Source: Candidatus Cloacimonadales bacterium (GTDB lineage Bacteria > Cloacimonadota > Cloacimonadia > Cloacimonadales > JAFGVF01). Taken from it: a stretch of 64,000 nt of DNA. Under the pieces are notes generated by a model that was not told where the DNA came from, searched no databases, and saw only the letters and a list, made by a program, of their open reading frames with translations. The translations under genes and the position numbers were made by a program. Numbering within the stretch: the stretch's first letter is position 1; each line of letters opens with the position of its first letter. The DNA is taken from the NCBI GenBank assembly GCA_963677495.2, contig CAXXOU010000001.1:416001-480000 (forward strand). The letters are read 5' to 3'. Below are positions 1 to 64,000 of the stretch, piece by piece.

Positions 1-366
1 GGTAGCTACTTTATCAGCACCAAGTTCCAATATAGCATTAAGAAATGCTCCCCATTTAATAGTAGGATTACACAAAGTACAAGGATTAGGAGTTCTTGCA
101 GATTTATACTCTTCTACAAATTGCTTCACCACAATCTCGTCAAACTTATCTCTGAGGTCTATTACATGATGCTCAATTCCTAGGAAGTCAGCTACTTTTC
201 GTGCATCTCTGATAGCTTGCTCTATTCCCGCATGCTCTTCATAACCAAATCTCTTGTCATCAAACTGACGCATAGTAAAGCCAACAATCTCATGCCCCGT
301 ATTCAAAAGGAGTTGTGCTGCTGCTGAGCTATCAACTCCACCACTCATTGCAACTGCTATTTTCAT
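1..366 (-). CDS. mnmA: tRNA 2-thiouridine(34) synthase MnmA, 5' part (runs off the window edge)
   Basis: Manual translation from ATG at 366: MKIAVAMSGGVDSSAAAQLL...RTPNPCTLCNPTIKWG. Has the SGGxDS PP-loop and the TPNPC..CN motif. Absent from the ORF track because it is truncated. Confidence 0.93.
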   Translation of the reverse strand, partial: MKIAVAMSGGVDSSAAAQLLLNTGHEIVGFTMRQFDDKRFGYEEHAGIEQAIRDARKVADFLGIEHHVIDLRDKFDEIVVKQFVEEYKSARTPNPCTLCNPTIKWGAFLNAILELGADKVAT

Positions 367-381
367 GTATATATCCTCAAT

Positions 382-1635
382 CTATGATGAAATACGCTCT
401 ATGTCAGCACCAATTGCTTTAAGTTTACGCTCAATATGGTCATAACCTCTATCAATATGATAGATACGGGCTATTTCAGTTTCACCTTCAGCTGCAAGAC
501 CGGCAAGAACAAGAGCAGCACTTGCACGTAAGTCAGTAGCCATTACCGGAGCTCCACTCAGTGTATTAACACCATTGATTAGTGCGACTTTGTTTTGGAT
601 TCTAACATCTGCCTGCAACCTATTCAATTCAGCAACATGCATGAATCTATCAGGGAATACTCTATCTTCAACTGAGCATGAGCCTTCCGCCATGCACATA
701 TAAGCTAAGAACTGTGCTTGAAGGTCAGTAGGGAAAGCTGGATATGGATTAGCAATCATATTCACCGGCTTAATCTTCTCAGCAGGAATTAAAGTAATGT
801 TACCACCATCTATTTCGAACTTACAACCTGCTTGTCTCATTTTATCAATAAGGCTTTGGATATGCTCTACAATGCAATTTTCAACAGTTATCTTACTCTT
901 TGTAATTGCACCGGCAAGCAGGAATGTGCCAGCTTCTATTCTGTCAGGAATCATCTCTGCACCAACGGGGAAAAGCTCTTCTACACCCTCAATAACAAGA
1001 TGTGTAGTGCCAAGTCCTGTAATCTTACCACCCATTTTATTTAAGAATTCAGCTGTGGCAACAACTTCAGGTTCTGTAGCAGCATTGTAGATGTTGGTAG
1101 TTCCTTCAGCCTTAACAGCTGCCATCATTGCATTGATAGTAGCACCAACACTCACTTTCTCGAAGTTAATGTCTGCTCCAACAAGCTTCTCAGCAGTAGC
1201 ATAAATATAGCCATGCTTTATCTCAATTTTTGCACCTAACTGCTCCATTGCCATTAAATGAAGATCGACCGGACGTGTTCCAATTGCACAACCACCGGGA
1301 AAAGATACCTTTGCTTCACCAAGTCGGGCTAAAAGTGGTCCCAATACCCACACAGATGCTCTCATCTTACTCACAAGCTCATACGGAGCCTCCGGGAAAC
1401 ATACATCTTTTGCATCAATCTTAAGCGATTCATCACTATATTCGATTCTTGCTCCAATGACTCTCAGCAGATGTGCCATTGATTTAATATCATTTAGTTT
1501 AGGAACATTGGTTAGAACAGAGCGTCCCTCTGCGAGTAATGTAGCTGCCATGATAGGAAGTACTGCATTTTTAGCTCCGCTAACACGAATTGTTCCACTA
1601 AGTTTCTTTCCACCCCTGATTAAAAACTTATCCAT
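382..1635 (-). CDS. murA: UDP-N-acetylglucosamine 1-carboxyvinyltransferase
   Basis: SGAKNA, PGGCAIGTRP (active-site Cys), FPTDLQAQ, ATDLRA, HIDRGY; 417 aa. Confidence 0.98.
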   Translation of the reverse strand: MDKFLIRGGKKLSGTIRVSGAKNAVLPIMAATLLAEGRSVLTNVPKLNDIKSMAHLLRVIGARIEYSDESLKIDAKDVCFPEAPYELVSKMRASVWVLGPLLARLGEAKVSFPGGCAIGTRPVDLHLMAMEQLGAKIEIKHGYIYATAEKLVGADINFEKVSVGATINAMMAAVKAEGTTNIYNAATEPEVVATAEFLNKMGGKITGLGTTHLVIEGVEELFPVGAEMIPDRIEAGTFLLAGAITKSKITVENCIVEHIQSLIDKMRQAGCKFEIDGGNITLIPAEKIKPVNMIANPYPAFPTDLQAQFLAYMCMAEGSCSVEDRVFPDRFMHVAELNRLQADVRIQNKVALINGVNTLSGAPVMATDLRASAALVLAGLAAEGETEIARIYHIDRGYDHIERKLKAIGADIERISS

Positions 1636-1645
1636 CTCACATCCT

Positions 1646-2509
1646 TTATAGAAGTTTAAATATATCTAATTCTTTATCATTTCGTTTGATTCTAATATAC
1701 CGGTCTTTATCGCACAAATCCTGAAATGTGTCAATATCCATATAACCATATTTCTTTGCCAATTTCTCAATTGCCGGAGCTTGCTCCTCTCCAATCTCAA
1801 AAAAGATGGTTCCATTCTCTGTTAAATACTCTTTCGAATCTTTAATTATTCTATCGTAGAAATCTAATCCCTCCATCTCTGCCAGCAAAGCACTTTGAGG
1901 TTCGAATTCAAGCACTTCTTTGGGGAGTACTTCATAATCAGCTTGCTTGATATAAGGTGGATTAGAGACGATTAAATCGAATTTCTTCTCTTTTATAGGA
2001 AATATATCAGCTTCAATGAAATTAATCACTAAACCGTTGTTTTTGGCGTTCTCAAGAGCTACTTGAATAGCTTCAGCTGAAATATCAGTCGCATACACTT
2101 CTGCTTTAGGATAGATGCTCTTCAAAGCTATGGCAATTGCACCGGAACCTGTCCCAATATCCAGTATCCGCTTTGGCTCTAATGGACTATTCTTTATGTA
2201 ATCAACCAATAACTCTGTTTCAGGTCTTGGGATTAAGACAGCAGGTGTGATTCGCAAGGTATAATCTAAAAAATCTGTCTCTCCGATAATGTATTGAACG
2301 GGCTCATGCTTCTCACGTCTTTCAATCAGCTCAAAGAACTCAGTCTCCTTCTCGGAAAGCATCGGTTCAAAGCAATGCGCATGAATCTCAAGTCTTTTAA
2401 TCCCTGTTACATGTTCAAGCAGTAATTCCGCTTCTAAAAAAGGATTCTCTGTACCAGCTTTCTGTAATGAGCTTATCCCAAGATTAAGTGTTTCTAAAAT
2501 GTTACGCAT
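1646..2509 (-). CDS. prmC: Release factor glutamine methyltransferase
   Basis: VLIPRPETE, LDIGTGSGAI SAM motif, SNPPY, FEIG. Confidence 0.96.
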   Translation of the reverse strand: MRNILETLNLGISSLQKAGTENPFLEAELLLEHVTGIKRLEIHAHCFEPMLSEKETEFFELIERREKHEPVQYIIGETDFLDYTLRITPAVLIPRPETELLVDYIKNSPLEPKRILDIGTGSGAIAIALKSIYPKAEVYATDISAEAIQVALENAKNNGLVINFIEADIFPIKEKKFDLIVSNPPYIKQADYEVLPKEVLEFEPQSALLAEMEGLDFYDRIIKDSKEYLTENGTIFFEIGEEQAPAIEKLAKKYGYMDIDTFQDLCDKDRYIRIKRNDKELDIFKLL

Positions 2510-2624
2510 ATGAAATCACTGTTCTAATTGCCTAATCTTGGCAAGTGATTTGTTTAGATGATACTTATTTAATAGTAAAACAGACATCTGTACGATCTAT
2601 ATAAAGTACTCCATTATTGCAGAA

Positions 2625-2835
2625 GTAAATTACCAATGTATACACCTTATAATGAGATTAAGGATATTCATAATTTGGGGACTATCACCAATAATTGTCT
2701 TACCTATACTATGCATTAACTCTCCGTTTGTATAGTTCTAGCTTATTTCACTTCGATGAAGTTCAATAAGAGCTTTCTCCAACTCATTAAGTTTAGAGTA
2801 TATATTGGCAATGTTGTCAATAATTCTTAACGATC
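2625..2835 (-). pseudogene. Possible decayed remnant of a TPR-sigma54 activator gene
   Basis: Minus-strand fragments DNIANIYSKLNELEKALIE (TPR-like) and MHSIGKTIIGDSPQIMNILNLI (like the start of a bEBP AAA+ domain), broken by stops. Confidence 0.35.
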
Positions 2836-2984
2836 AAGTCTTGTATTAATCTTCATTGCTTGATAGGATGATTGATTTAACTAGATAAAGGAGAGTAATG
2901 ACAGGGATAGGTATTGATATAACCCATAAAAATTATTGCATCAAGACCAATTTATTGTCATAATTTAGATAGAGGTGATTTTAT

Positions 2985-4829
2985 ATGGAACTAAAAAAAG
3001 ACATTAACTTTTTCGGAGTATTCAGTATCGCAACCGGAGCGATGATTAGTTCCGGTATCTTTATTCTTCCCGGTCTAGCATTTAAGATGGTTTCGGAGGG
3101 TATTTTTATTGCTTATTTGCTAGCAGGATTCTTAGCTCTTCTTGGGGTACTAAGTGTCATTGAGCTAGCTACTGCAATGCCCAAATCCGGCGGGGACTTC
3201 TACTTCATAAACAAGACTTTTGGACCGCTTTTGGGTACAGTCTCCGGATTTTTAGGATGGTTTACATTGTCACTTAAAAGTGCCTTTGCCATCTTTGGTA
3301 TCTCTGAGATAATACTAATATTCTTCGGAGTTAGTCCACTAATATCAGGATTGATTTTATGTTCCATTTTTGTAGTGATAAACATCTTTGGAGTAAAGGA
3401 AGCAGTAGCCTTTCAGAACATACTTGTTACTGGATTACTTCTACTCATGGCTGCCTACATTATCATGGGCTTCCCAAACATAGAAACCTCAAGAATTGCT
3501 AATCCTTTATCCTCAGGGATCAATAACTTAATAGTAACTGCAGGTTTTGTCTTTATTGCATATGGAGGATTACTCCAAGTTGTGAACGTATCTGAGGAGA
3601 TTAAAAACCCTAAACGTAATATCCCTTTAGGGATTATTTCATCTATCACAGTTGTCACAATAATTTACTCAATTATGACCTATATTATGACAGGAACTTT
3701 AGCTCCTGAACTCTTCAGTGGTTCCCTAACACCTGTAGCTGATTCCGCAAAAACCTTTGCAGGAGGTATAGGTTTCTGGGTAATTAGTATAGCTTCTTTA
3801 ATAGCCTTTGTTACAACAGCTAATGCCGGAATAATGGCTGCCTCCAGATATCCTCTTGCATTAAGTAGAGAGAAATTGCTACCGGAATCTATATCTAAAA
3901 TAAATCAACGTTTCAATACTCCGTCAATAGCCATTATTCTTACAGGTGCATTCATATATCTATCATTGTTACTTCCTCTGGAGATGCTAGTTAAGGCAGC
4001 GTCTACTGTTGTATTGACTTCTTATGTTCTTACCAATATTGCGGTGATAATCTTTAGAGAAAGCCATATTATCAACTATAAACCAAGTTTTAAGACTCCG
4101 CTCTATCCTTGGATACAGATTATTACAATAATCTCTTTCATGCTGATTATAGCTGATATTGGGATGCAAGCTGTTGAGATAAGCTTATCACTCATAGTTG
4201 TTAGTGTTGTTATATATTTTTTCTACGGTAGAAAAGCTAAGAATAAAGAATATGCCTTCCTACATCTTATGAAACGGATTGTAGATAGTAAATTAACTCA
4301 CAATGTTTTAGAGGATGAACTTCGTGATGTAATCATCAATCGCGATAGCATTGAACAGGATAATTTCGACAGACTTATTAAATCTGCAATTATTATCGAT
4401 AGAGATAAGGCTATGAGTTATCATGAGCTAATCGAAAGTATATCAGATACTATTGTTGAAACTACCGGATTAGCTCCTGCGCAGATAATCAAACAATTTG
4501 AAGAGGCTCAGCAAAGAACGAACTTCGCTATCTCAGAGTTTCTTGCAATCCCCCATATCCTCATTGATGGAGAGAACATTTCATTCCTGATAATCGTTCG
4601 TGATAAAGAGGGAGTTAAGTTCACTGAAGAAGAGAATTGTGTAAAGGCTATCTTTGTAATGGGTGGTACACATGACAGAAGAGTTACGCATATAAGAAAC
4701 ATAGCTTCAATAGCATCTTTGGTTTATGAAGATGATTTCCAGGAAAAATGGTTGAAGGCTAAGAATGATATTGAACTGAGGAGTATTATGCTTCTCAGTA
4801 GTAGAAGAAGATACTTTACCTCCAAGTAG
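2985..4829 (+). CDS. APC-family amino acid permease fused to a C-terminal PTS EIIA(Ntr/Fru)-like domain
   Basis: GAMISSGIF, ELATAMPKSGG, SEEIKNPKRNIP, ~12 TM segments; C-terminal LAIPH motif. Confidence 0.88.
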   Translation: MELKKDINFFGVFSIATGAMISSGIFILPGLAFKMVSEGIFIAYLLAGFLALLGVLSVIELATAMPKSGGDFYFINKTFGPLLGTVSGFLGWFTLSLKSAFAIFGISEIILIFFGVSPLISGLILCSIFVVINIFGVKEAVAFQNILVTGLLLLMAAYIIMGFPNIETSRIANPLSSGINNLIVTAGFVFIAYGGLLQVVNVSEEIKNPKRNIPLGIISSITVVTIIYSIMTYIMTGTLAPELFSGSLTPVADSAKTFAGGIGFWVISIASLIAFVTTANAGIMAASRYPLALSREKLLPESISKINQRFNTPSIAIILTGAFIYLSLLLPLEMLVKAASTVVLTSYVLTNIAVIIFRESHIINYKPSFKTPLYPWIQIITIISFMLIIADIGMQAVEISLSLIVVSVVIYFFYGRKAKNKEYAFLHLMKRIVDSKLTHNVLEDELRDVIINRDSIEQDNFDRLIKSAIIIDRDKAMSYHELIESISDTIVETTGLAPAQIIKQFEEAQQRTNFAISEFLAIPHILIDGENISFLIIVRDKEGVKFTEEENCVKAIFVMGGTHDRRVTHIRNIASIASLVYEDDFQEKWLKAKNDIELRSIMLLSSRRRYFTSK

Positions 4830-5002
4830 TTATCTCTATTGTAGCTTACATCCAAAGTTGAGATTAGTTCATACAAAATTAACAAAGAAGTTAAGATGTT
4901 TTATAGCATTTATTTATCTTCATTTTTAGGCAATGGGGCAAACTCATAATTCTTGACTATTTACTAAATACAATTATTGATATTAAAAAACTAGAAAAAG
5001 GT

Positions 5003-5704
5003 ATGTCAATGAACTATATAAAATATGAGATTAACTCTTTAATTGCTGAGGTTATAGGAACTTTTGCATTGGTTTTCTTTGGTTGTGGAGCCATTATTGT
5101 GAATAATCTATTTGGTGGTGTTATCGGGCACTTTGGGATTGCAATGGCATTCGGTGTCATTGTAATGGCAATGATATACTCGATAGGTAATATTTCCGGT
5201 GCACATCTTAACCCTGCTGTTACGATAGGATTTGTTGTTGCCGGTAGGATAAAAGTAAAGAAGGCAGTTCCATATATCATAGCACAACTTCTGGGTGCTT
5301 TTATTGCATCCTCAGTTCATAAATTAGCTTTCCCTCAACATGCAACACTAGGGGCAACTCTTCCTGCTACTTCAATCACTCCAATTTTTGCATTTATTGT
5401 AGAGATAGTACTCACATTTGTTCTTATGTTTGTGATTGTAAACGTCTCATCAGGACATAAAGAGAAGGGAATCATGGCAGGTGTAGCTATTGGTGCAACA
5501 GTTTTCCTTGCAGCCTTAGTAGGTGGTCCATTATGTGGTGCTTCTATGAATCCTGCAAGATCACTTGCTCCAACTATTGTGAGTTTGAACCTTCAACATC
5601 TGTGGTTATACATTGTAGGTCCCATAATCGGAGCAGTTCTAGCAGCTCCAATGTGTAGAGTTATTCAAGGGAAAGAGTGTTGTCATGTGAATGCAGTAGA
5701 GTAG
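5003..5704 (+). CDS. MIP family channel (aquaporin/NIP-like)
   Basis: SGAHLNPAVT and GASMNPARS (two NPA motifs), 6 TM segments. Confidence 0.95.
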   Translation: MSMNYIKYEINSLIAEVIGTFALVFFGCGAIIVNNLFGGVIGHFGIAMAFGVIVMAMIYSIGNISGAHLNPAVTIGFVVAGRIKVKKAVPYIIAQLLGAFIASSVHKLAFPQHATLGATLPATSITPIFAFIVEIVLTFVLMFVIVNVSSGHKEKGIMAGVAIGATVFLAALVGGPLCGASMNPARSLAPTIVSLNLQHLWLYIVGPIIGAVLAAPMCRVIQGKECCHVNAVE

Positions 5705-5710
5705 TTTCTA

Positions 5711-5805
5711 CAAAGACACACAGGGACTTACAGGGACAAACAGAGGCTTGCAGTTTAAGTCTCTTAGGATGATATCTCTATCACTGTTAGTCCCTATGTC
5801 CCTGC
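5711..5805. repeat. 10-bp-phased CAGGGAC-type repeats with inverted GTCCCT copies between convergent genes
   Basis: caaagac 5711, cagggac 5721, cagggac 5731, cagaggc 5741; gtccctatgtccctg near 5790. Confidence 0.55.
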
Positions 5806-5808
5806 TCT

Positions 5809-6801
5809 TTAATAAGCTACTTCCACCTTCCCAACAACCGTCCCCACATCATTGCAATTATCCATTTCGATAAACCTGCTAAGATTAGCAGTTTCCTCTT
5901 CAGTCAATAATCCCAGATCTGTTAATGTCCTCATTATTACAGGAGGAATAACCGCCATAGATCCTGATTCTATCTTAAGTGCTATCCCGATATCTTTTTC
6001 TTTGATACCTACACAATAAACGCCTTCAGCTCCGACTTTTCCGATTAGCTTACCATTTGTGTGTTTAATCAGCTCAGTACAGAAACCACCTGTGCCGGAG
6101 ATCATCATAGGATGGGAAATCATACTTGCAAAGATTGTATTGGAAGCATTTTGGAGTTCCTCTGACAGCTTTTGAGGATTCGCAAGATTCCTATACCCAA
6201 TTGCCATGTTTATTAGTGGAAACGCATGTACGGGTGCTGAACAACCATCTATCCCAATTTGTATTGAGTCCTTATCTACTTCACAGAAGGTGGTAATATT
6301 AGCTAAAATGGACTGTTGACATGGATGAATAGGATTTAGGTAATCACTTATCGAGAAATAGTTATTCATGCACACAGCCAGCATACCCGACTGCTTGCCG
6401 GAACAGTCATTGAATCGTTCATCAACTTTAATTCCAGCTTCCGCCTGTTGGATTGCGATACTACTATTAAGGGAATGAGAAACACCACCTAAGATGTCAT
6501 GCTTATTAAGCCCAATCTTATCCAATATTGCTTGTACTATTTCAATATGCCACTCTTCAGCATAATGAGAAGAACACATAACTGCGATCTCTTTAGCAGT
6601 GAAATTATAGTTCTTAGCAGCACCGGAAGTAATAACATGAATCGCTTGAATCGGTTTAGCAGCTGACCTAAAATAAGTTACTTTTTGGGGATTACCAAGT
6701 GAATAAATAACCTCACCCTCTCCATTTACAACAACCAAATCTCCTCTATGGATGCTCTCAACAACATCCCCTCTAGTAACATGTATCAAAGGAACTGACA
6801 T
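5809..6801 (-). CDS. L-asparaginase II family protein
   Basis: RGDVVESIHRG, RSAAKPIQA, CSSH, NDCSGK, DGCSAP, KVGAEG. Confidence 0.92.
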   Translation of the reverse strand: MSVPLIHVTRGDVVESIHRGDLVVVNGEGEVIYSLGNPQKVTYFRSAAKPIQAIHVITSGAAKNYNFTAKEIAVMCSSHYAEEWHIEIVQAILDKIGLNKHDILGGVSHSLNSSIAIQQAEAGIKVDERFNDCSGKQSGMLAVCMNNYFSISDYLNPIHPCQQSILANITTFCEVDKDSIQIGIDGCSAPVHAFPLINMAIGYRNLANPQKLSEELQNASNTIFASMISHPMMISGTGGFCTELIKHTNGKLIGKVGAEGVYCVGIKEKDIGIALKIESGSMAVIPPVIMRTLTDLGLLTEEETANLSRFIEMDNCNDVGTVVGKVEVAY

Positions 6802-6959
6802 TTCCCATCTCCTAAAGCATTTTCACCACTCAAAATGCAGAGTTAACAGTGTCAATAAGATTTATGTTTTCTTCATTTCAGGCCAAAATTACTCTTATTT
6901 ACCCCACAAATTATTGTACTCTTATGGTGAAAAATAGAGGTTTCCCATGCTTTTTGTTT

Positions 6960-7200
6960 TAATGAAGTCCGTTTCCGCTTAGCAAGCTACAGCATCCGAC
7001 AAACTCCATAAAACAGATTTCCGCCAAATCTGCCTAGTTTGAATTTTCTCTATTTCCACTTCTCGTTACCTTCTTCTCTTTACCTTATCTCATCAAGAGC
7101 TTCTTTGCACCGTTAAATAAGTTATGCACACGATGTGGATAACTTTAGGGGTTCATAGGGAGGGTCTAGGGAGGCTAAAGGGAGGGACAAGCGAGATTCT
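6960..7200. repeat. Intergenic repeat: inverted 5' fragment of the ~200-bp element plus an 11-bp-phased AGGGAG array with a paired DnaA-box-like core
   Basis: Reverse complement ggagtttgtcgg...aacggacttc matches 28057-28090; TTATGCACA 7122-7130 and TGTGGATAA 7134-7142; agggag-type units at 7157, 7168, 7179, 7190; homologous to the reverse strand of 46745-46845. Confidence 0.7.
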
Positions 7201-7380
7201 AGGTTTTTGATGCAGCACGTACCAGACTTGTAGCAAAAAAGAAAACGTAAAACGTCTCTCTTGGGCGTTTATCCCGGATTTACTTTTACAGTATAAAAGC
7301 ATTGGATAACTGGCACACACTTGTTATTGGAAAACTCTAACCTTCGCGTATGTGACACGGGACAACCGATTTATGTGTTA

Positions 7381-7450
7381 CGTTCTCGCGTCAAGAACCT
7401 TCGCATACAAACTACGGCTTCTCAGGTGCTATCGCTACACCGTAAGTCCG
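7381..7450 (+). repeat. 3' part of the ~200-bp element carrying a 33-bp REP-like insert
   Basis: cgttctcgcgtca[agaaccttcgcatacaaactacggcttctcagg]tgctatcgc...aagtccg; the insert is absent from the copies at 27.9-28.2 kb and 52.3 kb and present at 55021-55052. Confidence 0.75.
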
Positions 7451-7528
7451 TGATAATTCCCGCGAAATGCACCATTTGGAAGGTCTGCGACCATTACGAA
7501 GGTACAGGTTATTGAGATAGATAAAGTA

Positions 7529-7551
7529 AAGCCTGCTGTGGAAGCAGGCTT
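7529..7551. terminator. Stem-loop downstream of the GH3 gene (probable end of the minus-strand glucan operon)
   Basis: AAGCCTGCT-gtgga-AGCAGGCTT. Confidence 0.6.
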
Positions 7552-7597
7552 ATCCGTATAGATAGAATATTTAGGGTGTTTTTGGTAAGGATTGTGT

Positions 7598-9436
7598 TTA
7601 TATGTATTTTAATCCAAATCCATACGGGAATAATGGGTTATAGTCTTTATCTCCATAGTTCCAGTTCTCATCATCATATCTAGGCCAGGAGAAGGTTAAT
7701 TTTCCATTGAAGTTATAATCCCCAAACAGGACATCTGCAACACCGCTACCTTCAGAACCCGGTAACCAGGCTACAACGAAGGCATCAGATGCATCTATTT
7801 CATCATTTATAACTAAAGGTCTTCCACATACCATTACAGCAATGACAGGAATTCCTTTCTCGCGAATACTTATAATAGTAGCTAAATCTTCCGGATGGAG
7901 TTCATGATGATAAAGGTGAGTTCCATATGGCCCCTCTTTCATGATTGGAAAAGGTTCTTCCGGAGCATGCATAACAGAGGTAGAACCACAGCTAATCTTG
8001 ATACCTTTTTCAAGTCCGGGGACACGTAAATCACCTTCCATCTCAGCATAGGGGGTCTCACCGATTACAACTATTGCAACATCATGTTTAGATGAATCTG
8101 CCGTATCTCCATTAATGGAAAGTTCGGAGTTTGGAGCAATCGCTTGGATACCTTCCCAGATGGAAGTTCCACCAATAATCTCTTCATTAGTCTTAACACC
8201 TTGCCATTCGATAGTGAAACCACCGCACTGGTGTCCACGGTTGTTGGCATTTTTACCTGCCACAAGAATACGGGCATTTTTACTTAATGGTAATAGATTG
8301 TTTTCATTCTTAAGTAGAACAAGGGATTTACGGACAGCTTCTCTAGCAACTTCTCGATGAGCATCGCAACCGAAGACTGAATGGTCATTGGAATACTTAC
8401 GCTCAGATGGGCGCGGTTTGTCGAAGAGTCCGGAAGTAAACTTAACTCTAAGAACTCTTCTAACGGCATCATCAAGACGTTCCACTGGTATTCTACCTGA
8501 AGCGATGTGTGCTTTAACGAGTTCGATGAACTCTCTCCACTTCTCTGTTACCATAAATAGGTCTATCCCTGCATTAACAGACATAGCAACTGCTTCACTG
8601 AAGTCATCATCAAGATAGCCGATGCCATCCCAGTCCGAAACAACAAAGCCCTCGAATCCCAACTCTCTTTTTAAGACATCAGTAATGAGGTATTTGTGAC
8701 CATGTAGTTTCTCTTGATTCCAGCTACTCAGTGAAATCATTACTGTTTGAACTCCTGCATCTATTGCAGCTTTATAAGGTGGAAGATGAAGTTCTCTTAA
8801 CTCAGATTCAGTGATGCAAGCGTCTCCCTGATCGATACCATGAAGGGTCGCACCATCTCCAATCCAATGCTTAACGCAAGCAATCACGTTCTCATCATTA
8901 AAGTTACCTTGTAGTCCTTTCACAAAACGTGGAGCATACTTCGATACAATATCAGGAATCTCAGCATAGCTTTCATAAGTTCTACCCCAATGGTCGTTTC
9001 TTGCAACTGCTAATGTTGGTGCAAATGTCCAGTCAACACTAGTAGCAACAATCTCTTTTGCTGTTGCTTGAGCAATCTTCTCTAAAAGGTCAGGGTCGTT
9101 AGCTGCACCAAGTCCAATATTATGAGGGAAGACAACTGAGCCTTTGACATTGGTATTACCATGAATGGCATCCACACCATATACAAGTGGAATTGCAATA
9201 TGGTTTTCATCTTCATCCATAGAAGCAGCCCAATATGCATCATTCATTTCAACCCAGTCTTCGAGTCTGTTCTCACCCGGGGTTGAACCCCCACCACTTA
9301 GAACAGAACCAATATGGAACTGTTTTACCTCTTCCGGAGTAACAAACTCACGCTCCGGTTGAACAATCTGACCAACTTTTTGGTCTAAGTTCATCCGAAA
9401 CATTAACTCATCTATTTTCTGTTCGATTGTTTTCAT
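7598..9436 (-). CDS. GH3 beta-glucosidase / exo-1,3-beta-glucanase, cytoplasmic
   Basis: YGVDAIHG, WGRTYES, CVKHWIGDG, VVSDW nucleophile, AWLPGSEG; no signal peptide. Confidence 0.93.
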   Translation of the reverse strand: MKTIEQKIDELMFRMNLDQKVGQIVQPEREFVTPEEVKQFHIGSVLSGGGSTPGENRLEDWVEMNDAYWAASMDEDENHIAIPLVYGVDAIHGNTNVKGSVVFPHNIGLGAANDPDLLEKIAQATAKEIVATSVDWTFAPTLAVARNDHWGRTYESYAEIPDIVSKYAPRFVKGLQGNFNDENVIACVKHWIGDGATLHGIDQGDACITESELRELHLPPYKAAIDAGVQTVMISLSSWNQEKLHGHKYLITDVLKRELGFEGFVVSDWDGIGYLDDDFSEAVAMSVNAGIDLFMVTEKWREFIELVKAHIASGRIPVERLDDAVRRVLRVKFTSGLFDKPRPSERKYSNDHSVFGCDAHREVAREAVRKSLVLLKNENNLLPLSKNARILVAGKNANNRGHQCGGFTIEWQGVKTNEEIIGGTSIWEGIQAIAPNSELSINGDTADSSKHDVAIVVIGETPYAEMEGDLRVPGLEKGIKISCGSTSVMHAPEEPFPIMKEGPYGTHLYHHELHPEDLATIISIREKGIPVIAVMVCGRPLVINDEIDASDAFVVAWLPGSEGSGVADVLFGDYNFNGKLTFSWPRYDDENWNYGDKDYNPLFPYGFGLKYI

Positions 9437-9461
9437 TTATATATCCTTAATTATTTTAAGC

Positions 9462-12400
9462 TTAACCGAGTAATACATCGATTTGCTTAACAGTTCTATT
9501 TCTAACAGCTTCTGCATCATCACCTGAAAGGAATGTACTTTGGATTACTTTCTTTGTCCCATCAATAAACTCAAGTGTGTATGTAACAGGTTTGACAGAA
9601 ACTTCTCCAAATGTACTTTTCTTAGCTAAATTATGATAAGTTATCAAAATCCTTCCAAGATACATGAAACTAAATGTATTAGCAGAGAAAGTAATCTCTT
9701 TCCATTCATCTTTTATAAATAACTTTTTCGTCTTAGGAGTTTTCGTGAAAATCCAATCAGGCAGAACAGGATTAAGCTTAAAAATCAATCTCTGCTCGTC
9801 ATTAACTGAGAAAGGATATCTTCCTGTTGCCATGTGTAATAAGATACTTATGAATTCCGCAGTTGCACCACTAAGTCTTGCTACAAAGCCATTTCCATGG
9901 ATAGATGAGTCAGGATTACCACTACTCACAATAAATGATGAGTTTTCTAGGATACTACGACCATAAATCTCAGGTTTCAAGAATGGGATGAATACGCTTT
10001 TTGAATCTTCAAAGAAGTCGTCGTAAAGTCCATTTCTGAGAACTTCAAGCATATACTTATATTCCATGTGGAGCCACACAGATTCATTCTCAAACCAACC
10101 CGGTGAGAAAGTACGAGCTCTACCAATTTCCATTGGTTGATCTGCCAAGGATTCGTTAACTTTATACATTTTCAGTTTAGGGTCGAAGAGACCACTGTTT
10201 CTGATGTTCCTTACAAGTTTTTGTGAGATACTCTTATCCTGACTTGATCTTAAGAAATGTACCGGTCCTTCTAAGAAGAGCGGAAGGTGAATCAGTTCAA
10301 ACTCTAAAGCTTTGAAACAGGCTAATCCTTTGGCATTTCTCTTAACAACCTTTTTACCTTTAGGGTCAGTTTCATATATAAGCTCATGTTTTGAGACTTT
10401 GTTGATAAAATAAGTGGATATTACGTTCTGAGTCTTATTCCAAGCTTTCTCAATACCGTCCTCTATTCTTTCGAGACCTAACTTCAAGAGTGCCACTACT
10501 TGCTCAATTGATATCAGTAACTCTTTACCACTAATACCATATCGAGTCTTTTCGCGATACAGTTCCTTAAGTGAAGTAGCATTATCCCAATAGTTAAATG
10601 GAGAAGGATTCGTGTTCAGAAGCTCAAGAAGTGTTAATGCGAAAGTATGTAGCTCTTCCGGAATATTGAGTGAAGTGTTGGCATCTTGCCATTTCTCTAA
10701 TGAATCCAAAAGGAACTTGATATGTCTTTTCACTTCTAATGTTTCACTTAAACTGGAACCAATTAAACCGGGTAAACCATTCAGAGCATCATACCAGTTT
10801 GGCTTATCTGATTCCATTTCAATGCCAACCCCGGAACCATCCAGTGATGCGAGTTTGTTGATAATTAGACAAAGCATCTTATTGAAAAGGGTTGTATAAT
10901 ATACTTCACCCTTTCCATATTTTGTGTGAACTTTGTTTTTATCAATCAAGCGTTGGCTAAGAAGTTGCTCTTTCTCATCATCAAACACGACACTGTTAAG
11001 TTGCATGAGATTGCCATCCCAGATAACATACTTATCTTTTCTTGGGGCTACCAGATGCGGATTATCATAATATGTGTATTCTTTCTTGTTAAAGAGAAGA
11101 TTCACTTTCTCTTCCGGATAAACAGCTAAGTAGTTTTCTAATAGGTCTAAATTATAGGTCCAGTGATCTGTCCAATATCCTTCACCATAGCCTGTATCAT
11201 GCTTTTTAACACATAATCCAAGTAACTCTCCGAGGAATAGCTCAACATTATCGATACTTGTAACTTGAATATCCTTAAGGTAGGATAAAAGTTCTCCCGG
11301 GGTAAAAGGATTCATTAAATAATCTTTAACTAACTCTATTTGCTCTTTATTGATATAGCTTTTCAACAGGTTATTTAATTTCTTAGGTTTTGAAATAGCA
11401 AACCTAATCTCTTTTATCACAAGAGGGTTGAATCCATCTAATTGGATAAGGTTGTAGAAATGTTCAATATTACTATCTTTAACATCCGGATTGAAGAAAA
11501 GGTCGCTTCTACGATTCTGATTAACATCCCTGTAGTTTCCATTACCTTGGGAGTATTTTGTCGGGGTTAGTCGATAATCGTTATAATCTCTTTCTAAATC
11601 TCCATGTTTTCTTGAATAAAGATGGAGTGTTGTAGAGCTATTCTTACCTTCAATAGTATAAGGCATACCTCCCCTCAGTGCATTATCGAGGAAGTTTTGT
11701 TTAGCATAGAAATCAAAGGGATCTACATCACTGCAGATAAAGTTGTTTTGTGTGAGTTTGTCGATTAACTCATAATTTTCTATCTTCTTAGCTTCAATAT
11801 ACTCTGGATTTGCTATTGTTGGAATAAGTGAGTTTAACTCATCTACTGATTCAGCATGACCAATTACAGATGTGTAAGTGAATGCAGAGCCTGCAGCTAA
11901 TGAGACACTCATAATTCCCATTGCTGATGGAAGCCTATTCTCGAAAATCTGTCCTTTTAATAGTTCATCAACTGAACTTTGCAGGAACATTTCAGGAACT
12001 TTATAATCTCCTCTATTGCCAAAAATCTTTACGGGATCGACAATCGGGTCTACTAACTCAACTTTATCCCCAAGCTTCTTGAACCCAACGTAGAAATTAC
12101 CTTTCTTAATCCTTACAACATCAGGTCTATCGGAAGGTTCTACTTTACCTTTGAAGAAAGGAGCTTTGGCTTCATAGTTTGTTACTTCAACAAATGCTTC
12201 GAACAAGCGTCTCATGAATTTTAGACCATTATTATCAATACCATATGGTACAATCAAAGGTAAGCCATCCATGAGATCGAATGATATTGGACTGTCACCT
12301 AAGTTCTCTATTCTAAGTTCGCGTATTAATCCGGCATAGCTTTCTTGAGGAACATTACTATACTCAACGATGAATCTGAGCTGTAATGATTTATTTGTTT

Positions 12401-12782
12401 CAATAAGAGTCAGTCCTGCAGGTTTAATTATCATCTGTTGCTCAATCTGCATCTCTTTAGTCTGCAAATCTTTTTGGAAAGGTTCGTAGAAAGTATATGT
12501 ATCTTTACTTTTAAACTTTAAGAAAGTTCTGAAACCTTGAGATGATACAAGGTTATATGCCCAGTTTGCAGGCAAAAACTCCATAATTGGTTTGTGCTTC
12601 CCTTCAATACCCATACTACAAACACATTGTCCTCTATTCACATAGAAGAGCCACATTGGTATACCATCTTTCCCGGCAACACCAGGAAAGAAACTTGAGA
12701 ACAGTTTTGAAGAGTTGTAATCTGCTATTACAAATTCACCTGTTTGATTCAATCTATATTTATTATTGGTAGGATTCATCAC
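9462..12782 (-). CDS. Beta-1,3-glucan phosphorylase, GH161-like (GH94/GH149/GH161 group)
   Basis: ~1100 aa; FSSFFPGVAG..GIPMW.FYVNRGQ, SRKHGDLERDYN, QGNGNYRDVNQNRR, KPNWYDALNGLPG, GWFENESVWLHMEYKY, FVARLSGATAEF; beta-glucanase context. Confidence 0.78.
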   Translation of the reverse strand: MMNPTNNKYRLNQTGEFVIADYNSSKLFSSFFPGVAGKDGIPMWLFYVNRGQCVCSMGIEGKHKPIMEFLPANWAYNLVSSQGFRTFLKFKSKDTYTFYEPFQKDLQTKEMQIEQQMIIKPAGLTLIETNKSLQLRFIVEYSNVPQESYAGLIRELRIENLGDSPISFDLMDGLPLIVPYGIDNNGLKFMRRLFEAFVEVTNYEAKAPFFKGKVEPSDRPDVVRIKKGNFYVGFKKLGDKVELVDPIVDPVKIFGNRGDYKVPEMFLQSSVDELLKGQIFENRLPSAMGIMSVSLAAGSAFTYTSVIGHAESVDELNSLIPTIANPEYIEAKKIENYELIDKLTQNNFICSDVDPFDFYAKQNFLDNALRGGMPYTIEGKNSSTTLHLYSRKHGDLERDYNDYRLTPTKYSQGNGNYRDVNQNRRSDLFFNPDVKDSNIEHFYNLIQLDGFNPLVIKEIRFAISKPKKLNNLLKSYINKEQIELVKDYLMNPFTPGELLSYLKDIQVTSIDNVELFLGELLGLCVKKHDTGYGEGYWTDHWTYNLDLLENYLAVYPEEKVNLLFNKKEYTYYDNPHLVAPRKDKYVIWDGNLMQLNSVVFDDEKEQLLSQRLIDKNKVHTKYGKGEVYYTTLFNKMLCLIINKLASLDGSGVGIEMESDKPNWYDALNGLPGLIGSSLSETLEVKRHIKFLLDSLEKWQDANTSLNIPEELHTFALTLLELLNTNPSPFNYWDNATSLKELYREKTRYGISGKELLISIEQVVALLKLGLERIEDGIEKAWNKTQNVISTYFINKVSKHELIYETDPKGKKVVKRNAKGLACFKALEFELIHLPLFLEGPVHFLRSSQDKSISQKLVRNIRNSGLFDPKLKMYKVNESLADQPMEIGRARTFSPGWFENESVWLHMEYKYMLEVLRNGLYDDFFEDSKSVFIPFLKPEIYGRSILENSSFIVSSGNPDSSIHGNGFVARLSGATAEFISILLHMATGRYPFSVNDEQRLIFKLNPVLPDWIFTKTPKTKKLFIKDEWKEITFSANTFSFMYLGRILITYHNLAKKSTFGEVSVKPVTYTLEFIDGTKKVIQSTFLSGDDAEAVRNRTVKQIDVLLG

Positions 12783-12812
12783 TACCCCCTTATTTATTAT
12801 GAGTTAGAAGAA

Positions 12813-12840
12813 ACCAGCCAATACGATTGTATTGGCTGGT
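12813..12840. terminator. Intra-operon stem-loop
   Basis: ACCAGCCAATAC-gatt-GTATTGGCTGGT, a perfect 12-bp stem. Confidence 0.7.
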
Positions 12841-12847
12841 ATGAAGT

Positions 12848-14722
12848 TTATTTGAGTAGAACCATTCTTCGGGTTTCTACAGGATTGTTGTTTACAGAAA
12901 GAGAATAGAAGTAGATTCCTGAGGCAACTTTATCAGCATTCCATTCTACTGTATGAGTAGCTGGTGATTTATAACCATCAGCTAATGTTTCAACTAATCG
13001 ACCTTTCACATCATAGACTTTCAAGCTTACATTAGCTGATTTGCTTAATGAGTAGCTGATACTTGTCCTTGGATTGAAAGGATTAGGATAATTGTTACCT
13101 AAACGATAAGTAGCACTTGATACGTTTGTTACATCATCCAAGCTTGTTGGTCTGTCATAGAAATATATGTTATCAATATAGAGAGTGTTAAGGTCTCCTG
13201 AGATAATCAACTGAGCTAAATGAGCTTGAGATGTTAGATTAGCAAAATCAGTGAAAGGTAAGTCCAAGCTTATCCAAGAACCGGAAGCAAGGATATTATT
13301 ACCAAGTATCAGTTCATGTTCTGTATCGTCTCCGCCACTCCAGGCACCGTCAGCACCAAAATCAACTAACTTGATTTTTAATTCTGTTGTGTCTGCAATA
13401 GCATCTGGAGTCCAAATATCCAAATGGAAGTTTGTCATTGCACTAGCATCAATTGTTTGAGATGTAAACTCAATTCCTAAGAATACGAGACTTGTGTATA
13501 GTTTTACATCATCACCTTCAACTTGTATATCTGATACATTCGCATTATCCCAATCAGCTGACCATGTGTCGATAGCAACATCTGTATAAGCGTTACTGAA
13601 CATTGAAATTACAGCTTCTGCTGGAGCTGTTGGTGTTGGTGCAGCAACTGTTGGACCTACAGGACCGGTATTCCCATCATGGAAGTATATATTATCTACG
13701 TATAGAGTGTTAGGATCACCGGATATAACTAACTGAGCAAGATGCTCCGTTGAAAGCAGATTAGTGAAATCTGATAATAGGATGTCCAAGCTAACCCAAG
13801 AATTTGGGATAACTATATCTTCAAGGAATGATAACTCATACTCTGAATCATCGCCACCAGACCACATGCCATCAGCACCGAAATCAACTAACTTGATTTT
13901 CAATTCCTCTAAACCTGTAATTGTGTCAGGAGTCCAAAAATCAAGATGGAAGTACTCCATGGCTGTAGCATCGATTGTGTTAGATGTGAACTCAATCCCT
14001 GCAAAAGATAGATTGGAATATAACTTAACATCATCTCCGGCAATTTGAACATCACTTACATCAGCATTATCCCAATCTGCAGACCATGTATCAACAGGAT
14101 TATCAGTATAGGCATTACTGAAGATTGAGATTACAGCATCACTAGAATGCATTGGTATAGGGGCTGCTGTTGTAGGTTCAGGGATTGGGGCAACATTGGT
14201 TTCAGGTAATTGAATATTATCAAAATAAAGAACATTATCAGCTGTTCTTGCTTCAAAATCAGGGATGACAATTAATCTGCTATATGTATTCCCTATCGAA
14301 CCTGAGAAATCGAAAGTTAATTCTTCCCACTGGTTTGTGAGAGTGTTAGCTACTTGCAATTCAACAGGAGCACTTGTTCCTTCAAACTTAATCGCTACAT
14401 TACTCACAACCGGTTTATACATCATGATTGTAACTGTTGTATTATTAGCAGTAAATTCGAAAGGTTCCATATCATCGCTAAAGCATAATGCCCAAGGTTG
14501 ACCACTTGCTCTTGCTGTGAACATAGCACTATTAGCTGAGTTATTGATGCCTGATGCATCAGGATTAGCAACAAACTCGAGAGGTGGATTGTCTCCATTC
14601 TCACCAACTGTCCAACCCCATTCAGCTCCTAAGCTTCCTGGTTCAAAATCTACATTAACATACTGTGCAAACATAGTCGCACAAAGCGTTAAAACAATTA
14701 ATGTTATTATATTCTTTTTCAT
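12848..14722 (-). CDS. Secreted non-catalytic protein with CBM-like modules (A+B+B) and T9SS-type C-terminal domain
   Basis: Signal peptide; two copies of AP.P..VIS.FS.AYTD..DTWSADWD...; C-terminal NNYPNPFNPRTSISY...RRMVLLK. Confidence 0.8.
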   Translation of the reverse strand: MKKNIITLIVLTLCATMFAQYVNVDFEPGSLGAEWGWTVGENGDNPPLEFVANPDASGINNSANSAMFTARASGQPWALCFSDDMEPFEFTANNTTVTIMMYKPVVSNVAIKFEGTSAPVELQVANTLTNQWEELTFDFSGSIGNTYSRLIVIPDFEARTADNVLYFDNIQLPETNVAPIPEPTTAAPIPMHSSDAVISIFSNAYTDNPVDTWSADWDNADVSDVQIAGDDVKLYSNLSFAGIEFTSNTIDATAMEYFHLDFWTPDTITGLEELKIKLVDFGADGMWSGGDDSEYELSFLEDIVIPNSWVSLDILLSDFTNLLSTEHLAQLVISGDPNTLYVDNIYFHDGNTGPVGPTVAAPTPTAPAEAVISMFSNAYTDVAIDTWSADWDNANVSDIQVEGDDVKLYTSLVFLGIEFTSQTIDASAMTNFHLDIWTPDAIADTTELKIKLVDFGADGAWSGGDDTEHELILGNNILASGSWISLDLPFTDFANLTSQAHLAQLIISGDLNTLYIDNIYFYDRPTSLDDVTNVSSATYRLGNNYPNPFNPRTSISYSLSKSANVSLKVYDVKGRLVETLADGYKSPATHTVEWNADKVASGIYFYSLSVNNNPVETRRMVLLK

Positions 14723-14742
14723 TTTTCCTCCAAGTTATGATT

Positions 14743-17700
14743 CTACCGAACCGGTGTATCGCTTGCTTTTACATAATAGAATTTTCTTGATGTTCCTGCA
14801 GAACCGGTCCAACTTGTTCCATTATAGTTACCACCTGTAACTGGTGTAAAGTCACCATCCGGAGTTTCTGATTCATAAACAATATATGAGGATGCACCGG
14901 TAACTTCATCCCATGCAACTGTAACATCTGTACCAGTAACAGAAACTGTAACACCTTGTGGTATTCCGAGTGATAAAGGATTATCATTATAGAAATATAC
15001 GTTATCAATATAGACTGTATTTGGAGTTCCTGAGATAATCAACTGAGCCAAATGACCTGTGGTTGTTAAGTTAATAAAATCTGTAAGTGGAATATCAAGA
15101 CTTACCCACATTTCAGTATTCATTGTAGTTTCACCGAAAACAAGTTCATGCTCTACGTCATCTCCACCACCCCAAGAACCATCAGCACCAAAATCAACAA
15201 GTTTCACTTTAAACTCTGAAGGTGCAGAAGTATCATCCGGAGTCCATATATCCATATGGAAATGAGTCAATGAAGTTGCATCTATAGTTTGAGATGTAAA
15301 CTCAATTCCTGCAAAAACAAGATTAGTGTACAGTTTAACATTATCAGCTCCAACAAGCTCATCTTCAACGTCAGCTAAATCCCAAGGTGCTGACCACGTA
15401 TCAACAGTAACATCCTGATAAGCATCACTATACATAGAAATCACATTAGTGGCATCAGCAGTTGGCGTTGGAGCAGGTGCTTCAGGAGCTGGGTCAGCAA
15501 CGGTAAAGTTAATAGTATATGTCAATTCAGTTATACCGTCATCAGCTGTTACAACAATAGTACTTGCACCCGGTACAGAAGCAGGATTGTTCACAACATA
15601 ACTTGCGTTTGGATCATTTGTGATTGCTGTAATGGTTGGAACTCTCTGTGAACCTGAAGACAGTTCATACTCATATGTAAGAATTATTGAGGAGAATCCA
15701 TCAATAGATGTTCCTCCTACTCTAAGATCTGCTAAAGTAGCATCTGTTCCAGCAGCAGCAGGTGTCTTCCAAAAATAGATATTATCAAGATATATGGTTG
15801 AAGGTGTTACGCCAGCCTGACCATCAAACTTAAGCTGATGAATATCAGACATAGATACACCTGTGAAGTCTGACAATGGTATATCGAAGCTATTCCAAGC
15901 CATTGGTGTAATTGGTGTCAAAGAAACAAGAGATTCACCGGTTGACGCACTAATAGGTGAGAATAATACTACTGTTGCATCTTCAGTCCACATATCGATA
16001 TGGATATATTCCATTAAAGATAAGTCTTGATTACCATTCAATTGAGTTCCTTGATAATTAAAAGTATCATACTTCATCATATTGTTTCCTGCAACATCTT
16101 CAAAGCTTACTTGAGTTGATTGTCCCCACCATGGATTGAAGTTAGTTCCGGCAATATCTGTGTATGAATCACTATAAATAGAAATAACATCGTCAGCTGC
16201 ATCTGTCGGTTCTGGAGCAGGATTTGTTACTGTTGCAGGAGGGTCATCGACTGTGAAGTTGATGCTATATGTTTCAGTATCAGTGCCATTTTGAGCTGTT
16301 ACTACTACTTGAGTTGTTCCCGGTAAGGAAGCTGCATCATTTACAGTATGCGAAGCTAATGGGTCAGCAGTAGTAGCAGTAACTGTTGGTACTGCAGTAG
16401 TATCCCAGTCTAATAAAACATCATAGATAAGAGTTGTTGGAGAGAAACCACTTACTGTGGAACCATCTATTTGTAAGTCTGCCAAAGTTGCATCAGTACC
16501 TGCAACTGTAGGAGTTTTCCAGAAGTAGATATTATCAAGATAGATTGTAGAAGGATTTACACCGGCTTGACCATCAAACTTTAGTTGGAATATATCAAAC
16601 ATTGCAACTCCAGTAAAATCACTGAGAGGAATATCATAACTATTCCATGAACCAATATTAATTGGAGTTAGTGAAACTAAGTGTTCACCTGTTGTCTGAC
16701 TGATAGGTGAGAAAAGAATTACAGTTGCATCTGGAGTCCAGAGATCTATATGGATATATTCCATTGTAGATAAGTTTTGTACTGGTAGTTCTGTTCCTTG
16801 ATAATTGAAAGTATCATATTTCATTACATTGTTACCGACAATATCTTCAAAAGAAACTTGTGTAGATTGACCCCAGAACGGATCAAAGTTAGTTCCTGCG
16901 ATATCAGTATAAGAATCACTATAAACAGATACTACGTTTTCTTGTAACTCATCAGGAGTAGGTGCAGGTGTATCTAAAACAGTCGGTTGGGCAACTGTAA
17001 AAACTACACTGTAAGTAATCATAGTAGTTCCATCTTCGGCAGTTACAACTACTTCTGTTGTACCAGGTAATGATATAGCATCATTTACTACATGGGATGC
17101 ATTAACATCTGTAGTAGTTGCGGTTACAGTTGGAACAACAGTTGTACCTTCAGGAAGTTCAACATTGTATGTTAATGTATTTGTATCGAAGCCTGAAACT
17201 GTAGTCCCATCTATTAAGAGATCATTTAAAGTAGCATCACTACTTAATATAGGTGCTGAATAGAAGTAAATATTGTCAAGATATATAGTAGATGGAGAAA
17301 CACCACTCTGTCCATCAAACTTAAGTTGATGTATATCAATGAAAGATAAACCAACAAAATCTGTAAGAGGGATATCATAACTATTCCAGGTTTCAGTTGC
17401 TATTGGAGTAAGTGATACCAGATGCTCCCCGGTTGTAGCACTTATTGGTGAGAATAAAACTACGGTTGCATCTTCAGTCCACATATCGATGTGAACATGA
17501 GTCATAGAGCTTAAGTCATGAGCACCTAACAACTGAGTACCTTGATAGTTAAATGTGCCATATTTAAGCATATCGTTTGTATCAATCACTTCTGTAGTTA
17601 CAACTGTTGATTGTCCCCAAGGTGGGTTGAAATCAGTTCCTGCTAAATCAGTATATTCATCTGAGAATATTGAGATAACATCGGTTTCATTTTCATCCGG

Positions 17701-18285
17701 AGTTGGTGCTGCTATTTCCGGTTCAGCTGGTGGGGGTGGTGGAGTAGTATTCTCTTCCGGAATTACAATATTATCGAAATACAAAACGTTATCCTGGGCT
17801 CTCGCAGCAAAATCAGGTATAATAACTAATCTACTATATGAGTTTCCAATTGATCCTGAAAAATCAAAGTCTATCTGTTCCCACTGATTTACCAATGTAT
17901 TTGCTATCTGGATTTCAACTGGGGTACTTCCTCCTTCAAACTTGATTGCTACTGGACTGATAACCGGTTTGTAAACCATAATACTTACAGTACTATTAGT
18001 CGCATCAAACTCAAACAGATCTATATCATCTGTGTAACAAAGTGCCCAAGGGTTTCCACCACTCTCAGCAGTAAACTGAGCCACTGTAGCAGAAGTATTA
18101 ATTCCTGAGTTATCCGGATTTACCGGGAATGTTATAGCCGGGTTTGTACCATTTTCTGCAACAGTCCATGCCCATGCAGTTCCTGAATCCCCTGATTCAA
18201 AATCAATTGTTGTACTCTGTGCATATAACCCAAAAGTGAGTGATAGGCATATCAAAAGAAAAAAGACGATACCTTTTTTATTCAT
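14743..18285 (-). CDS. Large secreted multi-module protein (CBM-like modules alternating with Ig/cadherin-like spacers, FN3-like C-terminus)
   Basis: Start moved to ATG 18285 (GGAGG RBS); 3x 'GT.F.P.WGQST...YQGT.L' modules, 3x 'DATL.DL..' Ig-like repeats, one module A, one module B. Confidence 0.8.
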   Translation of the reverse strand: MNKKGIVFFLLICLSLTFGLYAQSTTIDFESGDSGTAWAWTVAENGTNPAITFPVNPDNSGINTSATVAQFTAESGGNPWALCYTDDIDLFEFDATNSTVSIMVYKPVISPVAIKFEGGSTPVEIQIANTLVNQWEQIDFDFSGSIGNSYSRLVIIPDFAARAQDNVLYFDNIVIPEENTTPPPPPAEPEIAAPTPDENETDVISIFSDEYTDLAGTDFNPPWGQSTVVTTEVIDTNDMLKYGTFNYQGTQLLGAHDLSSMTHVHIDMWTEDATVVLFSPISATTGEHLVSLTPIATETWNSYDIPLTDFVGLSFIDIHQLKFDGQSGVSPSTIYLDNIYFYSAPILSSDATLNDLLIDGTTVSGFDTNTLTYNVELPEGTTVVPTVTATTTDVNASHVVNDAISLPGTTEVVVTAEDGTTMITYSVVFTVAQPTVLDTPAPTPDELQENVVSVYSDSYTDIAGTNFDPFWGQSTQVSFEDIVGNNVMKYDTFNYQGTELPVQNLSTMEYIHIDLWTPDATVILFSPISQTTGEHLVSLTPINIGSWNSYDIPLSDFTGVAMFDIFQLKFDGQAGVNPSTIYLDNIYFWKTPTVAGTDATLADLQIDGSTVSGFSPTTLIYDVLLDWDTTAVPTVTATTADPLASHTVNDAASLPGTTQVVVTAQNGTDTETYSINFTVDDPPATVTNPAPEPTDAADDVISIYSDSYTDIAGTNFNPWWGQSTQVSFEDVAGNNMMKYDTFNYQGTQLNGNQDLSLMEYIHIDMWTEDATVVLFSPISASTGESLVSLTPITPMAWNSFDIPLSDFTGVSMSDIHQLKFDGQAGVTPSTIYLDNIYFWKTPAAAGTDATLADLRVGGTSIDGFSSIILTYEYELSSGSQRVPTITAITNDPNASYVVNNPASVPGASTIVVTADDGITELTYTINFTVADPAPEAPAPTPTADATNVISMYSDAYQDVTVDTWSAPWDLADVEDELVGADNVKLYTNLVFAGIEFTSQTIDATSLTHFHMDIWTPDDTSAPSEFKVKLVDFGADGSWGGGDDVEHELVFGETTMNTEMWVSLDIPLTDFINLTTTGHLAQLIISGTPNTVYIDNVYFYNDNPLSLGIPQGVTVSVTGTDVTVAWDEVTGASSYIVYESETPDGDFTPVTGGNYNGTSWTGSAGTSRKFYYVKASDTPVR

Positions 18286-18303
18286 TGTCTCCTCCATATC
18301 GCT

Positions 18304-19398
18304 TTAGTTGATTGTTTTTCTTTTATTTAGTTGATAGTTTATGAATGATTGCTTGGGTTCCCTGTTCTCATAGAAAACTCCCCAATTCTTCTCGACTTCA
18401 TTTGCACCTGTTTTCTCAGCTCCACCTTTCCAAGGTTCATCAAATGCTTCAAACAGGAATGTAGTTACTTGATTTTTCTCTATCCACTTATCAAGCATGA
18501 TTAGGAAATGCTCTTGAGCCTTTAGCCCCACATCTCCCTTAATAAGCGTGCCTTGTTGACCATCACCTTTTTTGTCCGGATTGTAGTTGGTTGCCCAACC
18601 TATCTCTCCGAGTATAACTGTTTTGCCATTGTGCTGTTCTTTTACTAAGATAATTTCATTATCAAGCCATTCAATAGAATCATCCAGCTGCTGACTATTC
18701 CATAATGGATAGGCATGCGTTACTATTAGGTCTAATTCTGAAGCAATTCTTTTACTATCAGGTTTGTTCCAAAAATTGTAATCATCAGCAGTAGTAACAG
18801 GTTGAGCAATATTGTTTCTAACAACTCGAATGTACTTTCTCAGGTTTTCTTCTTTCATCTTGTGCCAAGACCAAAATACCTGTGTTTCATTTCCAACATT
18901 TACGATTAAAACTGTTTCTTCATGCTTTCTTGCTAAATCTATTGCACGAAGAACGTTTTTAACATTCTCAGCCTTTTTAAGCTCGTTTTCTGATTCTTTT
19001 TCGAGCCAAACGCCAAGCATGACCTTTATTGGGTAATCATGTTCTTCAATTATTGATATTATTCTTTCAGTATCATCATCTGCATTATAAACACGAATCA
19101 GATTCCAGTGTTGAACAATAATATCTAAATCTTCTTTGATCTCCTCATCTGTTGGTCCGGGTCCCCAAGGAGCTTGTCCTTTTCGATAGCAACCATACGA
19201 TACTGCGTTTCCAATCCATTCATCATTTAAATAAGGACGGAATTCTCTTCTAATGAATGGCTGTTCTTTCTCAACTTTAGAAGCAGATTTTAGCTGCTCT
19301 TCTATTTCAACAAGTGACTTATTTCTTTCGATACTACATGAAACAGTCAGAATAATTAGACATAGTATTGAAAGCAGCTTAAATGTAGTCTTTATCAT
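18304..19398 (-). CDS. GH17 beta-1,3-glucanase, lipoprotein
   Basis: IRVY, VNVGNE, LGEIGWAT, FEAFDEPWK; lipobox LTVSC; start at ATG 19398 overlaps the GH30 stop (ATGA). Confidence 0.88.
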   Translation of the reverse strand: MIKTTFKLLSILCLIILTVSCSIERNKSLVEIEEQLKSASKVEKEQPFIRREFRPYLNDEWIGNAVSYGCYRKGQAPWGPGPTDEEIKEDLDIIVQHWNLIRVYNADDDTERIISIIEEHDYPIKVMLGVWLEKESENELKKAENVKNVLRAIDLARKHEETVLIVNVGNETQVFWSWHKMKEENLRKYIRVVRNNIAQPVTTADDYNFWNKPDSKRIASELDLIVTHAYPLWNSQQLDDSIEWLDNEIILVKEQHNGKTVILGEIGWATNYNPDKKGDGQQGTLIKGDVGLKAQEHFLIMLDKWIEKNQVTTFLFEAFDEPWKGGAEKTGANEVEKNWGVFYENREPKQSFINYQLNKRKTIN

Positions 19399-21083
19399 AG
19401 TTGTATCCGAACAGTCTGCAATGAGTTTGCCTTGATAGTTACCGGGCAAAACCTATCTTCAAGTTGAAGTTTGTAATCTATTGCTTTATCGGAAGTGTTA
19501 AGTACCTGAACACTAAGCAATCCGTCACTATTAATCGTTGCGCATGTATGAATCTTATCATTATCTAATTCCGGTGATAACTTCTCAGTTTGAATAGCAA
19601 CATCTCCGGGTCTAATTGTTTGGCTAAACTGTGATAGGATTTGAAAGATAGGAGTATAATAAACATATTGCTTCTCAGTATCAATCATGATTGGAGCTCC
19701 ACAGAAGTTGCCTACATGATTTGGTCCACCGTCCTTATCTAATACAATATTCCAATCGACCCAACCCTTTACCCAATGATCTATGCTAACAATAATATTT
19801 CTTGCATATCTATGTACTGGTGTATAAGCAGGATGATCGTCAGCATTCACACCTTGCCAAGTCACTGAATATGCCCAATCTGTTGCATTGTCATTCCACC
19901 AAAAATCGTCGTTATCAAACCAGTCTGATTCTTTGAATTTAACAGGATCTAAAACACCATTAGGAGCATCTTTACCTAAGTCATCAATACAACCTTCTGT
20001 GTGAATAATAGAGAACTCAGGAAACTTTGCATGAACTCTATCAAAGACTTCTTCATAAACTTTGAATGTGCTCTCATACCAATGCACTGCGACACCGTAA
20101 ACAAATGGAGATGTTTCTTTATCGGCAAAAATATGGTCAGTCCAATGCTCTAATCCATCACGATTCTGATCATATACTAATAGCTTCATCCTCTTAAATC
20201 CATTCTTATGAAGCTTAGGACCTAAATACTTCTTAACAAAGTCATTTTGTGTCTCCGGAGAGAAGTGCATACTTTCCCACTGCCCATTATTACCATGAGG
20301 TTCATTAACAGGAGTTATACCCCAAAGTTCGACACCTTCATCTTGATAGTGTTGCAAGTACTTGATTAAATAATCAGCATAAGTTTCTTCGAACTCAGGT
20401 TTCAATGAACCTCCGGTACCTTGCCAATTGTTTTCAGTTGCACCCGGAATATACCATTCCTCAATGTCTTTCATCCAAGCCGGTGCTGTCCAGGCAGAAG
20501 CAATAATTCTGAGCTCGTTATCTTTCTGGTCCCGTTTTACGTTAAGAGCTTCCTTAATCATTGGTAATAAATCATAACTATCATCTAAAACAGAGGGGTA
20601 TTTACTCTTATCAAATCCTTTATGGTCTTCATTAATATTGAAAGACTCAAGCTTTGTATCATCTTTTTTAGGAGCGTATGAGTACTTCCCCTCAACACTG
20701 AAATCACATGCTCCTATATGAGTTCTTGTTAAAGTGAAATTAGCTCCTTCTTCACCAAATATCCTCTCCATAACCTGCTTTCTGTGTTCAGGTTTCAGAT
20801 GTGCGAGAACAAACGCTGAAGATTCTGTGAAAGATGTCCCGACCCCATCTATTACTTGTTTCTTTTGACTTGGGAAAACTGTCAGTACGTTACCTGAAGC
20901 TTTCCCATCGACAAACTTTACATTGTCTTGAATAGAGAGCTTATCACCTTCAGCAGATGTTATAATTATCTCTTTAGTTTCACTTGGTTTTACTGTCTTT
21001 TGCTTCATCATACTTGATATATTTGTCACTTGTAGCATTACGATAATAATTAGTACTATCTGAAATTGGCTTGCCCGTTTCAT
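19395..21083 (-). CDS. GH30 glycoside hydrolase (glucosylceramidase-like; probable beta-1,6-debranching glucosidase/glucanase)
   Basis: RTHIGACDFS, SAWTAPAWMK, TPVNEP, IHTEGC, WVDWNIVLD..GGPNH. Confidence 0.88.
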   Translation of the reverse strand: MKRASQFQIVLIIIVMLQVTNISSMMKQKTVKPSETKEIIITSAEGDKLSIQDNVKFVDGKASGNVLTVFPSQKKQVIDGVGTSFTESSAFVLAHLKPEHRKQVMERIFGEEGANFTLTRTHIGACDFSVEGKYSYAPKKDDTKLESFNINEDHKGFDKSKYPSVLDDSYDLLPMIKEALNVKRDQKDNELRIIASAWTAPAWMKDIEEWYIPGATENNWQGTGGSLKPEFEETYADYLIKYLQHYQDEGVELWGITPVNEPHGNNGQWESMHFSPETQNDFVKKYLGPKLHKNGFKRMKLLVYDQNRDGLEHWTDHIFADKETSPFVYGVAVHWYESTFKVYEEVFDRVHAKFPEFSIIHTEGCIDDLGKDAPNGVLDPVKFKESDWFDNDDFWWNDNATDWAYSVTWQGVNADDHPAYTPVHRYARNIIVSIDHWVKGWVDWNIVLDKDGGPNHVGNFCGAPIMIDTEKQYVYYTPIFQILSQFSQTIRPGDVAIQTEKLSPELDNDKIHTCATINSDGLLSVQVLNTSDKAIDYKLQLEDRFCPVTIKANSLQTVRIQL

Positions 21084-21087
21084 AGCA

Positions 21088-23001
21088 CTACATGTTTCCT
21101 TTTTCGGGATTTGCTTTATGACGTTTAGTCAGCTTTTCCCTGATTTCATATACTTTGTCTTCACTTAATGTGTATGTGAAAATTATCCATAAAGCTATAG
21201 CTGAGGTTACGAATGGTATCACTACATCAAAGATTCTTAACTGAAGCAAAGTGTTCTCAGGTTGATTAGCTCCCAAAGCTTGATCAAACTTTACAAACTT
21301 TAGTAATACACCAGTCATTAAACCTGATATTGACATACCTATCTTAACCATCCACCAATAGATAGCTCCAAAAACACCTTCACGTCTCTTATGAGTGTTT
21401 AACTCATCTAAGTCGCAGACATCAGATATCATTGAACCCATGAGTGTGAAGAGAGAACCGGTTCCAAAAGCTACTAACGGAGCAGCAAAGAGTAACCAAT
21501 ATGGGTGAGCAGGATTGTAACCAAACCACTTTACTACGAAACCTAACATTGAAAGGGAGATTGTCAGAAGGAAAGTCTTTCTTTTCCCAATCTTTGTTGC
21601 TATCCAACCGGTTAATGGTATCACTGCAAGTGTTGCTAATGATGTAATAGAACCAAACCAACCCATCAATTTCCCGGCACTTCCATCATTTCCGTTGAAA
21701 AGGTAGTATATCATCACATAGATAGAGAAAGAAACACCTAACTGGAATCCGTTAAATACAAGGAATGTAGCTCCACAAAGCTTCACAAAAGGTTTACATT
21801 TGAAAGTTGTAACAAGACCTGCAAAGAACTCTTGCATATTGGTCCAAAAACCTTTTGTAGCTTTCTCAACCGGTGCAAACACTTTCTTTTCTCTTAAGAA
21901 TATTGCAGGAATAATACCTAACACAGCTACTAACACACCAACGAAAATCGCTAAAACTCTTGCTCCATGCACAGTGTTTCTAAACAAACTACTTGCCATA
22001 ATAGCATAGAACCATGGTACACCCAGCCAAACAAGCTGTCCCATAGTATTTGCAAATGCGTGTAAACGAGTTCGTTCGTGATAATCGTTTGTCATCTCAT
22101 AACCAAAGGCAACAAATGGAGTTGCATAAATCGTATATGCTAAGAAGAAGACGATAGACATTATCAGGAAATAGATAAAGTACTTTGTAAAGAAACTGTT
22201 TTGTTTTCTGAGTTTAAATGATTGCATGGTTGCAATACCGGAACCGGTAACTCCACTCAGTTTTATCTCTATGCTTTTAATCTGTTCTAAATCTAGTTCA
22301 CCGTTATCACTGCCTTTAACTAACTGAGTACCTGCTATAGGTAACTTATAGAGTGATTGAGTTTCACTATCTGCCATCTCTGAAGTAACATTTAGTGCAT
22401 GTGCTTCATTGACTTCGTGGAAAATGACTTGCATCTCTTTATATTCAGGGAAATTAGTATTAAACTCAATCTGTGGGAAGCCGGAAAGATCAGTTAGAGC
22501 ACTCTCTTCTCCCGCCTTAACCTTTGGTCCATATACAATAAATGATATGTCTTTGTTTAACTCAGAATCATACTTTAAGTCAATTCCACCAGCTTCATTT
22601 TTATCAACATCAGCTACTTCTGATGTTACCGTTTGATGTGGTTTTATAGAATCACTTCCAAGAATATCAATATATCCTGAAGGCAACTGCCACATAATAG
22701 CGAAAATCAAACCTGCAAGAAGTGCACCTGCGAAGATAAACGGTCTTCTTCTACCCCAACGTGTTCTTGAGTTATCAGAGATATATCCTACCATAGGATC
22801 TGAGATAGCATCAAATATTCTTGGAATAGAACCAATTAATCCTACTAGCATTACATCCATACCTAATCCAAGGTTAAGAATAACAACCATCGCAGGTAGG
22901 GCTGCAGCTTGAAGGTTGTTTACAAGCATACCTACACCGTATGCAGATTTTTGTTTCAATGAAATCCTATCTTCAGGACGTGTTACATGGTGTTTACTCA
23001 T
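21088..23001 (-). CDS. GPH (MelB-like) MFS sugar transporter with a ~160 aa inserted soluble domain
   Basis: DAISDPMVGYISD..RTRWGRRRPF, DYHERTRL, D.CD.DEL...RREG; 637 aa against ~460 typical. Confidence 0.9.
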   Translation of the reverse strand: MSKHHVTRPEDRISLKQKSAYGVGMLVNNLQAAALPAMVVILNLGLGMDVMLVGLIGSIPRIFDAISDPMVGYISDNSRTRWGRRRPFIFAGALLAGLIFAIMWQLPSGYIDILGSDSIKPHQTVTSEVADVDKNEAGGIDLKYDSELNKDISFIVYGPKVKAGEESALTDLSGFPQIEFNTNFPEYKEMQVIFHEVNEAHALNVTSEMADSETQSLYKLPIAGTQLVKGSDNGELDLEQIKSIEIKLSGVTGSGIATMQSFKLRKQNSFFTKYFIYFLIMSIVFFLAYTIYATPFVAFGYEMTNDYHERTRLHAFANTMGQLVWLGVPWFYAIMASSLFRNTVHGARVLAIFVGVLVAVLGIIPAIFLREKKVFAPVEKATKGFWTNMQEFFAGLVTTFKCKPFVKLCGATFLVFNGFQLGVSFSIYVMIYYLFNGNDGSAGKLMGWFGSITSLATLAVIPLTGWIATKIGKRKTFLLTISLSMLGFVVKWFGYNPAHPYWLLFAAPLVAFGTGSLFTLMGSMISDVCDLDELNTHKRREGVFGAIYWWMVKIGMSISGLMTGVLLKFVKFDQALGANQPENTLLQLRIFDVVIPFVTSAIALWIIFTYTLSEDKVYEIREKLTKRHKANPEKGNM

Positions 23002-23013
23002 TTGATGTCCTCA

Positions 23014-26000
23014 CTATTTTGTAAGATATATATTATCAAAGTAAAGGTATCCAAATAGCATTGTAGCAACACCATCTGATGGATTCCACAGACCCAGATA
23101 TTTTGTATTATTAAAATTCACTGCAGAGAATACACTTAATGGGATCTCATATTTTAACCAATCTCCAGACACTTCCGGAGTATATGAAGAGATATTAACC
23201 TCTGTCTGACCACCATTTGTATCTTCAAACTTAACTCCTAAGCTGTTTACATCTGGCATAGCTGATTTATTCAGAAAGAATACAAGTGACTGATATTCTG
23301 AGATATCCTGACCTGCTGAACCGAAATCGAAAGCAATACCGCCCCAGCCGTTCCCTAAATCAGTGAAGTTAACTGATAAGACATAACTACCATCTACAGG
23401 TGTAACCATTGTACTTTCAGTATCTGCTTCACCCGAGTTTCCACTCCAGTCGGCACTGTTGATAATTCCGACATATGATAGTGTTGGGTCTGTATGAGTT
23501 TCACTATATATACCCATAGTATCATCGGATGAGCCTGATGCTGTTATGGTTGCAGTATCGTTATTTTCATTATTATTACTATCTGTATATGATGCGGTCA
23601 GAACATTTCCGACTGCAATGGATATCGTATCAGTTGCATCATCTGTAGTTCCAAAATTCAGATTTGCAGTTCCATTTCCTGTTCCGTCGAGAACAACATC
23701 AATCTGTATTGTATCAGTCCCATTATCGATTGAAACTGTAACTGTTGTATTGGGTGCGTTATCATCGAGTACAGAGACTACAGCACTAGTTGCATCTTCC
23801 TGATAACTATCAGCATCAAATCCAACACTGCTATTACCTGCACTTTCTTCCCAATATATATCATCTATACCAAATGAACACTGTGTTCCATTCTCTTCAA
23901 CGATTGTGAAAGCATAGCTAATTTGACTAAGATCACAACTTCCGGTCACTTCATCGATTGGTATTACTGCTTGTCCCCATTCTCCATCTCTAACGAGTCC
24001 ATATGCTGTTTGGTTAGCAGGGAAGAATACATAACTCTCATTACTACCTGAGTCTTGTATACCTATTTTGAAAGTAACATCAGCAGGCATCTTTATCATG
24101 AATTTTATGGATCCACCGGCAAAGTTTGAGAAATCCTGTGGATTATTTGCCATTACTCCTGCTCCAAACCAGCCAACACCGGCTGTTTCCCAAGATATAA
24201 CATTTTGTCCTTCGTAAGGTGACATTGTGCCTGCAGTTAAAGTGTTTTCCCACACAAATATCTCTGCATCTTCACCAATTGTAAAGCCATCAGTGATTGG
24301 GGTGTTGTCAGTAAAAACACCAAATGTTCCAAGTATAGGACCGGCAGATTGGATTGTTGCACTAACTGTCTTTGTGCTTGAAGAGCTATCTGTATAGCTA
24401 GCTTCTATTGTCCCACCGGCAACAATTTCAATTGTATCGGTTGCATCATCTGTTGTACCGAAGTATAAAGCAGAAGAACCACTTCCATTCGCATCAAGAG
24501 TCACATCAACACTAATTGTATCTGTTCCATTGTTAACTGAAACGCTAACAGTGCTATTGACAGCTCCTGTGTCAGTCACAGATATAGCAGCTCCAGTTTC
24601 ATCTATATTATATGAAGATTTATCAAAACTGATAGAACTATGGGTCGCTCCACCACCATCAAAATAGATATCATCGACAGCAAACTGGCATTGAGCACCA
24701 CTATCATCTTTTATCATGAAAGTGTAACTTACTAGTTCCAGATTAACATTTCCAACAAGTTGTTCCATTGGAATTGATGCTTGTCCCCACTCACCATCTC
24801 TAATTAAACCAAAAGCGTCTGTACTGGCAGGGAACATCACAAAATTCTCATTCCCATCTGTATCATTAATACCTATCTGAAAACTAACATCAGCTGGTAT
24901 CTTAACTGCAAAGTTTAGATTGCCACCTGCAAAAGTACTCAAATCTAAAGGTTGATTTGATTGAATTCCTGCACCATACCAAGCCATACCTGTTGTTGTA
25001 AAGGAGATGACATTAGAACCTTCAAATGGTAATAGGGTGCCTTGTGTAAGTGTTTGCTCCCATACATATATTTCAGCATCTGCACCAACGATTATACCAT
25101 CATCAACCGGAGTCGTATCAGTGAATATTCCAAATGATTCAATCGGTTCGTCATTTACTTCACCTTGATATGCTCTGATCCAATCGACATACATACTCTG
25201 AGGCCATTCTGTATTTTCTGAAGGAGCTCCACCATAGCCACCACCAACAGCTATGTTAATTAGAAGATAAAAGTCGTTGAGGAACTCATCCATTGTTTCA
25301 ACATCTATCAACTTTGTGAAATATGTAATGTTATCTATTCTTCCTATAATTCTTTGGGCATCCCATTCCACTTCAAAGACATGGTAATCATCGGCTAAAG
25401 ATTCACTGAATTCTCTTAATCCTTGTGATGATTGATGAGATTCAATCTCTTCATCCCACCAGTGAATAGTACAAATTGAAGTCTTATCATCATGATAAAG
25501 AGGACTCATCTCCATTATATCTATTTCTCCACAATAGGGCCAACTTATGTCATCAAAGTTTGAACCAAGCATCCAGAAAGCAGGCCACATTCCATCACCC
25601 TTTGGTGGTTTTATACGTGCCTGTACTTTACCATATTTCATCGTAAACTTGTTCTTTGTATTTAATCTACCCGAAGTAACAGATCCATCTCTCTTACCTG
25701 GTGCTATATAGTTATCGGAATCAAATCTTGCAGTTAGGACCAGATTCCCATTCTCAACTTTTACATTATCTTCGGAATCTGTATAGTTCTGCCACTCGTC
25801 ATTACCCCAACCATCATTTTGATTTCCATAACCATATCCAAGGTCATAATTCCATTTGGCAGGATCGGGAAAAGTACCGTCCTGATTGAATTCATCTGAC
25901 CAAATCAACTGGTAGTCAATTGGATTAGTAGAATCCGGTACTTTATCCGGTTCGGTTATTGTATCACAGCCGACTAAGAAGATTGCAGTCAAAATAGTCG

Positions 26001-26034
26001 CAAATATAGAAAAAAACATCACCTTTCGTATCAT
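23014..26034 (-). CDS. GH16 laminarinase lipoprotein with several C-terminal CBM-like modules
   Basis: Lipobox LVGC; WSDEF, GWGNDEWQ.Y, WPAFWMLG, GEIDIME catalytic motif; two copies of module D and a further CBM-like C-terminal domain. Confidence 0.92.
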   Translation of the reverse strand: MIRKVMFFSIFATILTAIFLVGCDTITEPDKVPDSTNPIDYQLIWSDEFNQDGTFPDPAKWNYDLGYGYGNQNDGWGNDEWQNYTDSEDNVKVENGNLVLTARFDSDNYIAPGKRDGSVTSGRLNTKNKFTMKYGKVQARIKPPKGDGMWPAFWMLGSNFDDISWPYCGEIDIMEMSPLYHDDKTSICTIHWWDEEIESHQSSQGLREFSESLADDYHVFEVEWDAQRIIGRIDNITYFTKLIDVETMDEFLNDFYLLINIAVGGGYGGAPSENTEWPQSMYVDWIRAYQGEVNDEPIESFGIFTDTTPVDDGIIVGADAEIYVWEQTLTQGTLLPFEGSNVISFTTTGMAWYGAGIQSNQPLDLSTFAGGNLNFAVKIPADVSFQIGINDTDGNENFVMFPASTDAFGLIRDGEWGQASIPMEQLVGNVNLELVSYTFMIKDDSGAQCQFAVDDIYFDGGGATHSSISFDKSSYNIDETGAAISVTDTGAVNSTVSVSVNNGTDTISVDVTLDANGSGSSALYFGTTDDATDTIEIVAGGTIEASYTDSSSSTKTVSATIQSAGPILGTFGVFTDNTPITDGFTIGEDAEIFVWENTLTAGTMSPYEGQNVISWETAGVGWFGAGVMANNPQDFSNFAGGSIKFMIKMPADVTFKIGIQDSGSNESYVFFPANQTAYGLVRDGEWGQAVIPIDEVTGSCDLSQISYAFTIVEENGTQCSFGIDDIYWEESAGNSSVGFDADSYQEDATSAVVSVLDDNAPNTTVTVSIDNGTDTIQIDVVLDGTGNGTANLNFGTTDDATDTISIAVGNVLTASYTDSNNNENNDTATITASGSSDDTMGIYSETHTDPTLSYVGIINSADWSGNSGEADTESTMVTPVDGSYVLSVNFTDLGNGWGGIAFDFGSAGQDISEYQSLVFFLNKSAMPDVNSLGVKFEDTNGGQTEVNISSYTPEVSGDWLKYEIPLSVFSAVNFNNTKYLGLWNPSDGVATMLFGYLYFDNIYLTK

Positions 26035-26084
26035 AACAAAACCTCTTTTTGTATTGCTACATCTAATTTCAAACCGTTTTTATA

Positions 26085-26125
26085 TGCTATATAGCAAATA
26101 GCCGTTTTTCTTTTTTCAATGTCAA
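26085..26125 (-). promoter_or_regulatory. Promoter of the left glucan operon with palindromic operator TGCTATATAGCA
   Basis: TTGACA on the minus strand at 26125-26120; perfect 12-bp palindrome at 26085-26096. Confidence 0.65.
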
Positions 26126-26467
26126 GCATTTTTTTCTTTTACGCTCTCTCATTATATGAAATCATTATCACGAGCCTTTGCTCTGCTATAGTCTTTCTGC
26201 CTGTTCCCATATCTTTAAGGTTTATGGAAATATTTTTACGACTACTGCATAAAATCCGTACTCACGACTATTTACTTTTTACAAAATAAAGCAAAATCTA
26301 TGGTTTGCCATAATTATATGTATAAGAGCTGGTTGAAGTCTTACAGAGAGTTCATAAAGATTGAATTAATATGATGCAATATGCGTGATTTTAATCCTGC
26401 TGCAATAAATTCACAACAAAGCATGAAAAAACATTACTTTTATAAAAGTAATCGTAAATGGATTTGA

Positions 26468-26515
26468 TTGCTATAGTATTTTTTTATTGACTGCTATAGG
26501 TACTGCTATTATTTT
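26468..26515 (+). promoter_or_regulatory. Regulator promoter with TGCTATA half-sites (possible autoregulation)
   Basis: TTGACT 26487 + 17 bp + TATTTT; TGCTATA at 26469 and 26492, TGCTAT at 26504. Confidence 0.45.
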
Positions 26516-26555
26516 CACTTTAGTTTTCTGAAATAAATAAGGAAAGAGAAGTAAA

Positions 26556-27611
26556 ATGAGTAGTAAAACACCAAAATATCTCAGCATTAAAGAGATTATT
26601 AAAGAGAGTATCAGAACCGGTGAAATTACCGGTAAACTTCCGGGTGAAAGAGTCATGGCAAAGATGTATGATGTTTCATACATGACCATTAGAAGAGCTG
26701 TTACTGAGTTAGTCGAAGAAGGAATCCTTCACAAGTTTACAACCAAAGGTACATTCGTCAGTCATAGCAAAATGACCCCTAAAATCACCCATAATATCGG
26801 TTTTTTCCTTGATTCAGGTATTAAGGAGGGTATATCAAGCCCCTACTACTCTCTGGTCTTTAATGCCCTTGAAAAAGAGGTTAAGCAAAAAGGTTACAAT
26901 CTGGTTCTCTTCTCAGATCCGGATGATCTTAATCCACTTAACAACCAGAAGAAGATTGATGGTGTCATTATCTGCTGCTTTCCGAGAATTGAAGGCAAGA
27001 TTCAAGAACTAAAGAAGATGCTACCAATAGTTTTACTTGACAACTTAGCATCAGATAAGTCTATTCCTTCAGTAACTTTAGACAACTTTAACAGCTCAAG
27101 TGAAGCAGCTAATCATCTCTTCAAACTCGGACACAAAAGAATAGGTTTTATTTCAGGTTTACTCGACTCTGATATCTGCAATGAAAGGCTTACAGGGTAC
27201 ACTTCCGCATTGATAGCTAATCAACTATCTGTTGAGCAAGAATTAATTTATAAAGGTGATTACTCCTATGAATCGGGTGAGTTTGGTGCTGAAAACCTAC
27301 TCTCACTAAAAACTCCGCCCACAGCAATCATGTGCGCAAACGATTCTATGGCTATTGGCGCAATGAAAGTTATTCGAGAAAAGGGTTACAGCATTCCTGA
27401 AGACATCAGTGTGATTGGTTTTGATGATATCAAAGTTTCATCAATGGTATTTCCTTCTCTTACAACGATTACCGCCCCCATTGAACGCATTGCCGAAAGA
27501 GCTATCGGGATGCTTTTAGCTATGATAGATGGGCTTGACCTTGACTATCAGCATGTGATATTACCTGCTCATCTTACAGAGAGAAATTCTTGTGCAAAAG
27601 TAAAGAATTAG
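26556..27611 (+). CDS. GntR-HTH / LacI-type sugar-binding transcriptional regulator (AraR-like architecture)
   Basis: LPGER..YDVSYMTIRRAV.ELV.EG winged HTH; GHKRIGFI, PTAIMCAND, IPEDISVIGFDD. Confidence 0.93.
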   Translation: MSSKTPKYLSIKEIIKESIRTGEITGKLPGERVMAKMYDVSYMTIRRAVTELVEEGILHKFTTKGTFVSHSKMTPKITHNIGFFLDSGIKEGISSPYYSLVFNALEKEVKQKGYNLVLFSDPDDLNPLNNQKKIDGVIICCFPRIEGKIQELKKMLPIVLLDNLASDKSIPSVTLDNFNSSSEAANHLFKLGHKRIGFISGLLDSDICNERLTGYTSALIANQLSVEQELIYKGDYSYESGEFGAENLLSLKTPPTAIMCANDSMAIGAMKVIREKGYSIPEDISVIGFDDIKVSSMVFPSLTTITAPIERIAERAIGMLLAMIDGLDLDYQHVILPAHLTERNSCAKVKN

Positions 27612-27677
27612 ATAAATACAAAACCCATAATCCTAATTCATCCTCTTAATAAACTCTGCCCTTTTTCCCTAACTTAA

Positions 27678-27760
27678 CCACGCAATATCCACGGGTAAAC
27701 CACGCCCAAACCACGCTTGCCGCGGTTAACCCGTTGTCAACCCGTGGTTTACCCGTGGTC
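27678..27760. repeat. 11-bp-phased palindromic array, CCACG core
   Basis: CCACG at 27678, 27689, 27700, 27711; inverted CG(T/C)(G/T)G at 27721, 27732, 27743, 27754; partial second copy at 63596-63644. Confidence 0.85.
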
Positions 27761-27818
27761 AAGTGCCTGAATTGTTTTAGAGATCTGATTGATTGATTTC
27801 TATCCAACATTTAACAAT

Positions 27819-28250
27819 ATACGCAGTGCGATTTGCAATAACTTAAGGCATTTCAGGGAGTTTGCCGGCCTGATAAGGAGAGCGGACTTCCTAAAATGTG
27901 CTCCGAAAGAAGAAGTGAGTCGCAATGAAATGTGACTCGCTAATTCTGGATCTCGAAGTCTCTTCTCCTGATTTCGTTCTCGCGTCACGCTATCGCTGCA
28001 ACGCAAGTCCGAAAGTGACATACACAGTGCTATTTGCAACAACTTACGGCATTTCAGGGAGTTTGTCGGCATGATGAGGCAACGGACTTCCTAAAATGTG
28101 CTCCGAAAGAAGAAGTGAGTCGCAATGAAATGTGACTCGCTAATTCTGGAACTCGAAGTCTCTTCTCCTGTTTTCGTTCTCGCGTCACGCTATCGCTGCA
28201 ACGCAAGTCCGAAAGAGGCATACACAGTGGCTTTTGCAATGACTTAGCTA
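27819..28250 (+). repeat. Tandem ~200-bp structured repeat (2 full units plus the start of a third)
   Basis: Units start with atac(g/a)cagtg at 27819, 28020, 28220; each has CGGACTT...AAGTCCG inverted ends and a GAGTCGCA/TGTGACTC hairpin. Confidence 0.9.
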
Positions 28251-28257
28251 TTTTCAC

Positions 28258-28407
28258 TGCCCTTTTTACTCTCTTTTACTGCTCCTTTCCCCAACGCACT
28301 GTGTCTGCACTGTGCACGCACTGTGAAGGCACTGTTAACCCACTGTTTCACTGGGTGCACAGTGCGTGCACAGTGGGAAAACAGTGGGATGACTGTGTTT
28401 TGATAGA
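28258..28407. repeat. 11-bp-phased palindromic array, CACTGT core
   Basis: CACTGT at 28297, 28308, 28319, 28330, 28341; ACAGTG at 28359, 28370, 28381; near-identical copy at 54746-54897. Confidence 0.9.
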
Positions 28408-28629
28408 TAGAATAATGATGGAGAGATGGGAATGAGATTTTGGGACTTAGGAAGTTTTTGCAAATCACAGAATACCACTACACAAATAAATATCAAAACC
28501 TGGAAAAGTTGATTATACTATCTTAGCGTGGTACAGAAATAAGTATCTTTTAAAAAACATATAGCAGTGTCGCAGATGTTAAATAGGGCTTTTAGAGTAC
28601 TTTAAGGTGTTAGAAAAGAAAAAATAAGC

Positions 28630-28667
28630 TTGACAGTAAAATGCATAAACGCAATTGCTATATAGAA
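28630..28667 (+). promoter_or_regulatory. Promoter of the right glucan operon with operator TGCTATATAGAA
   Basis: TTGACA 28630-28635; 11/12 match to the 26085 palindrome at 28656-28667. Confidence 0.6.
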
Positions 28668-28721
28668 GCTAAAATATTTATCCGTTGTTTTATATGCTAA
28701 TGAATCAAAAAGGAGCCGAAT

Positions 28722-31700
28722 ATGACGAAACATTATTGCTCTTATTCAATAAAACGGTTTATAATTACTTTAACTATAATGCTATTTATTAGCATTGCTT
28801 TTGCTTCAAATTCAGTAGAAACCTACAGAGATGAACATGGCTGGAAACTGAAAGTTGATAATGAAGACTATTTTGTGAGAGGAATGGTTTGGGGTTACAC
28901 CCCGATTGGAGAGAACTATTCTTACAATCTTTGGGCTAATTCAGATGAGAAAATTAAGAAGATTCTTGATTACGAATGCAATCTGATGAAAAAAGCCGGT
29001 GTAAACACAATCAGACAATTTGGTGTTATTCCGCCTAAGTGGGTTACTTATATTTATCGTGAACATGGAATCATGACTATGGTGAATCATCTCATGGGTA
29101 GATATGGCTACAATGTTGATGGTAAGTGGCATGTCTGGACTAAATATGATGATCCACGGACTCGAGAAGTTTTAATCAATGACTTTGTAGAGATGGTTGA
29201 GAAATTCAAAGATGTTGAAGGTGTCATTGCTTTTGCTCTCGGTAATGAGAGTAATTATGGACTTGAGTGGTCCAGTTTTGAGATTGAAAACCTTCCGGAA
29301 GGTGAACGCTATCAGGAAAAAGCTACGCATCTCTATACTCTCTTCAATGAAGCTATGAGACAAGCTAAAATGGTCGATAGCACGCACCCTTATCTCATTG
29401 TTAACGGTGATATTCAGTACTTAGATATAATAAAAGAAAAGTGTACTGATATGGATATTCTCGGTGTAAATTCATACCGTGGTGTTAGCTTCACTGATAT
29501 GTGGCAGCGTGTTCACGATGAAGCTGATTTGCCAATCTTGCTTACAGAGTTCGGTAGTGATGCCTTTAATGCTCTTACTCATAAAGAGGAGCAGGAAGGT
29601 CAAGCATATCTGGTTAAGGGTAACTGGGATGAGATTTACAACAAAAGCTATGGCAATGGTGAAGAGGGAAACGCTATTGGTGGTTGCCAGTTTGAATGGC
29701 GCGACGAATGGTGGAAATACAAGCAAACCGAGAATCTTGAAGTTCAGGATACTAATGCATCATGGAGCAATGGTGGCTATTCATTTGACTTTGTGCATGG
29801 CGTAAACAACATGAATGAGGAGTGGTTTGGGATCTGCCGTTTAGCAGGTCCAAATGATGATGGTGTCTATGAAGCTATCCCTCGTATGGCTTATGATGTA
29901 TTAACAGAAGTTTGGAAGATAGATCCTTATAAATTAGATAAAGTTGAGATGAATGATAAGCTACAATCCATTGATATGGATTTCCTTAAGATGAAAAGTA
30001 GCTTAAGAACTCTGACAAAAGATATGCATGAGCAGAAAGCTTTTAGATTCACAGGAGGTAAGTTAGAAGGTGACTTAGCACTTACAGGTGAATCAGAAGC
30101 TGTTGAGAATAACGGCAAAAGTGGATTAGAGTTTACAAATGGTGAAAAGCTATTCCTTGATTTTGCATTTAATCCTACTGGTAGAATCGAAGGTAAGTTC
30201 ACTCTTAACATTCTTGGAAATGTAGTTGACCTCCCAATGGAGCAATACTACGGAAAGCGTGGTGACTCATATATCTCTGTAGCAACAGAAGAAAATGATC
30301 AAGGCATCGATGTACTCTCAACTAAAGAGATTACTGATAACGAACGCATTGAAATATATAGTTTTGAAGCTAAATATAAAGCTGACATGTTCGACTTTAC
30401 TGCATTTTATCATGTACCTCGATTCCATTGGGGCTATGAAGGTGATTTTTTTGGCCTTATGAGAGAAGCTACTGATATGGAAGGGATGGATATCTGGAAT
30501 GCAAAAGCACCGTTTGGTGTTGAGTTTGCTGGTAAGAAATCACTTAATGGTTTAACAGTTGTAACCGGACCGGAAGTCTATTGGGGTGCTAACCCTAAAG
30601 CTATTGTGAAATATGACTTTGATTTTTTGGGCTCTGAATGGACTTTTATCCACTCAGAAGATTTCTCCCAAGCTGATGCTTCTGCAACTGCAACTGAAGC
30701 AACTGAAAAGGCTACTCGCCAAACAGCACTCTCTTTTGAAGCAGAAATGGGTGCAGGTATTACTCTTCAAGCCGGTTACTTGATGTCCGGTACTGAAAAG
30801 ATAGATGAAGAATATTCCTATATGGATGATAACGAGCTCTACAAAGATGAGATAGAATTCAAGGATACTCAAGCTGCAAAAGCTAAGCTTTCCTTTAGCT
30901 TGGGTTCTACTCTCATAGACCTATCGGCTAACTATTCAGGTTTGGTAGCTGATGCAGGTGAAGCCTTGGATGAAAGAGATACCACAATGCCATACTCTGA
31001 TTTAGGTAACAAGATAGTATATGAAGCAGGAATGTTAATTCCTATCGGGAATGTCTGGTTACTTCCAAGAGCTATGTATAGAACTAATCTGCTTGAATCA
31101 ATGGAAGCTACTGATGCATACATAGACGGAACATCTTTCTATCCCGGTACAACTCCAAGAAATAGAGATAGCGATCCGTTTGCTGTGTTAGGAAACCGTG
31201 AAACCATATCAGGAGAATTCTTCCTTACTTATGACCCGACTCCTGCCAGCTACTTCTATGTTTGGAATAGAGACGAAAAAGAGGATGCTAAGTTTGCCTT
31301 TACTATAGGTGGTAACTATACTGAATATAAAGAAGATACTGATGCTCATCTTTTTTACTATCAGGAAGGTGAAACTAATGCACCATTCGGTAGCGGATTG
31401 CCTGCTGAGGAAGTATGGTTAGGGAAAAGTATTATTATAATGAATCCAAACCCCAACTTCAAAAGTGTTATTACTTTGGAGACTGGTAAGCAACAATCTA
31501 CCGGTAATCCTGATGGGGATGCTACAGAATTTTACTCAATAGAGACTAAGTTCCTAATCAACAAAACTCATTATATTCAAGCATATGCAAAGAAGGATGC
31601 TTGGGGACCTTACGATTGGTACAGACAATTTAATATCATTTATCCATACCAATACAAATTAGATTATTCATTCCTAATTGATAATCTCTTCAATATGGAA

Positions 31701-31829
31701 AAATCAAGTAGATTAGGTGTAAAAGCACTCTTTAGAGAGTTGGATGAGAGCTCTCCTATCAATGAAGGTGGTGGAATTGATAATGACTATGAGTTCCAAG
31801 CCGGTATCTACTACAGCATAGGATTTTAA
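28722..31829 (+). CDS. Clan GH-A (GH2 TIM-barrel-like) glycoside hydrolase fused to a predicted outer-membrane beta-barrel
   Basis: Signal peptide; GVNTIR, GNESNY (acid/base), LTEFGSD (nucleophile), NEEWFG; C-terminal ~590 aa with amphipathic strands ending YEFQAGIYYSIGF. Confidence 0.75.
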   Translation: MTKHYCSYSIKRFIITLTIMLFISIAFASNSVETYRDEHGWKLKVDNEDYFVRGMVWGYTPIGENYSYNLWANSDEKIKKILDYECNLMKKAGVNTIRQFGVIPPKWVTYIYREHGIMTMVNHLMGRYGYNVDGKWHVWTKYDDPRTREVLINDFVEMVEKFKDVEGVIAFALGNESNYGLEWSSFEIENLPEGERYQEKATHLYTLFNEAMRQAKMVDSTHPYLIVNGDIQYLDIIKEKCTDMDILGVNSYRGVSFTDMWQRVHDEADLPILLTEFGSDAFNALTHKEEQEGQAYLVKGNWDEIYNKSYGNGEEGNAIGGCQFEWRDEWWKYKQTENLEVQDTNASWSNGGYSFDFVHGVNNMNEEWFGICRLAGPNDDGVYEAIPRMAYDVLTEVWKIDPYKLDKVEMNDKLQSIDMDFLKMKSSLRTLTKDMHEQKAFRFTGGKLEGDLALTGESEAVENNGKSGLEFTNGEKLFLDFAFNPTGRIEGKFTLNILGNVVDLPMEQYYGKRGDSYISVATEENDQGIDVLSTKEITDNERIEIYSFEAKYKADMFDFTAFYHVPRFHWGYEGDFFGLMREATDMEGMDIWNAKAPFGVEFAGKKSLNGLTVVTGPEVYWGANPKAIVKYDFDFLGSEWTFIHSEDFSQADASATATEATEKATRQTALSFEAEMGAGITLQAGYLMSGTEKIDEEYSYMDDNELYKDEIEFKDTQAAKAKLSFSLGSTLIDLSANYSGLVADAGEALDERDTTMPYSDLGNKIVYEAGMLIPIGNVWLLPRAMYRTNLLESMEATDAYIDGTSFYPGTTPRNRDSDPFAVLGNRETISGEFFLTYDPTPASYFYVWNRDEKEDAKFAFTIGGNYTEYKEDTDAHLFYYQEGETNAPFGSGLPAEEVWLGKSIIIMNPNPNFKSVITLETGKQQSTGNPDGDATEFYSIETKFLINKTHYIQAYAKKDAWGPYDWYRQFNIIYPYQYKLDYSFLIDNLFNMEKSSRLGVKALFRELDESSPINEGGGIDNDYEFQAGIYYSIGF

Positions 31830-31840
31830 GGGAGGTTGAA

Positions 31841-32464
31841 ATGAAAAGATATAAAATACTTATTATAATATCTGTTTTGGCATTGTTACTTATCGCAGGT
31901 TGTGATGTTAAGAATGGTATAACCTCCACAACTATGGAATTACCTACAGGTAATACTTTAGACCTTTATTCAACAGATGAAGGTGTACATCCTAATACTG
32001 ATATTCTTGATAATCCGGAAAATCCATTCGCAAAGGCAAGCATCAGTATGGACAATGTATGGGAATTCAATGATGAAGCCCCATCTGCAATCTCAAGATT
32101 CTATCTTTGGGGTACTATGCTTGCTAAGATTCCTATGGGTGAACACCAGTACTTTACTGCTAAATCACTGCATGAAATCTACACTGAAAGTGGAAGCATC
32201 AATGCAAAAGAACAAACGAAGAAAGCTTATAGAGCACTTTTAGACCATTTCTACGACTCAGTAACGTGGTGGAATGCCTGGTGGATAGATGAAGATACTT
32301 ACTATGCAGTTATCCTTCGTGATATGGTTGGCGAAGCTATGTATGACCCATCAGAGATGAATCTTATGCCATTGTATACTGACCCTGCCCTCGCACTTGC
32401 TGATCTGAGTGAATGGGGATATGTATATGACTTTGAAGCTAATAAGTTAACAAAAAGGCAATAA
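31841..32464 (+). CDS. Hypothetical lipoprotein, aromatic-rich
   Basis: Lipobox IAGC; GGAGG RBS; tightly coupled to both neighbours. Confidence 0.8.
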   Translation: MKRYKILIIISVLALLLIAGCDVKNGITSTTMELPTGNTLDLYSTDEGVHPNTDILDNPENPFAKASISMDNVWEFNDEAPSAISRFYLWGTMLAKIPMGEHQYFTAKSLHEIYTESGSINAKEQTKKAYRALLDHFYDSVTWWNAWWIDEDTYYAVILRDMVGEAMYDPSEMNLMPLYTDPALALADLSEWGYVYDFEANKLTKRQ

Positions 32465-32465
32465 A

Positions 32466-34250
32466 ATGAATAGAATAATTATCCTCATATTTGCATTAAC
32501 TCTAATATCCGGCTTAGCAGCCGAGATTGGTGATGTGATTTGGGAAGAGAACTTCAACAACCTCGAAAACTGGATTATCGAAACCGGTAATGGTTCTTGG
32601 GGTTGGGGAAACGGTGAACTTGAGTGTTATTTAGAAGGTAATGTTGATATTACTGAGATTCCGGGAGAACCCGGTAACAATGCATTGAGAATTACAGCAC
32701 GTCAAGAATCAGGCCCACATATTACTGACCAATGGGGTAATCCTTTGAACTACACATCAGGTAGATTGAATACTAAATCAAAAGTATCTATTCAATATGG
32801 TGTAATTGAAGCAAGAGTCCTAATTCCGGATATTGATTTAGGTGGTTGGCCTGCTGTTTGGTTGCTTGGAACAAGTAATTATGGTTGGCCTCGTTGTGGT
32901 GAAATTGATATGATGGAAATGGGGAGCAGACAAGCTTTCCGTAACCTGCATGATGCCCATAACGGAGGAAACAATCAAGATAATGCTAATGTAAATCAAG
33001 CTGTTGGAGCTAATGCAATCTTCTATCATGAAGATTCAATTACTCCTGAGAATCCTACCGGTGCAGCAAGTACATCATGGGATCCTAATGACGAGAATTG
33101 TCGTCCATATTATAGCTATGATCCTCCGTTAACAGGAAGGTTTATTACGTATAGAGCTTATTGGGATAATGCTAGCCTTCGTTTTACTGTGATAGATAAC
33201 GGAGTTGAGCATGATCTTTATGAAGAAGCACTATATTTTGATGAGCATTCAGCTGAGTTTCAAAACCCATTCTATTTGGTAACTAACTTTGCGATTGGTG
33301 GTTATTTCACAGATGCTCAAACTCTCGATGGTTCCGGAGCTCCTATTTCAATGTCATTCCCGGCTGAAATGTATGTTGATTATATTAAAGTTATGGAATG
33401 GAATGATATGGGGGAAGTTAATGTTGGACCTCCAACTTTCCAATATGACACTTTTGGTATTTTTACTGACCAAACAGAGACCTATAATAGTCTTCAAGTT
33501 GGCGTAGATGCAGAGATATATGTTTGGGAAGGTACATTGTCAGAAGGCTCCATTCCTCCTTATGAAGGTGAGAATGGTGTGACCTGGGCTACAACCGGAA
33601 CCGGATGGTTTGGTGCAGGAGTTATGTCTGCCCAGCCAACAAACTTGTTCAACTTTGGGGATGGACACCTCAAGTTCCATATCAATATCCCCGCAAACGT
33701 GACATTTAAGATTGGTATTATCGATGCCTGGGGGAATCAGTCATATGTTGATTTCCCAGCCCATCAGACAGTTTATGGTCTTGAACGGAACGGACAATGG
33801 GGTCAAGCAGCTATACCTGTAGAAGATATTCGAGGCGAGTTTATTGACCTTAGAATGCTTAGTTATGAGTTTGTTATACTCGAAGAATCCGGAATACAAT
33901 GCGAGTTTGCTATTGATAATATCTATTGGGATGGTGGGCTTGTTTCTAATGATGAAAACACAAACCCAATTGTGAACTTTGATTTGAAGCAAAACTATCC
34001 GAATCCATTTAATCCTACAACCACTATCTCATACAGTTTGGATAACACAAGCTATGTCGAGATAGAAATCTACAATCTTAAAGGACAGAAGATTAAGACG
34101 TTAGTGTCTAAAAGCCAAACAAAAGGCAGTCACTCTGTCGAATGGAACGGTAAAGATGTAAGTGAACACACAGTAAGTTCTGGTGTTTATTTCTATAAAT
34201 TGAATGTTAATAATCAATCTACTATGAAGAAGATGATTTTACTTAAATAA
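32466..34250 (+). CDS. GH16 laminarinase + CBM-like module D + T9SS-type C-terminal domain
   Basis: GWGNGELE.Y, YTSGRL, WPAVWLLG, GEIDMME; QNYPNPFNPTT...KKMILLK. Confidence 0.92.
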   Translation: MNRIIILIFALTLISGLAAEIGDVIWEENFNNLENWIIETGNGSWGWGNGELECYLEGNVDITEIPGEPGNNALRITARQESGPHITDQWGNPLNYTSGRLNTKSKVSIQYGVIEARVLIPDIDLGGWPAVWLLGTSNYGWPRCGEIDMMEMGSRQAFRNLHDAHNGGNNQDNANVNQAVGANAIFYHEDSITPENPTGAASTSWDPNDENCRPYYSYDPPLTGRFITYRAYWDNASLRFTVIDNGVEHDLYEEALYFDEHSAEFQNPFYLVTNFAIGGYFTDAQTLDGSGAPISMSFPAEMYVDYIKVMEWNDMGEVNVGPPTFQYDTFGIFTDQTETYNSLQVGVDAEIYVWEGTLSEGSIPPYEGENGVTWATTGTGWFGAGVMSAQPTNLFNFGDGHLKFHINIPANVTFKIGIIDAWGNQSYVDFPAHQTVYGLERNGQWGQAAIPVEDIRGEFIDLRMLSYEFVILEESGIQCEFAIDNIYWDGGLVSNDENTNPIVNFDLKQNYPNPFNPTTTISYSLDNTSYVEIEIYNLKGQKIKTLVSKSQTKGSHSVEWNGKDVSEHTVSSGVYFYKLNVNNQSTMKKMILLK

Positions 34251-34259
34251 ACAATACAT

Positions 34260-34281
34260 GCCTGCTGAGATATCGGCAGGC
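34260..34281 (+). terminator. Intra-operon stem-loop
   Basis: GCCTGCTGA-gata-TCGGCAGGC. Confidence 0.55.
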
Positions 34282-34312
34282 TTAACTCTATTAAGAACCC
34301 TTAGGAGGGAAC

Positions 34313-35680
34313 ATGAAAAAAACTAGTATATATTTATTGATTCTACTTGTAGCATTTGCAGTTAATGCTTTCGCTCAAAACGCACCAGTTGACTTTGAAG
34401 CCGGTGGACATGGAGCAAACTGGACTTGGGCAGTGTTTGAGAATGATTCAAACCCACCTTTAGAGATTATCCCTAATCCTGATGCAACAGGTGTTAATAC
34501 ATCATCTACTGTTGCACAGTTTACTGCTCTACAAGCAGGTCAACCTTGGGCAGGAACAGAATCTATGCATGGTACTGATATTGGTACTTATGATATTGAT
34601 TCTACTAATAGCACTATTACAATCATGGTTTGGAAACCTGTTATCAGCGACGTTGGTATTAAACTTGTTAAACCTGATGGTTGGGCTTTACCAGAGATCA
34701 AAATCTCTAATACTGTTACTAATGCTTGGGAAGAGATTACTTTTGATTTTTCATCACAGATTGGAGCAGGTTATGATCAAATAGTGATATTCCCTGATTT
34801 CGACTTGAATGGTAGAACTCAAGACAATGTTTGTTACTTTGATAATATCACTTTCTCAGGACAGGGAGCTTCTCCTGATGGACCTGCTACTCCTGCACCT
34901 ACACCAAATTATGCTGAAGCTAATGTTATCTCATTATTCAGCGATACTTATACTGATGTGAATATTGATACTTGGTCTGCTGATTGGGATGATGCTAATG
35001 TCGCAGAAGCACAAGTTGAAGGTAATAATATGAAGCTTTATACTGCTCTTAACTTTGCAGGTATTGAGTTTACTTCTCAACCACTTGATGTTAGTGGTAT
35101 GAACCACTTCCATATGGATTTCTGGACACCAGACCCAACAGCATTACCTGCTGTATTTAAAATCAAGTTAGTTGACTTTGGTGCTGATGGTGTTTGGGGT
35201 AATGATGATGTAGAGCATGAGCTTGAATTCACTGCACCTACTCTTGAAACAGAAAGCTGGGTAAGTTTTGATATTCCTCTTACAGATTTTGCAGGCTTAA
35301 CTACTACTGAACACATAGCTCAGCTAATCATCTCAGGTGATCCCAATACCGTTTATTTGGACAACATCTACTTCTTCGATGGTGTAGTGAGTAATGACAA
35401 TGTTATCAATTTGAATGTGGGTTCTCTTGGAAACAACTATCCAAATCCATTCAATCCTGTAACAAACATCAGTTACTCAATAACAGAACCTGGTCATGTA
35501 CGTTTGGATGTATTTAACCTGTTAGGTCAACATGTAGAAACACTTGTTGATAAACATCACTCAGCAAATTCATATACACATACATGGGATGCTAATGATA
35601 TTCAGTCCGGTGTTTACTTCTACAGAATGTCCGTTGATAATAAGACAATAGATACTAAGAAGATGATTCTTCTTAAATAG
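34313..35680 (+). CDS. Secreted non-catalytic protein with CBM-like modules (A+B) and T9SS-type C-terminal domain
   Basis: Paralogous to 12848..14722; NNYPNPFNPVT...KKMILLK. Confidence 0.82.
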   Translation: MKKTSIYLLILLVAFAVNAFAQNAPVDFEAGGHGANWTWAVFENDSNPPLEIIPNPDATGVNTSSTVAQFTALQAGQPWAGTESMHGTDIGTYDIDSTNSTITIMVWKPVISDVGIKLVKPDGWALPEIKISNTVTNAWEEITFDFSSQIGAGYDQIVIFPDFDLNGRTQDNVCYFDNITFSGQGASPDGPATPAPTPNYAEANVISLFSDTYTDVNIDTWSADWDDANVAEAQVEGNNMKLYTALNFAGIEFTSQPLDVSGMNHFHMDFWTPDPTALPAVFKIKLVDFGADGVWGNDDVEHELEFTAPTLETESWVSFDIPLTDFAGLTTTEHIAQLIISGDPNTVYLDNIYFFDGVVSNDNVINLNVGSLGNNYPNPFNPVTNISYSITEPGHVRLDVFNLLGQHVETLVDKHHSANSYTHTWDANDIQSGVYFYRMSVDNKTIDTKKMILLK

Positions 35681-35698
35681 TTTAAATTACTAAACCCG

Positions 35699-35732
35699 AA
35701 AAGCCTACTGAGAGATCGGTTGGCTTTTTTTT
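35699..35732 (+). terminator. Rho-independent terminator
   Basis: AAAAGCC.AC(T/C)GA stem followed by a T-run. Confidence 0.7.
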
Positions 35733-35861
35733 AATTGAATAATCAAATAAGATAAACATACTAATCTTGACTGAAAATATACCTCTTTTATTGTAACATA
35801 ATGAAATATCCTTAGTTACTATTATTACTGTGAAGGCAAGAAGATTATCGGGAGAAATACT

Positions 35862-37976
35862 ATGAACGATTTGGCTGCAATAAATAAAAAAAAAGAGCGT
35901 TTTGACAGAGGAATTATTGATAAAAATCATGAGGTCATTATCTTAATTGGACAAGATTTAATCAAGTACTACCAAGAAGAAAACAGACTTGAAGAAAGTG
36001 TTTATTATGCGGAAACAATTCTACCGTATCTATCGAAACCGGGAAAAGAGGTTGAGTTAGCCGGATTGTTAAACTTCTTAGGAAAATACTATTGCCTTAA
36101 GGAAGAGTACAGTAAAGCTGAAGAGATCTTGTTAAAAGCACTTAGTATATGTCAAAAATTCGACCTTGAATTAGTAGCTGCTGAAGTGTATTGTGACTTA
36201 GGGCTCCTTTTTAGAAGCAAAGGTATATTAGATATTGCTGTTCAATACTTAACCAATTCTATTGATATCTTTAATAGCCATAAGAATGATAAATTGTTCA
36301 TCAATGACAGAAATTTTTTATTTAGCTACATAAATGCTATAGAAGCTTGTGGAATTATCTACAGCCAGTTAAAACAATATGAAGAATCTATAAGCTATTT
36401 TAAGGATGCATTAATACTTAAAGAGAAACATTTAGGTGAATCAGGAAAAATATCTGCACTCATGAATTTAGGAGCAACTTATAGCCATATAGATATTGAT
36501 AAAGCTGAAGAATATTATCTATTAGCATTAAAAGATATTAACAGTGCAACTCCTCCCCAACATAAAATTGTTTTATTGAATAATCTTGGAGGTTGTCTAG
36601 AAGATAAAAAGCAATATGATGAAGCCTTAAAATACTATCAAAAAGCTTTAAAACTGCTCAATGAGTCAGGACTAATTAGATATAAAGCACCAATATTGAA
36701 GCACATATCTTCAATTCATTATCTTCAGGGAAGATATGACCAAGCTTTAAAAGTAATTGAATATGGGCTCGAACTATCAGAGAAGTCTAAAATTACTTAT
36801 GAGATGAAGGATTGTTACAAGTTAATAAGTGATATTTATATAGCAAAAAATGACTTCAAAATTGCGATGAACTTTAGATCAAAGTATGATGAAATAAAAG
36901 ATGAGTTATATCAACAAGACTTAAGAACTCAGCTGTCTGCACTCCAAACTAAATACAAGAAATCAACAATAAATATAAGCAACCTGCGTAAGGAAAAGTC
37001 ATTAATATCAGAAGAACTCAAGAAAGCAATGAGTACTGACTTTATAGGAGAAAGTGATAGTATTAAAGAAGTTAGAAGGTTAGCAATAGAGGCAGCTGCG
37101 TATAAAGACACTCGGGTTTTAATAACCGGTGAAAGTGGCGTTGGTAAAGAGATTATTGCCAGACTGATTCACTATTCCGATACTATGAGAACGGGTCAAT
37201 TTATCGATGTTAATTGCTGTGCAATCCCTGATACTATGGCGGAAAGCGAGTTCTTCGGATTTGTAAAAGGAGCCTTTACAGGAGCGATCCAAAATAGAAC
37301 CGGATATTTTGAGCAGGCAGATAAAGGTTCATTATTCCTTGATGAAATAGGAGATATGCCCCTAATTTTACAAGCCAAACTCTTAAGAGTTTTAGAGACA
37401 AAAGAGATTAAGAAATTAGGTTCCAATAAATCTACTTCTGTCAGCTTTAGATTGATTTCAGCAACCAATAAAGATTTAGGTGAGCTTATCAAAAATAATA
37501 AGTTTAGGGGTGACTTGCTATTTAGAATAAATACTATTGAAATTAACATCCTCCCATTAAGAGAAAGAAAAGAGGATATCGAACCTCTACTAAATCATTT
37601 CCTGAAACAGTTCTCTTCTAAAATGAACAAACCTATACCTCTCTACCCGGATGATTTGATTGATTGCCTCCAAAGGTACCCATTCCCGGGAAATGTTAGA
37701 GAACTGAAAAATATGGTAGAACGAGCTCTAATATTTATAAAAGACAACCAAATATCTAAAGAAGACTTCACAAAGCAGATGCACTTCACGGGGAACAACG
37801 ACCACAAATCAAAAAAAGATAAATGCTATAGCATTAAAGATCTTGAATCTCAACTACTTCTTGATACTTTAGAAGAGTGTAATGGCAACCAAACTAAAGC
37901 TGCAAAAAAGATGGGTATCTCATATTCTACATTTAAAAGGAAATACAAGAAAATAAGAGAGAAAAGCTCTATATAG
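35862..37976 (+). CDS. Sigma54-dependent activator (bEBP) with N-terminal TPR repeats and a Fis-type HTH
   Basis: TPR repeats; GESGVGKE, ESEFFGFVKGAFTGA, LFLDEIG, FPGNVREL, NQTKAAKKMGIS. Confidence 0.95.
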   Translation: MNDLAAINKKKERFDRGIIDKNHEVIILIGQDLIKYYQEENRLEESVYYAETILPYLSKPGKEVELAGLLNFLGKYYCLKEEYSKAEEILLKALSICQKFDLELVAAEVYCDLGLLFRSKGILDIAVQYLTNSIDIFNSHKNDKLFINDRNFLFSYINAIEACGIIYSQLKQYEESISYFKDALILKEKHLGESGKISALMNLGATYSHIDIDKAEEYYLLALKDINSATPPQHKIVLLNNLGGCLEDKKQYDEALKYYQKALKLLNESGLIRYKAPILKHISSIHYLQGRYDQALKVIEYGLELSEKSKITYEMKDCYKLISDIYIAKNDFKIAMNFRSKYDEIKDELYQQDLRTQLSALQTKYKKSTINISNLRKEKSLISEELKKAMSTDFIGESDSIKEVRRLAIEAAAYKDTRVLITGESGVGKEIIARLIHYSDTMRTGQFIDVNCCAIPDTMAESEFFGFVKGAFTGAIQNRTGYFEQADKGSLFLDEIGDMPLILQAKLLRVLETKEIKKLGSNKSTSVSFRLISATNKDLGELIKNNKFRGDLLFRINTIEINILPLRERKEDIEPLLNHFLKQFSSKMNKPIPLYPDDLIDCLQRYPFPGNVRELKNMVERALIFIKDNQISKEDFTKQMHFTGNNDHKSKKDKCYSIKDLESQLLLDTLEECNGNQTKAAKKMGISYSTFKRKYKKIREKSSI

Positions 37977-37997
37977 CTGATAGAATTATCCATCGAA

Positions 37998-38148
37998 AGG
38001 CTCAATATGCAAGGTCATTTTGAGCCTGTAGTTCATTTTGAACCATTAATTATTCAGCTCCCTCTTTGTAGTTGAGTCCCTAACTCGCTGCAAGCATTTC
38101 ATTTAACTGTTCCTCTTCAAGAACGCTCTATCTGGAACAAACAATGCA
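37998..38148 (+). promoter_or_regulatory. Sigma54 -24/-12 promoter with candidate upstream activator sequences
   Basis: TGGAACAAACAATGCA at 38133-38148 (GG-N10-GC); AGGCTCAA/TTGAGCCT inverted repeat and tandem G(G/T)TCATTTTGA(G/A)CC at ~37998-38044. Confidence 0.72.
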
Positions 38149-38160
38149 CTTACTAAATGT

Positions 38161-38442
38161 ATGAATATTAGTAATGGAACTAAGAAGTTAGATGATTATT
38201 CTGATATGATTAAGCGTATAATCAATGTCAGTGAAATTGTGAAAATCAGCTGTGAAGGAAATGACAGCTATTGTTTCACTATAACACTCGAAAATCACAA
38301 TTGTGTTAATGTTGTTAGAGAAGTTACACAATCGACTGATACGAAAATATACGATGAAATTAATCACTACCGAGAATCAATATTGTCTGACCTTCAAAGC
38401 TCCCAAAGAAATAATCAAAAAATGAAGAGAGGTAATTTATGA
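38161..38442 (+). CDS. Small hypothetical protein
   Basis: 93-aa ORF overlapping the next gene by ATGA; true start uncertain. Confidence 0.55.
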   Translation: MNISNGTKKLDDYSDMIKRIINVSEIVKISCEGNDSYCFTITLENHNCVNVVREVTQSTDTKIYDEINHYRESILSDLQSSQRNNQKMKRGNL

Positions 38443-40742
38443 AAAAACTCAGTCTTTTTGTTGTCATATTGTTAGCATTATCAATATGCTGGGCACAAAA
38501 TTCAGCATCTGCAACTTACTCATCAGGAGATGTACAATTGGTATATCACTGGGAAAATCCTACTCCTCCGTCTCCTTCCCAAACACCGTTGTCGTTAAAT
38601 GTTTCAGTTCCATTGGGTGCAAGAATAACATCGGTTGATGTCTCTTATGATATTAGAACTGATGTCCCAAATGGGGCGCAAAATACTCTTTCATATCTTG
38701 AATGTACAAGCGATGGGGGAACATATGAAACTTCAATGTCATCATCGAATAATGCATATTCTCCTGTTACTGTTCATTTTTCAAGAACAGGACTCAATAT
38801 CGCAAACAATGTAATAGGTGGTGGCGATATTTCATTTACTCTTCATCCCTTTGATGAACAAGGTGGCTGGTGTATTAGTTATGTTGCTAACAATAGTTTT
38901 ACAGTAACTGTTCATTATTCAGATTTGTTCGATTTAGGTGAATTTGTAGGCCAAGCTAATGGAGTTGGTGAAGTAATACTCAATTGGCAAAATAATAATA
39001 ATCCTGCAAACACTCTGATTGTTACAAATTCTGTTGAAGAATTTGTTGATCCGGTAGATGGTGTTGCATATTCCGTTGGTGACAACATCGGCACTGCAAC
39101 TGTATTATACTACGGAACAGATAATCAGTTTATTCATACCGGAGTTCAAGATATGACTAATTATTATTATAAAGCTTGGGCAACTAACAGCACATTAGAT
39201 TACACAACCGGAATTAGTAGAAAAGTTACAACAGCAGGGAATACTGTCTTCCCGATAATTGAGGATTTTGAGTCCGGGATACCGGCAACTTGGTCTAATA
39301 CAGGAATGGGACCGATACCGAGTTTTAATGCTATATGGAGCATATCTCAAAGTTATAGCGGTGTTACTCCCCAGAGTGGATCATCAATGTGTATGTTGGC
39401 TAAGCTATTATCTTCATTCTCAGCTCAAGCTGAGTTAGCTACAAATGCTTTATATTTCCCTGATAGGAAATACTCCCTTTCATTGTGGGTTTACAGGAAT
39501 AGCATTAATTATATGTACGATAAGTTAGAAATCTATGTGAATAGCACAGAATCTACTGAAGGAGCAGTACTAATAGATACAATCTGTCCACACTTTGCAT
39601 ATTCACCTTCGGAAGCAACAACCGGATGGTACAATTATACTTATGATTTATCTGAGTTTGGTGTTGGTTCAGGCAGTGTTAATCATATTATATTCTCAGG
39701 TACTATTGGTACTAGAGCTAACGGTGCAATACTAATTGATCATATGAAGATAGAACATCAACCTGACTTCCCTGAAAATGCCAGTACAGAATTTAACGGT
39801 GTGGAGCTTGAACCTACAGTAAATCTTTATCTTGATGACTCTATCGATGAGTCACATCCTCTGATTACAAGTTTACCTAATTATGACAATACAGGTGAAA
39901 GAAGGGTTATTGGTTTAACTGGATTTGATAATAATGTGGATATTCAAGCTATTGCACCAGCAGGGAATTGGTATGGAAATATATATCATAACGGGATATG
40001 GCATCCGGCTTCCCCATCTTTTATCTCTGAAGATGATGTTGACAGAGTTTTCACTTTCACAGGTATTGATTTTGCTGCAAAAGATGGTGAAGTAATCATT
40101 CTCCTAAATAATGGAGAATCAGCCACACTCCCTGTTACACTTTCCTCATTTAATGCTGTCATTACTTCTGAGAATTATGCTCAATTGAATTGGTCTACAG
40201 CTTCTGAATCAGATCTTATTGGTTACAATGTCTTAAGGGCTACATCTGATGAACCAAGTTTAGCTAATATTGTTAATCAAAGTATAATAATAGCTACTAA
40301 TTCACCAACAGGTGCTGACTATAGCTTTATAGATAGTGAAGTTCAAGAAGAAACTTACTATTACTGGCTTGAAAGTTATGAGATTAGTGGTGAGACTAAT
40401 CTTTATGGCCCTGTTACACTTACAATAGATATTGATGATGAGGATGATGGGAATGCAAATGAAGTCTTGAAAACAACGACTCTTCAATCTGCCTATCCTA
40501 ATCCATTTAATCCTGAAACTACTATCAAGTTCAGTGTAAGAGACAATGAACAAGCTACTTTAACTATCTTCAACTTGAAAGGCCAAGTGATGAAAACATA
40601 TGATACTTATCAAGCAGGAGATCACTCAGTTGTCTGGGATGGTAAGAACAACAGTAATCAAGAAGTACCATCTGGACTATATTTCTATCGATTGAAATCA
40701 CCAAGTTATAACAAAACCAATAAAATGGTATTAATGAAATAA
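38439..40742 (+). CDS. Secreted protein with FN3/MAM-like modules, LPVTLSSF linker and T9SS-type C-terminal domain
   Basis: Signal peptide; EDFESGIPATW; LPVTLSSF; AYPNPFNPETT...NKMVLMK. Confidence 0.85.
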   Translation: MKKLSLFVVILLALSICWAQNSASATYSSGDVQLVYHWENPTPPSPSQTPLSLNVSVPLGARITSVDVSYDIRTDVPNGAQNTLSYLECTSDGGTYETSMSSSNNAYSPVTVHFSRTGLNIANNVIGGGDISFTLHPFDEQGGWCISYVANNSFTVTVHYSDLFDLGEFVGQANGVGEVILNWQNNNNPANTLIVTNSVEEFVDPVDGVAYSVGDNIGTATVLYYGTDNQFIHTGVQDMTNYYYKAWATNSTLDYTTGISRKVTTAGNTVFPIIEDFESGIPATWSNTGMGPIPSFNAIWSISQSYSGVTPQSGSSMCMLAKLLSSFSAQAELATNALYFPDRKYSLSLWVYRNSINYMYDKLEIYVNSTESTEGAVLIDTICPHFAYSPSEATTGWYNYTYDLSEFGVGSGSVNHIIFSGTIGTRANGAILIDHMKIEHQPDFPENASTEFNGVELEPTVNLYLDDSIDESHPLITSLPNYDNTGERRVIGLTGFDNNVDIQAIAPAGNWYGNIYHNGIWHPASPSFISEDDVDRVFTFTGIDFAAKDGEVIILLNNGESATLPVTLSSFNAVITSENYAQLNWSTASESDLIGYNVLRATSDEPSLANIVNQSIIIATNSPTGADYSFIDSEVQEETYYYWLESYEISGETNLYGPVTLTIDIDDEDDGNANEVLKTTTLQSAYPNPFNPETTIKFSVRDNEQATLTIFNLKGQVMKTYDTYQAGDHSVVWDGKNNSNQEVPSGLYFYRLKSPSYNKTNKMVLMK

Positions 40743-40761
40743 TTTTTTACCCTCTAATATC

Positions 40762-40793
40762 AAAAGCGGAGATCGAAAAGTCTCCGCTTTTTT
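40762..40793 (+). terminator. Rho-independent terminator
   Basis: AAAAGCGGAGA...TCTCCGCTTTTTT. Confidence 0.8.
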
Positions 40794-40860
40794 GCAACCT
40801 TTACATCTTTTCTCGTGTATGTAATTATGAAAGCGTTTTCGTATTAACACTTATGGAGGA

Positions 40861-41976
40861 ATGATGAAACATCTTCTGATTATATTTTTACTGTGTGTAA
40901 TAGGCGTGTTATCTGCCTTGCAACCGATACCACCACTTGCTAAGGTTCACTATGAAACTGAATGGTATGAGCAGAGGGCTAAAGAGTGGCAGAAAGAGAC
41001 AAAGAAGAGTCCTGATAATGCGGAAGCGTGGATTAACTATTACAGAGCTACCAGATATGCTATCAAGTATAAAAAACAGCTTAAAGGTGACCCACTTCTC
41101 GACATCATTAATCAGATGGAGAAGCATATCCCTGAAACTTTCGAATACTACTATGCCAGATATGAGCATAAGAACAGTGTGGAAGATGCTAAGTACCTAT
41201 GGAAAGCTCTTAAACTTAGACCTGATACAGCAGAACTTCTTTATGATGCTATTGCTACTTATGCTAAAAAGGGACAGACAAAGAAGTTCAGTGATGCTTG
41301 CATCAAGCTTTATTACTCAAAAGACATATTCAACTCGCTTCTCAACTTCAACTATAACATGTTAGTCTCTGTTGAGCAAGATGGTATTCTCCTGACTCAT
41401 GGAGATAACGATACTTATCCGGCTTGGGTACTTCAAGAAGCAAAAGATATCAGGAAAGATGTAACTATTTTGAACATCTCTCTCTGCTATAGCCCGGATT
41501 ACTTGAATTATTGGATGAAGAGACTGGGGGCTCCAAAGCTTGAACAGTATCGGGTTGTTAGTGACCTGGTAAAACACTTAAACAAGCATCTCCCCAAACG
41601 CAACATATACATTGCATCAACAATGGGTGAAGCTAAGATCAAGGATATTAGTGATAAATTCTATAATATAGGGATTGTAAGTCAATATTCAGATACCCGA
41701 TTTGATAACATTGCCCTTCTGAAACTGAACTTAGAAGAGAACTACAGAATGGATTATCTTGATAACAACTGGTATACAGAGAATCACATCTCCGATGCAA
41801 CAGTAAAAAGAGCTATTAATATAAACTACATTCCGGCAATAATTATGCTGAGTGATCATTACAAGCTTAGCAAAGATGAGCATAAAGCACAGAACTGGTT
41901 GAATCTTGCTAAGAACATAGCTGAGAATTCCGGTAACAAGCAAATAATAGAGTATTTGCAAAGAAGGGATAAGTAA
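40861..41976 (+). CDS. Exported helical (TPR-like) hypothetical protein
   Basis: Signal peptide; ILLTHGDNDTYPAW motif; first gene of the ECF operon. Confidence 0.75.
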   Translation: MMKHLLIIFLLCVIGVLSALQPIPPLAKVHYETEWYEQRAKEWQKETKKSPDNAEAWINYYRATRYAIKYKKQLKGDPLLDIINQMEKHIPETFEYYYARYEHKNSVEDAKYLWKALKLRPDTAELLYDAIATYAKKGQTKKFSDACIKLYYSKDIFNSLLNFNYNMLVSVEQDGILLTHGDNDTYPAWVLQEAKDIRKDVTILNISLCYSPDYLNYWMKRLGAPKLEQYRVVSDLVKHLNKHLPKRNIYIASTMGEAKIKDISDKFYNIGIVSQYSDTRFDNIALLKLNLEENYRMDYLDNNWYTENHISDATVKRAININYIPAIIMLSDHYKLSKDEHKAQNWLNLAKNIAENSGNKQIIEYLQRRDK

Positions 41977-41982
41977 CAGCGA

Positions 41983-42531
41983 ATGTTCAACTCCCGAAGT
42001 GATGAAAGACTCATGCAGAAAGTCGCTTCTAGAAACGAAGCAGCCTTCAAGAAACTCTACTATCGCTACTCTGACAGATGGTTTAACTTCTTCAAAAGCA
42101 GTATGTTTGGTAATAGTGAGACTGCAAACGACCTTCTTCAAGAGCTCTGCATCAGAATTGTAACAAAAGCTTCTTCGTTTGACCATACCCGTAACTTCCG
42201 GGTGTGGTCATTCTCCATAGCCAGAAACATAGTTAAGAATGAGATTCGAAAGAACAGTAGCTATTCAAAACTTCAAGAGAAGTATAAACGTTTAGCTCCC
42301 GCTCAAATCACCGAGGTACCGCATGATATGACCAACATTAAATCAATAATCAATACTCTTAACCAAGATGATAGAGAGCTATTCTATCTGCGTTTTGGTG
42401 AAGAGTTAAAGCTTAAAGAGATTGCCGAGATACAAGCCCAACCTTTGGGAACAGTTAAATCAAGAATGAGTAGAATGATGAAGAAGCTAGCAGATAAGCT
42501 AAACTCCAATGGAGGTAGATATGAAGTGTAA
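41983..42531 (+). CDS. ECF RNA polymerase sigma factor
   Basis: SDE.LM..VA...AF..LY.RY, DLLQE, W.FSIARN, EIAEI...LGTVKSRMSR. Confidence 0.93.
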   Translation: MFNSRSDERLMQKVASRNEAAFKKLYYRYSDRWFNFFKSSMFGNSETANDLLQELCIRIVTKASSFDHTRNFRVWSFSIARNIVKNEIRKNSSYSKLQEKYKRLAPAQITEVPHDMTNIKSIINTLNQDDRELFYLRFGEELKLKEIAEIQAQPLGTVKSRMSRMMKKLADKLNSNGGRYEV

Positions 42532-43012
42532 GAAAGTATTAAAGAGACTACATAATGGAGATTCTCAAGATAAGAGAGTCTTAAAGCATCTTGAAAACTG
42601 TGATGAATGCAAAGCAATGGCAGATTTACTAGACTTAGCCAAAGCAAGCATGAAAGAGTCAGCCCATGATAAAGACAACAGGTCACTTCAGATGGCATTG
42701 GCAACTATGCGAGAAATGGAGAATCCGACGCTCGTCGAGAGAGTCAAGGAACTCGTCCTCCACCCTATCCCGGCCTACCAAGTAGCTGTTGTGATGCTAC
42801 TCCTCTTCATAGGCACTTTTATCGGGACCAGAACAACCCACATCTCCCCCATCGCAAAAACATCATACACTAAACAACCTAATGCAGAGATTATAGTTCC
42901 AACCAACACTACATCTCAACTCTCCTCCTGGCAGCAATCAGGTCCTAATATAGGTGTTTCCAACCAAGAGGATAGCCTCCTTGTTTTGGTTAGAGAGATT
43001 GTGAATAAGTGA
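42521..43012 (+). CDS. Zinc-binding (ZAS) anti-sigma factor with one TM segment
   Basis: HLENCDEC (HxxxCxxC), one TM; start moved to ATG 42521 after GGAGGT. Confidence 0.82.
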   Translation: MKCKKVLKRLHNGDSQDKRVLKHLENCDECKAMADLLDLAKASMKESAHDKDNRSLQMALATMREMENPTLVERVKELVLHPIPAYQVAVVMLLLFIGTFIGTRTTHISPIAKTSYTKQPNAEIIVPTNTTSQLSSWQQSGPNIGVSNQEDSLLVLVREIVNK

Positions 43013-43022
43013 TTTTTGCATT

Positions 43023-43075
43023 ACCTCTCCACTTTGGGGAGAGGTCGACACCCTAAATGGGTGTCGGGTGAGGGG
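43023..43075. repeat. REP-like double hairpin
   Basis: ACCTCTCC..GGAGAGGT followed by CGACACCC..GGGTGTCG and GGTGAGGGG. Confidence 0.7.
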
Positions 43076-43133
43076 TATATAATAGATTATGCAATTATCT
43101 CCTTCAAAATGAGATTTAAGAGAAAACTACTTC

Positions 43134-45086
43134 TTAGATCTTCACGCGATTCTTCACATTTTCATCAAAAAGGCATAAGTCATCATTAATCTTGATTATT
43201 ACTAGAATCATAATTTTTAGAAATACTATGTAATGCATTAAATGTTCTTCCTCTGCTACTAATCCACTAGGTTGTGTTCCATGCGAATATTTATTTCTTA
43301 AATCTAATGAATTATTGAAAGTAGATTTGTTTAAATGATAGTTTAAATAATCTTGCTCTGGTTTCGAAAAAAGGCTTGATTCAAAAACTACAAGATCCTT
43401 GATTACAAGGTCTTCAACAATCTTTCTCAGCCTTTTGGGAAGTCTCCAATAACTAATACACTGCATGTAGTATAATTCTTTGAGAATCCAAACACTATCA
43501 TTATTAACCCAAGCAATACAATCATCAACAATTTTTACAATATTGTTTTTTCTTAAGTACTCAAGATTAGGCTGCTCATATTCAGGATAATCACTTAACA
43601 AGATTTTATTATTGTTAATCAACTCATAGAAGTTATGATAACTAACGTCAATTCTATCAACATGTGCAAGCATGCATTGATCTGAGAATAGAAGAAATGA
43701 AATATCATTAATAAGCTGACCAGTGGCATAAACATATTTGTTTTCAAGTAAACTTTTACAATTTTTTAGAAGTAAGTGTTCTGAAGTTATCTGCAATAGG
43801 TTATGATCAATAGTTGTATCCTCAACAAACAAGTTATATTGTTTCAACACACTTTCTATCTCAGGTAATATTGCTCTACACTTTTCTAGATAAGTTGAAT
43901 TTTCTGATGGCATTGTTAGCCTAAAATCTTCAATATTGAATTCATCTAACAAGTATTTCTCAAAAAACCAACTCATTATATCTTCAAGGTGTATCTTCTC
44001 TTCGTTTAGTATGTCTCTATATGCTTTCAATTGTGTTGTAGAAGTCATATCTTTCATACGAAACACCATACCAAAGTTGTATGAGTTTTTTGCATTACCT
44101 GTTATCATCTTCTCCATTATTCCCATTTCATCAGGTAAACTTACGAGAGTTACCCTCATCTGAAGGTCAGTGTACTCAAATAGATAAATGAAATTGTTAA
44201 GAAGAGTGTTGAAATCAAGGTTTTCTTTTATCCATCTTATGTCATAAGTAAATGTTGTTGTATTTCCATCAATATTAATTGTTGCATATTCATCATGTTC
44301 ACAAAAGTACAGTTTACATCCAAATCTAGCTGAATTCTCTTTGCTAAAGATTTCTCGTTCAATCTCTTCTGTCCTTTTAATTGATAGATACTTAGTTTTA
44401 TCTGATAAAGTTATAGCATCTTTCTTGCTCATTATATTGTTGATTAATCTTAGTGTATTTAGGTTTGGCTTCTTAGAAGAAATATATCTTTTGATTAGTT
44501 CTTCTTTATCCATATTACTAAGTGATGCAGGTAAAAATATCTCAATTTTATTATCTGAGTGAGTTTCGAAATGTGTAACTAGAAGTTCTGCATTAGATTC
44601 TTCCTTCAATATAAAATCTCGAATTAAAGAATCATACTTACGTACAATATTCTTGCACCTCAAGATATATCTTATTGGTGGATTATTCTCTAACAATGCT
44701 ATCAGCCCATCTTCTCCAAGTCTATCGAGGGTTTTATACTTTTCTAAGATTACCCAAAAGTCTTCCTTATAGTAATAATCCAAAATAGCGTAACTTGAAG
44801 CTAGTTCTACAGAAGTTATAGTACTAAAGAATTTTCCAATCTTTCTCTTTAACAATATAACAGATGACTCCAAGAAAGTCTTTGTATCTTCATTCCATAC
44901 TTTCAAGAATACACGATTATCTATAAATCGTGAGATGTTATAAAATTCAATAACATCCACAATGGAGTAGTTATTATTTGCATCAAAAGATCTTACAACA
45001 TCTAATAATCTTTTCAGATAGGATCCACAAGATAAATCAGTAGCTGAATAAAACTTAACTCTTTCACGTCTATTTCTTTTGCCCAT
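43134..45086 (-). CDS. Hypothetical 650-aa protein with a C-terminal HEPN-like Rx4H motif
   Basis: LDLRNKYSHG near the C-terminus; visibly AT-richer than its neighbours; stand-alone gene. Confidence 0.7.
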   Translation of the reverse strand: MGKRNRRERVKFYSATDLSCGSYLKRLLDVVRSFDANNNYSIVDVIEFYNISRFIDNRVFLKVWNEDTKTFLESSVILLKRKIGKFFSTITSVELASSYAILDYYYKEDFWVILEKYKTLDRLGEDGLIALLENNPPIRYILRCKNIVRKYDSLIRDFILKEESNAELLVTHFETHSDNKIEIFLPASLSNMDKEELIKRYISSKKPNLNTLRLINNIMSKKDAITLSDKTKYLSIKRTEEIEREIFSKENSARFGCKLYFCEHDEYATINIDGNTTTFTYDIRWIKENLDFNTLLNNFIYLFEYTDLQMRVTLVSLPDEMGIMEKMITGNAKNSYNFGMVFRMKDMTSTTQLKAYRDILNEEKIHLEDIMSWFFEKYLLDEFNIEDFRLTMPSENSTYLEKCRAILPEIESVLKQYNLFVEDTTIDHNLLQITSEHLLLKNCKSLLENKYVYATGQLINDISFLLFSDQCMLAHVDRIDVSYHNFYELINNNKILLSDYPEYEQPNLEYLRKNNIVKIVDDCIAWVNNDSVWILKELYYMQCISYWRLPKRLRKIVEDLVIKDLVVFESSLFSKPEQDYLNYHLNKSTFNNSLDLRNKYSHGTQPSGLVAEEEHLMHYIVFLKIMILVIIKINDDLCLFDENVKNRVKI

Positions 45087-45179
45087 ATTTCTACCTCTAT
45101 TTTTTATATCAAGTTTAGGTTAATTCTTGTCAAACAATTAATTAATCCATAAAGCTTTAACTAATCAGGGAAAACAAGT

Positions 45180-45240
45180 AGCATACAGCATACAGCATAC
45201 AGCATACAGCCTATAGCTTATAGCTTATAGCTTATAGCTT
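45180..45240. repeat. Heptamer tandem repeat (AGCATAC)4-AGCCTAT-(AGCTTAT)3+
   Basis: Read directly from the sequence. Confidence 0.95.
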
Positions 45241-45272
45241 TTTCACTTCCCCCTCATTGCTCCCTTACAACT

Positions 45273-45367
45273 CTTGGCAGACACTTGGTAAACACTTGGC
45301 CATTTCTTGGCCAATCCTTGGCCTAATTGCTAAGAATTTGACAGGTTATTGCCAAGATTAGCACAAT
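45273..45367. repeat. 11-bp-phased palindromic array, CTTGG core
   Basis: CTTGG at 45273, 45284, 45295, 45306, 45317; degenerate CCAAG at 45330, 45341, 45352. Confidence 0.8.
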
Positions 45368-45595
45368 TTGATATCACTCATTTATGCGGAGAGAAGAGGG
45401 AGATGAGAGTGGATGGAGTCTGGTATAAGTAGATGATTCACTTCACAGAATCAAAAAGGTATAATATAGTTAAGTTATCTTAAAAGGAACTGTGTATGTC
45501 ATTTTAGACAGAGTGAGCGTAATGCAATAAGTTCACGAAGCCGAATCACCTATGTGTAGTTTTGAAACTAAATGATAGCACTATAAATCTAGAGG

Positions 45596-46636
45596 TTATT
45601 GTATAACATTTTTGAGTAGGTTTTCTATCGACTCACCTATTATCTCACCTGAATGAATATGATAACCTCCTGAAAGCACCATAAGTATTGGGATCTTGTT
45701 CTCAATAGCTTTCGTGAACACTATCTCATCCCTTTCGATGATACCTTCTTTTGAGACATTGAGTCGACCTAAAGGATCATGTTCATAAATGTCTGTTCCT
45801 GCATTATAGACAATCAGTTCGGGATTATGTTCATCAATAAGTTTATCTGTCCAGTCTCTAACAAGCTGCAGATATGGTTCCGTATCTGTCCTTTGTTCTA
45901 TAGGTACATCATGGCTAAGAAGCTCTTCGGCAGGTTTGTCATCGGGATAGTTCCGGGAATTGTAAATATCTAATATTGCCACACGATCATCATTTCCCAG
46001 TATCATAGAGAAACCGTTTCCCTGATGAGCATCCAGGTCAATGATAGCAACTCTTAAAGATTCGTTTTTTTGCCATATCTTCTTCAAAGCGATTGGGACA
46101 TCAGAATACACACAGAATCCTTCACCATTAGAGCTTTTGGCATGATGATACCCTCCGGATAAGTTTATCGCCCATCCCTTTTCAAGAGCTAATTGAGCCC
46201 CAAGAATAGTTCCTCCGGTAGCATATTTCATCGGTTTTAACATTCCATTCCTGAGTACAAAGTTCGGTAGCATTCTCAGAGGATGTATCTCTGCTATATG
46301 AGATATAGTTTTTGATGAGTTAAGACTTTCAAGATACTCAGGAGTATGCACTAGCAGTAACTCCTCATTAGTTACATAATGTGGCTTGATAAAATCCCTC
46401 TTATTAATACCGCAATTCTTAGTAAGATGCTTTGCAACCCGTTTATATTTCTTAGTATCGAAAGGATGAAAGTTCTCAATCCCAAGAATGGATATATTAT
46501 ATTCAGGTGAGTAAATAATTGGAAGCTTCTCTTCAATCTCAGTAGATTGCCTATTTATGCTGCAACCGGCTAAAGTTATAATTATTAGAGTAATAAATAA
46601 GCCGAATGTGTATCTTCTGTTTATCTGTTTATTCAT
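45596..46636 (-). CDS. Class IV (HDAC11-like) Zn-dependent deacylase with a lipoprotein signal
   Basis: PIIYSPEYNI..LG.E..HPFD, GWAINLSGGYHH, GFCVYSD, DLDAHQGNG, YNAGTD, SGGY; lipobox LAGC. Confidence 0.9.
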   Translation of the reverse strand: MNKQINRRYTFGLFITLIIITLAGCSINRQSTEIEEKLPIIYSPEYNISILGIENFHPFDTKKYKRVAKHLTKNCGINKRDFIKPHYVTNEELLLVHTPEYLESLNSSKTISHIAEIHPLRMLPNFVLRNGMLKPMKYATGGTILGAQLALEKGWAINLSGGYHHAKSSNGEGFCVYSDVPIALKKIWQKNESLRVAIIDLDAHQGNGFSMILGNDDRVAILDIYNSRNYPDDKPAEELLSHDVPIEQRTDTEPYLQLVRDWTDKLIDEHNPELIVYNAGTDIYEHDPLGRLNVSKEGIIERDEIVFTKAIENKIPILMVLSGGYHIHSGEIIGESIENLLKNVIQ

Positions 46637-46744
46637 AAGTCGATGCTATTTATTGTATGGTTTTCTTGCAAGATATAGTTTTTAATATTCAATTGATCAA
46701 CATTACAATGTATTCCGTTCAACCTTGATCGATGTGATAGATTG

Positions 46745-46845
46745 ACCCACACTAGGATCTCCTTAGCCTCTCCTATGAAGTGATAAAACTCTCCACATCG
46801 TGTACATAATTTATTTAACGGTACAAGGGATCCAATTTAAGGTTT
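46745..46845 (-). repeat. Diverged inverted copy of the 7.1-kb phased array with degenerate DnaA-box-like pair
   Basis: tccacatcgtgtacataatttatttaacggt matches the reverse complement of 7109-7139. Confidence 0.7.
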
Positions 46846-46908
46846 CGTTAGAAGAATCAATATAGGACGTATATGGCGTTATAATATTGGAAAAATTGGG
46901 ATAAGATT

Positions 46909-46935
46909 AAAGGAGCATTATCTTGATGCTCCTTT
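46909..46935 (-). terminator. Terminator hairpin
   Basis: AAAGGAGCAT...ATGCTCCTTT. Confidence 0.7.
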
Positions 46936-46961
46936 CTAGTTAATCTATATATGGGTTTATT

Positions 46962-49900
46962 CTATTTCATCAAAATCATCTTCTTGGATTTTGTATATGT
47001 CCCGGCTTTAAGCTTATAGAAATAAACCCCGCTGGAGACTTTATCACCCTTATTATCATCTCCATTCCAGAGAACAGAATGTGTTCCTGCATTATAACTG
47101 CCATCTACGATGCGATTGATTTTCTGCCCTCTGATATTATATATATCAATCACAACATCTCTCCTCTCTTTCAAATCAAAGCTGATAGTTGTCTCCGGAT
47201 TGAATGGGTTAGGGTAGTTATTAAGGAGTTTTGTAGTATGTGGGATAGTGTATTGATTGTAATCTTCAGTTATAACTCCGGATACCTCAATATCATCCAG
47301 CATCATGAAGAACGTCTGCTCAGACACACAATGGAAACCTATTCTAATTAATTGATCATAATAGTCATTAAGAGGATATTCATAGTAGTCCCAATATACC
47401 GGTAAATCTAAAGGTGTATCACCGGATATTAAGGTGAAATCATCAGGATTAGTGCTGCCATTGGAAAGTCCTATTTCTAATTGATCAAGTCCAAATTGAT
47501 CAGTGAATGAACGAGATTTAAAGCTTAAGTTCATACCGAGTTCATTGACCTGCATCATTGGAGATATCAACCAATCATCATTTACACCATCTTGGGCACT
47601 AAAGCATGCCAGGTACTTTCTCCACTATAAGCTGTTGCTTCAAGTAAAGGTGGTACTGTACTGTTTGGATTGAAAACAATGTATGACATGGGGCTATGCT
47701 CTCCAGGGAAATCAAGACCATTTACAAAACCAGATGTGTCCTCCCCATCAAGATCAAACATGGTCCAATATGGAATCGATGTTGAAAAGTCATCATAATT
47801 CTCAAAGTTCTCAGCAATCTCAGGTGGATCAACCATAACATATGCAACAGATATTGTATCACTGGGACTGCTTTCATCCATCGGAGCAGAGAAGACTGCT
47901 GTTACGGCGTAATCATAGATTTGACCGTGCACAAATGGTCCCTGATCAAAACAACGTTTGAAGGGTATTGGCTCAGGATTTATAAGTACACTGTCACGAT
48001 ACACGTTATACCCTTCAAGGTTTCTTGTGTCAGATAAGAAGTAATCCCATTCCAGTTCAACTCCTTGATATGTTATCATATATTCTAAGTCATGTGGACT
48101 CGGGCAATCGGGATTCGGAGGTGTATTATCTGAGTAAATCCATAATGTGTAATCATTAGTATCCCATCTTGTATTGTCTATTGAATCTGGGGGATTATCA
48201 CTCTTAGCTATTCTCAGATAGTAGAAACCCATGCCATCAGGGTTAATATTATAAACAATATGAGGGTTTACACCGTCAGTCCAATCATTATCGCTTTGAG
48301 CTATTAACAATGAATCTCCCACGCTCATACCTGTATTCTCGTAAGGACCATATAGCTGAGCTGCAAGATCTACATCTGAGCCTTCAGCGTTCTCAGTATG
48401 AATATCCAACTCTACATTTTCGTAGGACCAAAATACATACCAGTCAACATCTTCTTGCGATTCAATTATCTCCTGATAACCCTCAACATCATAACCCAGT
48501 AGTGACAGTTCAGTTGCATCGGTGGAACTATCATTATTGTCAGGTACATACCCATAACCATGTATTGGTAGTGTAATTGGTTCCGGGTTATGATTATCTG
48601 TTATTGTAAGAGTCGCATACTTATGACCAGATGAAGTTGGGTTAAACTGTACTCCGGCATAAACACGTTCTGCTGGGCTAAGTGTAACAGGATAATTATT
48701 ACCATCAAGTAGTGTAAAATCAGAGCTGTTAATTGAAACAGATTGAATCTCCCAATCTACAGCCATTACATTCTGCATTGTAACCAGCTCAGCTGGTGAA
48801 ACTGAACCGACTGAAACAGCACTGAAATCGATTAATCCCGGCATAACAAATGGTGCACCCGGCATCATACTCATTTCTAACTTGATATTAGGTCTATACG
48901 CTACAAAATCATTAGCTGTGGGTGGATTCATAGGATCTGGATTAGTAGAATCATTATAATAGCATATACTTCTATTCTCTGAGCAAGGAGTACAGTAAAA
49001 GTCATCATTACTGGAAGCATAAGCTACCTCACTCTCTTTTATAGCAATTACAAGATTACTAATATTGTTGTAAGTAAAAGGATCATCAAGTTCGAATTCT
49101 ATCCATCCGTCAGCATGAATAGTAGGCATAGGTCCATCATAAACCTCAGTTAACTGGTCATAAGGTATCCAGCTATCATTTGAGTCGAAGCTACTCATGT
49201 TAGTATGCCCCATATAAATAGTAATATCATTGCAATTGTCTAAAGTTCCACCATTATTGAAGTGATAAGATACGCTCCAAATCTGATGATTTGATAAGTT
49301 TATTTCGGATTGAACGTAGATAGATTGGGAATAGGAATAGCCATAATATGGTTCTATAGGTAGATGCTGATTAACTTCCATCCCATCTCCAATCGTTATC
49401 AAGTCATTGTAAATCATAGTAGTAAAGCTAAAGTCGCAAGTAGCTGTGTCTACATGAGAAGCATTATGTAATTCAATTCTCCAGTAATAAGTAGTATTGT
49501 ATAATAGGTTATTCGTCTCAAAAAAGCCTACATCACCTACAATTCCAGTGAAGTTTCCGCTATCCACTAAAGATGTAGGAGGATAAGTAGTGCCAAGATA
49601 AAGATCATAAGAGTCTGTATAATAACCAAATTCCCACGAGATAGTTGTATTTACAGGAACATCTATTGCTCCATCTTGCGGGAAAGCATTAGTTACCGGT
49701 CCCGGAGGTAGAGGAGGCCACATATTATCAGTTGTGACGTTTAGAACATAACTAGGGTTTTCGGAAATAGCCGAATATTCATCAATGCAGATATAGATAG
49801 TTTCACCGGGTGATAGGTCCAATATAACTTGAGAATCTAGGTAGCCATCAGGTCCATCATCATTAGATGCGATTAGGTTTAGTGATGAGTCATATACAAA

Positions 49901-50149
49901 GAGATAACCATCCCAACCATTATATATAGGATGAATATCTAAATTTGTTATTGTATGTGGAGTATATAACACCCACCATTCATCTCTGTACCTTTCATTG
50001 TTATTATCAGTATTGTCTATTAGGTTTCCACTACCAGAAAATGGTAATCCTGGAATAGGTGTTGCATCAGTACTTGAATTCCCACCTTCTGCAAATATAG
50101 CAATAGATAATTGTACAAGAATTAATAGCAATAACAATCTTTTAATCAT
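46962..50149 (-). pseudogene. Secreted adhesin-like protein (PPC-like, ASH/Ig, FN3, cleaved-adhesin/choice-of-anchor J, T9SS-type CTD) split by a 1-bp frameshift
   Basis: ORFs 47582..50149 and 46962..47570 join if one A is added at 47617-47619: YSGEKYLACFSAQDGVNDDWLISP, matching the paralogue YSGNKYAAALSS..NDNWLIT. Confidence 0.85.
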
Positions 50150-50580
50150 AGGGACCTCCGGAATCTTTTAGTGCATTCCAACATTTTCAATAACATAGAT
50201 TTATTAAGCTCATTAGCATCAGTTAAACAATACAATAATAGTACTTTGCAAACATAGTGTCAATTGCTTTTCATAAAACTTTTATTTTCTATTCAAAATC
50301 GATGACTTTTTGTATACAATGTTTGATGCCTATGTGCTGGTATGTATTTCTTATCTTCCACAAGTTAATCCTTAAAAAACTTGACGGATGATTATAATGC
50401 TAACACTTAAATGGAGTTTTGATTTACTCTCCATATTATGATAATTGGTATAAGAATAATAATTGGATTTATAAGTTGAGAGTCAGATCTACTAGAATCC
50501 AGTTTATATGGTAGTGATATAAGACATGCTCAAGTAGTACTGAGTTTATGTTGTAGAATCTTCGGAAACAAGGAGAAAAA

Positions 50581-51153
50581 GTGATAAATCAATACATAAG
50601 ACAGAACAGAAGCTATCGCAGATTCGAGCAATCAGTTCGCATTGAGGAAGAGCAACTCTTGGATTGGATTAATAATGCGAGATTATCAGGTTCAGCAGCT
50701 AACTTACAACAGATAAGGTACTTCTATACGGTAGAACCTATAATGTGCGAGGAGCTATTCCCAATGACTGCTTGGGCTGGATATTTACCGGATTGGAAAG
50801 GCCCGGAAGAGGGAGAACGACCAACTGGATACATCATTCTTACTGCTCCCAATATGGAAAATAGAATGTTAGGAATAGATGTTGGAATTGCCAGCCAAAG
50901 TATTCTCTTATCAGCAACTGAAGCAGGATTCGGTGGTTGTATGATAGGTGCATTTAATAGAGAAGCTGTTACTTCAATTGTTCCTTTAGCAAAAGCATAT
51001 GTTCCATGGCTTATCATTGCTCTTGGTAAACCAAAAGAATCTGTACACTTGGAAGATATATCGATTCAAGAATCAGTAAAATATTATCGCGATGATCATG
51101 ATGTGCATCATGTACCGAAATTGAAGCTTAGTGAGATAGTTAGAAAGCTGTAG
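50581..51153 (+). CDS. Nitroreductase family protein
   Basis: RSYRRF, ARLSGSAANLQ, DVGIASQSILL.A...G.GGC..G, HHVPK. Confidence 0.92.
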   Translation: MINQYIRQNRSYRRFEQSVRIEEEQLLDWINNARLSGSAANLQQIRYFYTVEPIMCEELFPMTAWAGYLPDWKGPEEGERPTGYIILTAPNMENRMLGIDVGIASQSILLSATEAGFGGCMIGAFNREAVTSIVPLAKAYVPWLIIALGKPKESVHLEDISIQESVKYYRDDHDVHHVPKLKLSEIVRKL

Positions 51154-51246
51154 TGAATATCATTCATCACAGATAGTTATTTTTACGACCAATAATCTTT
51201 GACATACTTAATCATTTTCTCTAGTTTATCGCACAAAGGAGTATGT

Positions 51247-51627
51247 ATGGCTATATCATATAAAATATCTGTAATTGGCAACCTAATTAAAGTTGTAGCT
51301 AACGGTTTTGATGATGATTTAGCTACTACAATGAGTTATATTAACAATATTATCGATACAGCAAGAACTAATAAAAGTCGGTTCGTGCTGTGTGACGATA
51401 GAGAGCTCAAATAATCACTTTCGCATCTAGATGACTTTCAGTTAGCTAATTATATCAGCAATTATGCAAAACTAATTGAAAAAGTAGCTATTGTTTGCTC
51501 AGAAGCTTATAAACATGAAAAGATGTTTTACGAAGAAATTGCTGTAGAGGATGGTGCTAAGTTAAAGTTTTTCTTTGATATAGCAGAAGCTGAAAAATGG
51601 GTAGGAGATACAACTAAAGAAGTTTGA
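51247..51627 (+). pseudogene. SpoIIAA/STAS-SEC14-like small protein interrupted by an in-frame TAA at 51412
   Basis: The reading frame continues past the TAA (SLSHLDDFQLA...KVAIVCS...FFFDIAEAEKWV) and aligns with the neighbour 51749..52123, where the position is Tyr. Confidence 0.8.
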
Positions 51628-51748
51628 TAGCCAACTGTTAATATGGGAGTTAGTAGTATTAAGAGTTGCTTGATTTATAATCTCAACAGGATTAGTCTTG
51701 TTATCAATACTATTCATGACAGGATAATGATAGTCTAAGGGAGTATTT

Positions 51749-52123
51749 ATGTCATTCGTTTTTGACTTTACACTTGAAGAGGAAGTTCTAATTGTTAGAG
51801 CTGAGGGTATAGATAATTGTTATGAGGATGTTAAACACTACATTGATTCAATCGTGCAAATTGCAAATGCAAATGGAATTACTAATATATTAGTTGATGA
51901 TAGGTTAAGGGTTTATACTCTATCCTATTTGGCCTATAGCAAGTTAGCAAATCATATGAAGAGTTATTCTCAACAATTAGATAAAGTCGTAGTTGTTTGT
52001 TCCTCTGAATATAAGTTCGAAAAGGAATTATTTGAAGGGTATATAACCAAACCAGGAGTTAACTTTAGATTCAGTTTTGATTATGATGAAGCAAAGAACT
52101 GGATAAGGAATGGGGAATTCTAA
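51749..52123 (+). CDS. SpoIIAA/STAS-SEC14-like small protein
   Basis: ILVDDR, KVVVV, F.F.FDYDEAKNWI C-terminal signature. Confidence 0.72.
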   Translation: MSFVFDFTLEEEVLIVRAEGIDNCYEDVKHYIDSIVQIANANGITNILVDDRLRVYTLSYLAYSKLANHMKSYSQQLDKVVVVCSSEYKFEKELFEGYITKPGVNFRFSFDYDEAKNWIRNGEF

Positions 52124-52189
52124 AGTTGGCTTTTCATCAGTAAAGGTTTCAAAGACATGTATATAAATCATTTCTATAAATACTAAAAC

Positions 52190-52378
52190 TTACACAGTTC
52201 ATTTTGCAACAACTTACCGCATTTCAGGGAGTTTGTCAGCCTGATAAGGAGAGCGGACTTCCTAAAATGCACTCCGAAGTAACTTTCCCTGATTTCGTTC
52301 TCGCGTCACGCTATCGCTGCAACGCAAGTCCGAGATTGACATACACAGTGCCTTTTACAACAACTTAGCTACATTTAT
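52190..52378 (+). repeat. Internally deleted copy (~150 bp) of the ~200-bp element; left half of the IS21 target
   Basis: Matches 28020-28255 except that the ~50-bp GAGTCGCA hairpin segment is missing. Confidence 0.88.
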
Positions 52379-52476
52379 TGTCAATGGCAGTGAGAAATGG
52401 TACACGATGGCAGTGAAAAGTGGTACAAAACTGCCAACCTTTAAAAATGACTACTTCAAGACAGTTTGGAGTAGGT

Positions 52477-53952
52477 ATGATTGGAGTAGAAGTGTATCAT
52501 TCAATAAAAACTATGCATAAGCAAGGGCATAGTCAGCGTAAGATCGCAGAGGAGTTGTCTCTATCAAAGACAACAGTAGGTAAATACATAAATATGACAC
52601 TTGATGAGTTCATGGAACTAATAAACAATAGCATTCGTGAAAGCAGTTTTGCCATATGTGAGCAATATGTCCGCGAAAGGCTTAGCAAATATCCACGATT
52701 AAGAGCTAGTGTACTATATTTAGAAGTTAAGAAAAAGTTCCCTGAGATAAAAGCAAAAGACAGAGCTTTCCGAGATTTTGTTCGTAAGCTAAAGCAGACT
52801 TATCCTGTCGATAAATACCGTAATTATGCAGTAATCGAGACGGCTCCCGGTGTTCAGGTTCAAGTTGATCCAGGTGAGATGAAAGTAGTTTTGGGTAATA
52901 AACGTCAAAGAGTTTATTTTATAGTTTTTGTGCTTTCCCACTCGCGTCAAAGCTATGTCCATTGGAGCACAACACCATATAACACATCAAGGTTTATTGA
53001 AGCTCATCGTGAAGCTTTTATCTATTTTGAAGGTATCCCTTCAGAGTGTGTTTACGACCAGACAAAGCTTGTAGTAATACAGGAACGCTATCGGGAAGTA
53101 ATCTTAAATAATCAGTTCCATCAGTTTGCAGCAAAAACGGGCTTTCATCCTCATGTATGCGAAGGCTATGATCCACAAAGCAAGGGTAAAGTAGAGCGTA
53201 ATGTCTCAGAAGTAAAGCATGGCTTTATGTATGGCAAAGAGTTCAAAGACCTGGCAGACCTGCGTTCACGCGGACTTGAGTGGCTTTTACACTTTAACGG
53301 CAGAACCCATGGCACAACCCGTAAAGTACCATCAGAAGTATGGCAAGAAGAGAGGTTAAAGCTAAAAGATATTCCAGAGTTTATCTTCACTTTAGAAGTT
53401 CGTAATGCAGATAAAACAGGCTTAATCTCGTATGAGGGTAATAAGTACTCTGTTCCATTAGAGTATCAGCGAAAACAGGTATATGTGCAAAAAGAAAAGA
53501 GCACTTTAGTGGTGATGGATATTTATACAAGAAAGGAAATCTGCCAACATGAGCTATGCACAGAAAAAGGCAAAATCATCAAAAACACTAATCATTATCG
53601 GGATTTTACGGTAGTGCTACAAGAGCTTATTGAGCGAGTAAAGGATGAGATGAGTGAATATATCCAAGGAGAAGAACTAATCCAGAGGCTTGTTAATGAT
53701 AACCCTAAAATAGCAAGGGATCAGTTGAGAGCCTTAAGCAAGTTTAAGCGTAACTATGAAACAGATGTATGGGAGTCAGTGCTTCCTGAGGTAATGACTC
53801 TTTCGCATGTAAAGGCAACAGCCATAGAGAAGCTTCTGAATGCAAAAGTAAGACAAATGAAGCTAAATGAATTATCAGAATCAGAACCACAACAAGACTC
53901 AGAGAGTTCATTAATAGAGCGCTCATTAGATGACTACATGAAGGTGTTATAA
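52477..53952 (+). CDS. istA: IS21 DDE transposase
   Basis: N-terminal HTH, ETAPG.Q.QVD, YDQTK, PQSKGKVER, HGTT; ATG 52477 follows GGAGTAGGT. Confidence 0.95.
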   Translation: MIGVEVYHSIKTMHKQGHSQRKIAEELSLSKTTVGKYINMTLDEFMELINNSIRESSFAICEQYVRERLSKYPRLRASVLYLEVKKKFPEIKAKDRAFRDFVRKLKQTYPVDKYRNYAVIETAPGVQVQVDPGEMKVVLGNKRQRVYFIVFVLSHSRQSYVHWSTTPYNTSRFIEAHREAFIYFEGIPSECVYDQTKLVVIQERYREVILNNQFHQFAAKTGFHPHVCEGYDPQSKGKVERNVSEVKHGFMYGKEFKDLADLRSRGLEWLLHFNGRTHGTTRKVPSEVWQEERLKLKDIPEFIFTLEVRNADKTGLISYEGNKYSVPLEYQRKQVYVQKEKSTLVVMDIYTRKEICQHELCTEKGKIIKNTNHYRDFTVVLQELIERVKDEMSEYIQGEELIQRLVNDNPKIARDQLRALSKFKRNYETDVWESVLPEVMTLSHVKATAIEKLLNAKVRQMKLNELSESEPQQDSESSLIERSLDDYMKVL

Positions 53953-53953
53953 G

Positions 53954-54685
53954 ATGATAGAGATAACTAAAACATACATCAAAAGGGCTCGTTGTACTCA
54001 TATTTTGAATACTCTTGAAAGTGCAGTTTTAGAAGCAGAGAAACAGAATATGACTTATCTGGAGTTCGTACATTATCTATTTGAAAAAGAGAACTCAGGA
54101 AGGAATCAAACCAATATCAACAGAAGACTTAAACAGGCTCACATCCCGGTAATAAAGACCTTTGATGAGTTCGACTATGCTTATCAACAAGTAATAACCA
54201 AAAGACAAGTAAAGGAGTGGAAGAACTTTGTCTGGCTGGAGCAGAGGAGGAATATAATTTTAATGGGACCTCCGGGAGTAGGTAAGACTCATGTTGCAAC
54301 AGCACTCAGTTATGAAGCAATAAAGGCAGGCTATAAGGTGGTGTTTTATAATCTGAACAACCTTATCGAAGAACTTGTACTAGCTGAAGCAGATAACAAC
54401 ATAGATAAATATCTAAGCAATATAGCCAAGAATGATCTGATAGTTATAGATGAGATGGGGTATCTTCCTCTCCAGACAAAGGCAGCTAATCTGTTCTTTA
54501 GACTCATCCATCTCTTATACGAATTTAGATCAGTAATCATAACATCGAATAGGTTGTTTAATGAATGGGGAGCTATTTTTAACGACAATGTGATAGCAAC
54601 TGCTATTCTTGATAGATTACTCCATCACTCACAACCAATTACAATGCTCGGAGACAGCTTTAGACTAAGGAATTTTCAAAAATGA
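53954..54685 (+). CDS. istB: IS21 AAA+ helper ATPase
   Basis: GPPGVGKTH, IIDE-type Walker B (IVIDEMGY), ITSN, AILDRLLHH, GDSFR. Confidence 0.96.
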   Translation: MIEITKTYIKRARCTHILNTLESAVLEAEKQNMTYLEFVHYLFEKENSGRNQTNINRRLKQAHIPVIKTFDEFDYAYQQVITKRQVKEWKNFVWLEQRRNIILMGPPGVGKTHVATALSYEAIKAGYKVVFYNLNNLIEELVLAEADNNIDKYLSNIAKNDLIVIDEMGYLPLQTKAANLFFRLIHLLYEFRSVIITSNRLFNEWGAIFNDNVIATAILDRLLHHSQPITMLGDSFRLRNFQK

Positions 54686-54745
54686 AGACTGTACCATTTT
54701 TAAATGCCAAACTGTACCAATTTAAAATGCCATTGACACATTTAT

Positions 54746-54897
54746 TGCCCTTTTTACTCTCTTTTACTGCTCTGTCCATCAACGCACTGTGCTCCCACTG
54801 TGCACGCACTGTGAAGGCACTGCCAACCCACTGTTTCACTGGGTGCACAGTGCGTGCACAGTGAGAAAACAGTGGGATGATTGCGTTTTGATAGATG
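54746..54897. repeat. Second copy of the CACTGT 11-bp-phased palindromic array (right half of the IS21 target)
   Basis: Near-identical to 28258-28407. Confidence 0.9.
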
Positions 54898-54929
54898 GGT
54901 TACAGATAGAGTGAATCAACTACGAAGAT

Positions 54930-55077
54930 GCAACTTGCAAGATGACATAGGAAGAAGTGATTCACAATGAAGTGGGAATCGCTAATTCCGATAATTTGAA
55001 GTCAGGTTCGTTCTCCATCAAGAACCTTCGCATAAAGCTACGGCTTCTCAAGTGCTAACGCCACAATGCAAGTCCGA
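54930..55077 (+). repeat. Diverged copy of the ~200-bp element with a REP-like insert
   Basis: gaagtgattcacaatgaagtgggaatcgctaatt; ttcgttctc; insert 55021-55052; caagtccg. Confidence 0.75.
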
Positions 55078-55250
55078 GGTTACACTTGAATCGCTAATTA
55101 TGAAATACGAAGCTCAAAGTTGCGTGGCATGACAAAACCGACAAAGTCGGTTAAATCCATAATCCTAAATACAATTTTAACTTACTTATTGACATTCCTT
55201 GGATTTATTTTAATTCTTTGCAATATAACAAAATAAAGTAGGATGTGATT

Positions 55251-56309
55251 ATGAAAACTATAGAAAGATTGAGTCAATTAACCCAACTTGAAAACACACT
55301 GATACTCTATTATCACTCAACTTCTGAAGAACTGTTTTATCCATATATTACTGTCTTGAATTCAGACAAGTTAGTACTTGATGAAGTTTTTAAGAAACTA
55401 TCCCCACACTTAAATGGGTGGATTAAGGGACATTTAGTCAGGGTTGAAAAGGATAACGGGTTTCTTGATATCAACGAAGCTGAAGCAAAGATAAACGATT
55501 TCTTAGACAATAAGCTTCAGAAAGAGCTTGAGTTTGCCCAAAGCAAAAACAAAGAAGCGAAAGATAAGTGTCTTGAATACCGAAAGTTTATGCGTTCTGA
55601 TTATGGTGAAGTTGAATACTCTATTCCAGACCAGATGTTGGGAGTCCCAATGCCACCTTTCCAAAAGCCATATCCTGAAGATGCTACTCTCATTGAGCTC
55701 TCAAAACCGGATAGATCCATCTTCAAGAAAAGCAATATCTATGATTGTATAGTTGAACGAGAGAGCAGGCGGAAGTTCAAAGACGAGGCATTATCTCTTG
55801 AAGAGCTATCAATGCTATGCTTTACAACTCAAGGTATGCGGGGAAAACAGGCTCATGGTCGCTGGCACTTCCGTACAGTGCCGAGTGGTGGTGCAAGACA
55901 CCCTTATGAAACCTATCTTGCAGTTACGAAAGTAGAGGGATTGAAGTCAGGTGTTTACCGCTATCTGCCCATTGAGCATAAACTCCTGTTTATGTTTGAA
56001 GTGGAAGAGAAAGAACTACGAAAGAAGATTACCTATTTTAGCGAAGGACAACAGTTTGCAGGTGAAGCATCAGTAACATTCATCTGGAGTTGTGTTCCAT
56101 ATAGGACTGAGTGGAGATACTCTTCCATGGCAAGAAGAGATCTGCTATTAGAATCAGGACATATCTGCCAGAACTTGTACTTATGTGTAGAGGGACTAGG
56201 TCTTGGAACCTGCTCTATACTCGCTTTCAAGCAGGAATTAGATGATTTTCTCGGGTTGGATGGGGTTAATGAACTTGTGACTTATATCAGCCCGGTTGGA
56301 AGGTATTGA
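55251..56309 (+). CDS. SagB/ThcOx-type nitroreductase-fold dehydrogenase with an N-terminal extension
   Basis: RESRRKF, FRTVPSGGARHPYETY, G.Y.Y.P..H.L, RTEWRY, ESGHICQNLYL. Confidence 0.88.
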   Translation: MKTIERLSQLTQLENTLILYYHSTSEELFYPYITVLNSDKLVLDEVFKKLSPHLNGWIKGHLVRVEKDNGFLDINEAEAKINDFLDNKLQKELEFAQSKNKEAKDKCLEYRKFMRSDYGEVEYSIPDQMLGVPMPPFQKPYPEDATLIELSKPDRSIFKKSNIYDCIVERESRRKFKDEALSLEELSMLCFTTQGMRGKQAHGRWHFRTVPSGGARHPYETYLAVTKVEGLKSGVYRYLPIEHKLLFMFEVEEKELRKKITYFSEGQQFAGEASVTFIWSCVPYRTEWRYSSMARRDLLLESGHICQNLYLCVEGLGLGTCSILAFKQELDDFLGLDGVNELVTYISPVGRY

Positions 56310-56331
56310 TCTAAATGGATTATTAAAAAAT

Positions 56332-56361
56332 AGCAGACAATCATGAAATTGATTGTCTGCT
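56332..56361. terminator. Bidirectional terminator between convergent genes
   Basis: AGCAGACAATCA...TGATTGTCTGCT. Confidence 0.75.
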
Positions 56362-56377
56362 TAGGTAAGCTTTTAAA

Positions 56378-57427
56378 TTAACTTTGAGCTATCTCTTTTG
56401 ATATAGATTTTCGTACACTTTTAAGACAGTTATTCAAATACTTTAGTGAAAGTTTTAGTGCTCTAATTTTTTTACTATTCCTTTTTGGATCAAGGGTCAA
56501 CTGATTGAGCTTTTGATCAACAGAGCTAATAAAACTAATCAATGCCTTAAGGATTTGCTTTTGTGTCTCTGGGTCTTTCAGTTTTGGAATAACAACTTCT
56601 TTCACAAATACATCTAGCTTTGATGCCATGAGCAGTGTTGCATTAGGTGAATTTGCTACAAGTGTCCCAACTGCAGTTCCTCCTGCTATACCAAGAATCC
56701 CTCCTGTTGAAACTAGCACAGTTATTCCGCCAGCCATTCCTGTTCCTCCCGCTACTAATGCCCCACCACCGATAGCTGCAAGTCCTGAAGATATTGCTGC
56801 AGCACCAGTTAATCCTTGAGCAGCAAATAATACTGCTATTTCTGGGGCAGCTGCACCAGCAGTAAGAGCAATAACGATACCTGAAACTATAGCTGAGATG
56901 GCTATAGTTGTTGATTTACCAGAAATATTCATATATGCTTTCTTAAATCGTTTCTTATACAGATTTAAAATCTCATCATCAATTCCTAAAGCTCTGGAGA
57001 AAATGTTAATATATTCAGTGTTAACTCGATATGATAGTTTATTAAATTTATTCGAGTTAGTGTTTTGATTTTCTTTGTTCAACTGAAAGAATGGTCTAAA
57101 GAAAAAAGCCTCAAGTATAATCAGGTAACTATGGCTTAAGTGAGAAGTTTTAGAACAAAGGTTGCTTAAGTATTGCTGTAGTTCAATATCGTCGGTAATT
57201 AATGTAGTTTTACATATATTTGAGCCTTTATTAAGAGGTCGTAATACAAGATTTTTCCATTCATCTAACCATTTAAGTTTCATTTGTCTTTTTTCTGCAT
57301 TTTTATCTCTCAAAATGGAATGCTTAGTAATACAATATTCAATGCTGTACAAAGCTTTAATCCATTCATTAGGTAACTGAAATATTTCCTGTAAGTTATC
57401 AACTGTCTCAATCTCTTTTTCTTCCAT
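56378..57427 (-). CDS. Hypothetical protein with a long Gly/Ala-rich hydrophobic segment
   Basis: GLTGAAAISSGLAAIGGGALVAGGTGMAGG glycine-zipper-like stretch; GGAGG RBS. Confidence 0.75.
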   Translation of the reverse strand: MEEKEIETVDNLQEIFQLPNEWIKALYSIEYCITKHSILRDKNAEKRQMKLKWLDEWKNLVLRPLNKGSNICKTTLITDDIELQQYLSNLCSKTSHLSHSYLIILEAFFFRPFFQLNKENQNTNSNKFNKLSYRVNTEYINIFSRALGIDDEILNLYKKRFKKAYMNISGKSTTIAISAIVSGIVIALTAGAAAPEIAVLFAAQGLTGAAAISSGLAAIGGGALVAGGTGMAGGITVLVSTGGILGIAGGTAVGTLVANSPNATLLMASKLDVFVKEVVIPKLKDPETQKQILKALISFISSVDQKLNQLTLDPKRNSKKIRALKLSLKYLNNCLKSVRKSISKEIAQS

Positions 57428-57458
57428 ATATTCCTCCTGTTTAGTGATTTTTAGTATT

Positions 57459-60400
57459 CTACTTCATTAACACCATTTTCTTGGTTTTAGTATATGTTCC
57501 GGCTTTAAGCTTGTAGAAATAAACACCACTTGGTGAATCTGTAGCATCCCAAACAATACTGTGTTTGCCTTGATTCATCTCCTCATTAACCAATGTTTTG
57601 ATATGCTGTCCCTTCACATTGTAGATATCCAATTTAACTTTCCCATAATCTTTAATATCAAAATGGATTGTTGTGACCGGATTAAACGGGTTAGGATAGT
57701 TGTTGTTAAGTTTGGTTTTTAACATAGGTAGTGAGTCTGAAGAATCATTTGGATTGGCAGAATTAATGTCAATTACTACATCATCCAACATCAACATGTC
57801 TCCATCGAAGTTCAGATGTTGAAAGCCTAATCTGATATTATCTGATTCAATGTTTTGAACCGTTACTGAATACTCCACCCAGTTATCAGATAAGAGTATA
57901 GCATTTTCTGGATTAACTATTATGAAATCGGTCGGATCAATACTGCCATCAGACATACCTACTCTTATATAGTCATCAAACATCTCATCAGTGAGTGTTT
58001 TAGCTTTGAATGTAACTGTTACCTCAGGCGTGTTGTAATCTGTCAGGTCAAAATTAGGAGTAATAACCCAGTTGTTGCTTTCACCTCCAACAGCATTGAA
58101 ACTAGCAAGATACTTGCTTCCTCTGAACGCTAAACCACTTGTCAATGGTGGAGTTGTTGCAAGTGGATTGAAAGCTATAAACGCCATTTGATTTTGCTCA
58201 CCCGGGAAGTCAAAATTAGCAAAATCTATTGTAGCTTCTGCATCTATATCGACGTTCTCCCAGTTGCCTATTGTACTACTAAAATCCTGATAGTTCTCGA
58301 AATCATCATAGAAAGTTGGAGTATCCATTTGAGTATAGGTTACAACAATAGAGTCAGTCAAAACACTTTCAAGATAGTATTCTTGATCGATAAAGGATTG
58401 AATTCTGTATTCGTAAGACTGATTCAAAACCAGATTATCAGGTGTGTCCAAATAGTTATGATACAGAATAGGAGTTGAATTCAATTGAACTCCATCTCTA
58501 AACACATTGTATGATATGCCGGCATCAGAACATCCGATTGGTGCATCCCAACCAATAAGTACACCTCTAAAGTCACTATGAAGTTCGAAGTCAGATGGTT
58601 GTAACATCTCGGTTAATGGAGTTGCTTCAATAGAAACAAAATAGTCACCAACTACACGCGTTGCCGGTTCAGAATATTCCTTCACACGAAGGTAATAGTA
58701 TCCACTTTCTAAGAGAGTATACTCCAATAAGGCGTCATTTCCATAATCACTAAGAATGAAGTGAGCATCAGTGACAGAATCGTTTGCATTTGGGGTCGGT
58801 CCATAGAGGTAAGTTGAAAGTTCCAATCCTGATTCATCACTCGTAACTTGAGCATTTATTTCAACAGGTGCATTAATATAGCACATATACCAGTCTTCAT
58901 CATTATCAGGATAGATTATCTCTTCCTGTTGCATGTACGGAAGAGTTACTTCAAGAGCTGTTTCAGAGGAATCATTGTTATCAGGTTCAATTGTACCAAT
59001 CAATGTGATATCATCAACCATTAGCATTAGCCCATTTGTAGTAACATGATGAATAGCAAATCTAATCTCCTGCCCAACATAGTCCTGCAATGGTAATGAA
59101 TAATATGTCCAAGCATGAGGAACATCAATTGGATTGTCCCCACTAATAACTGTAAAATCATCCGGATCAGTACTTCCGGTTGATATGCAGAACTCAACCT
59201 GCTCCATTCCAGTTTGATTTAGATAAGAACTAAGGTATAAATCTAAATATGGATCCTGTTGCTCGTCATTAACATCTGGATCTAGGATAAATGAATCAGA
59301 AATCAGCCAGTTGTCACTTGCTCCAACTGCACTGGAAAAAGCTGCAGCATACTGTGTACCACTTCTTGGGGCTGCATTTAGAAGTTGTGGAGTTGCAGAC
59401 ATTGGCTCGAATATCATAAAGGAACCTGGGTTGTTCTCTCCGGGGAAATCATGTTGATCCCCAAAACCTACAGTAGCTTCTCCATCACCATCAACTGTAA
59501 GCCAATCATCCCAAACGGTAGCAAAAGCTGTATATTCTTCAAAGTCTTCATATATTCTTGGAATATCCACTTCTTCAAATGTTAGTACTAATGAATCACA
59601 TGGTTCACTCTCCATAATCACAGGGTTTAGAACATATGATGTTATTTTATATTCAAAGCTGCTTCCATATAAAGAAGTATCTAGTTCATCAAGAAAATAT
59701 GTATTACTTTGTGAATTGGAGTTAATCTGTATATCATCTCTAAAAACTTTGTAGAATACGTTTTGAGTGTCTGATACTTCATCCCAGAAAATATCTATTC
59801 CTCTATAAGTTACATAACATTCCATGTTAGCTGGAGAAGATGGATTATCTCTTGTTATGAAAGTCCAAACCGGACTATTAGATACTTCTCCCCAAGAGTT
59901 ATATGGAGTTATACTCCAGTAATAGACTTGTTCTAGAGCTAACTGATCTGTTGTATAGGTATTTACATCTCCTAAATCAACCATGTTTAAAATATTGGTT
60001 GGAGGATTGTCAGTCCCCAGTGAAATCTTATAACCATCGTTTCTGTCTAATTGATCCCATTCAAATTGAACCGGAACTGTAATTCCTATAGCATCTTCAA
60101 GAGGATAAACAGGGGGTACAATCAGAGGGTAAGGATTGGGATTACCACCTAACATTAGCGGGGTGAATGTTGGATCCCAGGTATCGAAACCACCATTATC
60201 AGTTAAGGTAATATCTACTTGCAGCTCATCTCCTGATGAGATTTGCTCTAAGTTGATGGTTACAACCTGACCGGGAGCCCATGGGGCCATAAAGTCAGCA
60301 CACTGGACTTGCAACATGGACATACTACCATGTGGTCCGGCAATAGATGGGAAATATGTTGTGCTTAGTGATGTAGTCTCATTTAATATGTCGTTAGGGT

Positions 60401-60551
60401 AGTCGTTTAATCTTACTGCTGACCATAACAAATCTTCCTCAGCAACCGTGTTTCCTGTAGAATCAACAAAGCCTACTATTGCAGTATGAGGTTGAGCTAC
60501 AATAACGGTAACAGCCAACAATAGTAAAAAAATCAAAACTTTCCTTCTCAT
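57459..60551 (-). CDS. Secreted adhesin-like protein (2x FN3 + cleaved-adhesin/choice-of-anchor J, PPC-like, T9SS-type CTD)
   Basis: Start at ATG 60551 (GGAGG RBS); two 'DFE.Y..F......W..VD.D.E' modules with (D/N)NW(L/V)I; NNYPNPFNPVT...KKMVLMK. Confidence 0.88.
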   Translation of the reverse strand: MRRKVLIFLLLLAVTVIVAQPHTAIVGFVDSTGNTVAEEDLLWSAVRLNDYPNDILNETTSLSTTYFPSIAGPHGSMSMLQVQCADFMAPWAPGQVVTINLEQISSGDELQVDITLTDNGGFDTWDPTFTPLMLGGNPNPYPLIVPPVYPLEDAIGITVPVQFEWDQLDRNDGYKISLGTDNPPTNILNMVDLGDVNTYTTDQLALEQVYYWSITPYNSWGEVSNSPVWTFITRDNPSSPANMECYVTYRGIDIFWDEVSDTQNVFYKVFRDDIQINSNSQSNTYFLDELDTSLYGSSFEYKITSYVLNPVIMESEPCDSLVLTFEEVDIPRIYEDFEEYTAFATVWDDWLTVDGDGEATVGFGDQHDFPGENNPGSFMIFEPMSATPQLLNAAPRSGTQYAAAFSSAVGASDNWLISDSFILDPDVNDEQQDPYLDLYLSSYLNQTGMEQVEFCISTGSTDPDDFTVISGDNPIDVPHAWTYYSLPLQDYVGQEIRFAIHHVTTNGLMLMVDDITLIGTIEPDNNDSSETALEVTLPYMQQEEIIYPDNDEDWYMCYINAPVEINAQVTSDESGLELSTYLYGPTPNANDSVTDAHFILSDYGNDALLEYTLLESGYYYLRVKEYSEPATRVVGDYFVSIEATPLTEMLQPSDFELHSDFRGVLIGWDAPIGCSDAGISYNVFRDGVQLNSTPILYHNYLDTPDNLVLNQSYEYRIQSFIDQEYYLESVLTDSIVVTYTQMDTPTFYDDFENYQDFSSTIGNWENVDIDAEATIDFANFDFPGEQNQMAFIAFNPLATTPPLTSGLAFRGSKYLASFNAVGGESNNWVITPNFDLTDYNTPEVTVTFKAKTLTDEMFDDYIRVGMSDGSIDPTDFIIVNPENAILLSDNWVEYSVTVQNIESDNIRLGFQHLNFDGDMLMLDDVVIDINSANPNDSSDSLPMLKTKLNNNYPNPFNPVTTIHFDIKDYGKVKLDIYNVKGQHIKTLVNEEMNQGKHSIVWDATDSPSGVYFYKLKAGTYTKTKKMVLMK

Positions 60552-60586
60552 TAGTTCCTCCAATTTTGTAATCTTGTCTATTTCAT

Positions 60587-63166
60587 CTATTTCATCAAAA
60601 CCATCTTCTTGGTTTTAGTATATGTCTCTGATTGCAGCTTATAGAAGTAAATTCCACTTGGATATTCTTTCGCATCCCAGATTATGCAATGGTTCCCTTG
60701 CTTCATCTCATCATTTACCAATGTCTCGATTAACTGTCCTTTCACATTATAGATATCAAGTTTAACATGAGCATTTTGTGCCATGTTAAAGCTGATAGTT
60801 GTCTCAGGGTTGAATGGATTTGGATAGTTATTGTGCAATGTTATAGCTGATTCAATAACAGGTTGCTCATTATCTTCATTATCTACAGTGCCAATCATCA
60901 TTATATCGTCTACCATTAGCATCATACCTTGTGGGGAAACATGGTGTATCGCAACTCGGATAATCTGGTCGCAGTATGCAGATAAATCAAAGGAATATTG
61001 AGTCCATGCTTCCGGTACACCTAAAGGTTCATTGCCACTTATGACTGTAAAATCATCAGGATTAATACTCCCATTCGAAATACAGAACTCGATCTGCTCC
61101 AAACCTAACTGATTAGAGTATGGCCGAATTATATAACTAATATATGGCTCATCTCCGTATCCGGTATTAGTACCTAAATGTATAGGCCTTGTTATCAACC
61201 AGTTGTCATTGCCACTCGAAACAGAACTCAATGCCGCAGCATATTTATTTCCACTATAGGCATCTGCATTTTGAAGAGGAGGTGTTGTAGAATCAGGATT
61301 AAATATTATAAAGGACATAGGACTGTTCTCATCAGGGAAACTGCCCAAGCCCCCGAAGGACATAGTATTTTCTCCATCTCCATCAATTGTAACCCAATCT
61401 CCGAAGGTTGTACTAAAATCATCGTAGTCCTCGAAATCTTCATGGATTGGAGGTTCTGCAATGTCTACAAATGTAACTATAACTGAATCACAAGGTTCAC
61501 TTTCCAGGAAAGCAGGTTCGGTGATAAATGCCGTTACTTTATATTCGTAAAGTTGTTCTTGGATAAGGTTTTCTTCTGGGTCAAAGTAGTAGTTCTCATT
61601 AACAGGTTCTGTATTTATCTGCACATCATCCCGATAAACATTATATAAAACATCTTCAGAATTTATATCTTCTTCCCAAGACAGCTCTATCCCATTATAT
61701 ATAATCTCACAGTTAAGGTACTGAGGAGGAAGTATAGATGGTAAAAAAGGATCCACATCCAACCAAAGCTGGTAATCACAAATTTCTACTTGTGTCTGTC
61801 TATCTCTATTCAGGTTCTCCACTTTGATATAGTAGTATCCATCTGCGTAAATACTTGCTTCAATTTCCCAAGGTTCAGCTAAATAATCGATAAGAGTTGG
61901 TACATTTTCATCAATAATTGCATTATTTACAGTATATGGCCCAAAGGCAGTGACAAGGAAGTCCATTTGAGAGTTCAAATCGTTTATTACTTCTACACTG
62001 AATGTAGCAGTATATGGAGCCCAGCACACATACCAATCTATATCATTATCAGGAACGATAACTCCTCTGGTTCCCCATAATTGTGTGTCCAGAAATGTCG
62101 CAGTGTCGGAAGAATCGTTCCCATCTGGCTCATATCCATAACCTTCTATCGTTATAACTTCTACAGCTGAATGTCCTTCCTCTGTGAACTCAATTTCTGC
62201 ATATTTATGTCCGGGACTAGTAGGTGTAAAATCAACAAAAAGTGAGATTGAATCCATGGCTGGTATTGCAGTCGGATATATATTATTATCATACATGTTG
62301 AAAAGGTCTGAATCATTACCTGATAACTCTAAAGGATTATTTATCGTTACAGTCTCTGCTCCAGGATTGTAGAAAACAATCTGACTTTGATTGGAAGTAG
62401 TATTAACATCAACAACGCTAAAATCAATTGTATCATTGTATACAAGTGGGCCATGTGCACTTTGGGAAGTAGTAAACGACCATACAGGGCAATCCCAAGC
62501 GTCTCCAAATAGAGAGTTATAAGGGGTAATCTGCCAGTAATACGTTTCATCATTTGTTAGCTGATTACAGTTGTATTGGAACGATAATCCCAAATCCAGC
62601 ATATCGACTATGTTTGTTGGGGGGTTATCTGTACCAATCGAAATCTTATAACCTTCATTTGTGATACAATTTCCCCATTCAAACTGTACTGGAAGTGCAA
62701 TCTCAGTTGTGTTGTTTTGAGGGTAAATAGGTGCAACTGGTAAAGGCCAAGGACCTGGTACGCTACCCAAAAAAATCGGAGTATAAGTCGGATCCCATAA
62801 ATCAACTCCTGCACTAGTAAGCGTAATATCCAAATATGTACCATCACCAGTTGATAGTTTCTCTATATAGATAGAAACAACCTGCCCGGGAGCCCAAGGA
62901 TTGGTAAAATCAGCACATTGGATTTGTAGCATGGACATATCACCGGATGGACCTGTTATGGATGGGTAAAAAGCTGTGCTGAAAGAGGTTATTTCATTTA
63001 GTACATCCCCCGGAAATTCATTTACTCTTTCAGCTTCCCAATGTAAATCCTCTTCAGCGATTGTATTGCCTTCTGAATCAACAAACCCAATAATTACAGA
63101 ATGTGGTTGTGCTGATACTATTGCAATCAATAACGCGAATAATGCTAAAAACAGTCCCTTTTTCAT
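60587..63166 (-). CDS. Secreted adhesin-like paralogue (ASH/Ig, PPC-like, FN3, cleaved-adhesin, T9SS-type CTD)
   Basis: N-terminal domain shared with 57459..60551 (QPH..I.GFVDS.GNT.AEEDL.W...QCADF..PWAPGQVV); NNYPNPFNPETT...KKMVLMK. Confidence 0.88.
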   Translation of the reverse strand: MKKGLFLALFALLIAIVSAQPHSVIIGFVDSEGNTIAEEDLHWEAERVNEFPGDVLNEITSFSTAFYPSITGPSGDMSMLQIQCADFTNPWAPGQVVSIYIEKLSTGDGTYLDITLTSAGVDLWDPTYTPIFLGSVPGPWPLPVAPIYPQNNTTEIALPVQFEWGNCITNEGYKISIGTDNPPTNIVDMLDLGLSFQYNCNQLTNDETYYWQITPYNSLFGDAWDCPVWSFTTSQSAHGPLVYNDTIDFSVVDVNTTSNQSQIVFYNPGAETVTINNPLELSGNDSDLFNMYDNNIYPTAIPAMDSISLFVDFTPTSPGHKYAEIEFTEEGHSAVEVITIEGYGYEPDGNDSSDTATFLDTQLWGTRGVIVPDNDIDWYVCWAPYTATFSVEVINDLNSQMDFLVTAFGPYTVNNAIIDENVPTLIDYLAEPWEIEASIYADGYYYIKVENLNRDRQTQVEICDYQLWLDVDPFLPSILPPQYLNCEIIYNGIELSWEEDINSEDVLYNVYRDDVQINTEPVNENYYFDPEENLIQEQLYEYKVTAFITEPAFLESEPCDSVIVTFVDIAEPPIHEDFEDYDDFSTTFGDWVTIDGDGENTMSFGGLGSFPDENSPMSFIIFNPDSTTPPLQNADAYSGNKYAAALSSVSSGNDNWLITRPIHLGTNTGYGDEPYISYIIRPYSNQLGLEQIEFCISNGSINPDDFTVISGNEPLGVPEAWTQYSFDLSAYCDQIIRVAIHHVSPQGMMLMVDDIMMIGTVDNEDNEQPVIESAITLHNNYPNPFNPETTISFNMAQNAHVKLDIYNVKGQLIETLVNDEMKQGNHCIIWDAKEYPSGIYFYKLQSETYTKTKKMVLMK

Positions 63167-63288
63167 CTCAACCTCCCAATATAATCAGAGTTAATGAATA
63201 AATGTAATAAGTTATATAAACTCAATAATTTGCGCTATTTCTTCATCTGTCAAGGATATTATTTTCTATTACAGCAATCCCTTTTTTA

Positions 63289-63644
63289 GGGAATTTTGTC
63301 ACGACCAATGGGAGAACGGACTTCCTAAGGAGAACTATGCCAACTTATCCGATCAGGGTGATCGGTTGATCTCCCCAGATCGTCAAATTTCAGCAAGCAA
63401 TTTGGCAAACTCCACTTTATCCCTCCCCATTCAATAGCAAATACTCAAGAATATCTCAGTTATCCACAACATGTGTGACTAACTTGATGCTTTAATCAAG
63501 TGAGTATCAAGAGAGTATCAGGTGTGATCAAGTGTCTATCAAGAATTGAATGGGGGCAAATGGAGTTCGAACCTACCGGAGGTCTTACAAATAACCGGGT
63601 AAACCACGCCTAAACGTCGGGAGCCGTGGTTAACCCGTTGTCAA
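63289..63644. repeat. Composite repeat island: 5' fragment of the ~200-bp element, ATCAAG-phased array with a DnaA box inside a hairpin, and a CCACG-array fragment
   Basis: aacggacttcctaa ~63315; CCCCATTCAAT...ATTGAATGGGG; TTATCCACA 63460-63468; ATCA(A/G)G at 63495, 63506, 63517, 63527, 63538; 63596-63644 matches 27692-27740. Confidence 0.75.
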
Positions 63645-64000
63645 GTATGCCAGATTTATGTATGATCTGATATTGATTAAACTCTCATCCCTCTATCATA
63701 ATAAGTGAACGAAAGTTGTCTAATTTCTGGGAGTCTCTTGGGCCTTCCTGGTGATGAAACACAAGAAAGTGCTAAGATTTGGAGTAGCAAAGCATCTAAA
63801 TTCATGTCTTATTATGATGGAGCAATGATAGGGGTGTGAATTGGATTTGATTGCGCTAGCTGTCACCATAGCGACCAAGGGGAGTTGGGTGAATAGCGAT
63901 ATTTTGCAAGACTTCATAATTATGAGTCCAATTCGTGAAATCAGCAAGAAAAAAGAAAAAGCTGAAATCATACAAATAGAGAAGGATATGAATAGTATGA

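What the first reader, a model, noticed from the sequence alone, without database searches (positions are those of the whole stretch)
7598..35680. Complete SusC/SusD-free beta-1,3-glucan utilisation locus with an apparently different uptake route
Seen: two divergent operons (8 + 4 genes) around a GntR/LacI regulator, encoding exported GH16 x2, GH17 and GH30, three binding-module proteins, an MFS symporter, and cytoplasmic GH3 plus a GH161-like phosphorylase. Established: this enzyme set is typical of laminarin PULs, which in Bacteroidota import through TonB-dependent SusC/D. Seen: no SusC, SusD, TonB or ABC genes in the locus. Inference: capture by secreted CBM arrays, outer-membrane passage through the GH-barrel fusion (28722), inner-membrane import by the CBM-bearing MFS, then energy-saving phosphorolysis. 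This would be a PUL architecture not built on the Sus paradigm, in a probable anaerobic Cloacimonadota.
Basis: partly seen in the sequence, partly recalled or inferred. Interest (0 to 1): 0.85.

Follow-up and report, generated by a model that had tools for sequence, protein, structure and literature searches.

The report
Glucan locus with enzyme-fused membrane barrel
An uncultured anaerobic bacterium carries a complete gene set for eating beta-1,3-glucans such as algal laminarin without the usual SusC/SusD importer, and its only co-regulated outer-membrane protein is a glucan-cutting enzyme fused to a large, unnamed barrel that probably serves as the entry channel.

Summary
The 13 genes are real and the enzyme calls hold (GH161, GH16 x2, GH17, GH30, GH3, GPH-type MFS, GntR/LacI regulator). 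The locus is conserved in Cloacimonadota (barrel in 38 of 232 genomes, none with SusD). This 99.5% complete genome lacks SusD but does encode six TonB-dependent receptors, TonB and a sugar ABC system elsewhere. The 28722 protein models as an intact GH158/157-like TIM barrel plus a 24-strand, plug-less outer-membrane barrel with no close solved relative; topology puts the enzyme in the periplasm. A 207-aa lipoprotein follows it in 100 of 102 loci. It sits in SusC's position in a Bacteroides locus, and a probable homologue heads the receptor-free laminarin PUL 2 of Formosa. Transport is untested (about 60%); the MFS 'CBM' is only a lead. SusCD-free laminarin loci are known; the barrel is undescribed in my searches. 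This scan found the fusion before on other DNA.

The parts
7598..9436 (-). GH3 exo-beta-glucanase/beta-glucosidase, no signal peptide (cytoplasmic); would hydrolyse the laminaribiose left by GH161
   Evidence: Pfam GH3 N+C; E 1.6e-168 to 3rrx; next to GH161 in 13 of 19 related stretches
9462..12782 (-). GH161 beta-1,3-glucan phosphorylase, no signal peptide
   Evidence: E 6.3e-221 to 9qqk GH161; far below the GH149 cut-off
12848..14722 (-). Non-catalytic binding-module protein: module A + 2x module B + T9SS-type C-terminal tag
   Evidence: TIGR04183 above cut-off; module map
14743..18297 (-). Large binding-module array: module A + 4x module B with cadherin-like spacers; signal peptide, no T9SS tag detected
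   Evidence: 8qx6 match E 1.3e-6; cadherin-like; module map
18304..19449 (-). GH17 beta-1,3-glucanase; probable start at Met18 (19398), lipoprotein
   Evidence: E 5.1e-13 to 6fcg; GNE and GEIGW motifs; lipobox read from sequence
19395..21083 (-). GH30 (subfamily 1/3-like), probable beta-1,6 debranching enzyme with a signal-peptide-like N-terminus
   Evidence: Pfam GH30 212 bits; PDB and NCBIfam matches below equivalog cut-off
21088..23001 (-). GPH-type MFS symporter (inner-membrane step)
   Evidence: MFS_2 205 bits; TIGR00792 160 bits, under cut-off 231
22192..22683 (-). ~165-aa soluble insert between MFS helices 3 and 4 (periplasmic loop by GPH topology); CBM-like, unproven, variable
   Evidence: alignment of forms with and without it; atlas 0.84 to Exop_C/CBM30 clusters; 13 of 33 and 0 of 7 rows
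23014..26034 (-). Lipoprotein GH16 laminarinase with two module-C domains; first gene of the minus operon
   Evidence: E 1.6e-53 to 3azx; EIDIME and Cys23 lipobox
26085..26096 (.). Operator, perfect palindrome TGCTATATAGCA
   Evidence: only exact copy in the genome; rank 1 of 2522
26556..27611 (+). GntR-HTH / LacI-type sugar-sensor regulator, probable repressor of both operons
   Evidence: Pfam GntR + Peripla_BP_3; syntenic at 59-84% identity
28656..28667 (.). Operator, one mismatch (TGCTATATAGAA)
   Evidence: rank 2 of 2522
28722..31829 (+). 1035-aa fusion: signal peptide, clan GH-A TIM barrel (about residues 30-405, Asn175-Glu176 and Glu276 invariant), linker helix, outer-membrane barrel
   Evidence: AlphaFold pLDDT 84; fold matches GH158/GH2/GH157 Z 28; invariant columns
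30042..31829 (+). 24-strand plug-less beta-barrel (residues 441-1035), long conserved aromatic loops on one face, short turns and both termini on the other, C-terminal Phe
   Evidence: AlphaFold pLDDT 93, pTM 0.87; strand and loop table; only distant barrel matches
31841..32464 (+). 207-aa lipoprotein of no known family; constant neighbour of the barrel, candidate lid or assembly partner
   Evidence: Cys21 lipobox; directly downstream in 100 of 102 loci; no Pfam or PDB match
32466..34250 (+). Secreted GH16 + module C + T9SS-type tag
   Evidence: EIDMME; TIGR04183; module map
34313..35680 (+). Binding-module protein: module A + module B + T9SS-type tag
   Evidence: 8qx6 match E 7.1e-7; TIGR04183

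Best explanation
A self-contained, GntR-repressed regulon for beta-1,3(/1,6)-glucans in which the 28722 protein stands in for SusC. Steps: (1) T9SS-tagged CBM proteins and a GH16, with the lipoprotein GH16, bind and nick the glucan outside the cell (family-level inference; binding untested). (2) Oligosaccharides cross the outer membrane through the 24-strand plug-less barrel, whose conserved aromatic loops line the entrance; the 207-aa lipoprotein is its partner (inferred from models, gene context and exclusion; transport and binding not shown). (3) The fused GH-A domain, on the periplasmic face, cuts the incoming chain so that it cannot slide back; GH17 and GH30 shorten and debranch it (topology from the model; coupling inferred). 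(4) The MFS symporter imports short oligomers, in some lineages with a periplasmic CBM-like insert (inferred). (5) GH161 phosphorolyses them to glucose-1-phosphate down to laminaribiose, which GH3 hydrolyses (established chemistry of GH161, PMC6484121). Odds: substrate class about 0.9; barrel as the uptake route about 0.6; independence from TonB about 0.5.
For: Enzyme set all points to beta-1,3-glucan. No SusD in the 99.46% complete genome, control rings in B. thetaiotaomicron; SusD in 6 of 232 phylum genomes and in none of the 38 with the barrel. Barrel and GH161 co-occur in 34 genomes (38 and 41 singly). Operator ranks 1 and 2 of 2522 upstream regions (scores 18.1, 18.0); all six TonB receptors and the ABC/SBP genes score 1.4 or less. 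In 20 locus-bearing genomes all 32 exact sites fall at the locus (31, judged by coordinates) or at a relocated GH16/CBM pair (1). No TonB receptor or SusD among 113 unassigned larger ORFs around related loci. Confident barrel model, 24 strands, N-terminus on the short-turn side. Stand-alone barrels of 564-598 aa with their own signal-like N-terminus exist, so the barrel has a job without a passenger. In Bacteroides finegoldii the order is regulator - fusion - CBM lipoprotein - GH16 - two more genes - GH3 with no susCD, the layout of the B. uniformis 1,3GUL with the fusion where SusC/SusD/GH158 stand (PMC7157763). Formosa PUL 2 lists no TonB receptor; its first gene FORMB_24670 (117 kDa, signal peptide, not a lipoprotein) is 1.19% of the membrane proteome on laminarin, 196-fold over glucose, above the PUL 1 and PUL 3 receptors (0.46, 0.45%) (PMC6246565 supplements); Bacteroidota members of this family weigh 115.9-119.6 kDa.
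Against: No transport, localisation or activity measurement exists for any member I could verify. The genome does have six TonB-dependent receptors, six TonB_C matches and a CUT1-type ABC system; a constitutive one could serve without an operator. I could not see model coordinates, so a linker helix threaded through the pore (enzyme outside) is not excluded. FORMB_24670 is tied to this family by size, annotation and position only, not by sequence, and Formosa also has two SusCD laminarin PULs that could feed PUL 2. F. agariphila's similar PUL has SusCD and 7 of the Woeseiaceae laminarin PULs carry a susC; whether these also hold the fusion I could not test. Four genomes have the barrel without a GH161 match and seven the reverse (most on short contigs). 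Related genomes are not independent samples. The GH family and hence the substrate of the fused enzyme are not resolved (Z scores tied).
Confidence: 0.6

Rival explanations
1. Autotransporter-like anchor: the barrel exports and displays its own glucanase domain on the surface, the linker helix filling the pore; oligomers enter through general porins.
For: N-terminal enzyme, ~19-residue helix (419-437), C-terminal barrel ending in Phe is the type V layout; the probable Formosa homologue is also found in the extracellular fraction (0.67%).
Against: 24 strands, twice the 12 of classical autotransporters (recalled); stand-alone barrels with no passenger; loops are strongly conserved and aromatic; the cell already has T9SS and lipoprotein routes for its other enzymes.
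Confidence: 0.17
2. Uptake runs through one of the TonB-dependent receptors (or a porin plus the ABC system) encoded elsewhere and not under this operator; the fusion is an accessory membrane-bound glucanase.
For: Six receptors, TonB/ExbBD and a CUT1 ABC system are in the genome; in Formosa a receptor-free PUL 2 coexists with SusCD PULs.
Against: None has the operator; their neighbours look like cobalamin/iron, sensor-kinase and T9SS-type clusters by sequence inspection (not all Pfam-checked); no SusD; no off-locus operator before a transporter in 20 genomes.
Confidence: 0.12
3. The barrel is an exporter: a translocon that puts the neighbouring lipoprotein(s) on the surface (Slam-like), or a polysaccharide export pore (AlgE/BcsC-like) with a fused editing glucanase.
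For: The next gene is a lipoprotein in all 102 scorable loci (100 the 207-aa family, 2 CBM lipoproteins); AlgE and the FimD/PapC ushers are among the nearest folds.
Against: No glucan synthase in the locus or flanks scanned; fold matches are weak (TM 0.37 or less, rmsd over 4 A); a conserved catalytic domain makes little sense on a protein translocon; the locus is otherwise catabolic.
Confidence: 0.08

Closest known systems
Laminarin PUL 2 of Formosa sp. Hel1_33_131 (FORMB_24670-24750; PMC6246565) and the Muricauda laminarin loci (bioRxiv 10.64898/2026.01.22.701063)
   Same: GH16, GH17, GH30, MFS, a phosphorylase, CBM/PKD proteins and a leading ~117 kDa 'GH2/hypothetical' gene; no TonB receptor listed in PUL 2; 'Sus' and 'TonB' do not occur in the Muricauda main text
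   Different: GH161 instead of GH149; GntR/LacI repressor instead of a LuxR-type regulator; T9SS-tagged CBM arrays; 207-aa lipoprotein; no SusD anywhere in the genome, whereas Formosa has two SusCD laminarin PULs; the papers do not describe a barrel
Bacteroides uniformis 1,3GUL (PMC7157763): HTCS, SusC, SusD, SGBP-B, GH16, GH158, GH3
   Same: Substrate, surface binding proteins, GH16, a GH158-like fold, GH3
   Different: No SusC/SusD; GH158-like domain fused to a barrel; cytoplasmic phosphorolysis after MFS import
GH161 clusters of Gram-positive bacteria (PapP; PMC6484121)
   Same: GH161 with GH3/GH30/GH16
   Different: There with ABC transporters and mostly no outer membrane; here a diderm with MFS and an outer-membrane barrel
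Sugar-specific porins (LamB, chitoporin ChiP), AlgE, FimD/PapC ushers, TonB-dependent receptors
   Same: Outer-membrane beta-barrel; FimD/PapC align end to end, as expected for 24 strands
   Different: Best TM-score 0.37, identity 11% or less; no plug; fused glycosidase; no Pfam or NCBIfam family for the barrel
GH158 / GH157 endo-beta-1,3-glucanases (9oro, 6pal, 9fz9)
   Same: TIM barrel fold Z 25-28; Asn-Glu acid/base and Glu nucleophile motifs conserved
   Different: Sequence match only E 0.11, 16-20% identity; GH2 scores as high by Z; the Ig-like domain is replaced by a membrane barrel

Membership tests
Canonical Bacteroidota PUL (SusC/SusD) | susC-like TonB-dependent transporter in the locus | tested here: not met
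   No Plug or TonB_dep_Rec match in the 13 proteins; genome matches lie elsewhere
Canonical Bacteroidota PUL (SusC/SusD) | susD-like lipoprotein | tested here: not met
   PF07980 and PF14322: 0 in the genome, control positive; PF12771 and PF12741 not searched genome-wide but absent from the locus proteins
Canonical Bacteroidota PUL (SusC/SusD) | Co-located, co-regulated CAZymes, binding proteins and regulator | tested here: met
   Operon spacing, synteny and shared operator; regulation inferred, not measured
TonB-dependent transporter (for 28722) | N-terminal plug domain and 22-strand barrel | tested here: not met
   N-terminal domain is a TIM barrel; model has 24 membrane strands; no Plug hit
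TonB-dependent transporter (for 28722) | Transport needs TonB | not testable with these tools
   Genome encodes TonB/ExbBD
Autotransporter (type Va) | Signal peptide, N-terminal passenger, linker helix, C-terminal barrel | tested here: met
   Layout in model
Autotransporter (type Va) | 12-strand translocator barrel (recalled) | tested here: not met
   24 strands; no autotransporter Pfam hit
Autotransporter (type Va) | Passenger exposed at the surface | not testable with these tools
   Model coordinates not viewable
GH161 | Full-length homology to characterised GH161 | tested here: met
   E 6.3e-221 over residues 16-1022; GH149 model far under cut-off
GH161 | Phosphorolysis of beta-1,3-oligoglucans of DP 3 or more | not testable with these tools
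   Known for PapP (PMC6484121)
GH158 (for the fused enzyme) | Clan GH-A fold with Asn-Glu acid/base and Glu nucleophile | tested here: met
   (motifs in 236 and 233 of 245 full-length homologues)
GH158 (for the fused enzyme) | Sequence-level family membership | tested here: inconclusive
   phmmer E 0.11; Z tied between GH158, GH2, GH157; no CAZy HMMs available
CBM-bearing MFS | Insert is a recognised CBM | tested here: inconclusive
   No Pfam hit; atlas 0.84, below the lead threshold of 0.9
T9SS cargo (type A CTD) | C-terminal sorting domain and a translocon in the genome | tested here: met
   TIGR04183 above cut-off on 3 proteins; PorV 2 above cut-off, weak SprA_N match on a 2063-aa ORF
Laminarin-binding CBM of C. 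forsetii SGBP (CBM102, name and PDB link recalled) | Homology of module A to the solved module | tested here: inconclusive
   E 7e-7 and 1e-6 to 8qx6 over ~100 residues; binding residues not compared

The most novel reading that the evidence does not exclude
The fusion defines a third kind of outer-membrane glycan importer, next to TonB-dependent SusC/SusD and small sugar porins: a 24-strand plug-less pore with a lipoprotein partner and a built-in periplasmic glucanase that ratchets beta-1,3-glucan inward without TonB. It heads laminarin loci across several phyla, is mis-annotated as 'GH2/GH0/hypothetical', and is already among the most abundant laminarin-induced membrane proteins in bloom flavobacteria. 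Cloacimonadota, nearly free of SusD, rely on it alone.
Probability: 0.45. Interest if true: 0.9.

Novelty: new variant of a known kind. Interest (0 to 1): 0.7.

Why it matters
Laminarin is a major marine carbon pool and its uptake is read almost entirely through SusC/SusD or TonB receptors; loci without them are filed as incomplete 'CAZyme clusters'. If this barrel is the importer, such loci are complete, PUL predictions and metaproteome budgets miss a main transporter, and an enzyme-coupled large pore would be a new mechanism. This genome is a clean case: near-complete, SusD-free, with a two-operon regulon whose only outer-membrane barrel is this protein. It also gives an uncultured anaerobic phylum a defined role in beta-glucan turnover. 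The idea is directly testable in cultivable carriers (B. finegoldii, Persicobacter, probably Formosa and Muricauda).

Tried and rejected
Sequencing runs: no RNA holder listed. Viral contigs: 72 pattern matches, none a relative. I could not reach Bacteroidota or Gammaproteobacteria genomes with the genome search, so co-occurrence of the fusion with susCD in those phyla rests on two records; the Persicobacter flank was not Pfam-scanned, only its SusD distances (about 30 and 42 kb) are known. The lipoprotein matched nothing in PDB sequences or Pfam and was not folded. No close fold for the barrel was listed; this does not exclude a family. A short likeness between the lipoprotein and the GH domain (hhalign probability 2.5%) was rejected as chance. 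GH149 for 9462-12782 was rejected. The sigma-54 activator at 35862 was left out of the locus: a homologue lay near it in 1 of 28 loci. Other high operator scores in the genome lie inside ORFs or score 16.4 or less before unrelated genes. Literature: ten searches listed no paper describing this barrel or this locus; subscription papers and bioRxiv supplements were not searchable, and 2 supplement files of PMC10108472 were not searched, so the identity of its 'GH0' stays open.
Full report
Observation. The window lies in a 3.41-Mb, 4-contig genome rated 99.46% complete. Gaps inside the runs are 1-65 nt. Family calls hold: GH161 (E 6e-221 to 9qqk; the GH149 model scores 109 against a cut-off of 1150), two GH16 with EIDIME/EIDMME, GH17, GH30, a signal-less GH3 closest to exo-1,3/1,4-beta-glucanases and a GPH-type MFS. 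Three non-catalytic proteins are built from two repeated modules; module A resembles PDB 8qx6 (E 7e-7, 1e-6), which I recall as the laminarin-binding module of the Christiangramia SGBP (bioRxiv 2023.09.07.556657, passages seen give no PDB code). Three proteins carry a T9SS-type tag above cut-off and the genome has PorV and a weak SprA match.

Organism and spread. Of 28 genome loci found with the barrel, 27 are titled Cloacimonadota and one Delongbacteria; the nearest named is Ca. Zophobacter franzmannii at 84%. In the 232 genomes of the phylum the barrel is in 38, GH161 in 41, both in 34, SusD (PF07980) in 6, none of them among the 38. The seven GH161-only genomes show the same operon on contigs of 3-31 kb. 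Gene order GH3-GH161-CBMs-GH17-GH30-MFS-GH16 / regulator / fusion-lipoprotein-GH16 recurs; GH3 is missing beside GH161 in 6 of 19 stretches. Kin are not independent, so I draw no statistic from these counts. The fusion is far wider than the phylum: 2674 and 5142 proteins pass in two word-limited searches, with names from Bacteroidota, Gammaproteobacteria, Spirochaetota and Oligoflexus.

Is another importer doing the job? The genome has no SusD by two models, with a positive control, but it has six TonB-receptor plugs, six TonB_C matches and two solute-binding proteins above cut-off, one in a CUT1-type ABC cluster. So the cell is not TonB-free. I found a palindrome, TGCTATATAGCA, 50 nt before the minus operon and, with one mismatch, 54 nt before the fusion. 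It is exact in 33 of 41 orthologous upstream regions and within one mismatch in 39 of 41, against means of 0 and 0.08 in 100 shuffles. A weight matrix trained on those other loci ranks the two operons 1 and 2 of 2522 ORFs (18.1, 18.0); the six receptors, two of their operon heads and the three ABC/SBP genes score 1.4 to -8.1 (ranks 411-2366). The third-ranked site (17.4) lies inside an ORF. In 20 locus-bearing genomes there are 32 exact sites: 31 fall at the locus by coordinates and one lies between a relocated GH16 and CBM-array gene pair. Four of 9 locus-free genomes have one site each, all inside ORFs. Around related loci, 113 larger ORFs without a BLAST match to the locus proteins were scanned (31, 44 and 38); none was a TonB receptor or SusD, two were orphan sugar-binding proteins (L081, L092). 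A constitutive importer would escape it.

The fusion. AlphaFold gives a TIM barrel, a linker helix and a beta-barrel (pLDDT 84); the barrel alone reaches pLDDT 93, pTM 0.87. I count 24 membrane strands. Loops after odd strands are 7-44 residues, turns after even strands mostly 2-6, so both termini lie on the short-turn side, which in outer-membrane proteins is the periplasm (established rule). The best-conserved segments are aromatic loops 3, 4 and 11 and an unusual 20-residue turn 8. Fold searches return only distant barrels: TM 0.37 or less; Z 14.7 for AlgE (rmsd 6.5, 294 aligned) and OpdQ, 13.1 for FimD aligned end to end. The enzyme domain ties between GH158 (Z 28.1), a GH2 (27.8) and GH157 (27.7); Foldseek puts GH157/GH158 first. 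Asn175-Glu176 and Glu276 are invariant in 108 homologues, so it looks active. Six stand-alone barrels of 564-598 aa begin with a signal-like peptide just before strand 1, three of them in clusters of 14-27 members. A 207-aa lipoprotein of no known family follows the barrel in 100 of 102 scorable loci (110 examined, 8 too short; many are the same taxa); in the two Bacteroidota records a CBM lipoprotein takes that place. Binding of the pair is untested.

Context elsewhere. In Bacteroides finegoldii: DUF6377 regulator, fusion, CBM lipoprotein, GH16, fimbrillin-family, hypothetical, BglX, with no SusD on the 46-kb record. The B. uniformis 1,3GUL has HTCS, SusC, SusD, SGBP-B, GH16, GH158, GH3 (PMC7157763, passages). 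In Formosa B the authors list three laminarin PULs; 1 and 3 have receptor and SusD, PUL 2 (FORMB_24670-24750) has neither. Its first gene, a 117-kDa 'GH2/hypothetical' protein with signal peptide and no lipobox, is 1.19% of the membrane proteome on laminarin, 196-fold over glucose and above both PUL receptors (PMC6246565: passages, supplement files 2, 4 part 2, 6 part 14, 9 part 1, search rows of others). Bacteroidota members of the fusion family weigh 115.9-119.6 kDa (104 proteins). That it is a member is inference; I could not fetch its sequence. The Muricauda preprint (section 5 and passages) describes the same cluster with a 'GH2' and never mentions Sus or TonB. Against a simple replacement: Formosa keeps SusCD PULs; F. 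agariphila's related PUL has SusCD (bioRxiv 2026.01.10.698779, section 5 and passages); seven Woeseiaceae laminarin PULs carry susC (PMC12175321, passages); and bloom PULs with a highly expressed 'GH0' are mostly defined by susCD (PMC10108472, passages). I could not test whether those hold the fusion.

The MFS insert is real, about 165 aa between helices 3 and 4, present in 13 of 33 Cloacimonadota-type rows and 0 of 7 others. Its likeness to CBM30/Exop_C (0.84) is a lead. It is not essential to the design.

Mechanism. Shown here: gene content, conservation, operator, absence of SusD, predicted fold. From established families: GH161 needs DP 3 or more and leaves laminaribiose (PMC6484121, passages), which the cytoplasmic GH3 would finish. 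Inferred: surface capture and nicking, passage through the barrel, cleavage on the periplasmic face as a ratchet, trimming by GH17/GH30, MFS import, derepression by an oligosaccharide. I put the barrel-as-importer reading at 0.6, surface anchor 0.17, uptake by an unlinked receptor 0.12, export 0.08.

Novelty. Laminarin clusters without susCD are in print (PMC5827456, passages; PMC6246565), GH161 clusters are described mainly from Gram-positives with ABC transporters, and secreted beta-glucanases were noted in Ace Lake Cloacimonadota (PMC8542988, passages). PMC8527192 and bioRxiv 2020.06.09.142968 (passages) added nothing on this locus. Ten searches listed no description of the barrel or of this locus. 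The locus is therefore a new variant of a known kind, carrying one component that may be categorically new. Earlier notes of this scan reported the same fusion, the MFS insert and similar loci in other genomes; they are not evidence. What this window adds is a near-complete SusD-free genome, a phylum-wide count, and a regulon test that leaves the barrel as the only co-regulated outer-membrane candidate. Interest 0.7.

Noticed in passing
window 27819-28406: The 1.1-kb gap between regulator and fusion holds a 200-bp tandem duplication (88-95% identical) and a CACTGT/ACAGTG-rich imperfect inverted repeat; probably dispersed repeat elements.
   Followed up: no
G-handle genomes: Chance copies of the operator occur in 4 of 9 locus-free genomes (inside ORFs) but in 0 of 20 locus-bearing genomes outside the regulon; possibly selection against decoy sites. 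Small sample.
   Followed up: partly
L014, L016, L019, L020, L023, L045, L059-L108 (gene after the lipoprotein or after GH16): Many loci carry a second, barrel-less ~600-aa GH-A protein about 23-25% identical to the fused enzyme, some with a C-terminal CBM30-like part; absent from this window.
   Followed up: no
proteins P0443-P0562: Bacteroidota-type members end in Lys or Arg rather than the usual terminal Phe (78 K and 22 R against 105 F among 245 full-length proteins).
   Followed up: no
G000:C1:214015-223560: TonB receptor (1028 aa), ExbB, two ExbD, TonB, a CTD protein and a PorV-like gene in one run: looks like the energising unit of a T9SS-like system; about 170 ORFs in the genome carry a CTD-like tail.
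   Followed up: partly
G000:C3:464285-469550: Sugar-type ABC genes of unusual build: binding protein fused to a permease (819 aa) and a second permease with a ~500-aa soluble insert. No operator.
   Followed up: partly
L003/L128/L129 and L131: In two complete relatives the locus is split: the fusion-lipoprotein-GH16 block lies about 75 kb from the rest in one, and a GH16/CBM pair moved with its own operator in the other.
   Followed up: partly
L081:5068-6519, L092:8405-9808: Orphan sugar-binding proteins (SBP_bac_1) without permeases inside fusion loci of high-GC metagenome contigs.
   Followed up: no
window 2985-4829: Amino-acid permease fused to a PTS EIIA-2 domain.
   Followed up: no
window 52420-54685: IS21-type transposase and IstB ATPase pair.
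   Followed up: no
window 43134-45086: 650-aa ORF with no Pfam match in a low-GC stretch.
   Followed up: no

Follow-up and report, generated by a model that had tools for sequence, protein, structure and literature searches.

The window, a stretch of 64,000 nucleotides from a Candidatus Cloacimonadales genome, contains at 28722..31829 of the forward strand a single long reading frame with an ATG start, which encodes a 1035-residue protein joining a glycoside hydrolase domain to an outer-membrane beta-barrel (Table 1). This fusion gene heads a run of four same-strand genes with gaps of 11, 1, and 62 nt and no terminator-like site between them, which bears out an earlier sequence-only reading in which it was the first gene of its operon. 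The last gene of the run encodes a 455-residue T9SS cargo whose N-terminal motif is common to the 624- and 1184-residue proteins of the divergent operon. Homologues of this cargo occur in 31 of 80 related loci and homologues of the upstream regulator in 25 of the 80; the GntR-HTH/LacI-type architecture also adjoins the fusion gene in loci L047 and L011.

The divergent operon encodes a GH16 lipoprotein, an MFS_2 transporter, a GH30 enzyme, a GH17-like lipoprotein, two surface proteins, a GH161 beta-1,3-glucan phosphorylase (E 6e-221 against GH161A, 9qqk), and a GH3 enzyme. Both GH161 and GH3 lack signal peptides and are taken to be cytoplasmic, and oligosaccharides must therefore cross both membranes to reach them. 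None of the 34 window ORFs scanned matched the TonB-receptor, Plug, or SusD families, and the genome as a whole has one TonB-receptor-barrel match (outside the locus), no SusD (SusD_RagB), and a single copy of the fusion gene. These counts agree with the earlier suggestion that the gene may stand in for a SusC-like importer.

In the 1.1-kb upstream spacer, Rfam gave only sub-threshold miRNA-family matches on a hairpin-rich repeat, which we take as chance. A sigma-70 consensus scan gave no clear promoter just upstream of the fusion gene and overall no more sites than shuffled sequences (32 versus 26.7 ± 5.6). The four sequencing runs listed as containing the stretch come from one study and one sample and include no RNA run.

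Table 1. Features of the fusion gene and its surroundings (positions in the window; a slash marks the cleavage site).
Feature	Position	Strand	Remarks
Divergent beta-1,3-glucan operon	7598..26034	-	
GntR-HTH/LacI-type sugar-binding regulator	26556..27611	+	Upstream of fusion gene
Sec-type signal peptide	28722..28805	+	Residues 1-28, ...SIAFA/SNS; A-x-A pattern seen by eye in the translation
Clan GH-A (beta/alpha)8 glycoside hydrolase domain, GH158-like	28806..29918	+	Residues 29-399
N175-E176, predicted catalytic acid/base pair	29244..29249	+	GNESNY, residues 174-179; invariance and alignment
E276, predicted catalytic nucleophile	29547..29549	+	LTEFG, residues 274-278; invariance and alignment
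Linker, two helices	29919..30041	+	Residues ~400-440; helices 407-415 and 419-437; DSSP of both models
Outer-membrane beta-barrel domain	30042..31826	+	Residues 441-1035, 595 aa; long antiparallel strands (model)
Hallmark loop, strands 7-8 (FYHVPRFHWGYEGDFFGL...DIWNAKAPFG)	30405..30515	+	Aromatic-rich; length 34; predicted extracellular/lumen side
C-terminal strand AGIYYSIGF, BAM-type beta-signal	31800..31826	+	Translation; Phe end
Partner lipoprotein, 207 aa	31841..32464	+	Lipobox LIAG/C; no known family
GH16-like protein with T9SS sorting domain	32466..34250	+	Secreted or surface glucanase; same operon
T9SS cargo, 455 aa	34313..35680	+	Final gene of run

Enzyme and barrel domains

The signal peptide, glycoside hydrolase domain, and catalytic motifs named in the sequence-only reading are all present in the translation. 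Judged by eye against the A-x-A pattern rather than by a predictor, the signal peptide has no lipobox, and a lipobox-like motif is missing from the first 40 residues in 111 of 114 full-length homologues. The enzyme domain belongs to clan GH-A, with a (beta/alpha)8 fold, an Asn-Glu pair after strand 4, and a Glu after strand 7. These three residues (N175, E176, and E276) never vary, either in 43 of 43 aligned sequences or in 16 of 16 sequences that include distant clades and enzyme-only relatives. In the family profile alignment, they fall on the GNES and TEFG motifs of GH158(Pro); for BuGH158, the corresponding roles are assigned to N136/E137 (acid/base) and E220 (nucleophile) in excerpts of PMC7157763.

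In a profile search, GH158 gave the best match among solved structures, and the kinship to the GH158 and GH157 endo-beta-1,3-glucanases (BuGH158 6pal, GH158(Pro) 9oro/9p25, LaGH157 9fz9) is only distant. The family profile matches GH158(Pro) at E 1.2e-5 across profile positions 157-285 only (~130 positions), and phmmer gives E 0.11. A true GH158, which matches 9oro at E 2.4e-99, is encoded two genes downstream of the module in a related locus and shares 23% identity with the fusion enzyme (pairwise E 2e-13). The GH158 genes placed in laminarin PULs by excerpts of a Woeseiaceae paper (PMC12175321) are probably such true GH158 genes following the module. Unlike GH158 and GH157, the fusion enzyme has invariant inserts of its own (after the acid/base and at NNMNEEWFG), lacks an Ig-like domain, and is joined to a barrel; the terms "outer membrane," "porin," and "beta-barrel" are all absent from the GH158(Pro) paper (PMC13195107). 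Structure alone does not assign beta-1,3 specificity, as GH2 glucuronidases tie with GH157 and GH158, and this tie and the 23% identity weaken the case for that specificity. Endo-acting, retaining cleavage of beta-1,3-glucan is predicted from gene context only.

The helical linker noted earlier at ~29920-30040 is found in the models. Its second helix, of 19 residues, stops three residues ahead of barrel strand 1 (DSSP, both models). The helices are missing in barrel-only relatives and retained at the C-terminus of some enzyme-only relatives.

The C-terminal domain was modelled at pLDDT 85.3 and pTM 0.78 as a barrel of 28 DSSP strands, of which the hairpin at 517-537 is a variable loop insert, leaving ~26 core strands. 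The ~590 residues of Phe-terminated strands foreseen in the sequence-only reading thus appear in the model as a barrel, far larger than the 12-strand autotransporter domain with which that reading contrasted it, and not as soluble beta-sandwiches; all structural matches listed for this domain are outer-membrane barrels. As modelled, it has the properties of a BAM-assembled outer-membrane barrel, namely a Sec signal, an even strand number, and a C-terminal aromatic beta-signal. The terminal Phe is shared by 33 of the 41 homologues that could be read to a stop codon, and F1035 is kept in at least 90% of sequences. Many other barrel residues are invariant in the 43-sequence alignment, most densely in the strand 7-8 loop, whose motif and length are identical in fused and barrel-only relatives and whose pLDDT is low in both models.

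By sequence, the barrel matches no Pfam family, even at E<=10, and no Pfam or NCBIfam model covers its family. A hmmscan of the barrel and four barrel relatives gave only stray matches (E>=0.005), save for C-terminal OmpA and Ig-like domains in relative P0253. The ESM Atlas returned unnamed clusters and one DUF6029 cluster (0.93); the DUF6029 lead was not confirmed, as the match to it in this genome is a different, 478-residue frame and hmmscan finds none in the barrel.

By structure, the top Foldseek matches are AlgE (4b61, E 2.6e-9), BtuB, and ChiP. The highest query TM-scores are those of MtrB (6r2q, 0.42) and LptD (5ixm, 0.38), and over the full span ushers and MtrB match best. Sugar-porin-type matches take in only some 250-310 of the barrel's 597 residues. 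AlgE is the top match in VIA as well. Exopolysaccharide systems pair an outer-membrane porin with a periplasmic glycoside hydrolase, and it is conceivable that the protein exports and trims a self-made beta-glucan exopolysaccharide, in the manner of the systems for alginate, Pel, PNAG, and cellulose. However, the AlgE match covers only ~300 residues and ties with many porins, no glycosyltransferase, synthase, or TPR-scaffold family was found on the 34 window ORFs or on 55 neighbours in related loci, and the neighbours are catabolic (GH16, GH3, GH17, GH30, GH161, sugar importers, and LacI-type repressors). We regard such an export role as highly improbable.

Partner lipoprotein and modular relatives

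The ~200-residue lipoprotein goes with the fused form of the gene. Its homologue begins within 400 nt downstream in 47 of the 64 related loci that extend at least 700 nt downstream, and is found neither in three enzyme-only loci (L049, L050, L055) nor in eight barrel-only loci. Pfam and NCBIfam scans of the lipoprotein gave no match, its profile against the PDB gave only YfiB (E 0.12, within the signal peptide) and, by chance, a fragment of HtpG, and the ESM Atlas gave no usable match. A complex with the barrel was predicted at a median ipSAE of 0.56 over three runs, against 0.00 for the best control. This counts as weak support: the calibration set had 157 solved complexes, of which 116 reach the mark, and 215 mismatched pairs, of which 2 do, and just 18 of the 157 solved complexes, along with both passing mismatches, reach it at ipSAE <=0.60. 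The runs share at least 91% of their contacts, with a partner pLDDT of at least 84.

In the Bacteroidota-type clade, the lipoproteins downstream have acidic residues right after the Cys, and the three that were scanned gave two weak Ig-like matches and one weak CBM30-like match; such features are typical of surface-exposed glycan-binding proteins. The lipoprotein family profile and the 471-residue lipoprotein that follows the Flavobacterium gene are similar in the signal peptide only.

The fusion is not a chance product, given 4209 database proteins matching at E<=0.001 (among 7998 candidates scored, as protein clusters), near-full coverage, and invariant catalytic and barrel residues. The best 120 of the 4209 show ~95-100% length coverage and 51-80% identity. 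At least 586 stretches were confirmed among species-representative genomes. The family is present in 34 of 201 sampled Cloacimonadota genomes and extends to Gammaproteobacteria (Woeseiaceae and others), Myxococcota, Gemmatimonadota, Fibrobacterota, and Flavobacterium. In 44 of 46 related loci of at least 14 kb, a homologue of GH16, GH3, or GH30 is encoded no more than 8 kb away on either side. The PULs of Flavobacterium normally carry SusC/D; no TonB-receptor, Plug, or SusD match was found on 55 selected neighbour ORFs from 10 loci, including that of a cultured Flavobacterium. Overall, this is a large, unnamed barrel family that is regularly present in beta-1,3-glucan loci without SusC/SusD. 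Full-text literature searches turned up no paper on the family or on any fusion of a glycoside hydrolase with an outer-membrane barrel.

Both halves of the protein also occur separately. Barrel-only relatives of 575-625 residues (P0143, P0151, P0156, P0170) consist of a signal peptide and the barrel, with no enzyme domain. In one such lineage, the barrel directly precedes a GH16 gene, itself with a Sec signal, in eight of eight metagenome loci; a LacI regulator precedes the barrel in all seven loci long enough to show it, and so does an SBP_bac_5/Opp-type ABC importer in all five that extend to its position. The eight loci are one lineage and count as one event. Among 36 enzyme-only relatives on contigs of at least 10 kb, some of which may be frameshift artefacts, 29 lack a lipobox-like motif, seven have one, and none has a T9SS tail in precomputed Pfam matches. 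In L050, the enzyme-only gene is followed by a convergent regulator, with no barrel. The invariant enzyme loops modelled with low pLDDT are also retained in enzyme-only forms, and hence they are not barrel-docking elements.

Comparison with known outer-membrane systems

The SusC/SusD pair of Bacteroidota PULs combines a TonB-dependent transporter with a lid lipoprotein. The fusion barrel differs from SusC in having a fused enzyme and ~26 rather than 22 strands, and in lacking a plug, a TonB box, and any TonB-receptor signature (no Plug or TonB_dep_Rec match). The lipoprotein differs from SusD/RagB in its length (~200 rather than ~500 residues) and has no SusD signature. The sugar porins (LamB, ScrY, ChiP, CymA) have 14-18 strands, are mostly trimeric, and have no enzyme or lipoprotein partner; the barrel gave no match at E<=10 to LamB/ScrY, OprB, or ChiP/OprD.

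In strand number, the barrel is closer to LptD and MtrB, each of which encloses a partner protein in a barrel of 26 strands. In LptD, the barrel is preceded by a periplasmic domain, an N-terminal beta-jellyroll, where the fusion protein has its enzyme, and goes with a ~190-residue lipoprotein, LptE, which plugs it. The likeness to LptD is limited to barrel size and the small lipoprotein: there is no sequence similarity to LptD/OstA or MtrB, and the context here is sugar catabolism, not LPS or electron transfer.

The type Va autotransporters with enzyme passengers, among them the esterase EstA, likewise have a Sec signal, an N-terminal enzyme, an alpha-helical linker, and a C-terminal barrel. 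The helix before strand 1, which in type Va proteins sits in the pore, is shared, but their barrels have 12 strands against ~26-28 here, no autotransporter family match was found, and this barrel is also encoded by itself in sugar-uptake operons. Where a function is known for single-chain barrels of 24-26 strands, as in ushers, LptD, and MtrB, it is to move or house macromolecules and not to serve as a sugar pore. The barrel might only export or anchor the glucanase, as an oversized autotransporter-like device, with sugars entering otherwise. The domain order, the full-span matches to ushers and MtrB, and the Sec-signal GH16 encoded next in barrel-only loci would be consistent with this. Yet the cytoplasmic GH161 and GH3 need oligosaccharides and these loci encode no other outer-membrane importer, the barrel sequence matches none of the known barrel families, autotransporters, TpsB, and ushers included, the barrel-only operon (regulator, ABC importer, barrel) resembles one for sugar uptake, and sugar binding accounts better for the invariant loop rich in aromatic residues. 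A role restricted to display or secretion seems improbable to us, though an autotransporter-like display of the enzyme is still a serious contender. In barrel-only operons, such a device would serve the adjoining GH16.

The chu_1276-chu_1280 "atypical PUL" of Cytophaga hutchinsonii is described in excerpts of PMC12016534 as independent of SusC/D and genetically required for growth on the polymer. Its products are an endoglucanase, a binding protein resembling SGBP-B, and outer-membrane proteins, one of which is predicted to be barrel-like. Its substrate is cellulose rather than laminarin, and those excerpts report no enzyme-barrel fusion.

Proposed function and side of the enzyme

We propose that the fusion protein forms a channel through which fragments of beta-1,3-glucan (laminarin) cross the outer membrane and that it carries an N-terminal GH158-like retaining endo-glucanase, the enzyme lying more likely in the periplasm; as a whole, this proposal has about an even chance of being correct. 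That the barrel is a TonB-independent glucan uptake channel is probable. It is favoured by the barrel-only forms, which keep the 34-residue aromatic loop in operons resembling sugar-uptake operons, and by the missing TonB-receptor, Plug, and SusD families beside GH16, GH3, and GH30 genes, whereas the macromolecular roles of known barrels of this size count against it. A closed barrel that serves only as an anchor is unlikely, because barrel-only relatives have no enzyme to anchor.

Under the proposed mechanism, GH16 enzymes, secreted by T9SS or lipid-anchored, would nick the polymer outside the cell, and the barrel would pass chains or large oligosaccharides with no energy drawn from TonB, the invariant loop rich in aromatic residues serving as their guide. 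On the far side, most probably at the barrel's opening to the periplasm, the tethered enzyme would trim them to sizes that the MFS transporter could hand to the cytoplasmic GH161 phosphorylase and GH3. The adjoining lipoprotein may be an accessory subunit of the fused form, acting as a gate, plug, or clamp, although the complex prediction lends this part weak support.

If the barrel is an uptake channel, the enzyme probably faces the periplasm ("import, then cut") rather than the surface. The tight turns of 2-3 residues all join an even to an odd strand, on one side only, which would place the C-terminus and the beginning of strand 1 together on the periplasmic side. The OmpA peptidoglycan-binding domain after the barrel of P0253 and the mostly plain Sec signals of enzyme-only relatives with the family motifs also favour a periplasmic enzyme. 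The opposite order, cutting outside and then importing, had been put forward in the sequence-only reading, and these three observations speak against it.

With the enzyme outside, the linker helix would run through the lumen, and the surface enzyme would cleave laminarin and feed the products into its own pore. In favour of this arrangement, the order of enzyme, helix, and strand 1 is that of classical autotransporters, and the 19-residue helix (~28 Å) could span the lumen. BuGH158 is surface-anchored in its authors' model, according to excerpts of PMC7157763. On its outer side, the barrel has long, conserved loops to which a domain could dock, and the pTM of 0.69 for the full-length model hints at a fixed enzyme-barrel interface. 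A lipobox-like motif in seven of the 36 enzyme-only relatives, the surface-type features of the Bacteroidota-type lipoproteins, and the N-terminal CBM4_9 of relative P0186, a module commoner on surface enzymes, also count toward a surface enzyme. On the other hand, the organism already exports glucanases of the same operon by T9SS, the conserved enzyme loops are not docking elements, and we know of no mechanism by which a TIM barrel of 370 residues could cross a barrel encoded in the same gene. Together with the turn parity and the plain Sec signals, this makes a surface enzyme unlikely.

A bolder form of the import-then-cut proposal, which we consider rather unlikely, is a hydrolysis-powered, TonB-independent importer, in which whole or near-whole laminarin chains would thread the ~26-strand barrel, the glucanase at the periplasmic exit would cut them on their way out and so block back-diffusion as a ratchet, and the lipoprotein would gate the pore. 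The tethered glucanase might in that case be endo-acting or processive. If true, such a ratchet would be a third outer-membrane glycan route beside diffusion porins and TonB/SusCD machines, and could explain "selfish" laminarin uptake without SusC/D.

Laminarin is among the largest marine polysaccharide carbon pools, and its passage of the outer membrane outside the SusC/D paradigm is poorly understood. If the barrel is an uptake route, genome-based predictions of laminarin eaters miss a marker, as they count SusC/D or TBDT genes, and the enzyme-channel fusion would offer a compact building block for engineered glycan uptake. Cultured carriers of the fused form include Flavobacterium chungnamense and Lentisalinibacter orientalis, and the barrel-only form is present in a Marinobacterium isolate.

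Enzyme–barrel fusion and its GH158-like domain

The sequence-only reading had described a leader, two catalytic motifs, a linker, a strand-rich region and an aromatic terminus in a single reading frame, and all of these are present in the translation (table below; signal peptides here and in relatives were assessed by eye or by simple pattern). In total, 4209 database proteins match the fusion protein at E≤0.001 (7998 scored), the best 120 of which share 51–80% identity with it over essentially its whole length; where the source gives any name, it is "hypothetical protein" or "beta-galactosidase". When one genome per species was scanned by pattern, at least 595 stretches were recovered, at least 586 of which were confirmed. 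The 80 loci kept are from Cloacimonadota (closest, 80%), Delongbacteria, Gemmatimonadota, Desulfuromonadales, Myxococcota, many Gammaproteobacteria (Woeseiaceae, Lentisalinibacter orientalis, Thiothrix, Leucothrix), Fibrobacteraceae, Ignavibacteriaceae, Bacteroidales, and Flavobacterium, including F. chungnamense. Cultured, harmless carriers include F. chungnamense JCM 17068 and L. orientalis YNA5901. Among sampled genomes of the same phylum as the window, 34/201 are matched by the barrel profile (28/151 of those of high quality; 18 of 61 genera), each carrier having one copy with an open frame of 1035–1071 aa unless cut by a contig end; the window's own genome likewise has a single copy.

Features of the fusion locus (positions in the window in nt, or in the fusion protein in residues)
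Feature	Position	Strand	Description
GH3	7598-9436		no signal peptide
GH161	9462-12782	-	1106 aa
Secreted/surface protein	12848-14722	-	624 aa
Secreted/surface protein	14743-18297	-	1184 aa
MFS_2 sugar transporter	21088-23001	-	637 aa
Spacer 5' of fusion gene	27612-28721		1.1 kb, repeat-filled
CCACG-rich array	~27650-27760		in spacer
Tandem ~200-bp unit	27819-28046, 28020-28246		two copies, 88-95% alike
CACTGTG array	28292-28406		11-nt period, imperfect inverted repeats
Fusion gene ORF	28722-31829	+	1035 aa
Fusion protein leader			Sec-type, ends AFA↓S
Catalytic motif GNESNY	residues 174-179
Catalytic motif LTEFG	residues 274-278
Polar linker	residues 400-440		modelled as two helices, one at 419-437
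C-terminal part			~595 residues, long strands, terminus ...GIYYSIGF
Lipoprotein gene, next 3'	31841-32464	+	207 aa, LIAG↓C
Secreted/surface protein	34313-35680	+	455 aa
Sigma-54 activator	35862-37976	+	N-terminal TPR region, no receiver domain
IS21-type transposase pair	52420-54685	+	integrase-core/Mu-transposase-C protein and IstB-like ATPase

The enzyme domain has only a marginal Pfam match (Glyco_hydro_2_C, E 1.3e-4) and no NCBIfam match. In the full-length model (mean pLDDT 78.5, pTM 0.69), its Foldseek list is led by GH157 (9fz9, E 3e-12) and GH158 (6pal, 9p26, 9oro, E ~1e-11 to 1e-10). The endo-beta-1,3-glucanase GH158(Pro) is the top sequence match and the sole one below E 0.001 for the family profile (E 1.2e-5), and its GNES and TEFG align with the domain's own motifs in the profile search; the corresponding residues of BuGH158 are N136/E137 and E220 (PMC7157763). 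N175, E176 and E276 are invariant in all 43 aligned sequences, and in 16/16 of a set that includes clades of 36% identity and enzyme-only relatives. The domain is not closely similar to GH158 in sequence, sharing 23% identity with the true GH158 of the Lentisalinibacter locus, and we therefore refer to it as "GH158-like"; its assignment as a beta-1,3-glucanase is a prediction based mainly on gene context. In that L. orientalis locus (L024), a bona fide GH158 (11858-13642, E 2.4e-99 to 9oro, GH158(Pro)) lies two genes 3' of the fusion gene, directly after the lipoprotein, so that one locus holds both a true GH158 and a GH158-like fused domain.

Full-text literature searches turned up no description of this enzyme–barrel fusion. 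Its closest parallels are SusC/D pairs, sugar porins, LptD/E, autotransporter enzymes and, with no homology to the barrel implied, the "atypical PUL" chu_1276-1280 of Cytophaga hutchinsonii, which is defined by genetics rather than by structure (PMC12016534). A transporter–CAZyme fusion mentioned for Formosa in a passage of PMC6246565 is also a near precedent.

Gene context and predicted glucan use

The fusion gene is followed in the same orientation by genes for the lipoprotein, a GH16-like T9SS cargo protein and a further T9SS cargo protein. Successive genes are 11, 1 and 62 nt apart, and no site resembling a terminator separates them; a GntR/LacI-type regulator gene lies upstream. A divergent operon encodes a GH16 lipoprotein, an MFS_2 transporter, GH30, a GH17-like lipoprotein, two surface proteins, a GH161 beta-1,3-glucan phosphorylase (E 6e-221 to 9qqk) and GH3. 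The GH161 has no Pfam match and was identified through PDB 9qqk. Because GH161 and GH3 both lack a signal peptide, oligosaccharides must reach the cytoplasm, which implies, as far as the encoded proteins indicate, that imported laminari-oligosaccharides would be used there by phosphorolysis. A GH16, GH3 or GH30 homologue is present within 8 kb on either side in 44 of the 46 related loci of at least 14 kb.

Neither a TonB receptor nor SusD is encoded in the window, and neither was found among 55 neighbours scanned in 10 related loci; the whole genome has six TonB_C matches, no SusD and a single TonB-receptor barrel, which lies outside the window. In the simplest reading, the barrel of the fusion protein supplies the otherwise missing route across the outer membrane for fragments of beta-1,3-glucan.

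Architecture, separate occurrence and orientation of the barrel

The barrel region (residues 400-1035), modelled alone with 37 sequences, reached pLDDT 85.3 and pTM 0.78, and no Pfam model matches it with the cutoff relaxed to E≤10. DSSP assigns 28 strands, of which the core probably comprises 26 in the model, as the hairpin at 517-537 is poorly predicted and variable, being shortened or absent in barrel-only relatives and a distant clade. All eight turns of 2–3 residues connect an even strand to the following odd strand in the model, as expected if the start of strand 1 and the end of the last strand are both periplasmic. A C-terminal Phe is found in 33/41 homologues. Conservation in the barrel peaks in an aromatic-rich loop of 34 residues in the 562-598 region, joining strands 7 and 8 (FYHVPRxHWGYEGDFFGL...DIWNAKAP). 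This loop is constant in length across all forms and positioned on the long-loop side, and we read it as a candidate sugar-binding or constriction loop.

With only 481 matches at E≤0.001 among 1.84 billion representative proteins, the barrel family is compact. The matches listed include about fifty barrel-only clusters, found in marine Gammaproteobacteria, among them a Marinobacterium isolate; proteins such as P0143, P0151, P0156 and P0170 consist of a signal peptide and the barrel alone (575–625 aa). Other library relatives combine CBM4_9, enzyme and barrel (P0186) or have two enzyme domains (P0133). One relative, P0253, carries the opposite extension, lacking the enzyme and ending in Ig-like and OmpA peptidoglycan-binding domains. 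Eight barrel-only metagenome loci, all of one lineage, share a layout of SBP_bac_5/Opp-type ABC importer, LacI regulator, barrel and GH16, with GH16 directly after the barrel in 8/8 and no lipoprotein or GH158-like match. That the barrel is purely an anchor for the enzyme is unlikely, because it occurs on its own in this regulator–importer–barrel–GH16 operon, is very large and keeps an invariant aromatic loop.

Many enzyme-only proteins (~405–460 aa, 50–63% identity to the enzyme domain) end after the linker; in one such locus (L050), a convergent regulator comes next. Of the 36 examined on contigs of at least 10 kb, 29 show no lipobox-like motif, none has a T9SS tail in precomputed Pfam matches, and two resemble fragments; some of the apparent "enzyme-only" genes could be products of assembly frameshifts. 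All family-specific motifs are common to enzyme-only proteins and fused domains of the same phylum, and the sequences therefore suggest repeated fusion or fission of enzyme and barrel.

A periplasm-facing enzyme is the more economical topology, given that enzyme and barrel each occur without the other, that strand 1 begins on the periplasmic side and that one relative carries OmpA. Glucan chains would then enter through the barrel first and be cut afterwards, the enzyme trimming them to sizes acceptable to the MFS transporter. GH158(Pro) is described as processive (PMC13195107); if the fused domain were likewise processive, one might speculate that cleavage where chains emerge could make their entry unidirectional. 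Against a periplasm-facing channel, however, the order enzyme–helix–barrel is the one seen in autotransporters, a CBM is present in one relative, and BuGH158 acts at the surface (PMC7157763). The reading as a channel also has to contend with the size of the barrel. Large barrels mostly handle macromolecules.

Candidate partner lipoprotein and other observations at the locus

The lipoprotein encoded next to the fusion gene matches no known family in Pfam, NCBIfam or a profile search against the PDB. Its homologue begins within 400 nt 3' in 47 of the 64 related loci with enough sequence, and none was found in the 8 barrel-only loci or the 3 enzyme-only loci. A distant clade of Bacteroidota type accounts for most of the other 17 loci; in 9 of these, the following gene encodes a different lipoprotein (437–603 aa) with acidic residues behind the Cys, and of three scanned, two have weak Ig-like matches and one a weak CBM30-like match. 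Complex prediction for barrel and lipoprotein scored 0.56 (best control, 0.00), where scores of 0.60 or below include 18/157 solved complexes and both passing mismatches, the mark being reached by 116/157 solved complexes and 2/215 mismatches. At least 91% of contacts agree between runs, with partner pLDDT of at least 84. Overall, the prediction lends weak support to a barrel–lipoprotein complex.

Between membrane segments, the MFS_2 transporter has a hydrophilic insert of ~170 residues, spanning approximately 110-280, without a Pfam match. The 624-, 1184- and 455-aa proteins share an N-terminal motif, VDFE.G..G..W.W.V.ENG.NPP, two of them have T9SS tails, and homologues occur in 24/80, 26/80 and 31/80 related loci, respectively; from their sequences, they may represent an unnamed glucan-binding domain family. 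The spacer 5' of the fusion gene has no Rfam family at threshold, and its repeats may be sites bound by a regulator or what is left of a mobile element. The sigma-54 activator gene lies just past the glucan operon and has further T9SS cargo genes on its 3' side, and the window also contains the IS21-type transposase pair.
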